Source: Chiloscyllium plagiosum
Taxonomy: Eukaryota
Length of the DNA: 64,000 nt
Direction: 5' to 3'
NCBI RefSeq assembly: GCF_004010195.1
Contig: NC_057751.1
Span: 14,665,951-14,729,950 of the forward strand
In this document: in pieces, positions 1 to 64,000 of the stretch
Layout: each line of letters begins with the position of its first letter
Numbering within the stretch: position 1 is the first letter of the stretch
Made by a program: the position numbers and the translations under genes
The notes under the pieces: model-generated
Told to the model about the DNA's origin: nothing
What the model saw: the letters and a program-made list of their open reading frames with translations, nothing else
Database searches by the model: none

Positions 1-144
1 CAGGACAGGGACAGCACGGAGTTAGATACAGAGTAAAGCTCTCTCTACACTGTCCCCCATCAAACACTCCCAATGCTGTTGTATTTTGTGATACGATCAT
101 TTGTTCTTGTTTGAAAATTCTAATTCTTTCATCTGGTTTTCCAG

Positions 145-239
145 CTGTCCGGAAGGTCAGACTGTGAAAACTGCATGTACTCCGACATCAGACACTGTGT
201 GCGAAATAAAAATATCCCCTGCAAGAAGTCTTTCAGCAG
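145..239 (+). CDS. Death-domain TNF receptor (TNFRSF10/TRAIL-R-like), exon encoding end of last cysteine-rich domain
   Basis: ttttccag|C...GCAG|gtgagt; translates CPEGQTVKTACTPTSDTVCEIKISPARSLSA, a TNFR CRD C-terminal pattern (C-T-P-T-S-D-T-V-C); upstream exons lie outside the window. Confidence 0.85.
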
Positions 240-324
240 GTGAGTATTTCCCATAATTGATGTGCAAGAATAGTTTTGCTGTTGTGTCCCAACGTTGAAT
301 AACTGGAATGTTGTCTTTTTTCAG

Positions 325-459
325 GTGAAATTGCCGCAATCGTATTTGTTATTTCCCTGGTTATTGGGTGTGTACTGCTTGCTTGGTCCTGGAAAAAAAT
401 TGAGTGCTGCAAGGCGACGGCTAACTCCCAGGCAAATGGATGTAGGAATCAGTGGCAAG
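325..459 (+). CDS. Death-domain TNF receptor, transmembrane exon
   Basis: tttttcag|GT...CAAG|gtaaat; phase matches previous exon; GEIAAIVFVISLVIGCVLLAWSWKKIECCKATANSQANGCRNQWQ = hydrophobic helix followed by basic stop-transfer residues. Confidence 0.88.
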
Positions 460-864
460 GTAAATGTATGAATGAGTTGACAGATTTTAAGGCATACTTG
501 TTTGATTCTGGTTTGCTTATCCTCACATCTAAGGGAGCAGATATGTACCAGAGCCTTCCTTATCAGGACTGCCTTCAGCCACTGTCCCAAATATACCACA
601 CTGCTCACCCACTTCTGCTCACGTCCAAACATTTTTCCTGCTGCTACGGTTTGGCCAAGAACCGGTTCCTCCCTCGCTTCCAAATTTCCCAATTCCTCGT
701 AACATCCTGCATTTCAGAAGCTGCCCCCAAGCCCCTTCACAATCAATGACAGACGTTTGAGCACAGTCAATGACGGAGTATTGATGTAAGCACAGTGTAC
801 TCCCACAAACACTCACTTTGGGCAAACACTTGGCCTTGGCAGCACTCTGTTGGTACCAGACCTC

Positions 865-1825
865 TGAGTGTGGCACTCCGTCACTCCTGGCCCTCAGACA
901 GTGCGGCACTCCCTCAGTACTGAACCCCCGACAGTGCGGCACTCCCTCAGTACTGACCCTCCGACAGTGCAGCACTCCCTCAATACTGACCCCCCGACAG
1001 TGCAGCACTCCCTCAGTACTGAACCCCCGACAGTGCAGCACTCCCTCAGTACTGACCCTCTGACAGTGCAGCACTCCCTCAGTACTGACCCTCCAATAGT
1101 GCGGCACTCCCTCAGTACTGACCCTCCGACAGTGCGGCCCTCCCTCAGTACTGACCCTCCAATAGTGCGGCACTCCCTCAGTACTGACCCTCCGACAGTG
1201 CAGCACTCCCTCAGTACTGACCCTCTGACAGTGCCCACTCCCTCAGTACTGACCCTCTGACTGACAGTGCAGCACTCCCTCAGCACTGGCCCTCTGACGA
1301 CTCGGCACTCCCTCAGTACTGATCCTCCGACAGTGCGGCACTCCCTCAGTCCTGACCCTCTGACAGTACGGCACTCCCTCAGCACTGACCCTCCAACAGT
1401 GCAGCACTCCCTCAGTACTGACCCTCTGACAGTGTGGCACTCCCTCAGCACTGGCCCTCCAACAACTCGGCACTCCCTCAGTACTGACCCTCTGACAGTG
1501 CGGCACTCCCTCAGTACTGACCCTCTGACACTGCGGCACTCCCTCAGTACTGACCCTCTGACAGTGCCGCACTCCGTCAGTACTGACCCTCTGACAGTGC
1601 AGCACTCCCTGAGTACTGACCCTCTGACGGTGCAGCACTCCCTCTGTTCTGACCCTCAGACAGTGCGGCATTCCCTCAGTACTGACCCTCTGACAGTGTG
1701 GCACTCCCTCAGCACTGACCCTCTGACAGTGCAACACACCCTCAGTATTGACCCTCCGACAGTGCAGCACTCCCTCAGCACTGACCCTCTGACAACGCAG
1801 CACTCCCTCAGTACTGACCCTCCCT
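865..1825. repeat. 32-bp satellite array (~30 units; ACAGTGCAGCACTCCCTCAGTACTGACCCTCTG-like) in TNFR intron
   Basis: Visible tandem periodicity. Confidence 0.95.
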
Positions 1826-1998
1826 GATTCCGAACCTTTCCATTGTGCTACTCCAGCCATAGCGACCCTCTGGCAATGTGGCACCCGCTCGGTCTGCGAT
1901 AGGATTTGAAGTTGCGTTGTGGATCCCACACACGTGAACCCTGGCTCATTGGTAACGCCAAAGTGCTCTGATTGTCCCTGTCTTCTTTTTTTGTTCAG

Positions 1999-2163
1999 CC
2001 CTGGCTGTCCTCAGCATGTTGCAGTCCAAATTTGGCAATGGTGTTCACCAGGACGCAGAACAAAGAGCCGACTGTGACAGGACACTGAAGGAGGTGGCCA
2101 CAGAATCAAACCATGACAGTGCTACAACAAGTCATGAGAACCAGCATGGCGGCAGAACGAGAG
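1999..2163 (+). CDS. Death-domain TNF receptor, cytoplasmic linker exon
   Basis: Strong polypyrimidine acceptor ttcag, donor gtgagc, phase 1-1, open frame ALAVLSMLQSKFGNG...HGGRTR. Confidence 0.75.
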
Positions 2164-2692
2164 GTGAGCCTACTGTAAATACAAGGTTCTGGTCACGTCG
2201 CATATGGGGACACAGTCTCAGAGAAGGGAGCGATTGTTTCGATAAGGTGGAATTTCTTCCCTCGCAGGGATTTGGAATTCTGCACCCGAGAGGCAGTGAG
2301 TGACACGTTATGTTTGAGGATGGGTTTGACAGGTCTGTTTGTGAGAGATTGCGAAATTCCATTCAAGTCCATGATCAGCCATGATGGTGTTGAATTGTGT
2401 GAGGGGCTGAATGATCGAATCCTGCTCCTGTTTCTTTGACTCTGCTGACTCAGGTCCACCTCTTTTCTTCGTCTTGGACCTCTGAATCTCACAATCAACT
2501 CCTCCCTCTTTTGCTTGCTCCCACTGACCAGCCAATTTTGTATGAGCAGTATAATCAGTGTCGAGTATAAATACTGTACACATGCATGTCATCATGGGGG
2601 AATGGTGGTTCGGGAGATTGGTTTGGATAGCCTGCGGTCATGTTGCTGGTATTTTGTTTCTGTAATGTAAATGTCATCTCTGTGCATTACAG

Positions 2693-2727
2693 ATCCTACC
2701 TCCAGATCAACAGAAATCAATTCAGTG
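2693..2727 (+). CDS. Death-domain TNF receptor, 35-bp linker exon
   Basis: ttacag|AT...GTG|gtgagt; converts phase 1 to 0 exactly as required by neighbouring exons; DPTSRSTEINSV. Confidence 0.7.
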
Positions 2728-3620
2728 GTGAGTAAATGATGAAAAAAATCTAAGGAACTACAGACGCTGGAAATCAGAAGCAGAAATAGCTCCAAAACCT
2801 GAGCAGACCTGGCAGCATCTGCGGAGAAATGATCCCGGAACTCCAACTCTGCTTTCTCTCCACAGATGCTGCCAGGGCTTCTCAGATTTTCCAGCCATTT
2901 GTGTTTTTCTTTGTGGTGAAGTGATGAACTTGGCTGTGACAGGGTCCCGATCACCAACCCTCTCTGAACTGCTCCTGAATTGTGCTCAGTTGGCGCAGCA
3001 TTGGCATCAATGATATGGGCGGGTCCGCAGACACACTGCAGGGCTGAGGGCAAGTCAGGACATGCCTGTGACAGAACGAAAGGGGAAGGAGACTGTAAAA
3101 TCTCAACTTTCACAAGCTGTCAGCTCATGATTTGAGAAGCAGCAGCTTTCCACCATTCTCTTTTGGTTTGCAACTCTGGTCAGGTTTCATTGGGACAGAG
3201 GTGCTGCAATGTTCACACTGGGCCCATTGCAAGGGCTGATGTTACCGACATAGCAACGAGAAACAAGTGTTGACCTGTTGAGCCTGTTCTGCCGTTCAAT
3301 AAGATCATGACTGATCAGATTTTCACCTCAGCTTGACATTCCTGCATCCCCGATCATTTTTCATCACTTTAAAAATATTTAAGGATTCTGGCTTTTGAAG
3401 AAGGGAGTTCTGAAGCCTCTGAACCCGTTGATAGAAAGAAAATGTGTCCTCAGTCCGGCCACCCCTTATTTTTAAACACCAACCCTGGGTCCTGGATGTC
3501 CCACTAAAAGGACGCGAGAGTGTGATGCTGGGAAAGCACAGGCAGCATCCGAGGAGCAGGAGAATCGACGTTTTGGACAAAAGCCCTTCATCAGGAATGG
3601 AAATCCTAGCAGTCTGGGAT

Positions 3621-3910
3621 GGCATGGTGTCTCAGTGGTTAGCACTGCTGCCTCGCAGTGCCAGGGACTTTGGTTCCATCCCTGCCTTGGGCAACAGTCT
3701 GTGTGGAGTTTGCACGTTCTCCCCATGTCTGCGTGGGTTTCCTCCCACAGTCCAAAGATGTGCAGGTTCGGTGAATTGGCCGTGCTAAATTGCATTCGTC
3801 GGGTAAATATAGGGTCGGGGAATGGGTCTGGGTGTGTCGCTCTTCAGAGGGTCGGTGTGGACTTGTTGGGCCAAATGGCCTGTTTCCATACTGTAGGGAA
3901 TCTAATCTTA
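3621..3910 (+). mobile_element. HE1-type tRNA-derived SINE
   Basis: tRNA-like head, TGTGTGGAGTTTGCAC...GGGTTTCCTCC core, LINE-like tail with AATCT repeats. Confidence 0.88.
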
Positions 3911-3913
3911 TTC

Positions 3914-3941
3914 CTGATGAAGGGCATTTGCCCGAAACGTC
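3914..3941 (+). ncRNA. Minimal hammerhead ribozyme core (Penelope-associated type), intact
   Basis: CTGATGA-A-GGGC-ATTT-GCCC-GAAA-C-GTC. Confidence 0.65.
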
Positions 3942-4494
3942 AATTCTCCTGCTCCCTGGACGCTGCCTGTGTTTGTCCAGCACCACACGCCCCACTCTAA
4001 TCTCCAGCATCTGCACTCCTCACTTTTGCCACTAAAAAGAAATGTCCTTTCAACATCTAACCAGTTGAGTCCCATCTGGATCTTCGGCATTTCAATTAAG
4101 TCACCTCTGGACTCTTCCAAATTCCAGAGGATACAGGCCTAGTCCGTCAAGCTAGTCCTCATGACGCAATCTGGGTATTGGTGTGGACTGTGGGGTTTAT
4201 GAGAATGAGGGATGCCCGTAAGTGTCTCAAGGCCAACTTGGAATGGGGAACAAAATGCTAGCAGCCAGTAATGCCCACATCCCACCAGTGAACGAAATTG
4301 TAGGTTTGATTCAAGGGGCATTAACATCAGCATGGCGGCTGGGCTGAGTGGCCTGGGCAATTTTTTACGAGTTGGTTCCATTGAAATAACGGAAGTTCTG
4401 ATAGGGCTTGATAACCTGGGTTTGAAGAGACATAACCTCAGTACCCTGAAATGTGGAGAGATGTCTTTGCTCAGAGGGTTGTGAATCTTGGACA

Positions 4495-5215
4495 TTTTTA
4501 GCATTCATTGCCCATCCCTCGTTGCCCTTAAGAAGGTGGTGATGAGCTGCCTTCTTGAACCTCTGCTGTACATCGAACTACAGTGCTATTCCAGAGGGCA
4601 TTCCACGTTTTTCGACTCAGCGACGCTGAAGGAGTGGCGATATGTTTTCAGGTCAGGGTTCCTTTCTTGTTCGGAGGTGGGACGTGGGCATTACTGGCTG
4701 CTAGCATTTTGTTTCCCCTTCCAAGTTGACCTTGGGAAGGTGGTGGGGAGCTGCCATCCTGAACCACTGCAATTCACATGCTGTAGGTAGAGCCTTCATG
4801 TCCTTTGGGATGGACGGTAACTTGCAGGCAATGACGTTCACACGTAAATGCTGCCCTTGTCCTTCTAGATGGTAGTGGTCATGGGTTTGGAAGGTGCTGT
4901 CTCACAATCCTTGGTGTATTTCTGCAGTGCAGCTTGTAGGTGGTACACTCACCGCTGTAACTCAGCGTCAGTGGTGGAGGGAGTGAATGTTTTTGAGTGT
5001 GGCGCTAATCAAGCGGGGCCTGCTTTCTCCTGGATGTGTTGACCTTCTTGAGTGTTTATTGGAGCTGCCCCCATCCAGAGCAAGTGGGGAATATTCCATC
5101 ACATTCACACATGAATCCTGTCGATTTGGGTCAGGCTTTGGGAGTCAGGAGATGAGTTACTCGCCACAGGATTCCCAGCCTCTGACCTGCTCTTGTAGTT
5201 ACAGTTTTTAGATGG
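4495..5215 (-). mobile_element. Second LINE family 3' fragment (CR1/L2 group); other copies ~38600-38850 (+) and 56130-56700 (-)
   Basis: KAQVR...PL...AAPTTLEKLDTIQ-like RT C-terminal motif shared among copies. Confidence 0.65.
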
Positions 5216-5968
5216 CTGGTCAGGTTTGGTTCTGGTCATTCTCCACCCACGAAGTCTGATTAATGAGTACATTTGAGACATATCGATAGAAATGGGAAAA
5301 TCAGCTGGGCTGACGGAGTTGATGTTAGAGTTCAATCATGATCTTATTGAATGGCGTGGGGTGTGGTGAGAGAGGCCAGGTGACCCACTCCCAGTTGTGT
5401 TTCCTACACGCTGCCTACAGTTGCTGTACCGTTCTCATTACCTGATTGATTAAGTGTTGCAGAGACCACCATCACCACCAAAACCAACACGACCCCCACC
5501 CCCACCCACAAGGAGAACTAAATTTCCCCAATTCACAGCACTGCATCTATTTGCTGATCATCAGTTAATTCCTCTTCAATTCTGAATACATCCTAGGGTC
5601 CTCCAAAGCTCTTTTCCTAGGATCCCTTTGTCACAAAATGCGAAATGATCTTATGGACAGGGTATGAGGAGCGTCCCGGTGTTTTGTGCCAAGATGGTCT
5701 AATGTCTCAGGGTTCCGGACAGATCTGTAATAAACCGTATCCGAATTCCACAGAGATTTGCTTTCAACCTTCAGTAAGTCGGGTCATTATTGGCACAGAG
5801 GATGGCCATTCAGCCCCTCAAAATTCATGTTGGCTGTCTGTACAGCAATCTAGTCAGTCACGTTGCCCCACCTCTGAGAACTTGTTTACTGAAGTGCCTG
5901 TCCAATTGCCTGTTGAAATCGTCTCAGGAAGTGCTTCCTATTCAGTTATTGAGCGATCGAGTGAGAAA

Positions 5969-6272
5969 GGCACAGTGGCTCAATGGTTAGCACTGCTGCT
6001 CTCGCAGAGCCAGGGACCCGGGTTCAATTCCCACCTTGGGCAGCTGTCTGTGTGAGTTTCTTTCGAGTACTCCAGTTTCCACCCGCAGTACAAAGATGTG
6101 CTGGTTAAGTGAATCGGCTGTGCTAATTGCCCATAGTGTTCAGGGATTTGTCGGTTAGTTGCATTCGTCAGGGGTAAATGTTGAGTAATAGTGGAGGGGA
6201 ATGGGTCTGGGTGGCTTCCTCTTCGGAGGGTGGTTGTGGACTTGATGAGCCAAATTGCCTGTTTCCATGGTT
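5969..6272 (+). mobile_element. HE1-type SINE
   Basis: Same consensus. Confidence 0.85.
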
Positions 6273-6295
6273 CTGTGATATCTGTCTTCTCCCAG

Positions 6296-6589
6296 CAGGA
6301 TATTAGGAGCCCAGCTACCACTGGTGAGAAACTGGCCAATGATCTGAGCCAAGATCAGGATGAGAGGATGAGTTTATTACCAGGGAGCTCAACTCGTTTC
6401 GTGCAAAGCTCACCTGGGATGACCTCTGGCTCCGTGAGTGACCCTTTGCTGGGGAAGCCTCAGCTCAAACCACAGATGGGAATTTTCAGTCCACCTCACG
6501 CTCGAGCTGAGGCCAGTTGGACCGGAGATGCTTCATTGTCGCATTCATTCAGCACCCAGCCTGAGGAGCAGTCCCCTGTTCAATGCAAG
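6296..6589 (+). CDS. Death-domain TNF receptor, Ser/Pro-rich linker exon
   Basis: cttctcccag|CAG (NAGNAG) acceptor, AAG|gtaagt donor, phase 0-0, 98 open codons QDIRSPATTG...SPVQCK. Confidence 0.75.
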
Positions 6590-7985
6590 GTAAGTCCACG
6601 AGAAAACATATCCACGTTAAGCCTCATCCTTGGGGTGGTGAGTGGGCAAGACAGGGAATATATGATATTATCCATTTTGTTGGGAAGATTGGAAAAACAA
6701 AATAAGTTTGAAAAGATGAGAGACTGGGAAATGTTGGTGTTTCAAAGCATTTGAGTGTCCTTGTCTGTGAGACACAGGAAGTGAAAATCCAGGTGAAGCA
6801 AGCAATTGGGAGACCCAGTGGCATGCTGACCCTTACTACAATGCGGTGACAGTATTAGAGTTCAGGAAGCCCACTGCATTGATGTGAGGCTTTTGTAAGA
6901 CCACATCTGGAACACGGTGCACAGTTTTGCTCTCTACCTCTCAGGAAATACAACACAGAAACAGACCCTTCGGTGTAACACGTCCATGATGATGAGTTTC
7001 CCGAAATAAACTATACCACTTGTCTGCATTTGGCCCATGAACCTCCAAACCTTTCCTGTTCACGTACCTGTCCAAAAGTCTTATAAATGTTGTAACTTAC
7101 CTGCATCCACCACTTCCTCTGGCAGTTCATTCCATGCACGTGCCACCCTCTGTGTGAATAAGTCATCTTTCTCCTCTTACATTTAAAAATGTGTTCCCTA
7201 GTTCTGAACTCACATGTACATGGCTTCGAGTGAGTGCGACAAAGGTTCACTGGATTGATCTCTCTCAGACTGTCCTATGAGCAGAGATAGTGTAGATTGG
7301 CCCCATACTCCCTGGAATTTAGCCGAATGAGAGGTCGAAATGCGTAATGATTCTCAACGACCTGCCAGAATGCATGGTGGGAGGTGGCTTTCCCTGGTTT
7401 GGGAATCTCAAATGATGGGGTCACAGTTCTAGCCATTTAGGGCTGAGGTGAGGTCGAAATTTCTTCACACAGAGGTTGGCAAACCTTTTTAATTTTCTAC
7501 CTCAGAGGGTCATGAATTCTCAGGCATTGAGTTTATCCTCAACAGAGGTTGGAAGATTATTTTGTTCCCTGAAGGACTTGAAGGGCAGTGGCATTCGGAT
7601 TTTGTGCATGGGGAGAGGTTGCATTCAAGCCTAAGGTCAGCCAAGACCTGACTGAATGGCTTGAGGCCTGTTCGCATCCCTTTTCGTTTTGTTGTAGTTT
7701 TCGGGAGTTCAGCAGCTTAATCCATTTCACTTGACGCGTTAAATTGAATTCTGAGGGAAGTTTTCTCACTTTCGATTTAACACGCCAACTTGGTTTGGCA
7801 TCAAATTTTAGCAGCATGACAATTCGCAAAACGCTCATCCCTGTTGGCCCTGAACACACGACGCTCAACAATGTCTGTGCACATAAGAACCTGGACAGTA
7901 ATTGTCAGCACCGACCTGCGTTACAGTTACAAAAGGTTGAACACCTTCACCTTTTAATTTCAGTTTGTTAACCTGTATTTTACAG

Positions 7986-8034
7986 GAAAGTCCTCATCCT
8001 TTTCAGCTTGCTGAAGAATTGTCTCAAAGCAAAG
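7986..8034 (+). CDS. Death-domain TNF receptor, pre-death-domain exon
   Basis: ttttacag|GAA...AAAG|gtaagc; phase 0-1; ESPHPFQLAEELSQSK. Confidence 0.75.
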
Positions 8035-9407
8035 GTAAGCTTCTTGGTGATTTACTTTGTTGGGGTCTTGTGACTGATGAGTAATTTCTTTTCAGTTTCT
8101 CTTCAGTTCTCAGGTTTTAATCCTGATTTTTTTGCTGTATCCTCCTATGATTTTCACCCCTCTCTTATCCTGCTGATCAGGTCCTCTCTCTGATATGTGT
8201 GCTCCTCCAATTCTGGCCTCTTGAGTATCCCAAGTCTCTACAGCTCCACCATTGGTGGCCGTGTCTTCAGCTGACTTGCCTCCGAGCTCTGGAAATGCCT
8301 TCCTGCACCTCTCTAGCATCGTCTCTATTCTTTTTAAAACCTGCTTCTTTGACCAAACTATTTGTCACCTGTCCTGTTATCTCCCTTTGCGACTGGCTGG
8401 CGAAACTTCTCTGTTAAATTTTTCTGTGGGTATGCACTGGGCGAAAGGTGCGATATTGATGCAGTAGCTTGCGTTTGTCATTTGTCAGGCTCTGGTGAGC
8501 AGCCTGTTCACGGGCGGGTCAACGTTGGCTGGAGGGAGAGTTCTGGGGAGAATCAGGTCCCAACCCTCATGTGTATCTCTCCAGAGTTTAGCTGTACATC
8601 TCAACTGAGGTTTCTGCTGTTGCAAGGACAGGGTGTCACCAGTTTCCTGTGAGATATGAAGGTGCTGATTCACTCTGATATATCACCAGAACAGCCCTAG
8701 CAGACGTCACTGTCAGCTGTCACACGAGATAGGCAGACTACTGGATAGCGAACACATCTAAGCTTGGGTTGCTGTCGATCATACAGGGGTTGGCAGGTAC
8801 CTGGTTTGGATCCATTTGCCCAGACTGAACAGTCTCTGATCAAGTCCCTTCCCTTTGTGATTCTCCCTTAGCTTTGAGAATGGAGGTGACATGATGGTAA
8901 TGTCATTGACCGCAAACCCAGGGGCCTGGGCTCATGATCTGGGAAACAAAAACACAAACCCAGCAGGTCGGCAGCATCGGTGGAGAGAAAGCAGAATTAA
9001 CATTTCAAGTCCAGAACTAAGTTCTGAACTCGCAATTGTATGTAAGCTCACATCAGCACATCGGCTACTTGCTGAGGAACAGACAATCAAATACTGAAAC
9101 AATTATTTAAACTTTATGGCAAAATGTGACCAGACGAAGACCCCCAAGTCAGCAAGTTAAGCCTCACAAACCAACTTGGCTATTACCCATTAACGGTGGA
9201 ATTGAGCCATGATCCCAACTAACAGTGTCTGTCTCTGGGTGTGTCCAGGGTTCGACCCTTACGCAGCATTGTTCTCCAGAATTCTGCTGAAGAAGAATCC
9301 TGGAACTTGTGTCGTATTTTCTGACCTTCAAGCTTACGATGTGACATTCTTGGTGAAGCCCTCAAAAGTCTGGAGCTTATTTTCTTGTCAGGAGTAGTTT
9401 ATCAGTT

Positions 9408-9716
9408 TAGATTAGATTCCCTACGGTGTGGAAACAGGCCCATCACGTTCACACCGTCCCTGCGAAAAGAAATCCACCCAGAGGCTTTCCCATACCCAAT
9501 ATTTACTCCTGACCAGTGCACCCAACACGATGGGCGATTTAGCATGGCCCACGTCACCGATCCTGCACATTTTTGGAGTGTGGGAGGAAACTGGAGCAAA
9601 CCCACATAGACACAGGGAGAATGTGCAAACTCCATACAAACAGTTGCCCGAGGCTGGAATCAAACCCAGGTCCTTGGCGCTGTGAGGCAGCAGTGCTAAC
9701 CACTGAGCCACCATGC
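9408..9716 (-). mobile_element. HE1-type SINE
   Basis: Reverse complement of the consensus. Confidence 0.87.
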
Positions 9717-10328
9717 CAACCCTTTGTTCTTTGTTATATTCAGTGTTAGCTGTCTGTTTAAAACACAGCTTGTCCTGAAATTAACTCCTTAAGATTTTCT
9801 GCATTTGCCCTTGTGGAGTAAGGCAGTCAGTTGGCAAGCAGTTGTTCGAACAGGTTTCTTTATGGAGCTGTAACTCCTTCTTTTCTGAGGCGTGGCTAAT
9901 TGTTTTCAATTCCTCCATAACAGCTCATCCTTGTCTCTTACCAGCTTATTCCAGACAGAGTAATTTCTGATTCTCTCAATCCACGAACAGTTCTGAAGTT
10001 TACAGAATAACGCAATGACGAGTTAACTGCTATCTGAATTGATCCGAGTAAGCTGACCAGTTCAGGGGCAATTAGAGTTGGGCCACAAATGTTGTCCTTT
10101 CCCAAGGATGGCTACATTCCTTCCAAGAATGAAGATGAACAAAAAAAACAAAACACACTCCAGTGAAATGAGTTGATTCACTCCAGCCTGAAGCCCTCTA
10201 TTTTACGCTGCACGCCCTGCACTCTCTTGTGTGGTGGTCAGGTGCATGACTGATCTCTCGGGTAATTTAGCTCTCTGAAAGTGACGACATGAAAATGAAA
10301 ATCTTTTAACGTGCTGATGTCTTTTCAG

Positions 10329-10615
10329 ATTTGTCACAGTATTTCCCGTACTTTCTGGATTCCGTCCCTATCAGAAGATTCAAGGAGTTTATGCGGAAAC
10401 TTCAGCTGACTGAAAATGAAATTGACGAGGCTGAACGCAACAATGCAAATAACATTAGGGAAGGACATTATCAGATGCTGCGTATTTGGTCTCAGAAACA
10501 GGGTAAAAAAGCCTCGATTACATTTCTACTGCAGGCTCTATGTGACATGGAACTGGTAAAAGCAGCGAATGACATATATCATTGTGTCGTCAATCATGGA
10601 ACCAAAGTGCACTGA
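10329..10615 (+). CDS. Death-domain TNF receptor (TNFRSF10-like), terminal exon encoding the death domain
   Basis: cttttcag acceptor; DLSQYFPYFLDSVPIRRFKEFMRKLQLTENEIDEAERNNANNIREGHYQMLRIWSQKQGKKASITFLLQALCDMEL... matches the death-receptor DD pattern; family assignment supported by proximity to CHMP7. Confidence 0.9.
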
Positions 10616-10908
10616 ATTTCAGGAATGATTTTGCAGAAACGCTTGATGAGAAATGCAAGCATTTAGCACGAGATCTGCTGGAGCCAGCACGGACTGGCAG
10701 TGCACTGCACTTTGGCCTTGAAACATTGGAAAGAACTCCATGCTCAGCGACTACAGATTATGCTGAAGCAAAAGGACAACACAACATTCTCAATTTTCGT
10801 GTTAGCATCTCCAGCCCTGAGATTCTTCAGCAAGGAAGTTTAATGCACTTGTCTCAAGCATAGAAACTAGTTCGGTCAAATAATTATTTGTATTTTTTAA
10901 GCTATTTT

Positions 10909-10914
10909 AATAAA
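10909..10914 (+). terminator. Candidate polyadenylation signal of the TNF receptor gene
   Basis: AATAAA ~295 nt after the stop, within AU-rich sequence. Confidence 0.5.
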
Positions 10915-11609
10915 GTTATTTTTAAAGACTATAAAACCTTAATAACATTTGACTCCACATGACAGGATGGAATTTTGAATCAATGAAGAATGGAGAATTG
11001 AACCTGTTTTATTGACAAAGTACAATCAGGGCTGAGACAGACAGATTAATGATCAGAAAGGAAATAGAGGATTATGGGCGTTGGAGCTTGTGTTTTTAAG
11101 TGATACAAAAATGGCCAGACTTTAAAAAAAAAAGCTTTCTTCAGCATAAGTGAAAGATAACGGTGCCTTTGAGAAAGTGAGTTTTTAAGGCACAAGGGAG
11201 CATTGTCTAACAAGTTACAAGAAACATTCAAGGATAAAGATTTCGAAGATTTGTAACAATGTAGAAATAATGAAAGTGTAACTCAAAGATAGAAAGTTCC
11301 CAAGGCCTCGAGGTTACAATAACTGCGAAACGACATGAAAAAAAAACTAAGAACCATAGGAGTGTCCATCATTGATCAGGTGTTTACAAGATTGGTCGCA
11401 CAGAAGAGAAGGAGGTGGTACATTAACTTTGTTATGTATGATCATTGTAACACAAAATGTATAAAACTACTGCTTTTTACGATAAAATCAGAGTGTGTCG
11501 TCAATCTCTCTTCCAATTTGAGCTGAAGATTAAGGAAATGATTGTGTTTTCACATTGAAGCCAGATTTGGGAAAGATCCTTTGGCCCTCTCCCTGCACTA
11601 ATTTTGTAT

Positions 11610-11895
11610 GACATGGTGGCTCAGTGGTTAGCACTGCTGCCTCACCGTGCCAGGTTGAATTCCCACCTTGGGTGACTGTCTGTGTGGAGTTTGCACATTC
11701 TCCCGGTGTCTGTGAGGGTTTCCTCCCACACTCTAAAGATGTACAGGTCAAGTGAATTGGCCTTGCTAATTTATCCATAGTGTTACGTGCATTAGTCAGA
11801 GGGAAATGGGTCTGGGTGGGTTACTCTCTGGAGGGTCAATGTGGACTTGGAGGGACGAAGGGTCTGTTTCCACACTGTATGGAATCTAATCTAAC
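11610..11895 (+). mobile_element. HE1-type SINE (a further degenerate copy at ~12140-12445)
   Basis: Same consensus. Confidence 0.87.
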
Positions 11896-12639
11896 TGAAT
11901 ACAAGTCCACTGTATCCTGAATCTTCATCCTTGGTTGGAGGAAGCTTGCTCTTATAATGGGGGAAAGGCAGGAAAATAGAGTTACAGATCATCAGATCAA
12001 TGCTTCATTTTGTTGAATGCTGAGCAGAATCAAGGGGCTGAATGGCCAGCCTCTGCTCTTGTACCTTATGGTCTTCTGGATCTGTTAGTTAGAGGCCAAC
12101 TAATATTTTATTGGGAATATTCTAAATTGTTTCATTCATGGTCGGCTCAGTGGTTCACACTACTGCCTCATAATTCAGTTCCAGCCTTGGGTGGCTGTGT
12201 AGTGTTTGCACGTTCTCCCTATGTCTGCCTGGGTTTCCTCCCAGTGCTTCAGTATCCTTCTATAGATATACAGGTTAGGTAGGTTGGTCGTGCTAAATTG
12301 CCCTGCAGCATCTTGGGATGTGCAGGTTGGATGGGTTAGTCATAATAAGAAGAAAAAAGGGTGTGTAGGATGGGATGCTGTACAGAGGATCAGTGCAGAA
12401 TTGATGGGCCAAATGGCCTCCTCTGTACTGTAGCGATTCTATGATGATGATATCACTAAGGAATTGCCAGTTGGTCATAGTATGATGCTCCTGTAAACAG
12501 CGAGATGTTTCGGAACAACAGAAATATCAGAGTTTAGGGTTCACTGTAAGGTGATTGCTGCAGCCAATTCAGTGAGAGAAAGAGAGAGAGACACAAACAA
12601 CACAGGGCGAGGGTGATTATATTTTCTCAACCAAGTTCA

Positions 12640-13560
12640 AGGTATATGTGTTGGATGTGAGCGTGAGAAATTTAGTAAATTTGCAAATTACATTAAAATT
12701 GGAGGTGTCGTGGACAGCGAAGAAGGCAACCTCAGAGTTTGGGCAGATGGGCCAATGGGCTGAGAAGTGGCAGATGGAGTTTAATTTAGATAAATGTGAG
12801 ATGCTGCATTTTGGGAAAGCAAATCTTAGCAGGACTTATACGCATAATGGTAAGGTCCTTGGGAGTGTTGCTGAACAAAGAGACCTTGGAGTGCAGGTTC
12901 ATAGCTCCTTGAAAGTGGAGTCGCAGATGGACAGGATAGTGAAGAAAGCGTTTGGTATGCTTTCCTTTATTGGTCAGAGTATTGAGTACAGGAGTTGGGA
13001 GGTCATGTTGCGGCGGTACAGGACATTGGTTAGGCCACTGTTGCTTGCAATTCTGGTCTTCCTATCGGAGAGATGTTGTGAAACTTGAAAGGGTTCAGAA
13101 AAGATTTACAAGGATGTTGCCAGGATTGGAGGATCTGAGCTACAGGGAGAGACTGAATAGGCTGGGGCTATTTTCCCTGGAGTGTCGGAGGCTGAGGGGT
13201 GACCTTATAGAGGTTTATAAAATCATGAGGGGGCATGGATAGGGTAAATAGACAAAGTCTCTTCCCTGGGGTGGGGAGTCCAGACGAGAGGGCATAGGTT
13301 TAGGGTGAAAGGGGAAAGATACAAAAGAGACCAAAGGGACGACTTTTTCATACAGAGGGTGGTGCGTGTGTGGAATGAGCTGCCAGAGGATGTGGTGGAG
13401 GCTGGAACAATTGCAACATTTAAAAGGCATCTGATGGGAAAGGGTTTGGAGGGATATGGGCCGGGTGCTGGCAGGTGGGACATGATTGGTTGGGATATCT
13501 GGTCGGCATGGACGGTTTGGACCGAAGGGTCTTTTTCCGTGCTGTACATCTCTCTGACAT
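12640..13560 (+). mobile_element. CR1-clade LINE (HER1-like) 3' fragment
   Basis: WAEKWQMEFNLDKCEMLHFG, LERVQKRFTRMLPGL, RRLRGDLIEVYKI. Confidence 0.92.
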
Positions 13561-14607
13561 GTAGAACAGGGAGCAGAGGAACTGGGGTAGCACTTGATGT
13601 GTTGTGCAGCGTAACACTTGAGGCAGCTTTAACTTGAACAGTTGCACTTAAAGACTTGCATGCTAATCAGAAATGTGTTGCATGACTCTGGATATGATGT
13701 GACATGGTACCAAACTCTTTCACCACCATTTGTGAATGCCGCAAATATGAATTCAGGAAATTCAGTGGTGTATTCAACTTGTCCTGTCTGCACAGCCTAA
13801 TTCAGAGAATTGCTTCACATCACCATTGTTTAACATATCCAATAGTCACTGCAAAGTATAAGACCTGAATCTTGCTGAGAACCTCATATGCTTTGAAGCT
13901 TTCCATCTTGGATTCACCAGGACTAGTCCGAGAGAAAAATCTTCAGCGACATCAGCAAAACCTCAACAATGCAGCCTTTCAATATCCTGAACTTTACCCG
14001 AAACCTTTACACCTGCTGCAAGTTTCTGTCATCAGATTTCAAGTTCAGTGCAGGGGCCCTCTTGTGATGGAGCAATAGTCTCCATACCCTGAGAGGCCTG
14101 GGTTCAAGTCTCACCGGCTCCAGAGGTGTACTATAACATCACTGAACAGGTTGATTAGGAACAATAGGTTCACGTTCAGTGCATTTGGATAGAGTGGCCA
14201 GTTTCAGAGCTACTTCAGAGCCTGGCAGAGGGAGTAATGACAGAGCTAGTCCTGTCCGGGGAATGGAATATTGCAATTGAGAGAGAGAGAGAGAGAGGGC
14301 AAGATAAATCTTGCTAAAAACATTGGCTGATGATTGGAGTTTTGGTGGAGGAGAGAGGTGGAGCGTAACAATTTCAAGAGATCAACTCCACTTTGATGAG
14401 GAGTACAGTTATTCAGGGAGATCTGCTCCCTCGTGCCTACTGGATCTCTGGAACAGGACTGAAACTCAATGTTTTGATAAAGTATTTGAGCAATTTGAGC
14501 ATAACTAATTCTATAGTTAAATGTAAAACCTAAATTAAACTTGACCATGAACATTATTTTTCACCTGTGGAAAATTCTGTTTAACATGGTGTAGTGTGCA
14601 ATTATTG

Positions 14608-14932
14608 GTTAGATTCTCTACAGTGTGGAGCCAGGCCCTTCGGCCAACAAGTCCACACCAACCCTCTGAAGAGTAAACCACCCAGACCCATTTTCCTGAC
14701 TAATGCACCTAACCTATACATCCCTGACCACTATGGGCAATTTAGCATGGCCAATTCACCTGACATGCACGTCTTTGGACTGTGGGAGGAAACCAGAGCA
14801 CCTGGAGAAAACCCACGCAAAGGTGGGGAGAATGTGCAAACTCCACACAGACAATCACCCAAGGCTGGAATCGAACCTGTGACCCGAGTGCTCTGAGGCA
14901 GCAGGGCTAACCACTGACCCACCATGCCGCCC
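14608..14932 (-). mobile_element. HE1-type SINE (another at ~15104-15380, -)
   Basis: Reverse complement of the consensus. Confidence 0.87.
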
Positions 14933-15644
14933 ATAAGGTGGCGATGTTACTGACCTGAGAGTGTTTGATAGGGACAGTTGTGTAAGGAACTTTATTGTCA
15001 GTTTAAAAGCATCGAGGAATGTTTAAGAACATTAGAACTAGGAGCAGGAGTGGGCCATCTGTCCCTTCAAGCCTGTTCCGCCATTCAGTTACATTATATG
15101 AGCTTCCCTACAGTGTGGAAACAGGCCCTTCAGCCCAACGCAACCCTCTGAAGAGTAACCCACCCACACTCGTTTCCCTCTGACTAATGCACCTAACTCT
15201 ATTGGCAATCTAGCATAGCCAATTCAGCTGGCCTTCACATCTTTTAGAGAGTGGGAGGAAACCCAAGCAGACACTGGGAGAATGTGCCAACTCCACACAG
15301 ACAGTCACCCAAGGTGGGAATTGAACCTGGATCGCTCACACTGTAGAGCACAATGCTCACCACTGGGCCACCGTGCCACCCTGATCTTTGCATGCTCTCA
15401 GCTCCACCTACCTGCCCTCTCACCATAACCCTTAATTACTGTACAAAAAATGATCGATCTCAGCTTTAAAAACATTTACTAAGGAAGTCTCAACCGCTTC
15501 ACTGGGCAGGGAATTCCACAGGTTCACAACCCTCTGGGTGAAGAAGTTCCTTCTCAATTCACTCCGAAATCTCTTGCCCCTAATTTTGAGGCTACGCCCT
15601 CTTGTCCTAGTTTCACTCGCCAGTGGAAACAGCCTCGCTCCTCC

Positions 15645-16285
15645 TGAGACGATGCTGCTCCTTTAACAAAGTTATGGTGTCCTTGGCTTCTTTTTTTGCA
15701 GACAGGTTGTAAAAGCAGCAATTCCGAAAGCTCTCGGTTTGAAGGGTTTCAGAGTTAACAGATACTGCCTCAAACAAAAGGCTTTTAAGTTTTAAAAAAG
15801 AGACAATGCAAGGGCAGTGGCCAGTTCTCCCAGCTCAGCTTTACTCTGGTTTGGTTTGGTTTGGTTTGGTTTTAGCAGTCTGGCTGATTACTGAAAGCGG
15901 TCGGTCAGTGGCGAAGCTGTTGGACCCAAAGAAGCAGGTCCATGCTGATCGTCTCTCTCCCTCTCTCTCTCTGACATCTCTCCTGTATGAACTTGCATTG
16001 GATTTTTTCTTTTTTGCCAAGGGGTGTTTATGGGGATTATTGCAATTATTTGTGACAGCATCATTAAATCGAGATAATCTGTGGGATTTTCAGACAGATT
16101 AAGTTATTCTATATTCTGTTCTCTTTTGTTTATGTTTTCATTCTGTTTTGTTACAAACTAAGTGGTTTGACCAGCTGCATCCCTCCTGGAATATCTGCTC
16201 GACACCTGCTTAAAACAACTAGTTAAAGTAGGGTCCAAGCTACTTTCCTGAGATGTTTTGAGGGTGGCTGGCCTGGTCCATAACA
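15645..16285. mobile_element. Probable LTR-like insertion splitting the CR1 copy
   Basis: Non-LINE block ending CCATAACA, with CR1 sequence on both sides. Confidence 0.4.
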
Positions 16286-16289
16286 CATC

Positions 16290-18320
16290 TATCTGAGGTA
16301 CTCCCTTCATAAGTTTCTATTTTCTATCAGATCCCCCCCCCCCCCTCATTTTTCTAAATTCCAATAAATATAATCCCAGTCTACTCAATATCTCCTCATA
16401 AACAAACCTCCTCAACCCCGGAATCAACCCAGTGAACCTCCTCTGCACCCCCTCCAGTGCCAGTACATTCTGTCTCAAGCAAGGAGACTAAAACTGTGTA
16501 CAGTACTCCAAATGTGACCTCACTAGCACCCTGTACAGTTGCAACATAAGTGCCCTGCTTTTAAACTCAATCCTTTTAGCAATGAAAGTCAGAATTGAAT
16601 TTGCCTTCCTAGTTACTTGTTGTGCCTGAAGACCAACCTTCTGTGATTCATGCACAAGGACATCCAGGTCCCTCCGCACAGCAGCATGCTACAATTCTTA
16701 CCATTCAAATAATAGTCCTTTGTACTGTTATTCCTACCAAAATGGACAACTTCATATTTATTAACATTGTACTCCATCTGTCAGACCCATACTCACTCAC
16801 TTAAATGATCTATGTCCCTTTGCAAAGTTTCACCGTCCTCTGCACTTTGCTCTGCCACTCATCTTAGCGTCACCTGCAAACATGTGGACCCCAACTCCAA
16901 ATCATCCCTGTAAATTGTCAGTAATTGCATTCCTAACACTGATCTCTGAGGCACACCAGTCGTCACTGAATGCCAATGCTTTTAGCTTCCTGTTGCTTAA
17001 CCAATCCTCTATTCGTGCTAATATAATACCTGTAACACCTTGCATCTTTATCTTATGTCGCAGCCTTTTGCGCGGCACCTTGTTGAATGCCTTTTGGCAA
17101 TCTAGGTACACCACATTTCCTGGGTCCCTGTTGTCCACCATGTTTGTAAGGTCTTTGTAGAATTCCAAAAGATTAGTTAAGCACGACTTGGCCTCATGAA
17201 CGCATGCAGTGTCTACCTGAGGGGATAATTTCTATCTAGATGCCTTCCTACTTCTTCTTTGATAATAGGTTCAAGTATTTTCTCCACCACAGAAGTTAAG
17301 ATAACTGGTCTATAATTCCCCATATTTGTCCACCTCCCTTGTTAAATAGTGGTGTCACAGTTGCTGTTTTCCAATTTTCTGGAATTGCCTCCGAGTCCAC
17401 TGAGTTTTGGGAAATTACTCTAAGTCATTTCTCCCGCCATCTCTTTTAACACCCTGGGATGCATTCTATCAGAGCCAGGAGACTTGTCTACTCCTAACTT
17501 GATCAACTTGCCCAACACTACCTCTTTCATAATAATGATTATTTTCAGGTCCTCACCTACCTTTGTCTCTTTGTCAATTACTGGCATGTTATTCGTGTCT
17601 TCCACTGTGAGGACTGACACAAAATACCTATTTGATGCCTCGACCATTTCCTCATATCCCATTACTAAATGCCCCTTCTCATTCTCGAAAGGACCAATGT
17701 CTACTTTAGCCACTCTTTTGTTGTTTGATATATTTGCACTGCCTTTACATTCTAAGCTAGCTTTTTTTCTCATGATCTATCTTACTTTTCTGTACAGCTC
17801 GTTTTGTGGCTTTCTGTTGACCTTTAAAGCTTTCCCAGTCTTCTAGTTTCCCACTGATCTTGGCCACTTTCTATGCTTTCTCTTTCAGTTTGATAGCCTC
17901 CCTTATTTCCTGAGACATCAGATTACCCCTTTTCCTACAGTCCTTCCTGTTCACTGGTATATTCTGTTCCTGAGCACTTTGAAAAATTGCTTTGAAAGTC
18001 CTCCACTGTTCTTCAACTGTCCCACCACAAAGTCTTTGCTTCCAGCCTACTTTAGCCAACTCCTCCCTCATCCTGTTGTGTTCTCCATTGTTTAAGCACA
18101 GGACCCTGGTATTGGATTATATCTTTGCACTTTCCATCTGTATTCTAAATTCAACCATACTGTGATCGCTCCTTCCAAGAAGATCTCTAATTATGACACC
18201 GTTAATTATTCCTATCTCAATGCAAAGGACCAGATCTGAGACCGCTTGCTCCCTTGGCAGTTCCATTATGTACTGTTCAAGAAAACTATCGCAGATGCAT
18301 TCAATGAACTCCTCCTTACT
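16290..18320 (-). mobile_element. CR1-clade LINE, degenerate ORF2/RT (3' end continues at ~15020-15640)
   Basis: DKSPGSDRMHPRVLKE, VVYLDCQKAFNKVP, RDLDVLVHES; many frameshifts. Confidence 0.9.
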
Positions 18321-18334
18321 TTGTTTCAAGGAGT

Positions 18335-19095
18335 AAAGAAATCTTGATTCTGTATCTAACTCTGTCCTGGGAGTGTTGGATGGAGACAGTGCAGAGGAAG
18401 CGTCACTCTGTATCTAACCCAGTGTTGTCATTCTCCTGGGAGTGTTTGATCGGGATAGTATCGAGGGAGTTGAGAGCGTGTTGCTGGAAAAGCACAGCAG
18501 GTCAGGCAGCATGATTCTGATGAAGAGCTCTGGCCCGAAACGTCGATTTTCCTGCTCCTCGGAGGCTGCCTGATTTGCTGTGCTTTTCCGGCAACACACT
18601 CTCAACTCTGATCTCCAGCATCTGCAGACCTCACTGTCTCCATGGTATCGAGGGAACTTTCCCTTCGATTTATAAGAGTCCAGAAAGCTTTACATTGTAT
18701 CTAACCCTGTGCTTTCCCTCTGCTCGAAGGAGACAGTGTCAAGAGAACATGACTTCCTTTATTAAAAATTAAGGGATGTTTATTTTGTATCTCGCCCCGT
18801 GTGTATCTGGCACTGTGCTGTCCTATCCTTGGAATATGTAATGGGGACAACATAGGAGGGCCTCACTTTCCATTTATTTTTGCTTTAATAGAGTAATATT
18901 TACTTTCAGTTTACAAGAGTATAGCGAGCTGTATTTACAAGTTAAAAGAGTACAGGGAGATTTACTTTCCATTTAAAGGAGTAGAGAGAGCCTTACTTTC
19001 AGGTTAAAAGAGTAGGGGGAGAATTACATTTGGTTTAAAAAAGTCGAAGTCGTTTTTCTCTGTGTCTAATATGGCACTGTCCCTGTCCTGAGAGT
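18335..19095. repeat. Degenerate array of the GGGACAGTGTAGAGGGAGCTTTACTCTGTATCTAACC repeat family (also at 1-70 on the - strand)
   Basis: Recurring TGTATCTAACC / GGGAGTGTT / CTTTACTTTC motifs. Confidence 0.6.
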
Positions 19096-19969
19096 GCATG
19101 CTGCTCACTCCTTTGTGATAATACTTTGTCCCTTTATGAGCTCACACTCACTCCTGTCCTTGAACACTGATGTCACTGTTCCACCCGGTTTATATTTGAT
19201 CTGGTCTGACAGTCTTGAGGCAGAGATCATGCTCATCCAACAGGACCATCAGTGAATGTGGTGAGTGCTCGGTTCAGGGATTAATGTCGGAAAAGGTGGG
19301 TCTGACGAGTCATGTGTGAAGTGTGTCCCAGCATGCTCTCATGCCTCACTGTAGTGAGCATTCTGAGTCTTCTCTTTGACAGTGGATGCTAAATTGGAGT
19401 GGTGCTGGAAAGGCACAGCAAGTCAGGCAGCGTCCGAGGGGCAGGAAAATTGACGTTTCGGGCAAAAGCCTTTCATCATGAATGAGGCTGGGAGCCTTGG
19501 GGTGGATTTATCTCTCCACCACTGAGGCTCTCAGCCTCATTCCTGATGAAGGGCTTATGCCCAAAATGTCGATTTTCCTGCTCCTCGGATGCTGCCTGAC
19601 CTGCTGTGCTTTTCCAGCAACACACTCTGAACTCTAATCTCCAGCACCTGCAGTCCTCACTTTCACCGAGCGAATGCTAAATGGTGCCTCCCAACTCTGG
19701 TATGCATCATCTGTGACTTTGCCCCCCCCCCCCCCCATCCATGCCTTAGTGACCACCCCACAGCATGTTGCACAAATCAATGGTGATCTCTTAAGTTTAG
19801 AAACATAGGACCGGGGTAAGCCACTTGGTCCCTCGATTCTGCTCCACCATTCAATGAGATCATGATTGAGCATCCGACTCTGCAAAGACTCTGTCTCCAC
19901 AGCTCTCTGTAACAAAGACTTCCAAAGACACTCAGACCTCAGGGAAGAATTGGTTACAAGATTGTCTCA

Positions 19970-21010
19970 GTGCCAGGGGACAAGAGAGTGATGGTGGAGG
20001 GTTGTTTTTCGGACTGGAGAACTGTGACTAATGGTGTTCCACAGGGAACGGTGCTGGGTCCACTTCTGTTTGCCATTTATATTAATGATCGCGATGAAAA
20101 TGTAGAAGGCTTGGTTAGTCCGTTTATGGGTAACACCAAGGTTGGCGATACAGTGGACAGTGAATAAGTATATCTTCGATTATTAAGAAATCTTGATCAG
20201 TTGGGTAAAAATTAGTTGAGTAGCAGCAGGTGGAGTTTAACTTGGATAAATGAGACACATTGCATTTTGGTAAAACAAACGAGAACAGGACTTATACAAT
20301 TAAAATAGGACCTTGGGTGGCGTTGTAGAACAGAGAGAGACCAAGGGGCTCAGAAACCTAATTATTTGAAGTTTGCATCACAAATAGATAGGGTGGTTAA
20401 GAAAGCATTTAGCATGTTTGCCTTAATTGCTCAAACCTTTGAGTATAGGAGTTGGGGACGTCGTGTTGAAGATGTACAGGACATTGGTGAGGCCTCTTTT
20501 GGGTTACATTGTCCAGTTCTGGTTGCCCTGTTACAAGAAGGATATTGTTCAGCTGGAGAGGTTCAGAAGCGATTTACCAGGATGTTGCCAGGACTGGAGG
20601 GGATAAGCTATAAGGAGAGACTGGATAGGCTGGGTTTTTTTTTTCACTGGAGTGTAGGAGGTTGAGGCGTGACCTTACCGATGTTGATAAAATCATGAGG
20701 GGTATAGATAAGGTGAATGGCAGGGTGGGGGATTTCAAGGCTGGGGGCATAATTATAAGGTGACAGGTGAAAGATTTTAAAAAGACATGAGGGCAAGTCT
20801 TTACACAGACAGTGATTCATGTGTGGAATGAACTTCCAGAGGAAGCAATGGATGCGAGTACAGTTGCAATATTTAAAAAACATTTAGATGAGTACATGAA
20901 TGAGAAATGTTTGGAGGGATAGGGACCAAGTGCAGGCAGATGGGGCTAGTTTAGTTTGGGTTTACTTTTGGCATGGTTCCACTGAAGTGTCTGTTTCCAT
21001 GCTCTATTAG
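19970..21010 (+). mobile_element. CR1-clade LINE 3' fragment
   Basis: GVPQGTVLGPLLFAIYIND RT motif through to 3' tail. Confidence 0.9.
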
Positions 21011-21127
21011 ATTAGATTTCTGAGAGAAATGTTTGGAGGGATAGGGACCAAGTGCAGGCAGATGGGGCTAGTTTAGTTTGGGTTTACTTTTGGCATGGTT
21101 CCACTGAAGTGTCTGTTTCCATGCTCT

Positions 21128-21366
21128 ATTAGATTAGATTTCTGACAGTATGGAAACAGGCCCTTTGGCCCAACACGTCCACACCAAACCTCTGAAGAGT
21201 AAACCACCCAGACCCATTCCCCTATCCTATATTTTACCCCTGACTAATGCACCTATCATTGTGGGCAATTGAGCATGGCCAGTTCACCCTAACCTGCACA
21301 TCTTTCCATTGTGGGAGGAAACCGGAGCACCCAGAGGAAACCCACGCAGACACGGGGAGAATGTGC
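21128..21366 (-). mobile_element. HE1-type SINE cut by assembly gap
   Basis: Reverse complement of the consensus. Confidence 0.85.
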
Positions 21367-21878
21367 NNNNNNNNNNNNNNNNNNNNNNNNNNNNNNNNNN
21401 NNNNNNNNNNNNNNNNNNNNNNNNNNNNNNNNNNNNNNNNNNNNNNNNNNNNNNNNNNNNNNNNNNNNNNNNNNNNNNNNNNNNNNNNNNNNNNNNNNNN
21501 NNNNNNNNNNNNNNNNNNNNNNNNNNNNNNNNNNNNNNNNNNNNNNNNNNNNNNNNNNNNNNNNNNNNNNNNNNNNNNNNNNNNNNNNNNNNNNNNNNNN
21601 NNNNNNNNNNNNNNNNNNNNNNNNNNNNNNNNNNNNNNNNNNNNNNNNNNNNNNNNNNNNNNNNNNNNNNNNNNNNNNNNNNNNNNNNNNNNNNNNNNNN
21701 NNNNNNNNNNNNNNNNNNNNNNNNNNNNNNNNNNNNNNNNNNNNNNNNNNNNNNNNNNNNNNNNNNNNNNNNNNNNNNNNNNNNNNNNNNNNNNNNNNNN
21801 NNNNNNNNNNNNNNNNNNNNNNNNNNNNNNNNNNNNNNNNNNNNNNNNNNNNNNNNNNNNNNNNNNNNNNNNNNNNNN
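21367..21878. other. Assembly gap
   Basis: N run. Confidence 1.
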
Positions 21879-22960
21879 ATAAAAGAGACCTAAGGGGCAA
21901 CTTTTCCACACAGAGGGTGGTACGTGTATGGAATGAGCTGCTAGAGGAAGTGGTGGAGGCTGGTACAAATGCAACATTTAAGAGGCATTTGGATGGGTGT
22001 ATGAATAGGAAGGGTTTGGAGGGATATGGGCCGGATGCTGGCAGGTGGGACTAGATTAGGTTGGGATATCTGATCGGCATGGACAAGTTGGACCGAAGGG
22101 TCTGTTTCCATGCTGTACGTCTCTATGGCTCTACTGGTACTTTCCCAACCTGTTTAGTCTTTGATCTTCAGAAAATCCCTCCCTACCCGGGATCATCCTC
22201 GTGAACCTTCTCTGAACTGCCTCCACATGAAACATTATCTTTATTTAAATAAGGGGAACCAAAACTGCTCACAGTGCTCCTGATATGGCCTCACCAGCAC
22301 CTTGTCCAATTGCAGTAAGACTTCCCTACTCTCGTACTCCAACCCCCTTGAAATAAGGGCCAATGTTCCATTAGCCTTCCTTATGACCTGCTTACCTGTG
22401 TGCTATGCTAGCTTTCTGTGCCTTGTGCACAGGCTCCCCCAAAGTCCCTTTGTATTGCAGCATTCTGCAGCTGTTATCAATTTAAGTTGTGCTCTGTTCT
22501 GTTGTTCTCCTTTCCGAAATGAACTCCATTTGCCAACTTGTTGTATCCCCCTCGCAACCTGCCTTTCCATCTCGTTTTTGTGTCGCCTGCAAATCTGGCC
22601 ACACGACACACTCCTCTTCCTTCCAAGTCGTTGACGAAAATTGTAACCAGTTGCGGTCCCAACACTGATCCCTGTAGAATCCCACTCGGAACAGGGATTA
22701 CCAACCTGAGAAAGACTTCCTTAACTCCAATCACTGTGTCCTTTCCATTAGCCAATTCTCTATCCATGTCAAAACTACTACCCCCATCACCTTGGGCTCT
22801 TATGATGTTACTTTTTGTGAGCTACCTTGTCGAAAGCTTTCTTAAAGTCCACATATAACACATCTGCTAGTTCCTCTCGATCCACTCTAGTTCCTCGAAA
22901 AAAACTTCTAATTAGTCAGAGACGATTTCTTTATGATGAAGCTGCTTGATTTGACGATTT
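21879..22960. mobile_element. CR1 fragments (+ 21879-22135; - 22140-22960)
   Basis: FSTQRVVRVWNEL; GILQGSVLGPQL. Confidence 0.85.
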
Positions 22961-24486
22961 CACAAATCTTGAATTAAGAGTCGAACAATGACTGTGAAAC
23001 CAATGTCAATTGTCAAAAGGAAAACATCTGGTTCGCTGATGTCCCTTAGGGAAGGAAACTGCTGCTCTTTCCTCGTGTGACTCCAGACTGACAGAAATGT
23101 GGTTGACTGTTAACTGTCCTCTCGGCAATAAATACTGCCATAGTCAGCGGTGTCCCACAAAAGAACTATCAAACTAAAACCTCAAAATCCCGAGACATGC
23201 AGTGCCATTCTCTCTCCCCGTCCTTTGGCTGTCTCGCACTGCTTTCTTTCTGTCTTTCCTGTCTGAACTTTCTCTCCATCTCCCTCAGCCCATGTGTGTC
23301 ACGTGTCACTCTGACTGTTTCACTTTTCTCCGTCTCGTTTTATCCATTGGTTCTGTGATGTCTCTCGGCCAGTCTCATTTCCAGGACTTTTTGTGCTGAC
23401 TTGCGGTGAGGTATTTGTGTGGGATGTAAGCGGGGAAGGGGTGGGGGAGTGCAGGTGTTACTCCAACTCAGCTGGCTTCACAGCTAACACAGGAGTTGAA
23501 GGGTCTCAAGCTGTAGGAGAGATTTTGACTTCATTTCCACAAGCAATTTTGAAGTACCAAGTAAAATGAAGACATTTCGGGTAAGTGTTGCTCTGGTCCC
23601 ATTCAACTAAATGAACCTTTGTAATGACCTCCCTCTGTTTGATGTGGAGGTGCTGGTGTTGGGCTGAGATGGACAAAGTTAAAAATCACACAACACCAGG
23701 TTATAGCCCAACAGGTTTAATTGTAAGTACTAGCTTTCCGAGTGCTGCTCCTTCATCAGGTAGCTGTGGAACAGGATCAAAAATGCACAGAATTTATAGC
23801 AAATGACCACAGGAACATGCAACTGAAACGATATATTGAATAAACCGACATTGCCGTTAAGTTAATGAGTTTTGAGAAGATTTGTAGCTCAAGTTGAGGT
23901 TCTAGATGTAGGTTTGCTCGCTGAGCTGGAAGGTTCATTTCCAGATGTTTCGTCACCATACTAGGTAACATCATCAGTGAGCCTCCAGACGAAGCACTGC
24001 TGATGTTTCCTGCTTTCTATTTATATGTTTGGGGATCTTTGGGTTGGTGATGCCATTTCCTGTAGAACCCAACATATAAATAGAAGGCAGAAAAGATCAG
24101 CCGTGCTTCATCCGGAGACTCACTGATGGTGTTACCTAGAATAGTGACGAAACATCTGGAAATGAACCTTCCAGTTCAGCGAGCAAACCTACATCCATTG
24201 CTGTTAAGTCTTTGATCTTTTAGAATGGGTTGCAGGTTTTGGCTCATTGAAGTGTAAAACCTAGAACTTCTTTCAAGTCACATACTCGAGATAACAAAAG
24301 GTAACAAAGGACGCCACCTTTTTTAATAAAGTTATCTCGAGAATGTGACTTGAAAGAAGCTCTGGGATTAACATATTAATGAACCGACACTTGTTACCCA
24401 CTCTAAAAGAGGAAAGATTTTACAGAAATCTAAGTTTGTTCAATACATCATTTCAGTTGCAGGACACTGTGATCTTTTGCTATAAA

Positions 24487-24775
24487 TTAGATTAGATTCC
24501 CGACAGTATGGAAACAAGCCCTTCAGCCCAACAAGTCCATACTGACCCTCCGAAGAGTAACCCACCCAGACCCATTTGCCTCTGACTAATGCATTGAACA
24601 CTATGGGCAATTTAGCATGGCTGACCAGCACATCTTTGGACTATGGGAGGAAACCCACGTAGACATGGAGAGAATGTGCAAACTCCACACAGTCAGTCGC
24701 CCGAGGATGGAATTAAACCCAGGTCCCTGGCACTGTGAGACAGCAGAGCTAACCACTGAACCACTGTGCCACCCC
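24487..24775 (-). mobile_element. HE1-type SINE
   Basis: Reverse complement of the consensus. Confidence 0.87.
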
Positions 24776-24804
24776 AACATCTAATGATCCTGTTCCACAG
24801 CTAC

Positions 24805-24833
24805 CTGATGAAGGAGCAGTGCTCCGAAAGCTA
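24805..24833 (+). ncRNA. Minimal hammerhead ribozyme core, second family, intact
   Basis: CTGATGA-A-GGAGC-AGT-GCTCC-GAAA-G-CTA; TAC/GTG can form a short helix I. Confidence 0.6.
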
Positions 24834-25009
24834 GTGCTTCCAAATTAACCTGTTGGACTATAACCTGGTGTTATGTGATTTTTAACTTTATCCCCCCTCT
24901 CTTTGGCAAACTTGTCATTAATCTTTATTGATACCTGCCCAGATTTTGTAGTCTTTTTGAAAACGGTTTTGTTTCGATAACTCTGTTTAATTATCACATC
25001 AAAAGACAC

Positions 25010-25425
25010 AACTGGATGGGCTGGGACTCTTTTCACTGCAGCCTTGGAGGCTGAGGGGTGACCTTAGAGAGGTTTATGAAATCAAGAAGGGTATAGGTAA
25101 GGTGAATGGCAGGCATCTTTTTCTGAGGTTGGGGGATTTCAAGACTAGGGGACGTATTTTTAAGATGAGAGGAGAAAGATTTAACAAAACATGAGGGACA
25201 ATTTTTTAACGCAGAGCGGTTCATGTGCGAAATGGATTTCCAGACAAAGTGGTGGTTGCAGGTACAGTTACAATGTTTAAAAGACATTTAGGTAAGTACA
25301 TGAACAGGAAAGGTTTGGACTCACTTGGGCCAAGCACAGGCAGATGGGACTGGTTGAGTTTGAGATTATCATTGGCATGAACTGATTGGATCGAAGAGTC
25401 TGATTCTGTGCTGTATGATTCTAGG
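25010..25425 (+). mobile_element. CR1 3' fragment
   Basis: GGAGGCTGAGGGGTGACCTT... and tail. Confidence 0.85.
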
Positions 25426-26290
25426 ACTCCCAACACTGCTGCCCAGTGCTGAATAACCAAGTGCGAGGGCAAAACTCTGCAGGTCAAGCAGCTTCTGTGG
25501 AGAGAAAAAGGTTGGGTAGGCAGGGGTGTTTTCCTTAAAACAGAGGACAGTCATTGGGTGAGTTAATCGAGGTGGACAGATTGAGGGGCTTGTGTAGCGG
25601 GGACAGGGGAGACGTATTTCCTTTGGCAGAGACGTCAGTTACCAGAGTACACAGACTCAAGTAAAATGGCAGAAGGATGAGACAGGAAATAAGAAAAACA
25701 CTTATAAATCCAAAGGTCTGTGGCTATCCTGTTTGATCTGGAAACCATCCATTCATTTGGACTGCAGCTCGGGCCTTGCGCTACTCCAGCTCAGCTTGTT
25801 TCACAGCTAACAGGAGTCGAAGGGTCTCAAGCTATAGGAGAGATTTTCACTTCAGTCCCACAAACTATTGGAAAGTGGGATTAGAACGGGCAGATTAGGT
25901 TTATTCAGCTGATGCTAACACGGGGTCTCTTTCTGCACCCTCAACTTTGTGTGTGTGTTTGTGTAAGAGACAGAGTGAGTGAGAACGAGCTGGATTGTAA
26001 AGTTGAACATTGCTGTGCACTCTCTCTCTCTCCTAGGTGACCTGATTCGTCCTCTCTGGCGGTGCCCTCCCACTGATTTCTTCACCTTACAAAATGCCCA
26101 CCACGCGATAGAGGGCTGCCTGATTTCACCGTAAACCGCAGCAGAACTTGATGAGGCGGGAGCAAAGTGTAAGTGCACCCCGGCCTCAGGGTAGGCCGGC
26201 AGCTGGGGGCCTGTGCTGCACCTGGACTCTGAGACGGCCGGGCCCCTTGGCTGATTAGGCGAGACTGGGCCAGGACAGTGGAGGAGAGCA

Positions 26291-28689
26291 ATGGACAAGC
26301 TAGACAAGGCAGACGCCTGCCCACACGCCCGGGAACAGTTCGAGGGGCCACTGCCTCCGTCCTCCAGCTCGCGGCTGGACCTACGCTACGACCAGGAGCC
26401 GTCCTGCCAACACCAGACCAAAATCAAGGTGAGGACAGGGAACAAGGTGATGATATACCAGAGCGGACAGTCTCAGCAGCGGCCTCAATGTCGGCGGCCC
26501 CGGCCCAGGGGGCGCCCTCGCAGGCAGCGGCGGCAGAGGAAACCACGGCCCTGCATCATGGCAGCAGACAGGAAATCGGAGACCGCCTCAGAACCAGCGC
26601 CTGCACCGCCCAGCAAGAGCCCGTGGGAGCCCCGGAGCGCAGGCCTGGGCCTGGACGTGGCCTCTACATCGCAGGGGAAGTGTGCCTCCGCCGGCGAGCT
26701 GAGCGGCCAGTGCCCGGCCTACCCGAAGGAGATGCCCTACGAGCTGAGGGCGTACACGACATGGGCGGGCTCCAGGTGGATCAGGGGAGGGGCGCTGGCC
26801 ACCGCAGCTGACACACTGAAGCCAGGAAGGAAGGCCCAGGGCAAAAGGAAGCACGTGGAGGCCCCGGTTAGGGAGAAGGGCTGCCAGAACCCAGGCAAGA
26901 GGGGCTGCATGAACCCTGGGGAGAGGGGCTGCATGAACCCTGGGGAGAGGGGCTGCATGAACCCTGGGGAGAGGGGCTGCATGAACCCTGGGGAGAGGGG
27001 CTGCATGAACCCTGGGGAGAGGGGCTGCATGAACCCTGGGGAGAGGGGCTGCATGAACCCTGGGGAGAGGGGCTGCATGAACCCTGGGGAGAGGGGCTGC
27101 ATGAACCCTGGGGAGAGGGGCTGCATGAACCCTGGGGAGAGGGGCTGCATGAACCCTGGGGAGAGGGGCTGCATGAACCCTGGGGAGAGGGGCTGCATGA
27201 ACCCTGGGGAGAGGGGCTGCATGAACCCTGGGGAGAGGGGCTGCATGAACCCTGGGGAGAGGGGCTGCATGAACCCTGGGGAGAGGGGCTGCATGAACCC
27301 TGGGGAGAGGGGCTGCATGAACCCTGGGGAGAGGGGCTGCATGAACCCTGGGGAGAGGGGCTGCATGAACCCTGGGGAGAGGGGCTGCATGAACCCTGGG
27401 GAGAGGGGCTGCATGAACCCTGGGGAGAGGGGCTGCATGAACCCTGGGGAGAGGGGCTGCATGAACCCTGGGGAGAGGGGCTGCATGAACCCGAGACCCC
27501 CGGGGAGGGGTACTGCGAGACTCCCGGGGAGGGGGACTGCGAGACCCCCAGGGAGGGAGACTGCGAGACTCCCAGGGAGAGGGACTGCGAGACCCCCAGG
27601 GAGAGGGACTGCGAGACCCCCAGGGAGAGGGACTGCGAGACCCCCAGAGAGGGGGACTGTGAGACCCCCAGGGAGAGGGGCTGCCAGAATCTAGGAGAGA
27701 GTGGCTGTGACAGTGACTGCGAGACGCCCAAGGAGAGGGGCTGTGGGGCCCCCAGAGAGAGGGGCTGCGAGAGCACTGGGAAGAGAGACTGCGGAAACCC
27801 GGGGGAGGGAGACTGCCAGAACCCGGGGGCGGGGATGCTGCTGAGACGCACCCGCGGCCAGCTGGAAAAGGAGGGGGGGCAGCAGCTGTGCAGCTCCACG
27901 GACGAGGCCTACCCGCGCAGGATCAGAGAGAAAGGCTATCCCCTCAAGCGGTCGTACGGGGAGACCAAGGTGAACCTGCGGCTGGTCCAGGAGTCGATGG
28001 CCGCCGGCTGTGAGCAAGGAGAGGCCAGGCCTCGGCAGAGGGGACGGCCAGCAGGCCGGGGCTGCCTCAAGAAGCCTCGCCGCCAATGCACCGTCGCTGT
28101 GTCGGACGCCCAGACGCAGACCAATAAATCGAGTGGTCGCTGCAGCCCTGGCCACAGCAGCAGCAGCAGCTTCAGCCTGCCGTCCACCTCGGGTCAGTCC
28201 AGGCCCAGGCCCAGGCCCAGGCCCAGGCGCAGGCCCAGGCCCGGGCCTGCCAGGAGGAAGGGCAGCAGCCATACCTCTTCCCAGTCCTTGGTGGTGGGCG
28301 AGGGCCGCGCCAGTTCGGCGGAGGGAGAGGAGGAGGATGACGATGACGATGACAATGAGGAGGAGGACGACGATGAGGAGGAGATGGGGAGCAGTCGCAG
28401 CAGCCAGTGCTCCACGCCGTCCTCGGTGAGCTGCAGTGAGGAGCAGGCCGCAGCAGACCTCAAGCAGGCAGGTGGACCTGGTGTGGCCACCGAGCTGGTC
28501 CTCGCCCGGCCCCCTGGCAGGGCGCTGGCTGTGGCAGGCCCGCTGGGCTGCCGTCCCCACGGTGACAGGCGCAAGACGAGCTCCGGCCGTTCCCCGGCCG
28601 ACGTCGAGCGAACATGGCGCCGAAGGAGCCCGGTCCCGTCCTCTCAACCCCAACGCTTCCAGGACAACTGGGGCTGCCTCATCTTCTGA
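26291..28689 (+). CDS. Unrecognised single-coding-exon gene, ~800 aa after repairing one frameshift at ~27485-27492 (repeat-rich, low-complexity, C-terminal CaaX)
   Basis: GC/CpG-rich; Kozak gcaATGg; acceptor tcctag at 26036 upstream; ORF 26291 and frame 27493-28689 share an 8-residue Cys register; ends WGCLIF*; AATAAA at 28805. Confidence 0.65.
26903..27492 (+). repeat. Perfect 24-bp coding minisatellite (GGCTGCATGAACCCTGGGGAGAGG)x24 plus a partial unit; degenerate copies continue to ~27834
   Basis: Directly visible; encodes GCMNPGER. Confidence 0.97.
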
Positions 28690-28804
28690 GCGGCTCACTT
28701 TACCCATTCCCCACCTCCCCCCCACCACTGACCCCGGGCTCTCTTTAGCCCTCTCCTCACAGCTAACAATGACTGTACATAACCTGCAAAGCTTAAATAA
28801 TAAT

Positions 28805-28810
28805 AATAAA
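28805..28810 (+). terminator. Candidate polyadenylation signal of the orphan gene
   Basis: AATAAA ~115 nt after the CLIF stop; GT-rich sequence downstream. Confidence 0.55.
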
Positions 28811-31509
28811 CAGAAAAGAGCAGATTACCGACCAACAAAAGTGGGGTTTGTGCAGGACGTGGGCAGGTGCGGGTGAGGGTCTGCTGCCCACCGAGAATAG
28901 GGGGGTGGTGGGGGTGGTGGTGGGTGTGGGGCAGGGGTTGTGCTCAAAAGACACCAGTTCCCAGCAACCAAGGAGAGATGCAGGGGAAACCAGTCGGTGT
29001 GCGCGCGCGCGTGTGTTGTGGCTGCAGGCACTGAGGGGAAGGGCTTTCACACCAGGCTGCCGGAGGGCACGGTGTTCAGAAACGGCGCCAGCAAAGGGTG
29101 GCCACCAGACCTGTCTCGGACACAGGACGTTGTAGAGCAGCCCCGCCCCCCGGTTCTCCCTCGCATTCTCTCATCCCGAGGGATTCTTATCCCAACCCGC
29201 TCCACTTCGCATTTCAACACGTTATGGATTCGGAGGAGACCGTCGTGCCTGTTCATTGAGAGAGCTGACAAATTCGCCCGTTCCGTTTTCCTTTCTTTTT
29301 TAAGGCTGTTGTTCCAACTGTTTCCGGCCATGCATTCTTGAGCACAACAATGTCGTCCTTCGAAAACCCAAATTCTCCTCATCCTCCCTCTCTTTCTCCC
29401 CGGGAATCAATTACCCCCACGTCCCCACCAGTGAAGACAGATCCTCCTTGTTTTGCCCGTCACACCCCGACGGGAGTTGGAAGCCCCTGTTAAGTCTCCC
29501 CTCCCACCTCCCCTATTGGAAGGAGAACACCTTCAGTTTCACCAGTCCCTGTATGTAATTGAGCCCCCTCATCCCTCAGCCACTCCAGTGAAACGCCTCT
29601 CCACCTTGACGTCCTCCCTAAGAGTATGTGTAGGGGTGGGCAGGGAGGGTGATGCTCAGAATGGAATGGAGTCCTCCACCTGGAGCTCACCCCATGGTAG
29701 CGAAAGGTTCAGCTCTTGCTTTTGTACTTTGCACCTGATTTAATAAAGCCAAAGACACCTTCTGCCTTTTTAATGGCTTCTCAACTTGTCCTGCCGTCTC
29801 TGAAGACTGTGTGTGTGTGTGTGTGTGCGTATCCCTGGTTTCTGTCTCTCTGTCTGATCTTGAAGACTTTTCGCACTGTACCATGCAGCTTACACACCAC
29901 GCAGGTGTGCCTGTTTGTGAAGGTGAACATGCAGTCTATCAGAGCTATTGGGCTTTTGTTGAAAGTGCAAATGCTGCGGCACTTTGCTCTGTCCTGATTA
30001 GAGCAGTCGAGAAGGGAAGTGTGGGTATAGATGAGTGTGGAATTCCCGAATCTATCCTGACGAGCTGTACAATGTTTCTTTGCCCCATCACATTTGATCC
30101 AACTGAGATCTGCAGAAGTAAGCCAGGGACTGTGCCCAATTTCTCTGGGAATCAAGGGTCCCCGTGTTATTGAATGTCACGCAAGTGTAAATATACCAGT
30201 TTAGGTTTTACAAGCAAGGGAGGCATCTCACAGCCATCCCCTGAGAGATAGTTTCCCTCACCTGTCACCTCAAAGGTATTTTTCCCTCGAAAGTTGTTGG
30301 CGGTGTGAGCTGAAGTTGTGAATGATGGGAATAACAGTTGATTCCTTCAACAGTTGACGTATAAAATCTCAGGAAAAGGTGGAGGAAATTGGGTGAAGGA
30401 GGGGCGGGGGGACAAATCAGGCAGAGAAAAAGAGTGATTGAGTTAAAGGAAAAAGGAATTTTTTAAAAAAGTATGTCCCCAGCAACAGTAGATGACCTGC
30501 AGAGATGACAGCCCACATTTCACTTTCCTTCTGTGTCGGAGTGAATGACATCACAGGAACAGGAAGTCCATCCATTAAAAAAAAGTCTTTCCATTGATGA
30601 ATATAAGCCCAAGCTTTCTTATTTATATTTCATGCACAAATCCAGCAGTTTCATGGTGAGGCTGACTGAATGTGCGCTTGTGCCATTTTAATGTGACTTT
30701 TACACAGAAAGGCAGGAATTTTTGGCAACTCACAACATATGCTACCTTTGATCACAAGCCTTTGGATAGCTTGTACAATGATCACTGTGAGCACTATTAA
30801 TCTCAATGTTACTTTGCTGGCAAACGCTGCTCAAAGATTTCTTGAAAGCTGCAAGATTTTAAAATATGGGAGAATTTTGACTTTAAACCTGACTTGCTTT
30901 CAGGATCTAGAGTGCAGTCCTGTGGCATTTTGACAGAAAGAAAAGCATGTTCCCCAATCCCTCACTGTCTCCTAACAGGGCTGTATCTACACACGCTGTT
31001 ACCATAGAAGAAAACCACTCTTCAAGTTAAATCCTGCTCAGCACGCTGTTGAACAATGGGAGCGTTCACTATAACCAAACCTGTACCACCAATGCAGACA
31101 CAATGCAGTGATCAGGAGCCTGGCAATATAAAGAATGATTGCATTTGTATAGCCCCTTTCAGAATCTCAATCCATCCCAAGGTCTTTTACAAAAACCCAC
31201 AGTCTATTTGAAGCTCGCTAATATAGGAAATGAACAACTCAGCAAACTGTCACAAACAACAATGAAGTCAAAACAAGCAATCTGTTTTAATGGTAGCTGA
31301 CGGGTTAATATTGGCGACAGGATAACTCTCTGAAACACTGCAAAATCATATCAATCTGGAATCTTTTGTCCTGAATGGAATTCACAGTCCAACACTGTTT
31401 TCCAGACGACTGCAGTATTGGTCCTCCAACTGCAGCACTCCTTCAGGAATGCCCCGAGCATGGACAAATGCTGCCTCAGCAGAGATTCTACACTTGTACG
31501 GCGAGCCCT

Positions 31510-34378
31510 CAGCACTGCCATCCAACTCCCTCAGTACTGACCCTCTGACGGTGCAGCACTCTCTCAGTACTGAACCTCTGACAGTGTTGCCTCCCTCACT
31601 ACTGACCTTCTGACAGTGCGGCACTCCCTCAGTACTGACCCTCTGACACTGCTGCGTTCCCACAGTACTGACCCTGTGAGAGTGCGGCACTCCCTCAGTA
31701 CTGACCCTCTGACAGTGCGGCACTCCCTCAGTACTCACCCTCCGACACTGCTGCGTTCCCACAGTACTGACCCTGTGTCAGTGCGGCACTCCCTCAGTAC
31801 TGATCCTCTGACAGTGCAGCACTCCCTCAGTACTAACCCTCCAACCGTGCAGCAATCCCTCAGTATTGACCCTCCAACAGTGAGGCACTCCCTCAGCACT
31901 GACCCTCTGACAGTGCAGCGCTTCCTCAGCACTGACCCTCTGACAGTGTGGCGCTCCCTCAGTACTGACCCTCTGACAGTGCATCACTCCCTCAGTACTG
32001 ACCCTCCAACAGTGCGGCACTCCCTCAGTACTGATCCTCCGACAGTGCGACCCTCCCTCAGCAATGACCCTCCGACAGTGCAGCACTCCCACAGCACTGA
32101 CACTCCGACAATGTGGCACTGACTCAGTACTGACCTTCTGACAGTACAGCACTCCCTCAGTACTGACCGTCTGACCGTGCTGCGTTCCCACAGTACTGAC
32201 ACTCTGACAGTGCAGCACTCCCTCAGTACTGACCCTCCAACCGTGCAGCACTCCCTCTGTACTCACCCTCTGACAGTGCGGCACTCCCTCAGTACTGACC
32301 CTCTGACACTGCAGCGTTCCCTCAGTACTGACCCTCTGACAGTGCGGCTCTCCCTCAGTACTGACCCTCCAACCATGCAGCACTCCCTCAGTATTCACCC
32401 TCTGACAGTGCGGCACTCCCTCAGTACACACCTTCCAACCGTGCAGCACTCCTTCAGTACTGACCCTCTGACAGTGCGGCACTCCATCAGTACTGACACT
32501 CTGACAGTGCAGCACTCCCTCAGTACACACCTTCCAACCGTGCAGCACTCCCTCAGTACTGACCCTCTGACAGTGCAGCACTCCCTCAGTACACACCTTC
32601 CAACCGTGCAGCACTCCTTCAGTACTGACCCTCTGACAGTGCGGCACTCCATCAGTTCTGACACTCTGACAGCCTAGGACTCCCTCAGTACTGACCGTCC
32701 AACAGTGTGGCACTCCCTCAGCACTGACCTTCTGACAATGCAGGACTCCCTCAGTGCTGACCCTCTGACAGTGCAGCGCTCCCTCAGTACTGACCCTCTG
32801 ACAGTGCGGCACTCCCTCACTACTGACCCTCTGACAGTATGGCCTCCCTCAGTGCTGACCCTCTAACACTGCGGCACTCCCTCAGTACTCACCCTCCAAA
32901 TGTGCGGTGCTCCCTCAGTACTGACCCTCTAACAGTGCAGCATTCCCTCAGTACTGACCCTCTAACAATGCGGCACTCCCTCAGTACTGACCCTCTAACA
33001 GTGCATCACTCCTTCAGTACTGACCCTCCCACAGTGCGGCACTCCCTCAGCAATGACCCTCCGACAGTGCAGCACTCCCTCAGCACTGACACTCCGGCAA
33101 TGTGGCACTGACTCAGTACTGACCCTCCGACAGTGCAGCACTCCCTCAGTACTCACCCTCAGGCAGTACGGCACTCCCTCAGTACTGACCCTCTGACAGT
33201 GCAGCACTCCCTCAGTACTCACCCTCAGACAGTACGGCACTCCCTCAGTACTGACCATCCAACAGTGCAGCACTCCCTCAGTACTGACCCTCTGACAGTG
33301 CAGCACTCCCTCAGTACTGACCCTCTGACAGTGCAGCACTCCCTCAGTACACACCTTCCAACCGTGCAGCACTCCTTCAGTACTGACCCTCTGACAGTGC
33401 GGCACTCCATCAGTACTGACACTCTGACAGTCCAGGACTCCCTCAGTACTGATCCTCCGACAGTGCGACCCTCCCCCAGCAATGACCCTCCGACAGTGCA
33501 GCACTCCCTCAGCACTGACACTCCGACAATGTGGCACTGACTCAGTACTGACCCTCTGACAGTGCTGCACTCGCTCAGCACTGACCCTCCAACAATACTG
33601 CGCTTCCACAGTACTGACCCTCTGACAGTGCAGCACTCCCTCAGTACTCACCCTCAGACAGTACGGCACTCCCTCAGTACTGACCCTCTGACAGTGCGGC
33701 ACTCCCTCAGTACTGACCCTCTGACACTGCTGCGTTCCCTCAGTACTGACTCTCTGACAGTGCGGCACTCCTTCAATACTGACCGCTAGCAGTGCAGCAC
33801 TCCCTCAGTACTGACCCTCTGATGGTGCAGCACTCCTTCAGTACTGACCCTCTGATGGTGCAGCACTCCCTCAGTACTGAACCTCTGACAGCGTGGCCTC
33901 CTTCAGTATTGATCCTCTGACAGTGCAGCACTCCCTCAGTACTGACCGCTAGCAGTGCAGCACTCCCTCAGTACTGACCCTCTGATGGTGCAGCACTCCC
34001 TCAGTACTGAACCTCTGACAGCGTGGCCTCCTTCAGTATTGATCCTCTGACAGTGCAGCACTCCCTCAGTACTCACCCTCTGACAGTACAGCACTCCCTC
34101 AGTTCTGACCGTCTGACTGTGCTGCGTTCCCACAGTACTGACACTCTGACAGTGCAGCACTCCCTCAGTACTGACCCGCCAACCGTGCAGCACTCCCTCT
34201 GTACTCACCCTCTGACAGTGCGGCTCTCCCTCAGTACTGACCCTCTGACACTGCTGCATTCCCTCAGTACTGACCCTCTGAGAGTGCGGCTCTCCCTCAG
34301 TACTGACCCTCCAACCGTGCAGCACTCCCTCAGTACTCACCCTCCGACAGTGCGGCACTCCCTCAGTACACACCTTCC
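31510..34378. repeat. 32-bp satellite array (~90 units, same family and orientation), truncated by gap
   Basis: Visible tandem periodicity. Confidence 0.95.
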
Positions 34379-34878
34379 NNNNNNNNNNNNNNNNNNNNNN
34401 NNNNNNNNNNNNNNNNNNNNNNNNNNNNNNNNNNNNNNNNNNNNNNNNNNNNNNNNNNNNNNNNNNNNNNNNNNNNNNNNNNNNNNNNNNNNNNNNNNNN
34501 NNNNNNNNNNNNNNNNNNNNNNNNNNNNNNNNNNNNNNNNNNNNNNNNNNNNNNNNNNNNNNNNNNNNNNNNNNNNNNNNNNNNNNNNNNNNNNNNNNNN
34601 NNNNNNNNNNNNNNNNNNNNNNNNNNNNNNNNNNNNNNNNNNNNNNNNNNNNNNNNNNNNNNNNNNNNNNNNNNNNNNNNNNNNNNNNNNNNNNNNNNNN
34701 NNNNNNNNNNNNNNNNNNNNNNNNNNNNNNNNNNNNNNNNNNNNNNNNNNNNNNNNNNNNNNNNNNNNNNNNNNNNNNNNNNNNNNNNNNNNNNNNNNNN
34801 NNNNNNNNNNNNNNNNNNNNNNNNNNNNNNNNNNNNNNNNNNNNNNNNNNNNNNNNNNNNNNNNNNNNNNNNNNNNNN
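34379..34878. other. Assembly gap
   Basis: N run. Confidence 1.
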
Positions 34879-37800
34879 GAGATCTGAGAGGTGATCCAAT
34901 TTGATAAGAGGAAGAGATGTGCTGAGTATTTCCACAAACCTGGGAGGTTGGGCAGTCTGCACATACAAAGGGACTTCGGTGTCGGGAGAGTTATAGAACT
35001 GTACAGCACGGAAACAGACACTTCCATCCAACTCTTCCAAGCCGACCAGATATCCTACATTAATCTAGCCCCATTTGCCAGCACTTGGCCCGGATTGTTT
35101 TCTTGCTGTTCTCGTCCGCATCCCGATGCCTCTTAATATAGGAGTTGGGAGGTCATGTTGCGGCTGTACAGNNNNNNNNNNNNNNNNNNNNNNNNNNNNN
35201 NNNNNNNNNNNNNNNNNNNNNNNNNNNNNNNNNNNNNNNNNNNNNNNNNNNNNNNNNNNNNNNNNNNNNNNNNNNNNNNNNNNNNNNNNNNNNNNNNNNN
35301 NNNNNNNNNNNNNNNNNNNNNNNNNNNNNNNNNNNNNNNNNNNNNNNNNNNNNNNNNNNNNNNNNNNNNNNNNNNNGAGGCTGGTACAATTGCAACATTT
35401 AAGAGGCATTTGGATGGGTATATGAATAGGAAGCGTTTGGAGGGATATGGGCTGGGCACTGGCAGGTGGGACTAGATTGGGTTGGGATATCTGGTCGGCA
35501 TGGACAGGTTGGACCGAAGGGTCTGTTTTCTTGCTGTACATCTCTATGACTCTAAATGCTGTAATTGTACCAGCCTCCACCACTTCCTCTGGCAGCTCAT
35601 TCCATACACGTACCACCCTCTGCGTGAAACAATTACCCCTTGGGACCCTTTTAAATCTTTGCCCTCTCACCTTAGACCTATGCTCTCTAGTTTTGGACTC
35701 CCCCAACCCAGGGAAAAGACCTTGATTATTCATCCCATCCATCCTCCTGATAATATTATAAATTTCAATAATATCCCTTGCAGGATGAGAAAGGGGAATT
35801 AATATTGGGGGTCATGCCGAAACGGATAACTAATTTTGTGTCAGTCTTCACAGTTGAAGGCATGTTCAAGATGCCAAAGATTGATGTCAATGATATGATG
35901 GGAGGCAGGGACCTCAATTCAATAGTTATCACTAAAGGGGTAGGGTTGAACAAACTTGAGGGCTGAAAGGTAGGTAAGTCCCCTGGTCCTGATGGAATGC
36001 ATCCCAGGGTGATGAAAGACATGGTGGATGTTATTGTAGCTGCATTCGTGGTAACTTTCCAATAATTCACTGGTCTCTGGGCAGGTCCTGGCAGACGTCG
36101 AACATCATGCTGTTGTTTCAAAAAAGGGTACAGGCAAAAGGCAGGTGACCTTAGGTCAGTTAGCTGAACATCTATAGTCAGGAAAATGCTAGAGGTTATC
36201 ATGACAGAAGAAATAGTGTGACATCTGAATGAAAAGGATTCCATCAAGCAGAGGCAGCGTGGATTCAGGAAGGGGAGGTCGTGTTTGACAAACTCACTGG
36301 AGTTCTTTGAGGATGGAGGGTGGATGGAGGGGAACAGGTGGATGTTGTATACTTGGATTTCCAGCAGGCTTTCGATAAGGTGCCACAAAAAGGCCGGGGC
36401 TGTTTTCCCCCCAGCGTCGGAGGCTGAGGGGTGACCTTATCGAGGTTTACACAATTATGAGGGGCATGGATAGGGTAAATCGGCCGGCATCTGGTCGGCA
36501 TGGACAGGTTGGACCGAAGGGTCTGTTTTCATGCTGTACATCTCTATGACTCTATAAGATAACAATGCTTGGAGTTGCAGGGAATGTACTAGCATGGACA
36601 GAGGACTGGTTAACCAATAGAAAGCAGAGAATTGGGATAAATGGTTGGAGATCAGTGGTGAGCAGGGAGCTACAGGGGTCAATGTTGGGCCCACAATTAT
36701 TCATGGCATGTATCTAAATGATTTGGAAAAGGAGACCGTGTGTAACATATCCCAGTTTGCTGATGACATTAAATTGAGTGGAAAAGCAGAGGATGTGGAA
36801 GATCTGCAGAGAGATTTCGATCGGTTAAGTGAGTCGGGGAGGGTCTGCCAGATGGAGTACAATGTTGGTAGATGTGAGGTTATCCACTTTGGAAGGAAAA
36901 AAATAGTATTATTTAAACGGTGAAAGATTGCATCGTGCTGTTGTGCAGAGGGATTTAGGAGTGCTGGTACATGAATCGCTAAAAGTTGATTTGCAGACGC
37001 AACAGATAATCAGGAAGGCAAACGGAATATTGGCTTTTATTGCTAGAGGGATTGAATTGAAGAGCAGGGAGGTTCTGCTACAATTGGACAAGGTGTTGGT
37101 GAGGCCGCACCTGGAGTATTGTGCGCAGTTCTGGTCACCTCACTTGAGGAAGGGGAGGGTGCAGAGGAGTCTCATTCAGAGATGAGGGGGGGTTACCCGA
37201 TGAGGAGAGGTTGAGCCGCCTGGTACTGCACTCACTAGAATTTAGCAAAATGAGAGGGGATCTTTTGGAAACGTATAAAATTATGAAAGGAATAGATAAG
37301 ATCGAGAAGGGCAAGTTATATCCACTGGTGGGTGAGACGAGGACGAGGGGACATGGGCTCAAGATTAGGGAGAGTAGATTTGGGACAGAGATGAGGAGGA
37401 ACTGCTTTTCCCAGAGACGTACATCTATGGAATTCTCTGCCCAAGGAAGCAGGAGAGGCAGTTTCATTAAATATATTCAGGATACAGTTGGATTGGTTTT
37501 GCGTGGTCGGGGAATTAAGGGTGATGGGAATAATGCAGGTCGGAGGAGCTGAGAAAACGGATAGATCAGCCCTGAACTTAATGGAAGGGCAGGTTCAATG
37601 GGCCATGTAGCCTCCTCCTGCTCTATTACTATGATACGATGAAACATCCCTCAGCTTCTGGCACTCCAGGGAAAACAGGCCCAGCCAGTTCAGCTCAAAC
37701 CCTCCGACCCTGGCAACATCCTTGTAAATCTTTTCTGAACCCTGTCAGGTTTCACAACATCTTTCCGATAGGAAGGAGACCAGAATTGCACGCAATATTC

Positions 37801-37975
37801 CAACAGTGCATACCAAACACCTTCTTCACTATCCTATCTACCTGCTATGAACCTGCACTCCAAGGTCTCTTTGTTCAGCAACACTCCCTAGGACATTATC
37901 ATTAAGTGTATAAGTCCTGCTCTTATCTGCCTTTTCAAAATGTAGCACCTCGCATTTATCGAAATTAAACTCTAC
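34879..37975. mobile_element. Cluster of nested CR1 fragments including degenerate RT (+, ~35780-37630)
   Basis: ISQFADDIKLSG, QRDLGVLVHES, MRGDLLETYKI. Confidence 0.88.
35172..35376. other. Assembly gap
   Basis: N run. Confidence 1.
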
Positions 37976-39104
37976 CCCAAAAGGCTGTGAATGCTCAGTT
38001 TTTGAGCATGTTTAAGGTTGACATTAATTGATTTCTGATCACTATCGGTGTACAGGGTTATGGCGATCGGGTGGGCCACCAGTTGAACAGCAGGAAGAGG
38101 TCAATGGGCTGAATGGCCCTCCTCCTGTTCCTTCCTGGGAAGGTTGTGGGGCTGGAGGGGATTACAGAGAAAGGGAGGGGAGTTTTTGAGCAAGGGAGGG
38201 GAAGATTTGAAAAAAAGAATTTTAAACCCTCATTGAGTCTCAGCCTCCGTCTTTTCAATGATTTTCCTGCGCTTTTGTCCTGTCTTGTTGTCAAGATTCT
38301 GAGGCAGACAGGGGGGTTGGACGTGGAGTATCTCCTCGGATCTTGTGAAAACCGTGAGTCGACGTCTTGCTCAAATGTCCTTTGCTTTCCCCCATTCTTT
38401 TGACTATCCCTATCCTTGTAACTTCTGCATCGCATCGAGCCTCTTCTGTTGATATTTTTCTGAAACGCACAGGTCTGCCAACTTTTTTGGAAGGCGACCC
38501 CTTCCACTTCAATTGTCATTCTCACTTTCTTCCCCACCCCCAAAGTGTTCCTTCCAAATATCAAATTAACTCCCCCCCCCCCCGGACTCCCCAAAGACTG
38601 TCCCCCACCGACAAGGCCCAAGTCAGGAGGGTGTGAGGGAATACCCCTCACTTGCCCTGGATGGGCGGGGGGGGGGGCAGCTCCAACAACACTCGAGAAG
38701 CTCGACACCATCCAGGGTTCAAGCAGCCCCCAGTTGATTGTCCCCACACCCCCACTCCCTCCACCATGCTGCTCAGTAGCAGCAGTGTGTACCCTCTACA
38801 CGATGCACTGCAGCAACTCCCCAAGCCTTCTCAGACAGCACCTTCCAAACTTTGAATGCTTCTGATAAAGGGCTTACGCCCGAAACGTCGATTCTCCTGC
38901 TCCTCAGATGCTGCCTGCCCTGCTGTGCTTTTCCAGCAGCACTCTAATCTGGACTCTGATCTCCAGTACTTTCTCAAACCTTGAACAATGTACTTTTACA
39001 GGCCACTCGAGCCTGTTCCAGCATTGTGCAAGATCACAGCTGGTCTGAACTCTAATGTCTTGCCTTTCCCCACCACTGACCCTCACTAATAAATAAGCAG
39101 GATG

Positions 39105-39417
39105 GTGGCTCAGAGCACCAGGTTCATGGGATTGAATCCACCCCTGGGTGACTGTCTGCGTGGCCCATTCTCCCCATGTCTGTGTGGGTTTCCTCCGGGT
39201 GCTCCAGTTCCCCCCCCCTCCCAGTCCAAAGGTGTGTGCAGGGTAAAATGAACTGGCCGCGGGGAAATTGCACTACAGTGTCTGGGGATGTGCAGGCTGG
39301 GTGGATTAGCCACGGGAAATGCAGGGTGAGAGGGGTATAGGGTGGGATGCTCTTCAGAGAGTTGGCATGAACCCGACGGGCCGAACGGCCTGCTTCCACG
39401 CTGCAGGGATTCTGTGA
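39105..39417 (+). mobile_element. HE1-type SINE, diverged
   Basis: Same consensus. Confidence 0.8.
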
Positions 39418-42400
39418 CAGAGTGGGGGAAGCGATGTCGATCTCCAAACTGCCGGGGATGTGAATGAATCAGACAGGCAGTCCCCGTCCGTCGTCAACCA
39501 GAGCGCTGCAGACGCTGTGTGAGGGAGGGAAGTGGATGAGGCAACTGGAAAGCAGGCAGAGTGCTGACCTTTTGAACCGGGCAGCTGAGTCAATGGTGCT
39601 GTGCAGAGAGGACGATTACCACAATACGGTAAGTACAGTGTCAACAGCTGACATGGAAACCGCTCCCATTTCAAAGAAATAAATGTGGGGGTGAGATGTG
39701 GGGGGGGGGGGGAGCTTTCCACGGATTGAGCAAGCCGTTTGCGTCACCGTCACCTTTGCAGAAGTCTTTCCTCAGTCAGCCCGGCTCCCTTCGCCGGAGA
39801 GATCGAGAACAGCCTTTATCTTGATGGGACGTGACGACGCTCATGGGAGATGGTGTAACTCCCAATGACGTAACCGAATTACAGTACGTGACTGAGACAT
39901 GAGTGAAGGAGAAGGCAACAATATGGAATGAGCATGTTGAAGGGGCGGGGGAGGAGAAAGAGATTCTTCGACATTGCCTCAGAGAGCTGCATTTGGCTAC
40001 CTGTCGTGTGTCGTTGGAAGTCAAGGAGTGCTGCAATCTAACTCCTGAAGTCCAACTGTAAACTGTTGCAGGGGAAATCACCGTCCCTCGGGGTCAGAGG
40101 TGGGGTTCAGCGACTGTACTGTACAAAGAAATCCTGGAGCTCCAGGGAGAGAAAGACACCAACAGGGCAGAGGTCAGCTCTCGACCCGGAGCACATATCA
40201 AGACCCTTTTAGACATTTTGTGATATAATGGGTCAGCCATGAGCTTATAGTCTCTGTAACATGGTTTGTTTATTGAAAACGTTGCAGAATCGTTGATAGT
40301 TTCGATGCAGTCATTGTCAGTTCCAGCGCAGCCTTTGTTAATATCAAAGGTGTTGGCTGGACCCAGACACTTCGGAGGGCAGTGTACGTTACTCTCCCCC
40401 ACCGCCTTAAACTAATCAATGAGGTTGTGAGCACATTGTGCTGGCATTCTGGTGGCCCCAAGCATTATCTGTGTTTGCTCTGCTTTCTCGCTCCAACCGG
40501 CGGCCATCTTGTGTGTCAAGTGGCCAACTGTTGGCTCAGCGGCCATCTTATGTGCCTAGTGTCACCCTGCCATGTGCCATCTCCCACTTCAAAACCTACT
40601 TGTACTTCCTACAAGGTCAATATATCCTTCCTCAGCGTGGTGCCCAGATCTGCTCCCAGTGCTTCCAAGAGCATTCGAATCAGGATTGTGAGCATCGAAA
40701 GAGTCCCTGCTTGTATTCTAGTCCTCTCGACTGGCTTACTTGATTATTTTTGTACCTGTTTATGGCACTTCAAGATTCTGTACAGCTGAACGTTCAGTCT
40801 CTTTGGACATTTTCAATATCAGCTCGGACATTTTTTTTCACTGGAGCATAGGAGGGTGAGGAGGAGCCATATGTAGGTTTAAAAAATAATGAGGGGCATT
40901 GATAAGTTGGATGGCAGGCGTCTTTTCCCTTTGATGGGGGGGGTTTCACGACTCGGGGAGTTACTTTTAAGAGAAGAACATTTTTTAAAAAGACATGACT
41001 GCAATTTCTTTGTGTGTTACCCCCCCACCCCCTCAACTCCCATCGTAATCCTTGGTGTCCCGTCTTCACAAAGTCAAGTTACTGCACACTTCCCCGAACC
41101 GCCTTGACCCACCCCCTCCTCACACAGCCCAGATTGTGGAGGGATGGACACCCCTCTGCCACAATCCAATTTCTGGGGAGGGCGATGGAAGGGGAACACC
41201 TCTCTTTGAGCCCCCGAGGTCTCCAAGAAAAGGCTGTCCAAATCGTCTCCTTCATCCAATCCTGGATGCAGATTCAGTACTGTGGACTCTGCACTCTGCG
41301 ACTTGACCTGGCAGGGTCATCCCAAACGTTGGTTCCTTTTGAGCCCGGCAGTTCCCCGGGGTTGGCCAACACGCCTTGGGCCTGTCTTCAAACTGGGCTG
41401 CAAACTCCACACAGACAGGCGCCCGAGGGCGGAATCGAACCCAGGTACCTGGCGCTGTGAGGCATGCAATGCTAACCACTGAGCCCCCCGTGCTGCCCCA
41501 CTGCTCACAGACTTTGACCCGCACCGTTCTGAAGCAGGGTCACCGCACCCAAAACGTGAGCTCTGCTGCTGCTCGACCTGCTGAGATTGTGTATTCATTT
41601 CTGATTTGCCTGAGACAGTTTCTTGACAGCGATTGGGAGAGAGCTCCGAGTTGCTGTTCTGTTCAGTGTCAGATATTCTGTCCTCAATTTGCCTGCCAGT
41701 CGGTATTAAATTTAATCCAACATTTGTTCAGCCTGTTTGCACCAGGATTTAGATCTAATCAGTGACAGTGACCTATTTGCGTGCTCTCAAATTTAGCAAG
41801 CTTCCAAACAGTTCCTGCAGCGACAATTCCACAGAGTCTTCCAGAGGTTTTCTGCTGGCTCAGATTAGTTAGAAAACAGCGCGATTCCTTCACTGGGGGG
41901 AACAGAGTTCACATTTCAAGATTTTGATTGCCCTCGGAGCTGGGCTAAAGTCGAGACGCGACAGGTTTGAGGAGGGAACAACGGACAGGAGATACCGAGT
42001 GACAAGAGACCAGAGAGCGGAGGTTGGGGGCAAGACAATAGCAAGGTGTGCAGTGAGCCGCAGGGACGCTTGTCTGAAAGGGGGAGAAACAAGAAGCTGA
42101 GCAAAGGAAACAGACGTGAAAATCAGTGTCGAGTCTGAAAGGCTGCTGAGTGGCTGACTGAAGGATGATGGAGCTGCTCCTGAGGCCAATGTTCAGTTTC
42201 ACTGGGATACTGCAGCAGGCTGACGACAGAGGCATGTCAGTGTGAGAGCGAGGCAGAGACTTCAAACCACAGGCCAAGGAGGGCTCAGAATGGGACAAAA
42301 CAAGGGAATGCTCCCTTCAAAGGGGCTCGCGGGCAATCTTTCCCTCACTTGGCTGTGTTTGACACAAGCCCCAGAGCAGGCAAAGCCTGTTCACACAGGG

Positions 42401-44119
42401 GTCAGGAGGTGACAGCGGATTTGAACCAGCTCTCGCCAAACGTGGACTTCAATGTAGGACTGCGAAAGCAAGTCAAACAAGGAGCCCTCTGTCTCTCTCT
42501 GAGGACAAAGCCAATTGTGGAATTCTCAATGTTACCCTCCCCTACTGCTGACTCTCCACAAACCCAGGTTGGCGGGGTGAGGGTCAGACAATCGCTTGTT
42601 CAAACACCAACGCTGCTGAAAGGTGGGGAAATGACCAGTCGAGGTGTGGAATCATTGACTGGTCCCTGAAGCAGCAGCAGCAGAAACAATATTGATTTGA
42701 ACTCTACAGCAAGGTTCGATTGGAGGCCAGGCGCTGCGATTGGCTGCAAGGTGGTCAGCAGAGCTCAGGCATTTGGCATTTACAGCTCAGGCTGACCCCC
42801 TCCACCCAAGCGAGTGGCCCTGAACCCTGACTGAGGGAGGAGGCTTCATTGTCAGCTGCAGACTGCCATGAGGAAAAAGGCTGATTTGGACTCACCACCG
42901 CCAACTTTCCTTCCAATCCCCAAGAGGGCAAACAATTTATTACTCCCAGTCTGAAATATCCCGCACAATGGTGCATGAGGTATAGATTCACCCACCCAAC
43001 CTCTCCTCATGAAGAGACTCCCCCCCCCCCCCCCCCCCCCCCCTCTGCCCCTCCGCTCCCCCCCCCCCCCCATCTCATTCTGAGACTGTGCCTTCCCCCA
43101 CACCCCCATCCCTTAAACTCCAGCCAGGGGTAAACAATCCCTCTCAGTCGACCGCTTCACACGTCTCCCACATTTCACCTCTCACTCTGGCAAACATCAA
43201 ACCCAACTCACTCGGCCTCTCCACGACGACTAAACCCGCACCCCGCATCCCAGACACCAGGCATGACAGTCTTTGCTGCTTCCACTTAACGGCCCTGAAA
43301 GGGACAAGTCTGAAACCTCATGTGGAACACTGCTCCATAAGGAGACAGGACTCGAACTGCAGTCTCACCAAAGCCCCGCACAATTGTCGCAAGACATTTT
43401 CATCCATGTGCTCTCGGCACTTTGCAGTAAAGGTCAGCCCTGATGCGATTTATTACTGCCACATGTTCCCAACTACAGTGAAAAGTTTTGTTTTGCGTGC
43501 AGATCACACTAGACAAAAAAGTGCACGAGGGGAACTGAACCGAGCGAGGAATACAATGTTACTGCTGCAGAAAGCCTGTCACTCGGCTTCTGACTTGCTC
43601 ACTCTATCTTTGTACGACCTGTGAGCTCCTTGCTCGCTCACACCCAAGTCTCTCTAAACACGGACTTTTATACGTTTCAAAAACGTTCTGCATTTCCCAA
43701 AGTCCGTAACCTCACACTTCCCCTTCGGAGACTTGGCACTTTGCTGTCTCCTCGTTGAATCTCGGAGAAAGCGAGGGCTGCAGATGCTGAAGATCAGAGA
43801 GAGTGGTGCTGGAAAAGCACAGCCGGTCAGGCAGCATCTGAGGAGCAGGAGAATCGACGTTGATGAAGAGCTTTTGCCCGAAACATTGATGTTCCTGCTT
43901 CTCGGGTGCTGCCTGACCGGCTGTGCTTTTCCAGCGCCACACTCTCGACTCCTCATGGATTCTGTCGCTATCACTTTGCAGTGTCCTCCTGACGACTTAC
44001 ATATCGATCAAGCTTTGTCCCATCTGCAATCCATCACTGTCTGTTTCAGTGTCAATAGCTGAAGGCCTCCAGCACTGCTGTCCACGAGTATAAGATTATG
44101 AAAGGATTGGACACTCTGG

Positions 44120-44490
44120 CAGCAGGACAGTGGGCATGTGAGCAGGGCGCTGTGTTACAGTGAAGGTTGGGAACATGCTTGCGTACAGACTGGAGGTGTT
44201 CTGTAAAGCAGTCACCCAGTCTGCACTTGGTTTCTCGGATGTAGAATAGGCCACATTGGGACGAAGTATAGGTGAAATGCTGCTTCACCTGGAAAGACTG
44301 TTTAGGCCCTTGGATGGTGAGCAGGAAGCAGGTGAAGGGCTGGTGTTGCATCTTCTGTGGTTACATGGGAAGTGGTGGGGGTTGGGGGGAGGTGTTAATG
44401 GTTGAGGAACATACTTGGGTGTCCCAGAGGGAACAATGCAGACATGGAGAGTGAAGGCAAGGTATGTTTGGTGATGGTGTTCTGCTAGCA
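44120..44490 (-). mobile_element. Penelope-like element, degenerate GIY-YIG endonuclease fragment
   Basis: IQGPKQSFQVKQHFTYTSSQCGLFYIRETKCRLGDCFTEHLQSV; followed at 44493-44590 by an oppositely oriented degenerate hammerhead-bearing terminal repeat. Confidence 0.8.
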
Positions 44491-45785
44491 CTCTGATGAA
44501 GAGTCATTTAGACCTGAAATGTTAGCCCGCTCTCTCTCCATGGATGCCGCCCAGCCGGCTGTGATCCCCAGCATTTTCCGTTCTCAGTAAAGTCTCGTAC
44601 TTCATGATTAAAGGCAATAGAAACTATTCCAGCATCCCATTTACTTAGCTTCTTTACCGTAAGGCACCCAGTAACCTTGCAACATTGGTAAACTGGAACC
44701 AGCAGTCATAGAGCACAGGAACAGGCCCTTTGGCCTACAATGTCTGCTCCATGATGCTGTTTTAAACTAATCCAATCTGCCTGCTCATGGTCTGTATCCC
44801 TCTATTCCTTGCGTGCTTAAATGTCTATCTAAATGTCTTTTAAGAGTTGTATAGAGCTCTCAAAGATAGTGGAATCAAGGGTTATGGAGATAAGGCAGGA
44901 ACAGGATACTGATTAGGAATGATCAGCCATGATTATATTGAATGGCGGTGCAGGCTCGAAGGGCTGAATGGCCTACTTCTGCACCTATTGTCTATTGAGT
45001 TACAGCCTGCCAATGTGAAAGGACCCCATTTATGCCTCCTCTTGGTTTCTTGTCTATTAACCAAAGCTCTATCCATGTTAATATCTCACTCCCCAACTGC
45101 CAGCTTGCATATTACTCTGTTACAGAGTCTCACAGCACAGAAACAGACCCTCTGGTGCAGCCAATCCATGTTCATCATGATCCCAAATTAAACTAGTCCC
45201 ACCTGCCTGCTCCTGGCCCACATCCCACCAAACATTCCTTATTTGCATACTTATCCAAATGTCTCTCCCATGTTCTAACTGTACCCACATCCAGCAGCTC
45301 CTCAGACAGTTGATTCACACATGAACCACTCTCCGAGCAAAGTAAGTCGTGCCCCCCCGTCTTGTTAAAATCACTCTCCTCTTATCTTCAAAATATGCCC
45401 CTTTGTCTTGAAATCCCCCACCCGAGGGAAAAGACACCCACTGCTCGTCTTATTAATGCCCCCTCATGATTTCATAAACTCTACCAAGTCACCCCACAAC
45501 CCCCTAAACCCTAGCCTAACCAGCCTCTCCTTATAACTCAAACCCTTACGTGTGGCACCTTATCAAACATCCTTTTGGATGCCCTGCTTAGGGATAACAC
45601 CCACAAGCTACGACACAATCTCCCTTTGAGTTGGTCTGATCACATTATGATTTCCCCAAATGAATTGTTGAAATTTCCTCCACAACAAATCGATTCTTTC
45701 ACGTCGTACCGGGAATGAAGTTTGCTGCTATTTTCACCAGCCTGGCCAAAACAGAGCAAACGTGGTTGATTCTGAAACCGACGGC

Positions 45786-46095
45786 AGGCACGGTGGCTCA
45801 CTGGCTAGCACTGCTGCCTCACAGCACCAGGGTGCCAGGTCCGATTCCAGCCTCGGGGGGTGACTGTCTGTGTGCAGTTTGTACATTCTCCTGGTGTCTG
45901 CGTGGGTTTCCTCTGGGTGCTCCGGTTTCCTCCCAGAGTCCAAAGACGTGCACGTCGGGTGGATTGGCCATGCTTAAATTGCCCATAGTGTTAGATGCAT
46001 TAGTCAGAGGGAAATGGGTCGGTTACTCTCTGGAGTGTGGACTTGTTGGGCCGAAGGGCCTGTTTCCACACTGTCGGGGAATCTAATCTGAATCT
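45786..46095 (+). mobile_element. HE1-type SINE
   Basis: Same consensus. Confidence 0.88.
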
Positions 46096-46654
46096 AAATC
46101 CCTCAGTTCAAGGGGCAGCACTGATGTCAGGATGTGAGGTGTGATGTCAGGACGACTGGCCCGCAGCACCCCTTTCTCCTATTGCGTTGTCACACTGACC
46201 AATTCCCACACTTATTATTCCGGAATCTGGGGAATGCTGGAAAAAGGCAACCAAACCCGTCTGCTATCTCTGCAATTAGCTCTTTTACCCAGGTAAGATT
46301 GAGGCCATCTGATTTGTGGAATTTCAGTCTCTCAGCTGATCATTGTAACCTCGATTTCCTCACTCCTTTTTAGCAGGAGAGGATGATGTTCCAGTTCTGG
46401 CCTGTCCCTTTGCGAATCACTCCGAAAGCTGGTCAGAAAAGTGACAATTAACTTTTATTAGCTTCCGCTGTAATAAACCCGACGCACTCACTAACAGGAC
46501 ACGTTAGCTTTGGGACAACATGGGGGTTCACAAATCCTGGACGTGCAGACTGATAACAGATTCTGAAAAGAAATTTTCCAAAAAAAAAACACATCATTAG
46601 TTTCTCCTGTTTTTTTCGAGCGTAAACCACCTTGTCCATTCCTGTTGCTCTCAA

Positions 46655-47256
46655 TTTAGATTTAGATTCCCTGTGGTGTGGAAACAGGCCCTTCGGCCCA
46701 ACTAGTCCATACCGACCCTCCGAAGAGTAACCCACCCAGTCCCATTTCCCTCTGACGACTGCACCTAACACCACAGGCAATTTAGCATGGCCAATTCACC
46801 CTGATCTGCACATCTGATTAGATTAGATTAGACTAGATTAGAGTACTTACAGTGTGGAAACAGGCCCTTCGGCCCAACAAGTCCACACCGCCCCGCTGAA
46901 GCGCAACCCACCCATACCCCTACATTTACCCCTTACCTAACACTATGGGCAATTTACCTAACCTGCACATCTTTGGACTGTGGGAGGAAACCGGAGCACC
47001 CGGAGGAAACCCACGCAGACACGGGGAGAACGTGCAAACTCCACACAGCCTGTCGCCTGAGGCGGGAATTGAACCCGGGTCTCTGGCGCTGTGAGGCAGC
47101 AGTGCTAACCACTGTGCCACCGTGCCGCCCACATCTCTGGACTGTGGGAGGAAACCCACCTGACACAGAGAGAATGTGCAAACTCCACACAGGCAGTCGC
47201 CCCGAGGCTGGAATCCAAACTGGGACCCTGGTGCTGTGAGGCAGCAGTGCTAACAC
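46655..47256 (-). mobile_element. Nested HE1-type SINEs (full copy ~46817-47128 inside an older copy)
   Basis: Tail fragment, full copy and head fragment stacked in the same orientation. Confidence 0.85.
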
Positions 47257-47409
47257 GGTCTCCCCATCTCAACCCTGAACCCACCAAACCATGACACCTC
47301 ACAGCAACACAAACTGACCGGCAAGAAATTAGACCCACAGTTTACCAACGAGGAAGTCACAGAAGGCAGCCAGAACTTAAAGAAACTGGCGGGGCCCTGG
47401 AGAATGGGA

Positions 47410-47775
47410 GCATATAGGAGTTGGAAGGTCATGTTGTGGCTGTACGGGACATTGGTTAGGCCACTCCTGGAATACTGCGTAAAATTCTGATCTCCCTGCT
47501 GTAGAAAGGATGTTGTGAAACTTGAAAAGGGTGCAGTAAAGATTTATAAGGATGTTGCCAGGATTGGAGGATTTGAGCTATAGGGAGAGGCTGAACAGGC
47601 TGGGGCTGTTTTCCCTGGAGCGTCGGAGGCTGAGGGGTGACCTTATAGAGGTTTATAAAATCAAGAGGGGGAATGGATGGGGTAAATAGACAAGGTCTTT
47701 TCCCTGGGGTGGGGGAGTCCAGAACTAGAGGGCATAGATTGAGGGTGAGAGGGGAAAGATATGAAGGAGACCTCA
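47410..47775 (+). mobile_element. CR1 fragment immediately 3' of the GINS4 stop (other CR1 pieces at ~44700-45560 and 54665-54965)
   Basis: Matches the 12990-13330 segment. Confidence 0.88.
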
Positions 47776-47856
47776 GAGAATCGAAGGAGGATCTGAGAGC
47801 TGTCGGCCACCCTCAGCATTTCAAATCCATCTGATTTTACCTTTCCTCAGCTCCGG

Positions 47857-47953
47857 TTATATGAGCTGGACCGCTCCACTGGCCACAAGGGGAGCGATGG
47901 TCTTGTATCTCATTAAGTGTTGGGTGCCTTCCTCCAGATCAACAGTGTACTCC
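47857..47953 (-). CDS. GINS4: GINS4 coding exon 7 (terminal)
   Basis: EYTVDLEEGTQHLMRYKTIAPLVASGAVQLI*; seven exons sum to 684 nt = 227 aa + stop. Confidence 0.97.
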
Positions 47954-48442
47954 CTGCGGGGATGCAAACAAAGAAACGTACAGAGGGGCTTGGAGATGGC
48001 AGTGCACCACGACACGATCTCTCGACGCGGGGAACCTTCCCCTTTTACACCTTGAAACCCAAGGGTCAAACAGGAAAATCTGCTCATCTCCAGCGACTTC
48101 ACCCCCAAACCGTCTCATCCCGACATTCCCGCACATCTTGGTCACGGTCACGAGCGGGGAGACACTGGTGCAGCGGGAATGTCTCACCAGAGGCCTGGCT
48201 GTGCGGTCTGGGGACATTCACTGAGCGGGAACCGTGAGCTCCCCTCCCAGCAACAGCGACCGCGAAACTGCTGCCAATAGTTGTAAGAATTGCCCCACCT
48301 CAGGACAGTCCTTTTGAGAAGGAAATCTGCCGTCCTCACGTGGTCTGGCCTCGAACTATTCAAGTCAAGGCGACAGGCAACAAAAGCCCACGCTTGCTGA
48401 GGTGCAAAGGACAGACTCATCCTTCCCCTCCAGTTTCTACTT

Positions 48443-48940
48443 AGAATCATTGAATCCCTACAGTGTGGAAACAGGCCCTTCGGCCCAACCACTCCACACC
48501 GACCCTCTGAACATGAACCTACCCAGGCCCATTCCCTTTATGATCTTATATTTACCCCTGACTAATGGACCTAACCTGTACATCCCTGAGCACTATGGGT
48601 AATTTAGCATGGCCAATCCACCCTAACCTGCACATCCCTGAGCACTATGGGTAATATAGCACGGCCAATCCACCCTAACCTGCACATCCCTGAGCACTAT
48701 GGGTAATTTAGCATGGCCAATTGACCTGACCTGTACATCCCTGAGCACTATGGGTAATTTAGCATGGCCAATTGACCTGACCTGTACATCTTTGGACTGT
48801 GAGAGGAAACCGGAGCACCTGGAGGAAACCCATGCAGACACGGGGAGAATGTGCAAACTCCACACAGACAGTCGCCCGAGGCTGGAATCGAACCCAGGTC
48901 CCTGGCGCTGTGAGGCAGCAGTGCTAACCACTGAGCCACC
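48443..48940 (-). mobile_element. HE1-type SINE with internal ~52-bp segment repeated about four times
   Basis: ACATCCCTGAGCACTATGGGTAATTTAGCATGGCCAAT repeated within 48574-48790. Confidence 0.88.
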
Positions 48941-49883
48941 AGGTGATACCGGGTGAGTGGACAGCAACAGCCCCAGGAATGAATCTCCACACGCGCCCTC
49001 GGTCTGATTCACCGACAGGCTTGGCCAGGAGCATACTGTACTTTTGGTTGGTGTGACATGGTGCATTCTGGGAGGACGAACAAGACAAGGGAGTGCAGGA
49101 TTGACAGCTGGACTGTCAGAAGGAGAGGGGATCAGAGCGGGCTGGATGCAGATGGCCACAGATCGTTGCAGGACAGGTGGTGGATGGGACACTTGCCTTT
49201 GTTAGTTGAGCTGTTAAACGCACGAGCAGGGGCTGTACGTAATGTTAGGGAGGCCGCTAGGTGCAGTGCTGGGCCACGACAATATCGGATAACTGCATCA
49301 GAGAGGAGATTCACCAGGGTGTAGCCTGGGCTGGGGAGCAACTCAATGACGGAGAGAGACTGGGACGGTTCTCCTCAGAGCAGAAGGGTTTGCCTGATCA
49401 GGGTGTCCAAAGTGACAAAGGCTATACACAGAGGGAAAAAAAATTGCATCTAACCTTTGTGGAAGAATTAATGAGCAAGGACTGTAGGTTGGTGGCAGGA
49501 GGTTTAGTGGGGATTTTTTTTTTCATCCAGATGGGAATCTGGAACCCCCTCCTTGGGAGGGTGGGAGAGTCAAGAAGTGACAGAACATGGAAGGAATATT
49601 TCGAGGTGAACTCGGTAGGTCCGAAGGCCGTGGGCCAGGTGCCAGGAAATGGGATGAGGAGGAACGGATGTTTAATGAGCGGTAAAATCAACGAGGTAAA
49701 AACCCAATGGATCCCACGGCCTCTTTCTGTGCTGTCTGACACGATGGGACTGTGCTGCCTGGCACTGAGCAACCACTGTCCAGCCGGTATGGAGGGTATC
49801 TCAGGCACAGAAAGAGCAGGAGGGTCCAGCGCAGCTGCCAGCAAGCCACAGACACCGGGCACATCCAACGCCACTCGCCCTAC

Positions 49884-49974
49884 CTCTGATCCTCAGTCTC
49901 CGGTTCCACCAGGATGTTTTCCTGCCTCTCCTTGACCCGCAGAAAGACAAAGGAATCCAGGTTGGGTCTGGGAA
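49884..49974 (-). CDS. GINS4: GINS4 coding exon 6
   Basis: VPRPNLDSFVFLRVKERQENILVEPETEDQR, AG/GT, phase 1-2. Confidence 0.96.
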
Positions 49975-50695
49975 CTAACGAGAGAAACACCGTCGGATTA
50001 CAAAGTCGCCGAGGGGACTCAAAAACCTCGCCGCGGTGTCTGTTCTTCCGGACATTAACCCAACGGGGTGGGAAGTGAAGTCGTCAGCGTCAACACGAGA
50101 AAAGGCCATCAATCCTGGCTGAGCCGGGGCCTCAACTGCACACCATCCCACAGAGACCAGAATCCCACCCAAGTATCTCAGCCGTCAAGGACACAGAGTG
50201 ACCCACAACCCTCTGGGGGAGAGAAATCCTCAGGTTCAAAGGTCTCCGAGCAAGGACCTCTCTCCTCAGCTCGGTCCCACCCGGTGATCCGCTCGTTGAT
50301 CCCGAGACTGTGCCCCACCCCGTCCTCGATTTCCCCAGCCCCCCCCGGATGAACACTCAACCTCTCAGTGTTCATCCACACACGCAGCCCCTTCACCAGC
50401 TTGTCCATTTCGATGAGATCCCCACCCCTCCATCTCAACCCCAGTGATGACTGATTCCGACTTACTCAACCTCAACCCCTCTGGTCCTGAGGACTGACTC
50501 GGTCCGAGCTCTGCTGGATCACCCCACGCAGCTGGGATACGCTTCCTGACATCCGGACAGCAAAGCTCCAATAGCTTCTCCGACACAGCGCTCACCGCTC
50601 GGAGACGGGAGAGGCGTGGGAAGAGACGGTGGTCTCTTCCCTCGTTCAAAGAGGGTCGATATGGATTCAGGGGCTGGCCAGAGGAACACACTCAC

Positions 50696-50784
50696 CGGCT
50701 TTGGAGAAGTCCAACGCCTGCAGGTTGGGAGGCATGTGTTTCAGGGCCAAGCTCTTCAGGCAGGTCTCGCAGTTGGCCGCGTAC
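50696..50784 (-). CDS. GINS4: GINS4 coding exon 5
   Basis: YAANCETCLKSLALKHMPPNLQALDFSKA, AG/GT, phase 2-1. Confidence 0.96.
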
Positions 50785-52461
50785 CTGTGGGGCAGATCAG
50801 TTCAGTGAGGAAGGAGCAGCCTTCAAGACTCCCGTCCGCGCTCCTGCACCTCTGTCTGCAACCCAGTGGTGGGACATCGTTGCTACCAGCAGCCTGACTG
50901 CATCGCAATGCTAACCTGTCTCCAAGTGCAGTGAACCACAGTCTGTGTGCTGCATCCCCGACAAAGCGACTTCCTCCCCCTGCCCGGCACGTTCAATCAT
51001 TCCCTTCTCTGGATAATTATCCGTCGGAATGCAGATGCCGTTCCGCACCTCCCCCTCATTCAAAACGGTATCGTTGGCTTTTCCGTTCAATTTCAGCGAC
51101 AGGCTCAAAACCTGACCACCGAGGTCCTCTCCCACTCACAGCTCCCGATTTCAGTCACCCCAGGGATTCCTGATGAGGCACCCCAGCGAAGACAGGAAAA
51201 AAAAAAGCAGTTCCTCCCCAGAGGAACCTCGGGCAGTCACGTGGATTTGGAGCAATTTGGAATCCGAACAAAGATGGATGTTCCTGTCCGTGGCAGGAAG
51301 CAGGGAGAAGTCGGCACGCTCAGCCCAGAGTGGGAATGAATACGGATTTTCCCATCGACAGCAGGGAGGGATCGGCACGTGCTGACCCAGAATGGGAATG
51401 AGCAGGGATTTTCGTGCAGAAAGCAGGGAGCAATCAGCACGTTCTGACTGCTCAGTGGCCACAGTTATGAGGGCGTGTACTGTCCCTTTAAGAGAGAGTG
51501 AATTCTGTTCTGAACTGAGAGCTGAGAAGTACCTGTGTGACATGACTGGATGGCAGTCCCACAGTGGACTGGAAAACTGACAACATGTAGCATTTGGCTG
51601 AGAAATGGATACCCGAGCTTTGGTTGCTGTTTTGACATCAATTCCAACTTAACCAGTCGGTTTAAAATATGTCCCAGGATACTAAAACCCAAATGAGTTT
51701 GAATTTATCGTTTTGCCCACAGCGAACCAATGAGATGATCCGATGTCAGGGATATAAAAATGTGGACATTTTGAAAATTGGAGCGAGAGCAAATGCCGTT
51801 CAGACAGGGCGAGCCAACATCTTGTTCCACAACAAATTAGGAAACACTGTCTCTCAAAGGCACCTTTTCATATGAAACAAATCGCAGTAAAAAGAAAGAA
51901 GACGACCCAGGGAGATCTTCAGTCGGAAGACAGAAGACACAGAAAACGACAGCAGCTGTGTGGTTTTGAAATTAAGGTGATATAATTTGAATAAGTGTTT
52001 TACTGGAACAGCAAATTGTTAGAGAGTTGGAGGCAAGTAATAAGCAGTTAAGAGAAAGGGGCGGCTTAGTGTTGTGAATAGATGTTTAATGTTCACTTTT
52101 AGGGTTAAAAAATAAATTGATGTTATTGTAATTCAATAGTGGAATTTGGGAATTCTCTGTCACTCACATTTTAACAGATTACAAGGCAAAGTGAGCTTTT
52201 CAGGATGGTAACAGAGGAATTCTCCACAGACTGGAGAAAACAAATCTGGAACCTTCAGAACAGGTGAAACTCCACAGAAGGCCAGATACCTTTGTTGGAG
52301 CTGGGGTTGAAAGGAGTGAGATTGAATTCATTGCTGACCATTGCTCCCGCACCCACCCCAAACCGATCAACCTCAGTGTCAGTCGCTCCACCCGAAGATC
52401 CCACAGCTGTCGGCCTGTACTTTCGCCCCATCTCTCTCTCTCTTGCTCTCCATGCACTCAC

Positions 52462-52559
52462 TCTTTCGCAAAGGTGTATTCTTGTGGAGACAAATAGGCA
52501 GGCTCTGCCTCAAGACGGGATTTCTCCTTCTCCAGGATGTGAGGGAAAAACTTCTCGAT
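52462..52559 (-). CDS. GINS4: GINS4 coding exon 4
   Basis: IEKFFPHILEKEKSRLEAEPAYLSPQEYTFAK(E), AG/GT, phase 0-2. Confidence 0.96.
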
Positions 52560-52955
52560 CTGAGAATTACAAGAAGGGAAAAAAAAACACCCAGCTGACT
52601 TCCTCTGGACACTTTAAAAATAAGACGCAAACTTTCAGGCAAACGATCCAGGTCCGAATCGAGGGACAGTGATGTTGGTCCTGGACTCGCAATCTGGTTA
52701 ATGTTCTGGAGGTTTGACTGAAATACCACACAGCGGTGGGGAGAATTAATACATTTATCTGAAGTGGGACACAGGTCCCTTCGGACTGTGGTAAAAACAG
52801 GTCCTCTCATGTGCATCAGGGAGGCCATCCTGACCTGGTCTGGCCTAGCTGTGACTCCAGATCCACTTCAATATGGTCAACTCTCCAGGGCTGTCTGAAA
52901 CAGCCAAGTGGGCTGCTCAATTGTGCCCAACTGCTGCACTGTGTGGGGGCCCCGA

Positions 52956-53999
52956 GACACACACACACACACACACATACATTCACATACACGCACACTC
53001 ACAGACACACACACTCACTGACACACACACATACATACACACACAGATACATACTCACAGACACACACACATACATACATACACACACACGCACACTCAC
53101 AGACACACACGCGCACACTCACAGACACACACACATACATTCACACACATGCACACTCACAGACACACACACATACATTCACACACATGCACACTCACAG
53201 ACACACACACATACATTCACACACATGCACACTCACAGACACACACACATACATTCACACACATGCACACTCACAGACACACACACATACATTCACACAC
53301 ATGCACACTCACAGACACACACACATACATTCACACACATGCACACTCACAGACACACACACATACATTCACACACATGCACACTCACAGACACACACAC
53401 ATACATTCACACACATGCACACTCACAGACACACACACATACATTCACACACATGCACACTCACAGACACACACACATACATTCACACACATGCACACTC
53501 ACAGACACACACACATACATTCACACACATGCACACTCACAGACACACACACATACATTCACACACATGCACACTCACAGACACACACACATACATTCAC
53601 ACACATGCACACTCACAGACACACACACCATACACACACAGGCAGACACACTCACTCAGACACACACAATCACTTGTATACACAGAGAGACATATACACA
53701 CAGAGGCATACACACACAGAGGCAGACACACACAGAGACATACACACACACAGGCAGACACACTCACTCATACACACAAAATCAACTATACACACACAGA
53801 GACATAGACACACACAGGCATACACACACACAGGCAGACACACTCACTCAGACACACACAATCACCTATACACACACATAGACATACACACACACAGAGA
53901 CATACACACACAGAGACATACACACACACACAGACATACACACACACACACAGACATAGACATACACACACAGACATACACACACCCACACACACACGA
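52956..53999. repeat. CA-rich microsatellite containing a near-perfect 38-bp minisatellite (~13 copies, ~53115-53628)
   Basis: Unit ACTCACAGACACACACACATACATTCACACACATGCAC. Confidence 0.92.
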
Positions 54000-54054
54000 G
54001 ACAACAAACGCCATTCACCCTTTCACATAGATGCTCAAGTGTACAGCAGAAGTT

Positions 54055-54082
54055 CTGATGAAGGGCTTTTGCCCGAAACGTC
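54055..54082 (+). ncRNA. Minimal hammerhead ribozyme core, intact
   Basis: CTGATGA-A-GGGC-TTTT-GCCC-GAAA-C-GTC; flanks GAAGTT/GATTTT can pair with G-U wobbles. Confidence 0.65.
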
Positions 54083-54329
54083 GATTTTCCTGCTCCTCAG
54101 ATGCTGCCTGACCTGCTGTGCTTTTCCAGCATCACTCTAATCTAGACCCTGGTTTCCAGCATCTGCAGTCCTCACTTTTGCCCACTGTTCAGTGGGCACA
54201 CTAACTCCACCATATCCAGTCACCTCCCCAGCACGCACGTCAACAAAGGTGAAATGGTGGCCTTAATGGATTGTGCACAGACTCACTGAGCTTTGCTCCC
54301 TCACAGGCTGAGGAATGAAACCTGTGTAC

Positions 54330-54443
54330 CTTCTGCAGACGTGACCGCAGGTAACTGCTAAGGACGTAGCGAATCCTCTCGGTCTCCATTCGGTGGATGG
54401 TGACTTTCAGATCGCCCTTCTTTGCTCGCTGCAGGTTCTGTTC
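54330..54443 (-). CDS. GINS4: GINS4 coding exon 3
   Basis: EQNLQRAKKGDLKVTIHRMETERIRYVLSSYLRSRLQK with canonical AG/GT. Confidence 0.97.
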
Positions 54444-55537
54444 CTGTGAAGAGGATTGAAAGGCAGGTGGGGTGAACCAGCAGACCCTCAGTTTAAGGCA
54501 CATCAAGGTCGGTGCAGCTTAGGTGAACTGGCCATGCTAAATTGCCCGTAGTGTTAGGTGAAGGGGTAAATATAGGGGACTGGGTCTGGGTATGTTGCTG
54601 TTCGGAGGGTTGGTGTCGACTTGTTGGGCTGAAGGGCCTGTTTCCACACGAAGTAATCTAATCATTCTTTGAAGTTTGCATCACATATAGACAGGGTAGT
54701 TGAAAAAGCACTTAGCATGCTTGCCTTCATCACTCAGTCCTTTGAGTATAGGAGTTGGGATGTCATGTTGAGGATGTACAGGACATTGGTGAGGCCTCTT
54801 CTGGAGCACTGTGTCCAGTTCGGGTCTCCCTGTTATAGGAAAGATATTATTAAGCGAGAGGGGGGTTCAGAAACGACTTACCAGCATGTTGCCGGGAACA
54901 GAGGGCTTGAGTTGTCGTGAAAGGCTGGATAGGCTGGGACTCCTTTCACTGGTTGAGGGGTGAGCTATGAGTGCAAAGTTGCGACTACTGTGAACCAGCT
55001 TGTCCTCAAAGTGATTGGAACAAGGTCAGCTCGGTGGATCTTTTCGAAGATGAGCTGGCTGACAGGTATAAACAGGAGTGTTCGGGATTCTGCACAATCT
55101 CAGAGCCAGCTCTGAGTTAGCTGGATCAGTACCATGTACTATGCACGTGTAAATAAAGGGTGACTGGGTGACAGGATACTGGCCTTCTTGAAGTTCAGTG
55201 CACTACCCAGGATTTTGGAGACAGCCTCTCGCTCCCCTTTGCTTTCACCATGACGGCATCTTAGCCGGTCAGAGTTGACACGCCAACTAATCAACTCCCT
55301 TTTCTCCCCATCAAACAAATCATTCCGACTGTTCGAAATGCGCCATTCTGGCATTTGTCCTGATGACTCGGGCAACTCGACAAAAATCAACTGCCAGGTG
55401 AATCGTCGGACAGCAGATCCTTATCATTACATCTGGCAGGGAAATCAGGGGCTGGCTGAGTCTGTCAACCGCAAACTCAATGGTGCATTGAACAAATGTT
55501 GTCTGCTCCACCCCAACAAAAGGTCCAAAACCGTTAC

Positions 55538-55624
55538 CATGTGATCGAGCTGTTCCATTACACACTCCACAATCTCAGCTTTGTGTTCGAGAAGGTCAGG
55601 GGAAAATTTCTCATTCAGCCACGC
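55538..55624 (-). CDS. GINS4: GINS4 coding exon 2
   Basis: cag|AWLNEKFSPDLLEHKAEIVECVMEQLDHM|gtaac. Confidence 0.96.
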
Positions 55625-56408
55625 CTGTATGGAGATGAGGGACAGCCAGAGTTAGTAACGATAAGAGGAGACAGAATTCCAAACTGAATATCAGAGAACT
55701 ACCAAAACCCACACTGCAGACAGCTGTGACGTGATAGTTTTACAATGCAGGAACGTCAATTTGATTTACCATTGTCACAGGGACTAACTGACAATGAAAA
55801 ATATTGTTTTATGTGCAAACCAGACAAATCATTCCTCACATATATACATCAAGGTAACAGAATATAGTCCATGACTATCTTCCCAAGGGCGCTGCAAAGT
55901 CAAAGTGCATGAAGAAACCTCACCATCCAACCCTGGGATCAACGTGGGACATACAATTAAGTCTAGGAATTCCTGAGATAAATCGGACAGAGAAACCTCT
56001 CGGAAAGCCCTGTAACAGGGAGAGACAGGTCTCACCAGCAAGAAACAGCCAGAACAGGGGAGCAGCAACGAGACCGCACATCCGCTTACCAGTGAAGGGA
56101 ATGTGTTTAAAACAAAAATCTCACTGGGTGTGGGTGTCACTGGCAGAGGCAACACTTATTCACATCCCGAACTGCCCCCTTGAGAAGGTGGGGGTGGGGC
56201 TGAGCTGCCTTCTTGGCCCCCCCCCAGTGCCCTGAGGGAGGGAGTCCCAAGATTCTGACCCAACAGCCGATATATTTCCAAGTCGCAGACGGTGAAGGGC
56301 TGGAGGGGGAACTTGCAGGGGGGTGGTGTTCCCATGTACCTGCTGCCCCTTGTCCTCCCCGATGGAAGTGGCCGTGGGGTTTGGAAGGTGCTGTCTGAGG
56401 AGCCTGGG

Positions 56409-56560
56409 NNNNNNNNNNNNNNNNNNNNNNNNNNNNNNNNNNNNNNNNNNNNNNNNNNNNNNNNNNNNNNNNNNNNNNNNNNNNNNNNNNNNNNNNNNNN
56501 NNNNNNNNNNNNNNNNNNNNNNNNNNNNNNNNNNNNNNNNNNNNNNNNNNNNNNNNNNNN
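56409..56560. other. Assembly gap in GINS4 intron 1
   Basis: N run. Confidence 1.
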
Positions 56561-56735
56561 ACATCTACCCCCCCATCCAACCCCCCCTCCCCCAACCAGG
56601 GCAAGTGGGGTGTATTCCCTCACACACCCTCCTGACTTGGGCCTTGTTTCTGGGCTCTGGGGGGGGGGGGGGAAGGCTCATGCTCAGTGTGGGATCTTGC
56701 TGTGCACCCCCCCTCCCCAGGGGTTGACCCCTCAC

Positions 56736-56843
56736 CTCCTCCAGTTTCCCAATGAGCTCAGCCGGGGTCAGGATCATCTCCTCCTCCTCCTCGGGGTCCC
56801 CTCCACCCACCATCACCGCTTCCCCTGCCTCCTCTTCGGCCAT
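56736..56843 (-). CDS. GINS4: GINS complex subunit 4 (SLD5), coding exon 1
   Basis: MAEEEAGEAVMVGGGDPEEEEEMILTPAELIGKLEE|gtgag; LTPAELI motif of SLD5. Confidence 0.93.
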
Positions 56844-57280
56844 GCTCACTACCCGAGCCCCGAGGCTCCAACTGGAAACTCCCGCCTCGGCCGCGACGTC
56901 TGACGTCACCGCGCACAGGCCACGCCCACCTCCCCGAACGTCGACGCGAGAGGCGTCATCGCGCACCCCTCTCGTCCGACGGCACGCGCGGGTCGTCGGA
57001 CGTCATCGCGCACCCGCCCCGCCCCTTTCCTCCGTCCAGCCGCGCCCCCCTCGTCAGAGGGCACGCGCGGTTCTTCGGACGTCATCGCGCAGACTGGCAT
57101 CGCCGCGTCTCCGAGCCCCCTGTGACCAGTGCAATCGTGGCCATCTTTCTTCCAGGCGGAACGAGCAGCTCCTCCCAGCCTGAGCGCTCCGTTTCCCCTC
57201 AAGTGCTGTCAAACCTCACCACTTCCGTGTTGTGTTTTGTTTTGGCTCCTCCGATTTATTACGGCCCGGAGCGTGACCGA
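56844..57280 (-). promoter_or_regulatory. GINS4 CpG-island promoter/5' UTR
   Basis: CpG-dense; perfect CRE TGACGTCA at 56901-56908, GC boxes CCGCCCCGCCC near 57014, ETS-type ACTTCCG near 57220. Confidence 0.8.
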
Positions 57281-59654
57281 ATTGTGATAGAAAATAGATA
57301 GAAAATTGAACTGGACATCGCTTTTTTTTTTCCTTAACTAAAACATGAATGGGAAGGTCCTGGGGAGTGTTGCTGAACTGAGAGACCTTGCAATGCAGCT
57401 TTATATTTACTTGGAAGTGGAGTGGAACGCAGGTTGTGAAAAAGGTGTTTCGGATGTTTTCCTTCTTTGGTCGAATTAAAAATCACGCAAAACAAAGTTA
57501 CAGTCCTACAGGTTTACTGGGAAGCATTACTCCTTCAGCCGGGAGCGGTGGAGCTGAACCATAACACACAGAACTTACAGCAAAGGATGACAGTCTCATA
57601 GAACTGAGAGGATACATGGAACAAACCTGTGAAGTCTTTCATCTTTTAGAATGGGGTGCAGGTTTCGGTTCATTAATATGTAAAGCCCAGAACTACAGCT
57701 GACCCCCATGGCACTCCACACTCTCATAAACACATACTTAAATCCTAAAACACTCATGCAGATCCTATCTCCTAAGAACACATTCTCCAACCCCCGACAC
57801 ACACACCCTCTCACAGGCTTAAACTCCATCACACACACACACTCACTGTCTCTCTCGTGTACACATACACCGCTATACGTCTGTGGGGTGAATTTACACC
57901 TACAGAATTATATTTGCAGATACATTCTATTTTGTTCAAAAAGCACACACTCTGCAGGCAGTCAATCCATGTACTATCTTTTCAATTCCACTTTGAAAGT
58001 GGAACCAGTCTGACTCTAACCTCACACCTTTAATCCATTGTCTGAGCTAAGATATCACCTTTTTTTTCTATAAAACTTAAACTATCTTGAGAATGTAACA
58101 GTTGTAGGATTTTCATACGAATGAAACCTGCAACCCATGGCAGGGTAATTATGAGAACCTTTCCTCCTCAAGCAATCTGCCAACCTGAACATAACTGCCG
58201 CTCATTAAATGTGTCCAAATTTGACATTATTCCATAACGTAAATGGAGAAGTTAAAAGAATTACAGCAGAAAGTGCAGGCTGCAAGTTATGATCTGTAAT
58301 CTTAATTCTTAAGATGTCTGCTAATGCATGTACACATCCTGTATGTATTCATTTAATTCCCCTCTTCAATGTTTTAACACATCCACTTGCATTAAAACCT
58401 TATCCAAGTGGTTACTCACAAATTCCCAATGGGAATGTTGGATACAGGCTGACTGCCTCAGGCCAGTACCAACAAACATTGGACGGAAATTGAGAAGGGC
58501 AACTTTGAACGTAGAACATAGAAAAGTACAGCACAGATCAGGCCCTTTGGCCCACAATGTTGTGCCGAGATTTAATCATAATGTAAAACATAGTAACCTA
58601 ACCGATGCACCCCTCAACTCATTGCTATCCATGTGCATGTCCATCAGTCGCTTAAATGTCCCCAATGACTCTGCTTCCACCACGACAGCTCGCAATGCAT
58701 TCCATGCATTCGCAACTCACTGCATAAAGACAACTCTCTGCGTAAAACTTGGTGAATTGAGCGGACTGTCTCTGGCACTATGTGAAAAAAACATGATTTC
58801 TGTACAGTCACATTTATAGTTCACCATTTTTCTTAATGCTCACCTGTCCACTGTTACTGCAATAGTCAATATGAAAGGTGGAAATAAACCACAGAAAAGT
58901 AAAAGTCTGAACATGTCCAGCCCTTTGATAACATTATCATGGTCTTGCTGAAGACTTGCCAAATGCAAATTTGAAAAATAAATCCCCCATTGCTCCCTAT
59001 CCCTGTTCCCAGCATTTACCCAATCTTAGTTAGGGTCAAGAGTGTGGTGCTGGAAAAGCACAGTCAGTCAGGCAGCATCCCGAGCAGGAGAGACGACGTT
59101 TCGAGCAGAAGCTCTTCAGCAGGAATTCTCATCTCGAGCTTACGCCCGAAAGGTCAATTTTCCTGCTCCTCGGATGCTGCCTGACCGGCTGTGCTTTTCC
59201 AGCACCACTCTTTTGACGCTGATCTTCAGCATCTGCGGTCCTCACTTTCTCCCCAGTGTTCGTTAGGCTCAAGGTGGCTTTTAAATGCGAATTAAAATAT
59301 TATTTGGGAACCAAAAGAGTTCATCTTCATCTCGCTTTGGCTGTATTACAAAGCAACAATTTTGCCTAAGTCCCTGGCATTGTGGTCACGGATAAAGTGA
59401 TGATCATGCTTGCATGACCAGCTACCTAGTGCGTATGATCAATTTAACACATTCTTTTGTTAAGTATGGATTGAATGCTTATATCTCTTCAGACAGCCTA
59501 TCCTCCTCCCTCACTCGCCTTTGAATAGCACTTCACTGCTGCTTCGGCCTGTCTTTACAAGATCGGGGAAGGACTTTTTCCCCACCAGAGTTTGTCAGCA
59601 AACGTTGTCCTTCCTGTCCAATCAGGGATCAGTTTCTCAAGCATTTGCCTCACA

Positions 59655-59960
59655 GAATCTCTGCAGCATGGAAGCACAGCCTTTGTCGTGTCCAGTCGAC
59701 GCTGATCCTCCCAAGAGCAACCCAACTGGACCCTCCCTTACTCCAACCCTGCATGGCACAGCCCCCCAGCCCGCACATCCCTGGGCACCATCAGCAATTC
59801 AGCACGGCCAATCCACCCGAACCCGCACATCTTTGGATTGTGGGAGGAAACCCATGCAGGCATGGCTAAAAAGGTGTGGACTCCACATACAGGCACCAGA
59901 GACTGGAATCGAACCTGGTGCTTGGTGCCGTGAAGCAGCAGTGCTGACCACTGAACCACT
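59655..59960 (-). mobile_element. HE1-type SINE, diverged
   Basis: Reverse complement of the consensus. Confidence 0.78.
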
Positions 59961-60519
59961 GGTGAGTGCCTTCCTCCCCACTGACCAAGGATGCTGTAGC
60001 TCAAACACTTTCAACAAGTCTCATTCTTTCTCAGCTCCACTTCAAAGATACTTGCTCTCGTTTTCAATCTTTAGAAAGGGAAATGTGCCCAGTCCAGTGG
60101 TCCCCCACGAAAAACCCCCTGGGACTTGGACCACTGTCTGTCTCCTTTCTCCTCCCTCCACTTCGGGACTGAATACTGCACCTACAATCACTAGTTTGTT
60201 TTTTTACAAGTAATAAGACTTGAGATGTAGACGAACAGCTAAAAACAGCCAGTGTATCCATGCACTGGTTAGGCCAGCATTTATCGTCCTCAAAATGCAC
60301 AGAGAAGAGGTTAAGAGTCAACCCCATTGCGGTGGGGTCTGGAGTCAGCCAGGCTACCAAAGGATGGCAGTTAACTTTGCCAATGGGCATGAGTGAACCA
60401 GATGGGTTTTACCCATCGGTCGACAATGGTTTGACTTATTGGACCTAAGTACAGTGAAAGCTTTTTTTTTAATGAGCAGTACAGGCAGATGGTAACACAC
60501 ATCAACATACAGATCATCG

Positions 60520-60960
60520 GGTGTTTCGACACAACGAGATATGCAGAGTTATGGCTGGCCAGGAGGTGTGCAAAGCAAGGTCAACATCATTTGAAATTAC
60601 AAAGGTCCATTCAGCAGTCTGGTAACAGTGCTTGGTGAACCCATTTACATGTGTGTTCAAGCCTCTATATCTCCTGCCTGACAGAACAGGTTGGTAGAGA
60701 TTATAACTGGGGTCGTTGACGATGTTGGCTGCCTTCCCGTGGCAACGAGAAGGGTAGATGGGAAGGTGGCTTCCGTGATGGTCTGGACTGTGTACACAAC
60801 TCCTTGTAGTTCCTCCTGGTCCTGGGTCGAACAGTTGGCGTACCAGGCCGTGCTGCATTGGACAGAAATCTCTCTCTGGTGCATCAGTAAACGCTGGAGA
60901 GGGTCCTTCTCGACATGCCGAATTTCTGAAACCTCGCGAGGAACAGGCCATGTCCTTCTG
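60520..60960 (-). mobile_element. Rex1/Babar-like LINE 3' fragment
   Basis: KFGMSRRTL... and CSTAWYANCSTQDQEELQGVVYTVQTIT. Confidence 0.7.
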
Positions 60961-61880
60961 CCTTCTTGACAGTTGCATTTACAAGGACAGCTTGTTGGTT
61001 AACAATGGCTGCCATGAAACAAAATCTTCCATCCAGTCTTGTGAACTTCCTCCTTTATATAACTCCAACCGGTACGTTCTGAACCAATTTGCCCCAAGGT
61101 GTCCCACAACAAAGTGCTCAAATCACTACAAACACAAGCCAGTAACAACACAAAACAGACCCAACTTCATTAGGAACCAAGTTACAACAACCTTTAATAC
61201 ACACTCTGGTCCTATTTACCCCCTTAATACTTCCTAAATCTCTGCATATTTATCAGGCACTTTCTCTCTCTGGGTGGTCACTGGTCTCGGCCATTTGTTA
61301 GGCTGGTCTCCTTGGAGGGGGGGTGCTCGCCAGGATAACTGTTGCCTTTTACATGACGCTAACATCTTTAGCACCTCGCTGTGTCTGTCTGGTGTGTGGG
61401 TTTTGCGATGTCAGAGTTTTAGTTGGCCAGTGTACCCATCATCCCTTGCTGTTTGGCCAAGTTGGCAAACCGTGTTTTCACAGCTGCATCACTATCCCTT
61501 CCTAAAACAGCGGAGGGGAGATCAACTAACCCCTTCCCTGGTGCTGATCGAATCAAAGATCCTGACCCATGGGGTCATCAACCTCTGCTCCCCGACCCAG
61601 CTCCATACAGTGTCCCCAGAGATCAGGAGGCTGGGGCCAAAGTGCATGCTGAGGAACAGCAGCAGGTTGTATTTGAAATAACTACTCAGGGAGGTTTGCA
61701 CCGACAAACCCCTGCCTCAAGTAGGGGGAGAAAAAAGAGGCCCCATGCTTCCCAGATCATGTTAACGATCACTCACCTCCCCTACCGACTGGACGTGTCA
61801 CAAACCTGCCCCAAGGGCTGAACAACCACGTGTTCGGGAGAAAGCAGATGGAGTTTCGTTTCTCCATATCAAAAAAGTTC

Positions 61881-61886
61881 TTTATT
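61881..61886 (-). terminator. Candidate CHMP7 polyadenylation signal
   Basis: TTTATT on + (AATAAA on -) ~0.9 kb downstream of the stop. Confidence 0.5.
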
Positions 61887-62527
61887 TCTGATTCGAGAAA
61901 ACCGAAAGGCTCATGAATACTTTACAACGCAGAGTTCTTCGACAAAACACATTCGACAAAAACAGACGACCACATGTGACACGGAGACTTGAGTCTAGCA
62001 GCAACAGTAGAACAATGGGGTGCAGAGGGAAGTGGTACTTGCTGGCTGGTCTCCATGGGGTTCAGACAAAACAACAACACCAAGACCACACAGTGCACAG
62101 AGGACAAAACTGACTACTCAATCGATGCACGGTTCTGTCCTGATAATGGTCTCTAAGGCTCAGAGCGGACAGCCTCCCAGTCTTCCAACCACCTCTGGCT
62201 CTCAGCAGGGTCACTGTCCACACAGGTCGCTGACCAGGTATCTACATGGGGACACCACGTCCGTGGTCATCATGATCTGAAGCTTCCTGGGTTAGCTCGG
62301 AGCTGCCACCTCCTGGTCACAACCGGCTCCTCCCCGATGGCAAACATCAAAGTCCCACCAGCGCCGTGCGAACATTTGTCCTCAGAGAGCCAGGAGTGAA
62401 TAAAAACACGACTTGGTACTGTCCTTCCCAAAGAGAGAAAAAAAAATGCAGAATCCTCTGAGATCACCCATTTCCCAGATCCCAAACGTATTCAGAGAGC
62501 AGTTTGTTCTCCACGACGGCCCCGTCG

Positions 62528-62565
62528 CGAGAGACAGAGAGAGACACACCGAGAGAGACACACAC

Positions 62566-62622
<57 letters not shown>

Positions 62623-62760
62623 GAGAGACACACACAGAGAGAGAGACACACACAGAGAGAGAGACACACACAGAGAGAGAGACACACACAGAGAGAGAGA
62701 CACACACAGAGAGAGAGACACACACAGAGAGAGACACAGAGAGAGAGAGAGACAGAGAGA
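62528..62760. repeat. Compound (GA)/(CA) microsatellite with 18-bp period in the putative CHMP7 3' UTR
   Basis: GAGAGAGACACACACAGA repeated. Confidence 0.9.
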
Positions 62761-62797
62761 ATTCGATGATCCTCACCATTCGTCTCAGTGCAGGTGC

Positions 62798-62856
62798 TCA
62801 CTGGGCAGGTTCGAGCAAGGCTGATCCTCTTGGAGATGCAGCACTACCTCCCAGAC
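62798..62856 (-). CDS. CHMP7: CHMP7 terminal coding exon
   Basis: ctctctggttcag acceptor, phase-compatible, [19 protein letters not shown], similar to the mammalian GLVPSSKSPKRQLEP tail. Confidence 0.75.
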
Positions 62857-63430
62857 CTGAACCAGAGAGACAGAGAGGACGTTCATATACCTTGTAGGTG
62901 GTTTCTGTACATCTGCAAACATCAGCAAGAGGGCAAGGGGACACACAGGCAGGCAGGATATCGGGACAGGACTGTATGTGTATGTGTCAGTATGTGAGTT
63001 TGTCAATTTGCTCATCTGTCCACCCATGTATCTGTGTGTGCACCTGAGTGTGTGTAGCATGTACGGTATATGCTTACATCTGCGCGCAAGTGTGTTGTGT
63101 ATACTTGTGCACCTGTAAGTATATATGAATGTGCTCTGCAGGAGAGCGACTGTGAGACTGCGTGCGTGCGTGCGTCTGTGCAAGTGAGTGCGAGAGACAG
63201 ACAGACAGGGGGAGTGCTTTGGGGGGGGTGGAGATGTTGGGGGTTGGGAGAGCGCGCGCGCGCGCGAGAGAGAGAGAGTACGCGTGAGAATCTGTTCACA
63301 TATGATCGAGAGAGAACGTTTTGTCTGCAGCGTGTCAGCATGTTTGTGTGTATGGTTTGTGCACACCATCTCTGCCCAGGGAGCGATGAGCACCTCCCGC
63401 ATCCGTCCCCCACTGTGACAGCTGACTTAC

Positions 63431-63622
63431 CGGAATCAGAAAGGGAGAGCTTACTGAGTGCAGCGTCAAGTTGCCCATCCATCCCCTCAGGCTTGGCTTG
63501 TCCCTGTTTAACAGCAGGGGACATGGGCAGCTCAGGCACATCTGGGAGCAGAAGCGTCTCATCAGCCGCCCTGTCCAGAAGAGCGTTCAACTCAGCTTCC
63601 AGTTCATCAGTATCCACAGCTT
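63431..63622 (-). CDS. CHMP7: Charged multivesicular body protein 7, penultimate coding exon
   Basis: AVDTDELEAELNALLDRAADETLLLPDVP...LDAALSKLSLSDS|gtaagt resembles the CHMP7 C-terminus (ELEKELDILL...LPDNP...LEKLSLSE); phase 1-1. Confidence 0.85.
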
Positions 63623-63854
63623 CTGGGCACAAGAGACAAAAGCAGCAGTGACACACTGAGCAGGCACAAGGAGGCATTCAGCCCTTTCAGTCTAGACTCA
63701 AACTCGAGAAGTTCATGCTGATCTGATAGGGGGCGTCAACTCCTGGTTACGGTCCCGCCCCTTGTACACTACCTACTCAAATGAAAAATCTAACTCCGTC
63801 TGGGATAAAGACGAAGACCCAGCCGCCACTGCCTGGAGGAGAGAATTTCACCTC

Positions 63855-64000
63855 AGCAAGTGCAAAACCTGTGCTCACACCACTCTCCTCTCATCCAAGG
63901 CCCCCAAGGGATCCTTCCACATCAGTCAGAAATTTACCTGTCCCTCTACCAACGTCATCTACTGCATCCGTCGCACCCAGTGTGGTCCCCTCCACAGTGG
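63855..64000 (+). mobile_element. Penelope-like GIY-YIG fragment in CHMP7 intron
   Basis: KCKTCAH...KGSFHISQKFTCPSTNVIYCIRRTQCG. Confidence 0.78.

Follow-up and report, generated by a model that had tools for sequence, protein, structure and literature searches.

Minimal hammerhead ribozymes (min-HHRs) are known from the pLTRs of metazoan Penelope-like elements (PLEs), where they also occur as opposite-strand pairs (Cervera and de la Pena 2014, PMC4209133). Endonuclease-positive PLEs insert as a unit made of a pLTR, an inverted 5'-truncated copy, a one-sided tail of 30-40 bp and a target-site duplication (TSD) (Arkhipova 2013, PMC3846280; Craig 2021, PMC8557442). For Poseidon PAc of Anolis carolinensis, nicking and extension on both strands, two internal reverse transcriptase (RT) start sites and a predicted protein dimer have been described, with uncleaved RNA as the template and RNA-seq ends at the cut site absent (Frangieh 2024, PMC11167929). 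The two-strand-priming layout is therefore already in print. Statements on PMC4209133 and PMC11167929, here and below, refer to the parts of these papers covered in this work. Non-LTR retrozymes (Cervera 2020, PMC7229834; bioRxiv 10.64898/2026.07.22.740005) are, like the copies described here, short, non-coding, hammerhead-bearing and related to PLE pLTRs, but they are head-to-tail tandems on one strand, whereas the present copies are solo or head-to-head.

We analyzed a window of 64,000 nucleotides from the shark Chiloscyllium plagiosum (NC_057751.1, positions 14,665,951 to 14,729,950), in which an earlier note had seen a non-autonomous, MITE-like population of Penelope-derived fold-backs carrying hammerheads. 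The copies are very probably old, dead-on-arrival insertions of pLTR ends from several Penelope-like families, presumably of Neptune type, each made separately.

Hammerhead motifs

Minimal type-I hammerhead motifs are genuinely present in the window, as three strict matches (3914, 24805 and 54055, all on the plus strand) and as decayed copies in families A-D. The strict descriptor combined an exact core, a helix II of at least 4 bp and a palindromic helix III; 300 dinucleotide shuffles gave a mean of 0.013 matches and a maximum of one. The feature set of PLE min-HHRs (CUGANGA core, unpaired base 9.1, helix II, GAAA, palindromic helix III and UH site) is found here, and the remaining copies are one to three changes away from it. 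Helices I and II covary between families, with pair types differing by family, as had been claimed: counted directly, motif by motif, the first, second and third pairs of helix I are standard in 13, 14 and 8 of 15 motifs, including that of an unrelated contig (L001). An Rfam scan of the window returned 10 matches at E ≤ 5 with no hammerhead among them; these were hairpin miRNA models falling on the fold-backs and were judged to be chance. Pattern scans for the hammerhead found no locus in viral contigs and one in metagenome contigs, which differs from family A outside the core.

All previously listed motifs were recovered in place or within 1-2 nt, with the correction that C3 and cut-site positions had been mixed for minus-strand copies. 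Of the two family A cores called intact, 54055 is the best kept and 3914 is not fully intact, because its closing helix I pair is C-A; the family C core at 24805, also called intact, passes the strict descriptor. Both family B cores exist, but the second begins at 24123 and has a changed A9. Similarly, the palindromic helix III attributed to the motifs holds for the three strict ones but not for the family B arms, since both read ACAT. "Family D" is not established as one family, because its two members (44493 and 41529) are both damaged and BLAST at E ≤ 1e-3 did not connect the two.

With the min-HHRs of PMC4209133 the motifs have in common the type-I core, the extra base before helix II, a G-C first pair and a palindromic ACGU/AGCU helix III without a loop, and also the occurrence of several families per genome, mostly as solo motifs with some opposite-strand pairs. 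Helix II of an Acropora Neptune motif (Fig. S3 of that paper) is nearly that of family A, and helix I, with 2-3 bp, is at the short end of the published range. Cartilaginous fish are absent from the 56 motifs in the part of PMC4209133 covered here, where the largest vertebrate counts are about 4,000 and 9,000; in the shark window, family A alone reaches a density of 12 arms per 62.6 kb. The locus thus places a known ribozyme class in a host group missing from the founding paper's list, in the form of inert copies.

Architecture of the insertions

The 12 arms of family A belong to seven insertions, five fold-backs and two solo copies (Table 1), and together with the family B and C fold-backs they bear out the earlier description of mostly inverted pairs. 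Family C forms one large fold-back that encloses the family B fold-back and a further nested piece, which we take to be a SINE; a later insertion between the arms of A1 is presumably also a SINE. Nine of the 11 elements had TSD scores with p ≤ 0.01 when compared with random pairs of flanks, and two failed, with boundaries set by hand after viewing the sequence and the null given the same 4-nt slack; the TSD of A6 is not significant. Exactly one arm carries a tail in all five family A fold-backs, and the tail, as read by eye, is one-sided in the B and C fold-backs too (7/7 for families A-C).

Head-to-head inverted repeats, an inverted 5' copy with a 30-40 nt tail at one end only, a TSD and a junction palindrome (here in A3) are thus common to these insertions and to the units of PMC3846280 and PMC8557442. 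Unlike those units, the present ones are cut down to the pLTR end (110-330 bp), and their TSDs measure about 12-16 bp, versus 8-10 bp in Adineta. In genome-wide contigs, 3' ends cluster at 18641 (930 and 1045 contigs) and at 19624-19628 (2232 and 1928), and in other genomic copies the inner end of one arm varies while the other arm begins at a fixed base.

Table 1. Hammerhead-bearing insertions, related repeats and endonuclease remnants (window coordinates).
Feature	Span	Strand	Arms, cores and condition	TSD
A1 fold-back	3515-4030		minus arm 3517-3599, C3 3594, no tail; plus arm 3910-4026, C3 3914, with tail	3499-3512 / 4027-4040
A2 fold-back	18469-18641		short minus arm 18467-18512, without hammerhead, then one extra G; plus arm from 18514, C3 18517, helix II damaged, with tail	18455-18468 / 18642-18655
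A3 fold-back	19397-19668		minus arm 19399-19497, C3 position 19479 changed; palindromic centre; plus arm 19525-19667, C3 19543, core damaged, with tail	19381-19396 / 19669-19684
A4 solo	38858-38969	+	C3 38862, G8 changed, partial tail	38843-38856 / 38972-38985
A5 fold-back	43763-43951		minus arm 43761-43861, begins inside helix III, with tail; plus arm 43861-43951, begins at U4, no tail	43748-43762 / 43949-43963
A6 solo	54053-54183	+	best-kept core, C3 54055, predicted cut after 54082, with tail	
A7 fold-back	59030-59252		minus arm 59030-59126, C3 59122, damaged, no tail; plus arm from about 59136, begins at helix II, with tail	about 59017-59036 / 59250-59269
Family B fold-back, nested in C	23866-24197		minus arm 23905-24038, tail to 23866, C3 23977; plus arm 24064-24195, C3 24123	about 23849-23868 / 24196-24215
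Family C fold-back, long arms	23640-24894		tail on left arm; C3 23759 (minus, damaged) and 24805 (plus, strict match); matching pieces 23671-23779/24785-24893, 23791-23845/24434-24488, 24197-24295/24331-24429	23628-23641 / 24892-24905
Family C, decayed copy (missing from the earlier note)	57476-57694	-		
Family D arm	44485-44575	+	C3 44493, imperfect helix II	
Hammerhead-like stub	41527-41580	+	C3 41529, heavily damaged	
Further fold-back, related terminal repeat	2748-2912		arms 2778-2827 / 2857-2906, no recognisable core	weak
Zinc-finger linker and GIY-YIG remnant, Penelope-like	44130-44339	-	frameshifts, a stop, deletions	
Second zinc-finger linker and GIY-YIG remnant	63849-63995	+	runs off window end	

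Relation to Penelope-like elements

The two GIY-YIG remnants noticed earlier are real and, together with the TSDs and the one-sided tails, uphold the proposed Penelope-like terminal-repeat origin. The minus-strand remnant has 55% identity to protein P0012 (E 2.6e-17) and the plus-strand remnant 50% to P0002 (E 2.4e-08). The matched proteins have the order RT-zinc-finger-GIY-YIG; they give hits to RVT_1 and GIY-YIG and contain a CX4CX2C linker, which is intact in them and leaves traces in both remnants; two matching proteins, P0012 and P0015, are named from a stingray. Neptune and Nematis both have a CX2-5CxxC linker before GIY-YIG, of which the remnants here show traces, and the window contains no RT.

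Within the window only family D touches an ORF remnant. Its arm is an inverted terminal repeat that flanks the endonuclease remnant of the minus strand on its 5' side, with the 44493 hammerhead on the strand opposite to the adjoining GIY-YIG remnant. The legend of Fig. S4A of PMC4209133 likewise describes a truncated element with a second, inverted motif at its 5' end. On contig L001 the same core, with a 5-bp helix I, lies 586 nt after an RT-endonuclease remnant on the same strand. Families A, B and C have no attached ORF, and because a full-length master is absent from the sequence seen, only layout and motif connect them with Penelope ORFs. Pfam found no GIY-YIG, RT or other PLE domain in three window peptides and five L001 peptides, none of the 12 candidates from a word-seeded homologue search was significant, and tblastn of L001 frames against the window gave no match.

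A model for stubs and fold-backs

In the mechanism that we favor, the RT-GIY-YIG protein would cut one nick into each target strand, with about 12-16 nt between the two. From either nick, reverse transcription would be primed within the element RNA, at a site about 85-90 nt or a site about 120-125 nt downstream of C3; the stretch between these sites would be the tail. A single cDNA would yield a solo stub, and two cDNAs joined at their inner ends would yield a fold-back, made anew at each insertion. The cDNA would usually stop 4 nt upstream of C3, and the most likely reason is that the RNA starts at this point. In PAc the hammerhead likewise lies about 100 nt upstream of two tail-defining RT starts; however, PAc belongs to a different clade, and its ORF starts inside the hammerhead, whereas the only ATG frame there in family A closes after 17 codons. 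The minimal hammerhead is an ordinary pLTR motif carried along, and selection on the ribozyme probably acted in active master elements, not at these loci.

A fixed 5' edge upstream of the core

Genome-wide contigs reveal a sharp 5' edge 4 nt upstream of C3. It is found at 19539 in 444 and 491 contigs, whose upstream sequences are long and unrelated, and in six of the seven window insertions the longer arm begins between -5 and +1. Of 15 joints listed, six lead to 19539, each from a different place. The base at the edge is an A in a sequence that fits YYANWYY, as do 3.7% of window A's, and the consensus letter just upstream is a G in both DNA runs, in A/T-rich flanks; this G and the extra G in A2 fit copying of a cap. 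Since the edge falls on an Initiator-like A and away from the cut site, it suggests that the element RNA starts there. None of the 12 family A arms ends at the predicted cut site, and unlike in retrozymes none starts there. Such an edge is reported neither in PMC4209133 nor for PAc in PMC11167929, in the parts covered, and did not turn up in the literature searched; Repbase, Dfam and the 2005-2006 PLE reviews may contain a description.

Random 5' truncation alone fails to explain the sharp edge, which a short self-propagating master also fits. Two joints among the 15 lead to 19571, the base that directly follows the cut; they were rejected as cleavage evidence because both fit a deletion between two GAT microhomologies. 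Initiator motifs seen by eye upstream of the 56 published motifs (in the part of PMC4209133 covered) are confounded with 3' splice sites and were discarded.

The edge might instead arise on read-through RNA, through stalling of the RT at the folded ribozyme or a bound protein, or through endonuclease trimming at ATT. The edge falls where the 5' side of helix I lies, and its first letters are ATT, the motif preferentially cut by the anole enzyme (PMC11167929); in Drosophila virilis the start is located far upstream and an intron ends near helix I (PMC2377424 and PMC4209133, as far as covered here). The fit of the edge A to YYANWYY and the G residues expected from cap copying argue against this explanation, which we regard as credible though not probable.

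An RNA start at the edge leads to a more specific reading that we put forward tentatively and hold to be unlikely as a whole: family A RNA would be capped 4 nt before the core, and run-off, "strong-stop"-like cDNA would give the stubs and fold-backs. The protein would prime about 90 or 125 nt into the 5' end and run off at the cap; a cDNA not transferred to the RNA 3' end would integrate as a stub, and a pair of them made by a protein dimer would produce fold-backs. If true, this would account for the 2-3 bp helix I, for transcript 5' pieces at the 3' end of PLE copies and for regeneration of the upstream pLTR; the shark genome would preserve aborted intermediates of PLE replication in the hundreds of thousands, and the ribozyme would be a 5' end-processing, cap-removing module, not a monomer-excising one. 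The fixed edge offers a testable model of start at the ribozyme and run-off at the cap. The value lies in junction statistics: a genome so dense in stubs is a natural and very large collection of sites at which the RT started or stopped.

A third explanation is SINE-like: a short master starting 4 nt before the core would be transcribed independently, the Penelope protein would copy it, and the inverted arm would be joined on during insertion. The fixed edge with unrelated sequence upstream and the arm starts in the window agree with such a master, and bioRxiv 10.64898/2026.07.22.740005 argues that tandem retrozymes are non-autonomous PLE derivatives. However, both arms of A3 extend at least 17 nt upstream of C3, and the upstream extensions reach about 55 nt in B and more than 300 nt in C; longer templates therefore exist. 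In addition, no read of the RNA run extends into the unique flanks, and we consider a short master an unlikely source.

Copying of whole fold-backs and retention by the host

We find it highly improbable that MITE-like fold-backs were copied whole and that their ribozymes act as dimers, as the earlier note proposed. The inverted pairs with TSDs in five of seven family A insertions and in B and C are compatible with such units, as is a joint from 19435 to 19571 that each of the two DNA runs shows on one contig of high depth, but this joint is explained by the GAT deletion described above. Every fold-back has its own centre (different in 5/5 for family A) and its own TSD, the ends are asymmetric owing to the one-sided tail, and joints arrive at the fixed edge from six places; neither a common internal structure nor the perfect terminal inverted repeats of MITEs is found. 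Dimer action within pairs is unsupported because the cores are on opposite strands and helix II is lost in the hairpin: when whole insertions are folded, its probability is about 0 for A1, A2, A3, C and both B arms; judged from these folds, the inverted arms would bury the ribozyme rather than permit a dimer. Cofolding of four motifs gave no double-hammerhead fold, in a folding model that ignores the core, and the window contains no same-strand tandem pair of any family, hence no head-to-tail retrozyme. That the copies are non-autonomous is trivially true, because they have no ORF.

Retention of some copies by the host as working ribozymes or regulatory hairpins is very unlikely: A2 and A3 do occur at the same locus in a second organism and the family is present in poly(A) RNA (4250 reads), but only three motifs pass the strict descriptor, the best of them (54055, in A6) sits antisense within the GINS4 gene region, and one fragmented poly(A) RNA run, a weak test of cleavage, has no read-end pile-up. 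Ribozyme positions decay like their flanks, as in neutral decay with weak constraint possible: non-CpG mismatches affect 10/166 ribozyme-critical sites and 37/555 downstream sites (Fisher p 0.86), and core-only mismatches amount to 3/85 versus 6.7%, with so few sites that weak constraint may escape the comparison. Paired arms are 80-86% similar, against a mean of 85.5% over 64 arm pairs, and the arms of one fold-back are no more alike than random copies.

Hammerhead motifs and Penelope-like origin

All of the motifs listed in the earlier note are present in the window sequence. A strict minimal type-I hammerhead descriptor, which did not demand helix I, gave three matches (core base C3 at 3914+, 24805+ and 54055+), whereas 300 dinucleotide shuffles averaged 0.013 matches and never exceeded one; seven matches are obtained in the window once one core change is tolerated, of which that at 5564 resembles chance. 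No hammerhead is among the ten Rfam matches in the window. Helix I is short, yet covaries between families: standard pairs are found at its first, second and third positions in 13, 14 and 8 of 15 motifs, and the pair types differ among families A, B, C, D and an unrelated contig (L001), in line with the covariation looked for in the earlier note. The motif at 3914, previously called intact, does match the strict descriptor but has lost its closing helix I pair. Helix III is non-palindromic in both B arms. The same ACAT occupies helix III in both (23944–23947 and 24153–24156) and could be a variant of the family, the product of CpG decay in parallel, or a trace of one arm having converted the other.

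Self-BLAST of the window identified 12 family A arms in seven insertions, two B arms, and two C arms with a decayed C copy at 57476–57694. The motifs at 44493 and 41529, once grouped as a single family D, are not linked to each other in this comparison, so that a single family D is not supported. As judged by sequence and layout, the elements belong, as putative ribozymes, to the minimal hammerhead (min-HHR) class of Penelope-like elements (PLEs).

The proposal that GIY-YIG remnants support a Penelope origin is upheld by protein searches. The peptide from 63762–63998 matched 15 proteins in a representative library; GIY-YIG was matched in five of the seven scanned with Pfam, and RVT_1 as well in two of those five, all below curated cut-offs. 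The long proteins among the matches contain the CX4CX2C linker, and stingray is named as the source for two of the five looked up, in keeping with a cartilaginous-fish host. Five matching proteins searched back against the window found only 44130–44339 (minus) and 63849–63995 (plus), with E-values down to 2.6e-17. The plus-strand hammerhead at 44493 is located ~150 nt from the minus-strand endonuclease remnant, which is the layout of an inverted 5′ copy. Within the window, no ORF is joined to A, B or C copies. Among metagenome contigs a single match, L001, was found, where an RT-endonuclease remnant is followed 586 nt later by the same core in the same orientation; this core equals that of family A outside loop 2, but its flanks are unrelated and its helix I is 5 bp long.

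Insertion anatomy and probable mechanism

The target-site duplication (TSD) score reached p ≤ 0.01 relative to 3000 random flank pairs in nine of 11 elements with hand-set boundaries, A6 and the D-plus-endonuclease piece failing; by eye, the TSDs measure ~12–16 bp. All five A fold-backs carry a tail of ~33 nt on one arm, the other arm being shorter, and a one-arm tail was read by eye in B and C too. B and a SINE were inserted later into C, a fold-back of 1.25 kb (the labels SINE and CR1 for window repeats are assumed). Within-pair arm likeness in family A is 80–86%, while the 64 arm pairs compared average 85.5%. The centres of the five A fold-backs all differ, which together with the one-sided tail speaks against the MITE-like unit suggested previously. 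Nor do the window elements qualify as retrozymes, which are treated in sections of PMC7229834 and of a 2026 preprint (10.64898/2026.07.22.740005), where one cartilaginous fish appears among the genomes sampled for tandem units.

We consider it probable that these are PLE-type insertions that owe their TSDs, one-sided tails and unique centres to priming at both nicks. What is directly observed is the layout of the insertions, their decay and the remnants of the endonuclease; both target nicks would prime reverse transcription, and two outward-pointing cDNAs would then be joined head to head, which would generate all three features. Passages on the anole enzyme (PMC11167929) describe nicking and extension of both strands, two internal start sites that delimit the tail, a predicted dimer, and an uncleaved template RNA, the hammerhead cutting only with protein present. 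Min-HHR motifs, solo abundance and opposite-strand pairs are reported in parts of Cervera and de la Pena (PMC4209133), and an inverted copy with a tail in parts of PMC8557442, PMC3846280 and PMC8969392. The elements are real and an ordinary case of a known kind, noteworthy for their fixed 5′ edge and abundance; neither shark min-HHR stubs nor a fixed 5′ edge turned up in our literature search, Repbase, Dfam and subscription papers lying outside it.

Non-CpG mismatches to the column majority affect 10 of 166 ribozyme-critical and 37 of 555 downstream sites (p 0.86), and three of 85 in the hammerhead core alone. Since helix II probability is ~0 in whole-insertion folds of A1, A2, A3, C and both B arms, the ribozyme would be buried by the inverted arms, and the opposite arm is not a same-strand partner; the dimer action envisaged for inverted pairs is therefore not borne out. 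Helix II is partly retained in A5 and has a probability of 0.85–1.0 in the solos A4 and A6.

A recurrent 5′ edge

Hand-read starts of the 12 family A arms lie at −28, −28, −5, −4, −4, −3, −2, −2, +1, +8, +22 and +46 from C3. Seven fall within a 7-nt span, as does the longer arm in six of the seven insertions (clustering P 0.0007 for arms and 0.0004 for insertions, with a self-chosen uniform range and non-independent paired arms), and none of the 12 starts at the ribozyme cut site.

Two DNA runs and RNA were examined over 18300–19720, the stretch spanning A2 and A3, and 148,455 and 126,282 contigs from the DNA runs matched, an unrelated repeat in the stretch included. Summed depth over the A arms was ~1e7 versus 10–50 in most of the unique flank, depth not being equal to copy number. 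Among the rows listed (18 of 1889 loose ends and 15 of 1284 joints, some not counted), a single 5′ place, 19539, shows loose sequence that is both long and unrelated (median length 255, agreement 0.30–0.31; 444 and 491 contigs), and this position is joined from six different places in six of the 15 joints; the listed 3′ ends cluster at the tail end, 18641 (930 and 1045 contigs), and at a short end, 19624–19628 (2232 and 1928 contigs). The other 5′ row listed, 19576, has short loose ends that resemble one another (62–70 nt, 0.5) and marks an internal variant.

Position 19539 precedes C3 by 4 nt and the first post-cut base by 32 nt. It supplies the A in a match to the Initiator motif YYANWYY, as do 3.7% of the A's in the window. 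In both DNA runs the consensus of the loose ends has G as its last base, and A2 carries a single additional G at this point. We prefer, with less assurance, to interpret the cDNA stop at −4 as run-off at a capped RNA start, with which a short self-transcribed master would be compatible; stalling or trimming at the edge of the ribozyme has almost the same likelihood. That the capped start lies at the ribozyme, the stubs being strong-stop-like cDNAs, appears doubtful.

Several observations count against a strict edge rule: (i) upstream extensions of at least 17 nt in A3, ~55 nt in B and >300 nt in C; (ii) a loose-end consensus ending in T in the RNA run; and (iii) 274 RNA reads that stop matching at 19535, 8 nt upstream of C3, after a pyrimidine-rich CAG. 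Position 19535 does not appear among the top loose-end rows for DNA; it may mark a 3′ splice site within the terminal repeat, by analogy with the Drosophila Penelope promoter and intron layout outlined in passages of PMC2377424, or may reflect one expressed locus. In this RNA run 4250 reads match, only 27 at ≥99% and none in the unique flank; no read-end pile-up was seen in it, a fragmented poly(A) library and hence a weak test, and a second RNA run yielded no matching reads. In a second organism, too, A2 and A3 are both present at this locus (25 differences over 817 nt), and they are therefore old.

Other features

Features identified in the window and in contig L001
Feature	Position	Strand	Remarks
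GINS4 (SLD5) exon	50694–50801 and about 56700–56850	minus	E 4.6e-07 against solved structures; likely first exon weakly matched, E 0.96
Exon-like frame	63400–63640	minus	weak Snf7 match, E 0.058
Further terminal-repeat family	2748–2912, 8943–8998, 25468–25509		one fold-back and two stubs; no recognisable hammerhead core
33-nt minisatellite, large arrays	777–1938 and from 31492 onward		>90 overlapping copies among those listed
GC-rich region	26255–28689		two open frames (479 and 605 codons) based on a 24-nt tandem repeat and an acidic tract
Decayed RT-GIY-YIG element	L001 57–2335		contig from metagenome collection; hammerhead core present

A solved-structure search with the exon-like frame gave no match; the frame presumably resembles the CHMP7 C-terminus. 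The solo insertion A6 sits between the GINS4 exon and the likely first exon, in antisense orientation.

Follow-up and report, generated by a model that had tools for sequence, protein, structure and literature searches.

Which protein, if any, is encoded by the GC-rich block at 26291-28689 of a stretch of shark DNA, and where in the cell would that protein act? The window, the whole stretch of DNA analysed here, comprises 64,000 nt of Chiloscyllium plagiosum (GCF_004010195.1, NC_057751.1:14,665,951-14,729,950, forward strand); positions are window-based, and all parts of the gene described below lie on the + strand. A sequence-only reading had taken the block for a single ORF specifying a disordered, membrane-anchored and possibly chromatin-binding protein. 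The elements on which it drew, namely the splice acceptor at 26036, the ATG, RPRGRPRR, RQRGRP, SDAQTQT, the repeat RPRPRPRPRRRPRP, the acidic tract, the terminal CLIF and the AATAAA at 28805, all lie where it had placed them.

A single coding exon with a likely assembly frameshift

The block has a GC content of 0.65-0.67 and matches nothing else within 164 kb of local DNA (the window plus upstream DNA); it therefore contains no local interspersed repeats, in line with the transposon-free block of the sequence-only reading. We read the block as the only coding exon of a gene present once in the genome. A pyrimidine tract and splice acceptor AG (26021..26036) would start the exon at 26037. The likely 5′ UTR (26037..26290) has an in-frame stop just before 26255 and a pair of short upstream ORFs, at 26094 (5 aa) and 26151 (35 aa), neither of which shares the frame of the main ATG at 26291; that ATG stands in a GCAATGG context. 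Both coding halves are open beyond chance (p = 0.012 and 0.003), and their GC3 is 0.80 and 0.82, whereas GC at the first two codon positions is about 0.6.

The span from 26291 to 28689 measures 2399 nt, which is not divisible by three. The frame opened by the ATG ends at a stop codon at 27692-27694, and RQRGRP, the TQT motif, the acidic tract, CLIF and everything else from the second repeat type onward lie in a different frame. The single ORF of about 800 aa proposed earlier was obtained by reading across an unstated frameshift at about 27490-27493. This shift falls at the end of Cys octapeptide array A (26871..27492), in which a 24-nt unit is repeated 25.9 times (98% matches). Array B (27493..27849) follows; it is of the C-E-T-P-R type, has seven T-P-R/K sites and is shared with Chiloscyllium punctatum.

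Contigs from two sequencing runs, run X1 (study P1, presumably DNA) and run X2 (study P2), point to an assembly error at 27490..27493, where about 64 bases have likely been lost by collapse. A 329-nt contig of run X1 matches 68 letters on the array side and 108 on the far side, and carries 67 letters in between instead of the window's 3; the 64 net extra bases bring the two halves into one frame. A run X2 contig, which does not reach the array side, has 52 of these extra letters before 27493. The proteins of Scyliorhinus torazame and S. canicula are each encoded by one ORF with no frameshift. The copy number of array A is also probably inflated in the assembly: the perfect-repeat loop has a depth of 5.4 in run X2, which was read whole, compared with 47-55 in the unique flanks, while the array as assembled would predict about 23.5-fold multiplicity for this loop. 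Depending on repeat copy number, the protein would have 820 aa with the assembly's array or about 674 aa with a short array (the latter figure assuming that two contigs join directly), so the earlier length of about 800 aa gives way to a range.

Contig ends consistent with a spliced transcript

Among the listed runs that carry the locus, none is recorded as RNA. Run X2, DNA by guess, comprises 177 million letters of contigs with a depth of 47-84 at the locus, which, set against 3.56 Gb, cannot be whole-genome coverage. Its contigs end at 29568, within the likely 3′ UTR (28690..29747), where those of run X1 go on. On the 5′ side, its contig would, if collinear, stop at 26034, within three bases of where the exon is predicted to begin, an extent inferred from its size; by the same reckoning, the run X1 contig would reach 25288. 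These ends support expression indirectly, in that they fit a spliced transcript whose 3′ end lies near the second of two AATAAA signals, each preceded by TGTA: the one at 29742 suits the run X2 contigs better than that at 28805 alone. Alternatively, run X2 is an enrichment library over the CpG-rich block and not a transcript. Run X19 (RNA by guess) covers 27875-28113 at a depth of 3.5, too little to use, and single-cell RNA run X21 has 0 reads at the locus in about 2% of the run, a sample too small for a test.

If the frameshift were genuine in this individual or species, the locus would be a decaying pseudogene or null allele. We find this scarcely credible, given that run X1 crosses the junction in frame, that run X2, from a separate study, has the same extra unit, that both halves are stop-free with coding-type GC3, and that the C. 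punctatum relative is 91% identical over 361 aligned residues and has the same end. What can be said for decay is that the shift is present in the assembly and that none of the listed runs is known to derive from the assembled animal; the empty sample of run X21 also points that way, although it is too little to test.

A single-copy gene of two shark orders

The sequence-only reading had regarded the gene as an orphan, and this description no longer applies, since relatives occur in four other shark species. With the N-terminal 200 residues as query, the one match among 1339 candidates was a partial S. torazame protein, which matches both window frames. A profile of three sequences, without the C-terminal third, was then compared with 1.84 billion representatives and gave four matches at E<=0.001, all of them sharks: the partial S. 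torazame protein, one C. punctatum fragment and two Rhincodon typus pieces. The full-length S. torazame protein (RefSeq XP_072341588.1, 479 aa) is in the same cluster as the partial one. A C-terminal profile had three matches at E<=10 among the best 8000 candidates, again all sharks, and added S. canicula XP_038641582.1 (447 aa), which is 73% identical to the S. torazame protein. The C. punctatum relative, GCC43450.1, is partial. The five species belong to two orders, Carcharhiniformes (two catsharks) and Orectolobiformes (three carpet sharks), and are phylogenetically clumped; the two orders split about 200 million years ago.

No relative outside sharks was found in these searches, which were of protein sequences. 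A C-terminal query against proteins of 490-2000 aa had no match at E<=1 among the best 8000 candidates, which is weak evidence, and an exact look-up of the window's two frames found neither in the protein collection. Within its own genome the gene matches once and has no paralogue. The next-best genome match (E 1.95) was rejected because of an internal stop, a second site for the tail pattern has a stop codon where the Trp should be, and the remaining DNA matches span the acidic tract only. Upstream of the gene, at about 72 kb and in the same orientation, is a STAMBP exon; GINS4, encoded on the opposite strand, ends about 19 kb away from the gene. As judged from these sequences, it is a single-copy shark gene, restricted to sharks as far as searched.

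One RefSeq record gives the gene a wrong label, two draft proteomes divide it into pieces, and the present assembly shifts its frame. We found no paper on the gene, its relatives' accessions or its tail peptide in a search of the main texts of openly accessible papers. The sequence itself is not new, because the relatives' proteins are already in public databases, as uncharacterised or mislabelled models; the motif architecture and its reading appear to be new.

Conserved C-terminal end and motifs, variable segments

In comparison with catshark, 89 of 181 aligned residues (49%) are identical in the N-terminal coding half (26291..26870) and 113 of 227 (50%) in the C-terminal part. The invariant runs are GNKV, SEPA, CASA, RKAQ, PLKR, TKVN, DAQTQT, PSTS, CSTPSS, RRRS and QDNWGCLIF. 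Several belong to longer conserved blocks in the shark alignment: GNKV-x-YQ (26438-26461), a block with SEPA (in 26576-26599), and PLKR-[ST]-YG-[DE]-TKVN (27910..27984), a candidate import signal or partner-binding site present in five of five species, as is its PLKR. A candidate PY-NLS, K/R-E-x-PY-x-LR (26726-26758), and a candidate basic NLS, RKAQ-x-KRK (26828-26851), are likewise conserved; the K/R-x2-PY core of the former and the whole of the latter are kept in all three sequences that cover these sites. CSTPSS (28408..28425), invariant in five of five species, may be a proline-directed phosphosite.

The last nine residues, QDNWGCLIF (28660..28689 with the stop codon), are identical in the four sequences that reach the end, the R. 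typus piece stopping before it. In permutations, invariance of all nine final columns had p = 0.0001 and a nine-column run anywhere p = 0.03. DAQTQT (28105-28122, within SDAQTQT at 28102-28122 and the candidate LC8-type motif at 28087..28125) is invariant in all five species; a six-column invariant run anywhere in the alignment has p = 0.44, and because such runs are common by chance, the weight of DAQTQT comes from its having been named beforehand. When the 470 non-repeat residues were shuffled 20,000 times, the p-values were 0.002 for two RGRP, 0.05 for TQT alone, 0.001 for TQT with upstream D/S and 0.001 for a strict CaaX end. Since these motifs were chosen after being seen, conservation is the stronger test.

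By that test, which the sequence-only reading had itself suggested, the CaaX box and the TQT motif are kept and the GRP cores of its two AT-hooks are not. The first GRP (RPRGRPRR at 26501), in an Arg-rich patch (26501..26548) whose basic character is kept in other sharks, is missing at the aligned position in all three other species compared; S. canicula has PRGRP a few residues upstream. At the second (RQRGRP at 28033, in the Arg-Gly box at 28024..28050), RGR is present in five of five species and the proline in three, so that only the three carpet sharks have the full RGRP. The AT-hook assignment is thus not supported.

The low-complexity segments also vary between species. The acidic tract (28321..28383) has 21 residues here (19 D/E, one G and one N) and is long only in C. 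plagiosum and C. punctatum; from species to species, the longest D/E/N run measures 19, 22, 7, 5 and 2 residues. The Arg-Pro repeat RPRPRPRPRRRPRP (28201..28242) also varies in length. Of the long Cys array, catsharks have no more than a few degenerate units: Cys at eight-residue spacing occurs twice in each of their proteins, and the C-terminal frame of the window by itself has 14 such occurrences. The Cys repeats and the acidic tract would be lineage-specific, expandable spacers outside the core.

Candidate prenylation and LC8-binding signals

The terminal CLIF and its stop codon (28675-28689) follow the CaaX rule: the Cys is fourth from the end, two aliphatic residues follow, and the X residue is an accepted one. 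CaaX boxes that end in Phe, such as CVIF, are reported as substrates of both farnesyl- and geranylgeranyl-transferase I, and prenylation substrates usually have a flexible linker of small or hydrophilic residues before the Cys (PMC1175975). The 11-residue linker of the shark protein has Gly at −1 and is mostly polar, but contains an invariant Trp at −2, a departure from that pattern. In all four complete ends, the 30 residues before the CaaX box hold 6-7 Lys/Arg versus 2-3 Asp/Glu, and two basic clusters, DRRK and RRRS (28564..28629), form a candidate second membrane signal.

LC8 binders are described as tending to have Asp at −4, Asp/Glu/Pro at +2 and no proline before the anchor, and many TQT peptides fail to bind LC8 (PMC6607443). 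The flanks of the shark motif have Asp at −4 in five of five species, Asp/Glu at +2 in four of five (Asn in C. plagiosum) and no pre-anchor proline. The persistence of both the CaaX box and the TQT motif in two orders of sharks thus lends support, as predictions, to the two activities proposed by the sequence-only reading, membrane anchoring and LC8 binding. In the genome, LC8 genes were recovered solely as separate exons, and the single ORF of dynein-light type that lacks introns is degenerate.

The protein chain is likely to be disordered, as judged from models. A structure model has pLDDT 40 and pTM 0.14 with no confident fold, pLDDT in the 30s around the TQT motif, and short, low-confidence helices of at most 21 residues; it was built from a four-sequence alignment and is weak proof of disorder. 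The ESM Atlas model has pLDDT 0.39, and the Atlas gave no usable feature match (TM <=0.20). No transmembrane-type hydrophobic segment is present (maximum 19-residue hydropathy 0.96). Pfam gave no family above cut-off, its sub-threshold matches being to acidic composition only, and Rfam gave 0 matches in the window. Two matches in a PDB profile search (E 1.8-1.9) were dismissed as noise, leaving no PDB relative. The ORF is conserved in related sharks, then, and matches no known family or mobile element, two points that the sequence-only reading had singled out as decisive for its proposal.

A candidate tether at the inner nuclear membrane

We propose, at a little short of an even chance and on motif evidence, that the protein is a disordered, prenylated, LC8-dimerised tether that, after nuclear import, is held at the inner nuclear membrane by its lipid. 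Farnesyl- or geranylgeranyl-transferase I would very likely modify the CaaX cysteine. LC8 would probably bind the TQT motif and join two chains, doubling the lipid anchors. The basic clusters or the PY motif would, on balance, drive nuclear import, and import by such signals would land the anchor in the inner nuclear membrane, as for an NLS-CaaX reporter. Finally, and more weakly, the Arg-rich patches might touch chromatin, RNA or acidic lipid, with Ser/Thr-Pro sites tuning release.

There are precedents for the third step. A GFP-NLS-CaaX reporter is described as active at the nuclear membrane, so that an NLS and a CaaX box are reported to suffice, and fly Kugelkern is a natural nuclear-membrane protein with this combination (PMC2947476). 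The C-terminal pattern of the PY-NLS is described as being of the K/R-x2-PY type (PMC2408616), and the shark K/R-x2-PY fits it in all three sequences covering the site. Because candidate CaaX, LC8 and import signals are all present and the NLS-CaaX reporter and Kugelkern provide precedent, we consider the inner-nuclear-membrane tether the most likely reading. As a lead only, PY-x-LR has the Tyr/Arg spacing of the foamy virus Gag nucleosome anchor, Y537/R540 (PMC6042332, PMC9040877).

A bolder version, which we regard as doubtful, makes the protein a non-lamin, lipid-anchored inner-nuclear-membrane protein of sharks, a vertebrate counterpart of Kugelkern newly built from short motifs: LC8 would replace the coiled coil, PY-x-LR or the Arg-Gly patch would grip nucleosomes, and the expandable Cys/Thr-Pro repeat would determine how far the tether reaches from chromatin to membrane. 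Beyond the lamins and Kugelkern, prenylated nuclear-membrane proteins include Prickle1 and CENP-F. A 2010 paper, where it treats prenylated nuclear-membrane proteins, names only the lamins and Kugelkern (PMC2947476). If the nuclear reading is true, the shark gene would be a lineage-restricted vertebrate addition to these few, and a natural test of whether an NLS, an LC8 motif and a CaaX box suffice as a nuclear-shape or chromatin tether.

Alternative locations and origins

A polybasic cluster together with a prenyl group is the classic plasma-membrane signal of the K-Ras4B type. The same prenylated, LC8-binding, disordered protein could therefore be a scaffold at the plasma membrane or endomembranes, with basic clusters that bind acidic lipids and cysteines that may be palmitoylated, and we judge this the close rival, somewhat less likely than the nuclear reading. 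The excess of Lys/Arg over Asp/Glu before the CaaX box in all four complete ends speaks for it, as do the Phe at X, which permits geranylgeranylation, and the lack of conserved AT-hooks. The conserved basic clusters of the tail, however, lie 15-40 residues from the Cys and do not adjoin it, and the N-terminal basic and PY motifs are hundreds of residues from the tail, for which reason they are more easily understood as import signals. On the scaffold reading too, this is an uncharacterised gene retained in two shark orders.

The other alternatives concern the gene's origin. It might be a fast-evolving member of a wider vertebrate family, possibly one already named in bony vertebrates, whose kin escape detection through divergence or low complexity. 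Disordered proteins drift fast (identity is 49% within galeoid sharks and 73% within Scyliorhinus), and the searches left some room for missed kin: the exhaustive profile had three sequences and lacked the C-terminal third, and the C-terminal searches covered the best 8000 candidates. Nevertheless, the four matches at E<=0.001 among 1.84 billion representatives and the three matches of the C-terminal profile at E<=10 were all sharks, and there is no Pfam, PDB or Atlas relative and no genome paralogue, making such a family improbable. Capture of a viral or retroelement gene before the two shark orders split, followed by domestication, is very improbable. The ORF is GC-rich and intronless, and its TQT, CaaX, Arg-Gly boxes and Tyr-x-x-Arg do recall viral chromatin tethers, and the PY-x-LR spacing resembles that of foamy virus Gag Y537/R540 (PMC6042332, PMC9040877). 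Yet Y-x-L-R is expected by chance at p = 0.05; none of 54 pattern matches in IMG/VR, a poor sample of animal viruses, was confirmed; inspection by eye found no long viral-type ORF among window ORFs of >=130 aa; and the gene is single copy with no terminal repeats seen. A present-day mobile element or endogenous viral gene was rejected on the same single copy, the 0 confirmed viral relatives and the lack of a Pfam match over cut-off.

Comparison with known systems

SRRM1 is defined by a PWI domain and long RS repeats. The S. canicula protein carries the RefSeq label 'serine/arginine repetitive matrix protein 1-like' and is, like SRRM1, rich in Arg, Ser and Pro. It has 0 Pfam families, and hence no PWI domain, and only 5 RS/SR dipeptides in 447 aa; the label looks compositional. 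HMGA proteins offer a second superficial likeness. The AT-hook is described as a GRP core flanked by basic residues (PMC4615771), and C. plagiosum has two such basic-flanked cores and an acidic stretch. In contrast to HMGA, the shark protein is far longer and ends in CaaX, conservation of its hooks and acidic tract does not extend to catsharks, and Pfam AT_hook has no match at E<=1.

With clients of LC8 (DYNLL1/2), the shark protein shares a TQT anchor, Asp at −4 and mostly Asp/Glu at +2, in its case in a chain that is likely disordered; it differs from them in having one candidate motif, paired with a prenylation signal. With K-Ras4B, R-Ras2/TC21 and the paralemmins it shares basic residues upstream of the CaaX box, and TC21 is reported to end in a Phe-type box as well (PMC1175975). 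Unlike these proteins, it has no GTPase or paralemmin domain match, and its basic clusters stand 15-40 residues from the Cys. The B-type lamins resemble it in their CaaX end and upstream basic, import-type signals, whereas the lamin intermediate-filament rod and Ig-fold tail have no counterpart in it by Pfam or PDB, and its model has no long helix.

Kugelkern and the GFP-NLS-CaaX reporter come closest in design. The shark protein shows no sequence link to Kugelkern in the searches made, and its CaaX box ends in Phe. Kugelkern has an N-terminal putative coiled coil that is reported to be needed for function (PMC2947476); the shark protein, whose short, low-confidence model helices give no evidence of a coiled coil, would instead dimerise via LC8. 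Like Kugelkern and the reporter (PMC2947476), it is not a lamin, ends in a CaaX box and has, in its case as candidates, NLSs, and it would be anchored at the inner nuclear membrane by lipid alone.

Repeated elements around the shark gene

Upstream of the predicted splice acceptor (AG ending at 26036) of the gene, whose relatives found in the searches were all sharks, the window holds two copies of a 90-nt element (23459-23548 and 25782-25869; 87% identity). Genome-wide, this element has three matches, the third lying on a small contig of the source assembly (G000:C68524:203-299), and Rfam returned no match for it. An 11-nt core of it is present again near 28757, in the gene's 3' region. One possibility is a non-coding exon that has been duplicated; another is a duplicated enhancer.

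A 33-nt minisatellite forms two arrays, of 28.9 copies (867-1822) and 86.4 copies (31525-34369), which both yield long, repetitive open frames and are separate from the gene at 26291-28689. A 122-nt tandem pair (20902-21145), whose copies are exactly alike, lies shortly before an N gap and is likely another assembly artefact.

Within the gene, a public sequencing run labelled as another organism (X19) matched 239 bases (27875-28113) with zero differences; DNA runs bearing the same organism label had only 0.26-0.28 of sampled words in common. This perfect match may reflect carry-over between samples or a wrong label on the run, or the stretch may simply be conserved.

Neighbouring genes and a dynein-light-chain-family ORF

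Elsewhere in the genome, an intronless and degenerate ORF of the dynein-light-chain family (1444-1758 of L031, a stretch of contig G000:C19) is probably a retrocopy. The DNA upstream of the window carries STAMBP exons on the plus strand (L020, 2479-4550) and, on the minus strand, a TFIIB-type zinc-ribbon exon (L024, 6291-6443), presumably of BRF2. In the window itself, GINS4 (SLD5) occupies 47860-56843 on the minus strand, with its first exon at 56730-56843 and its last exons identified by Pfam SLD5_C. Beyond it, a Snf7-like C-terminal exon (63015-63677, minus strand; E = 0.058) is one that we take to be CHMP7-like, as a candidate name; CHMP7 is an ESCRT factor of the nuclear envelope.
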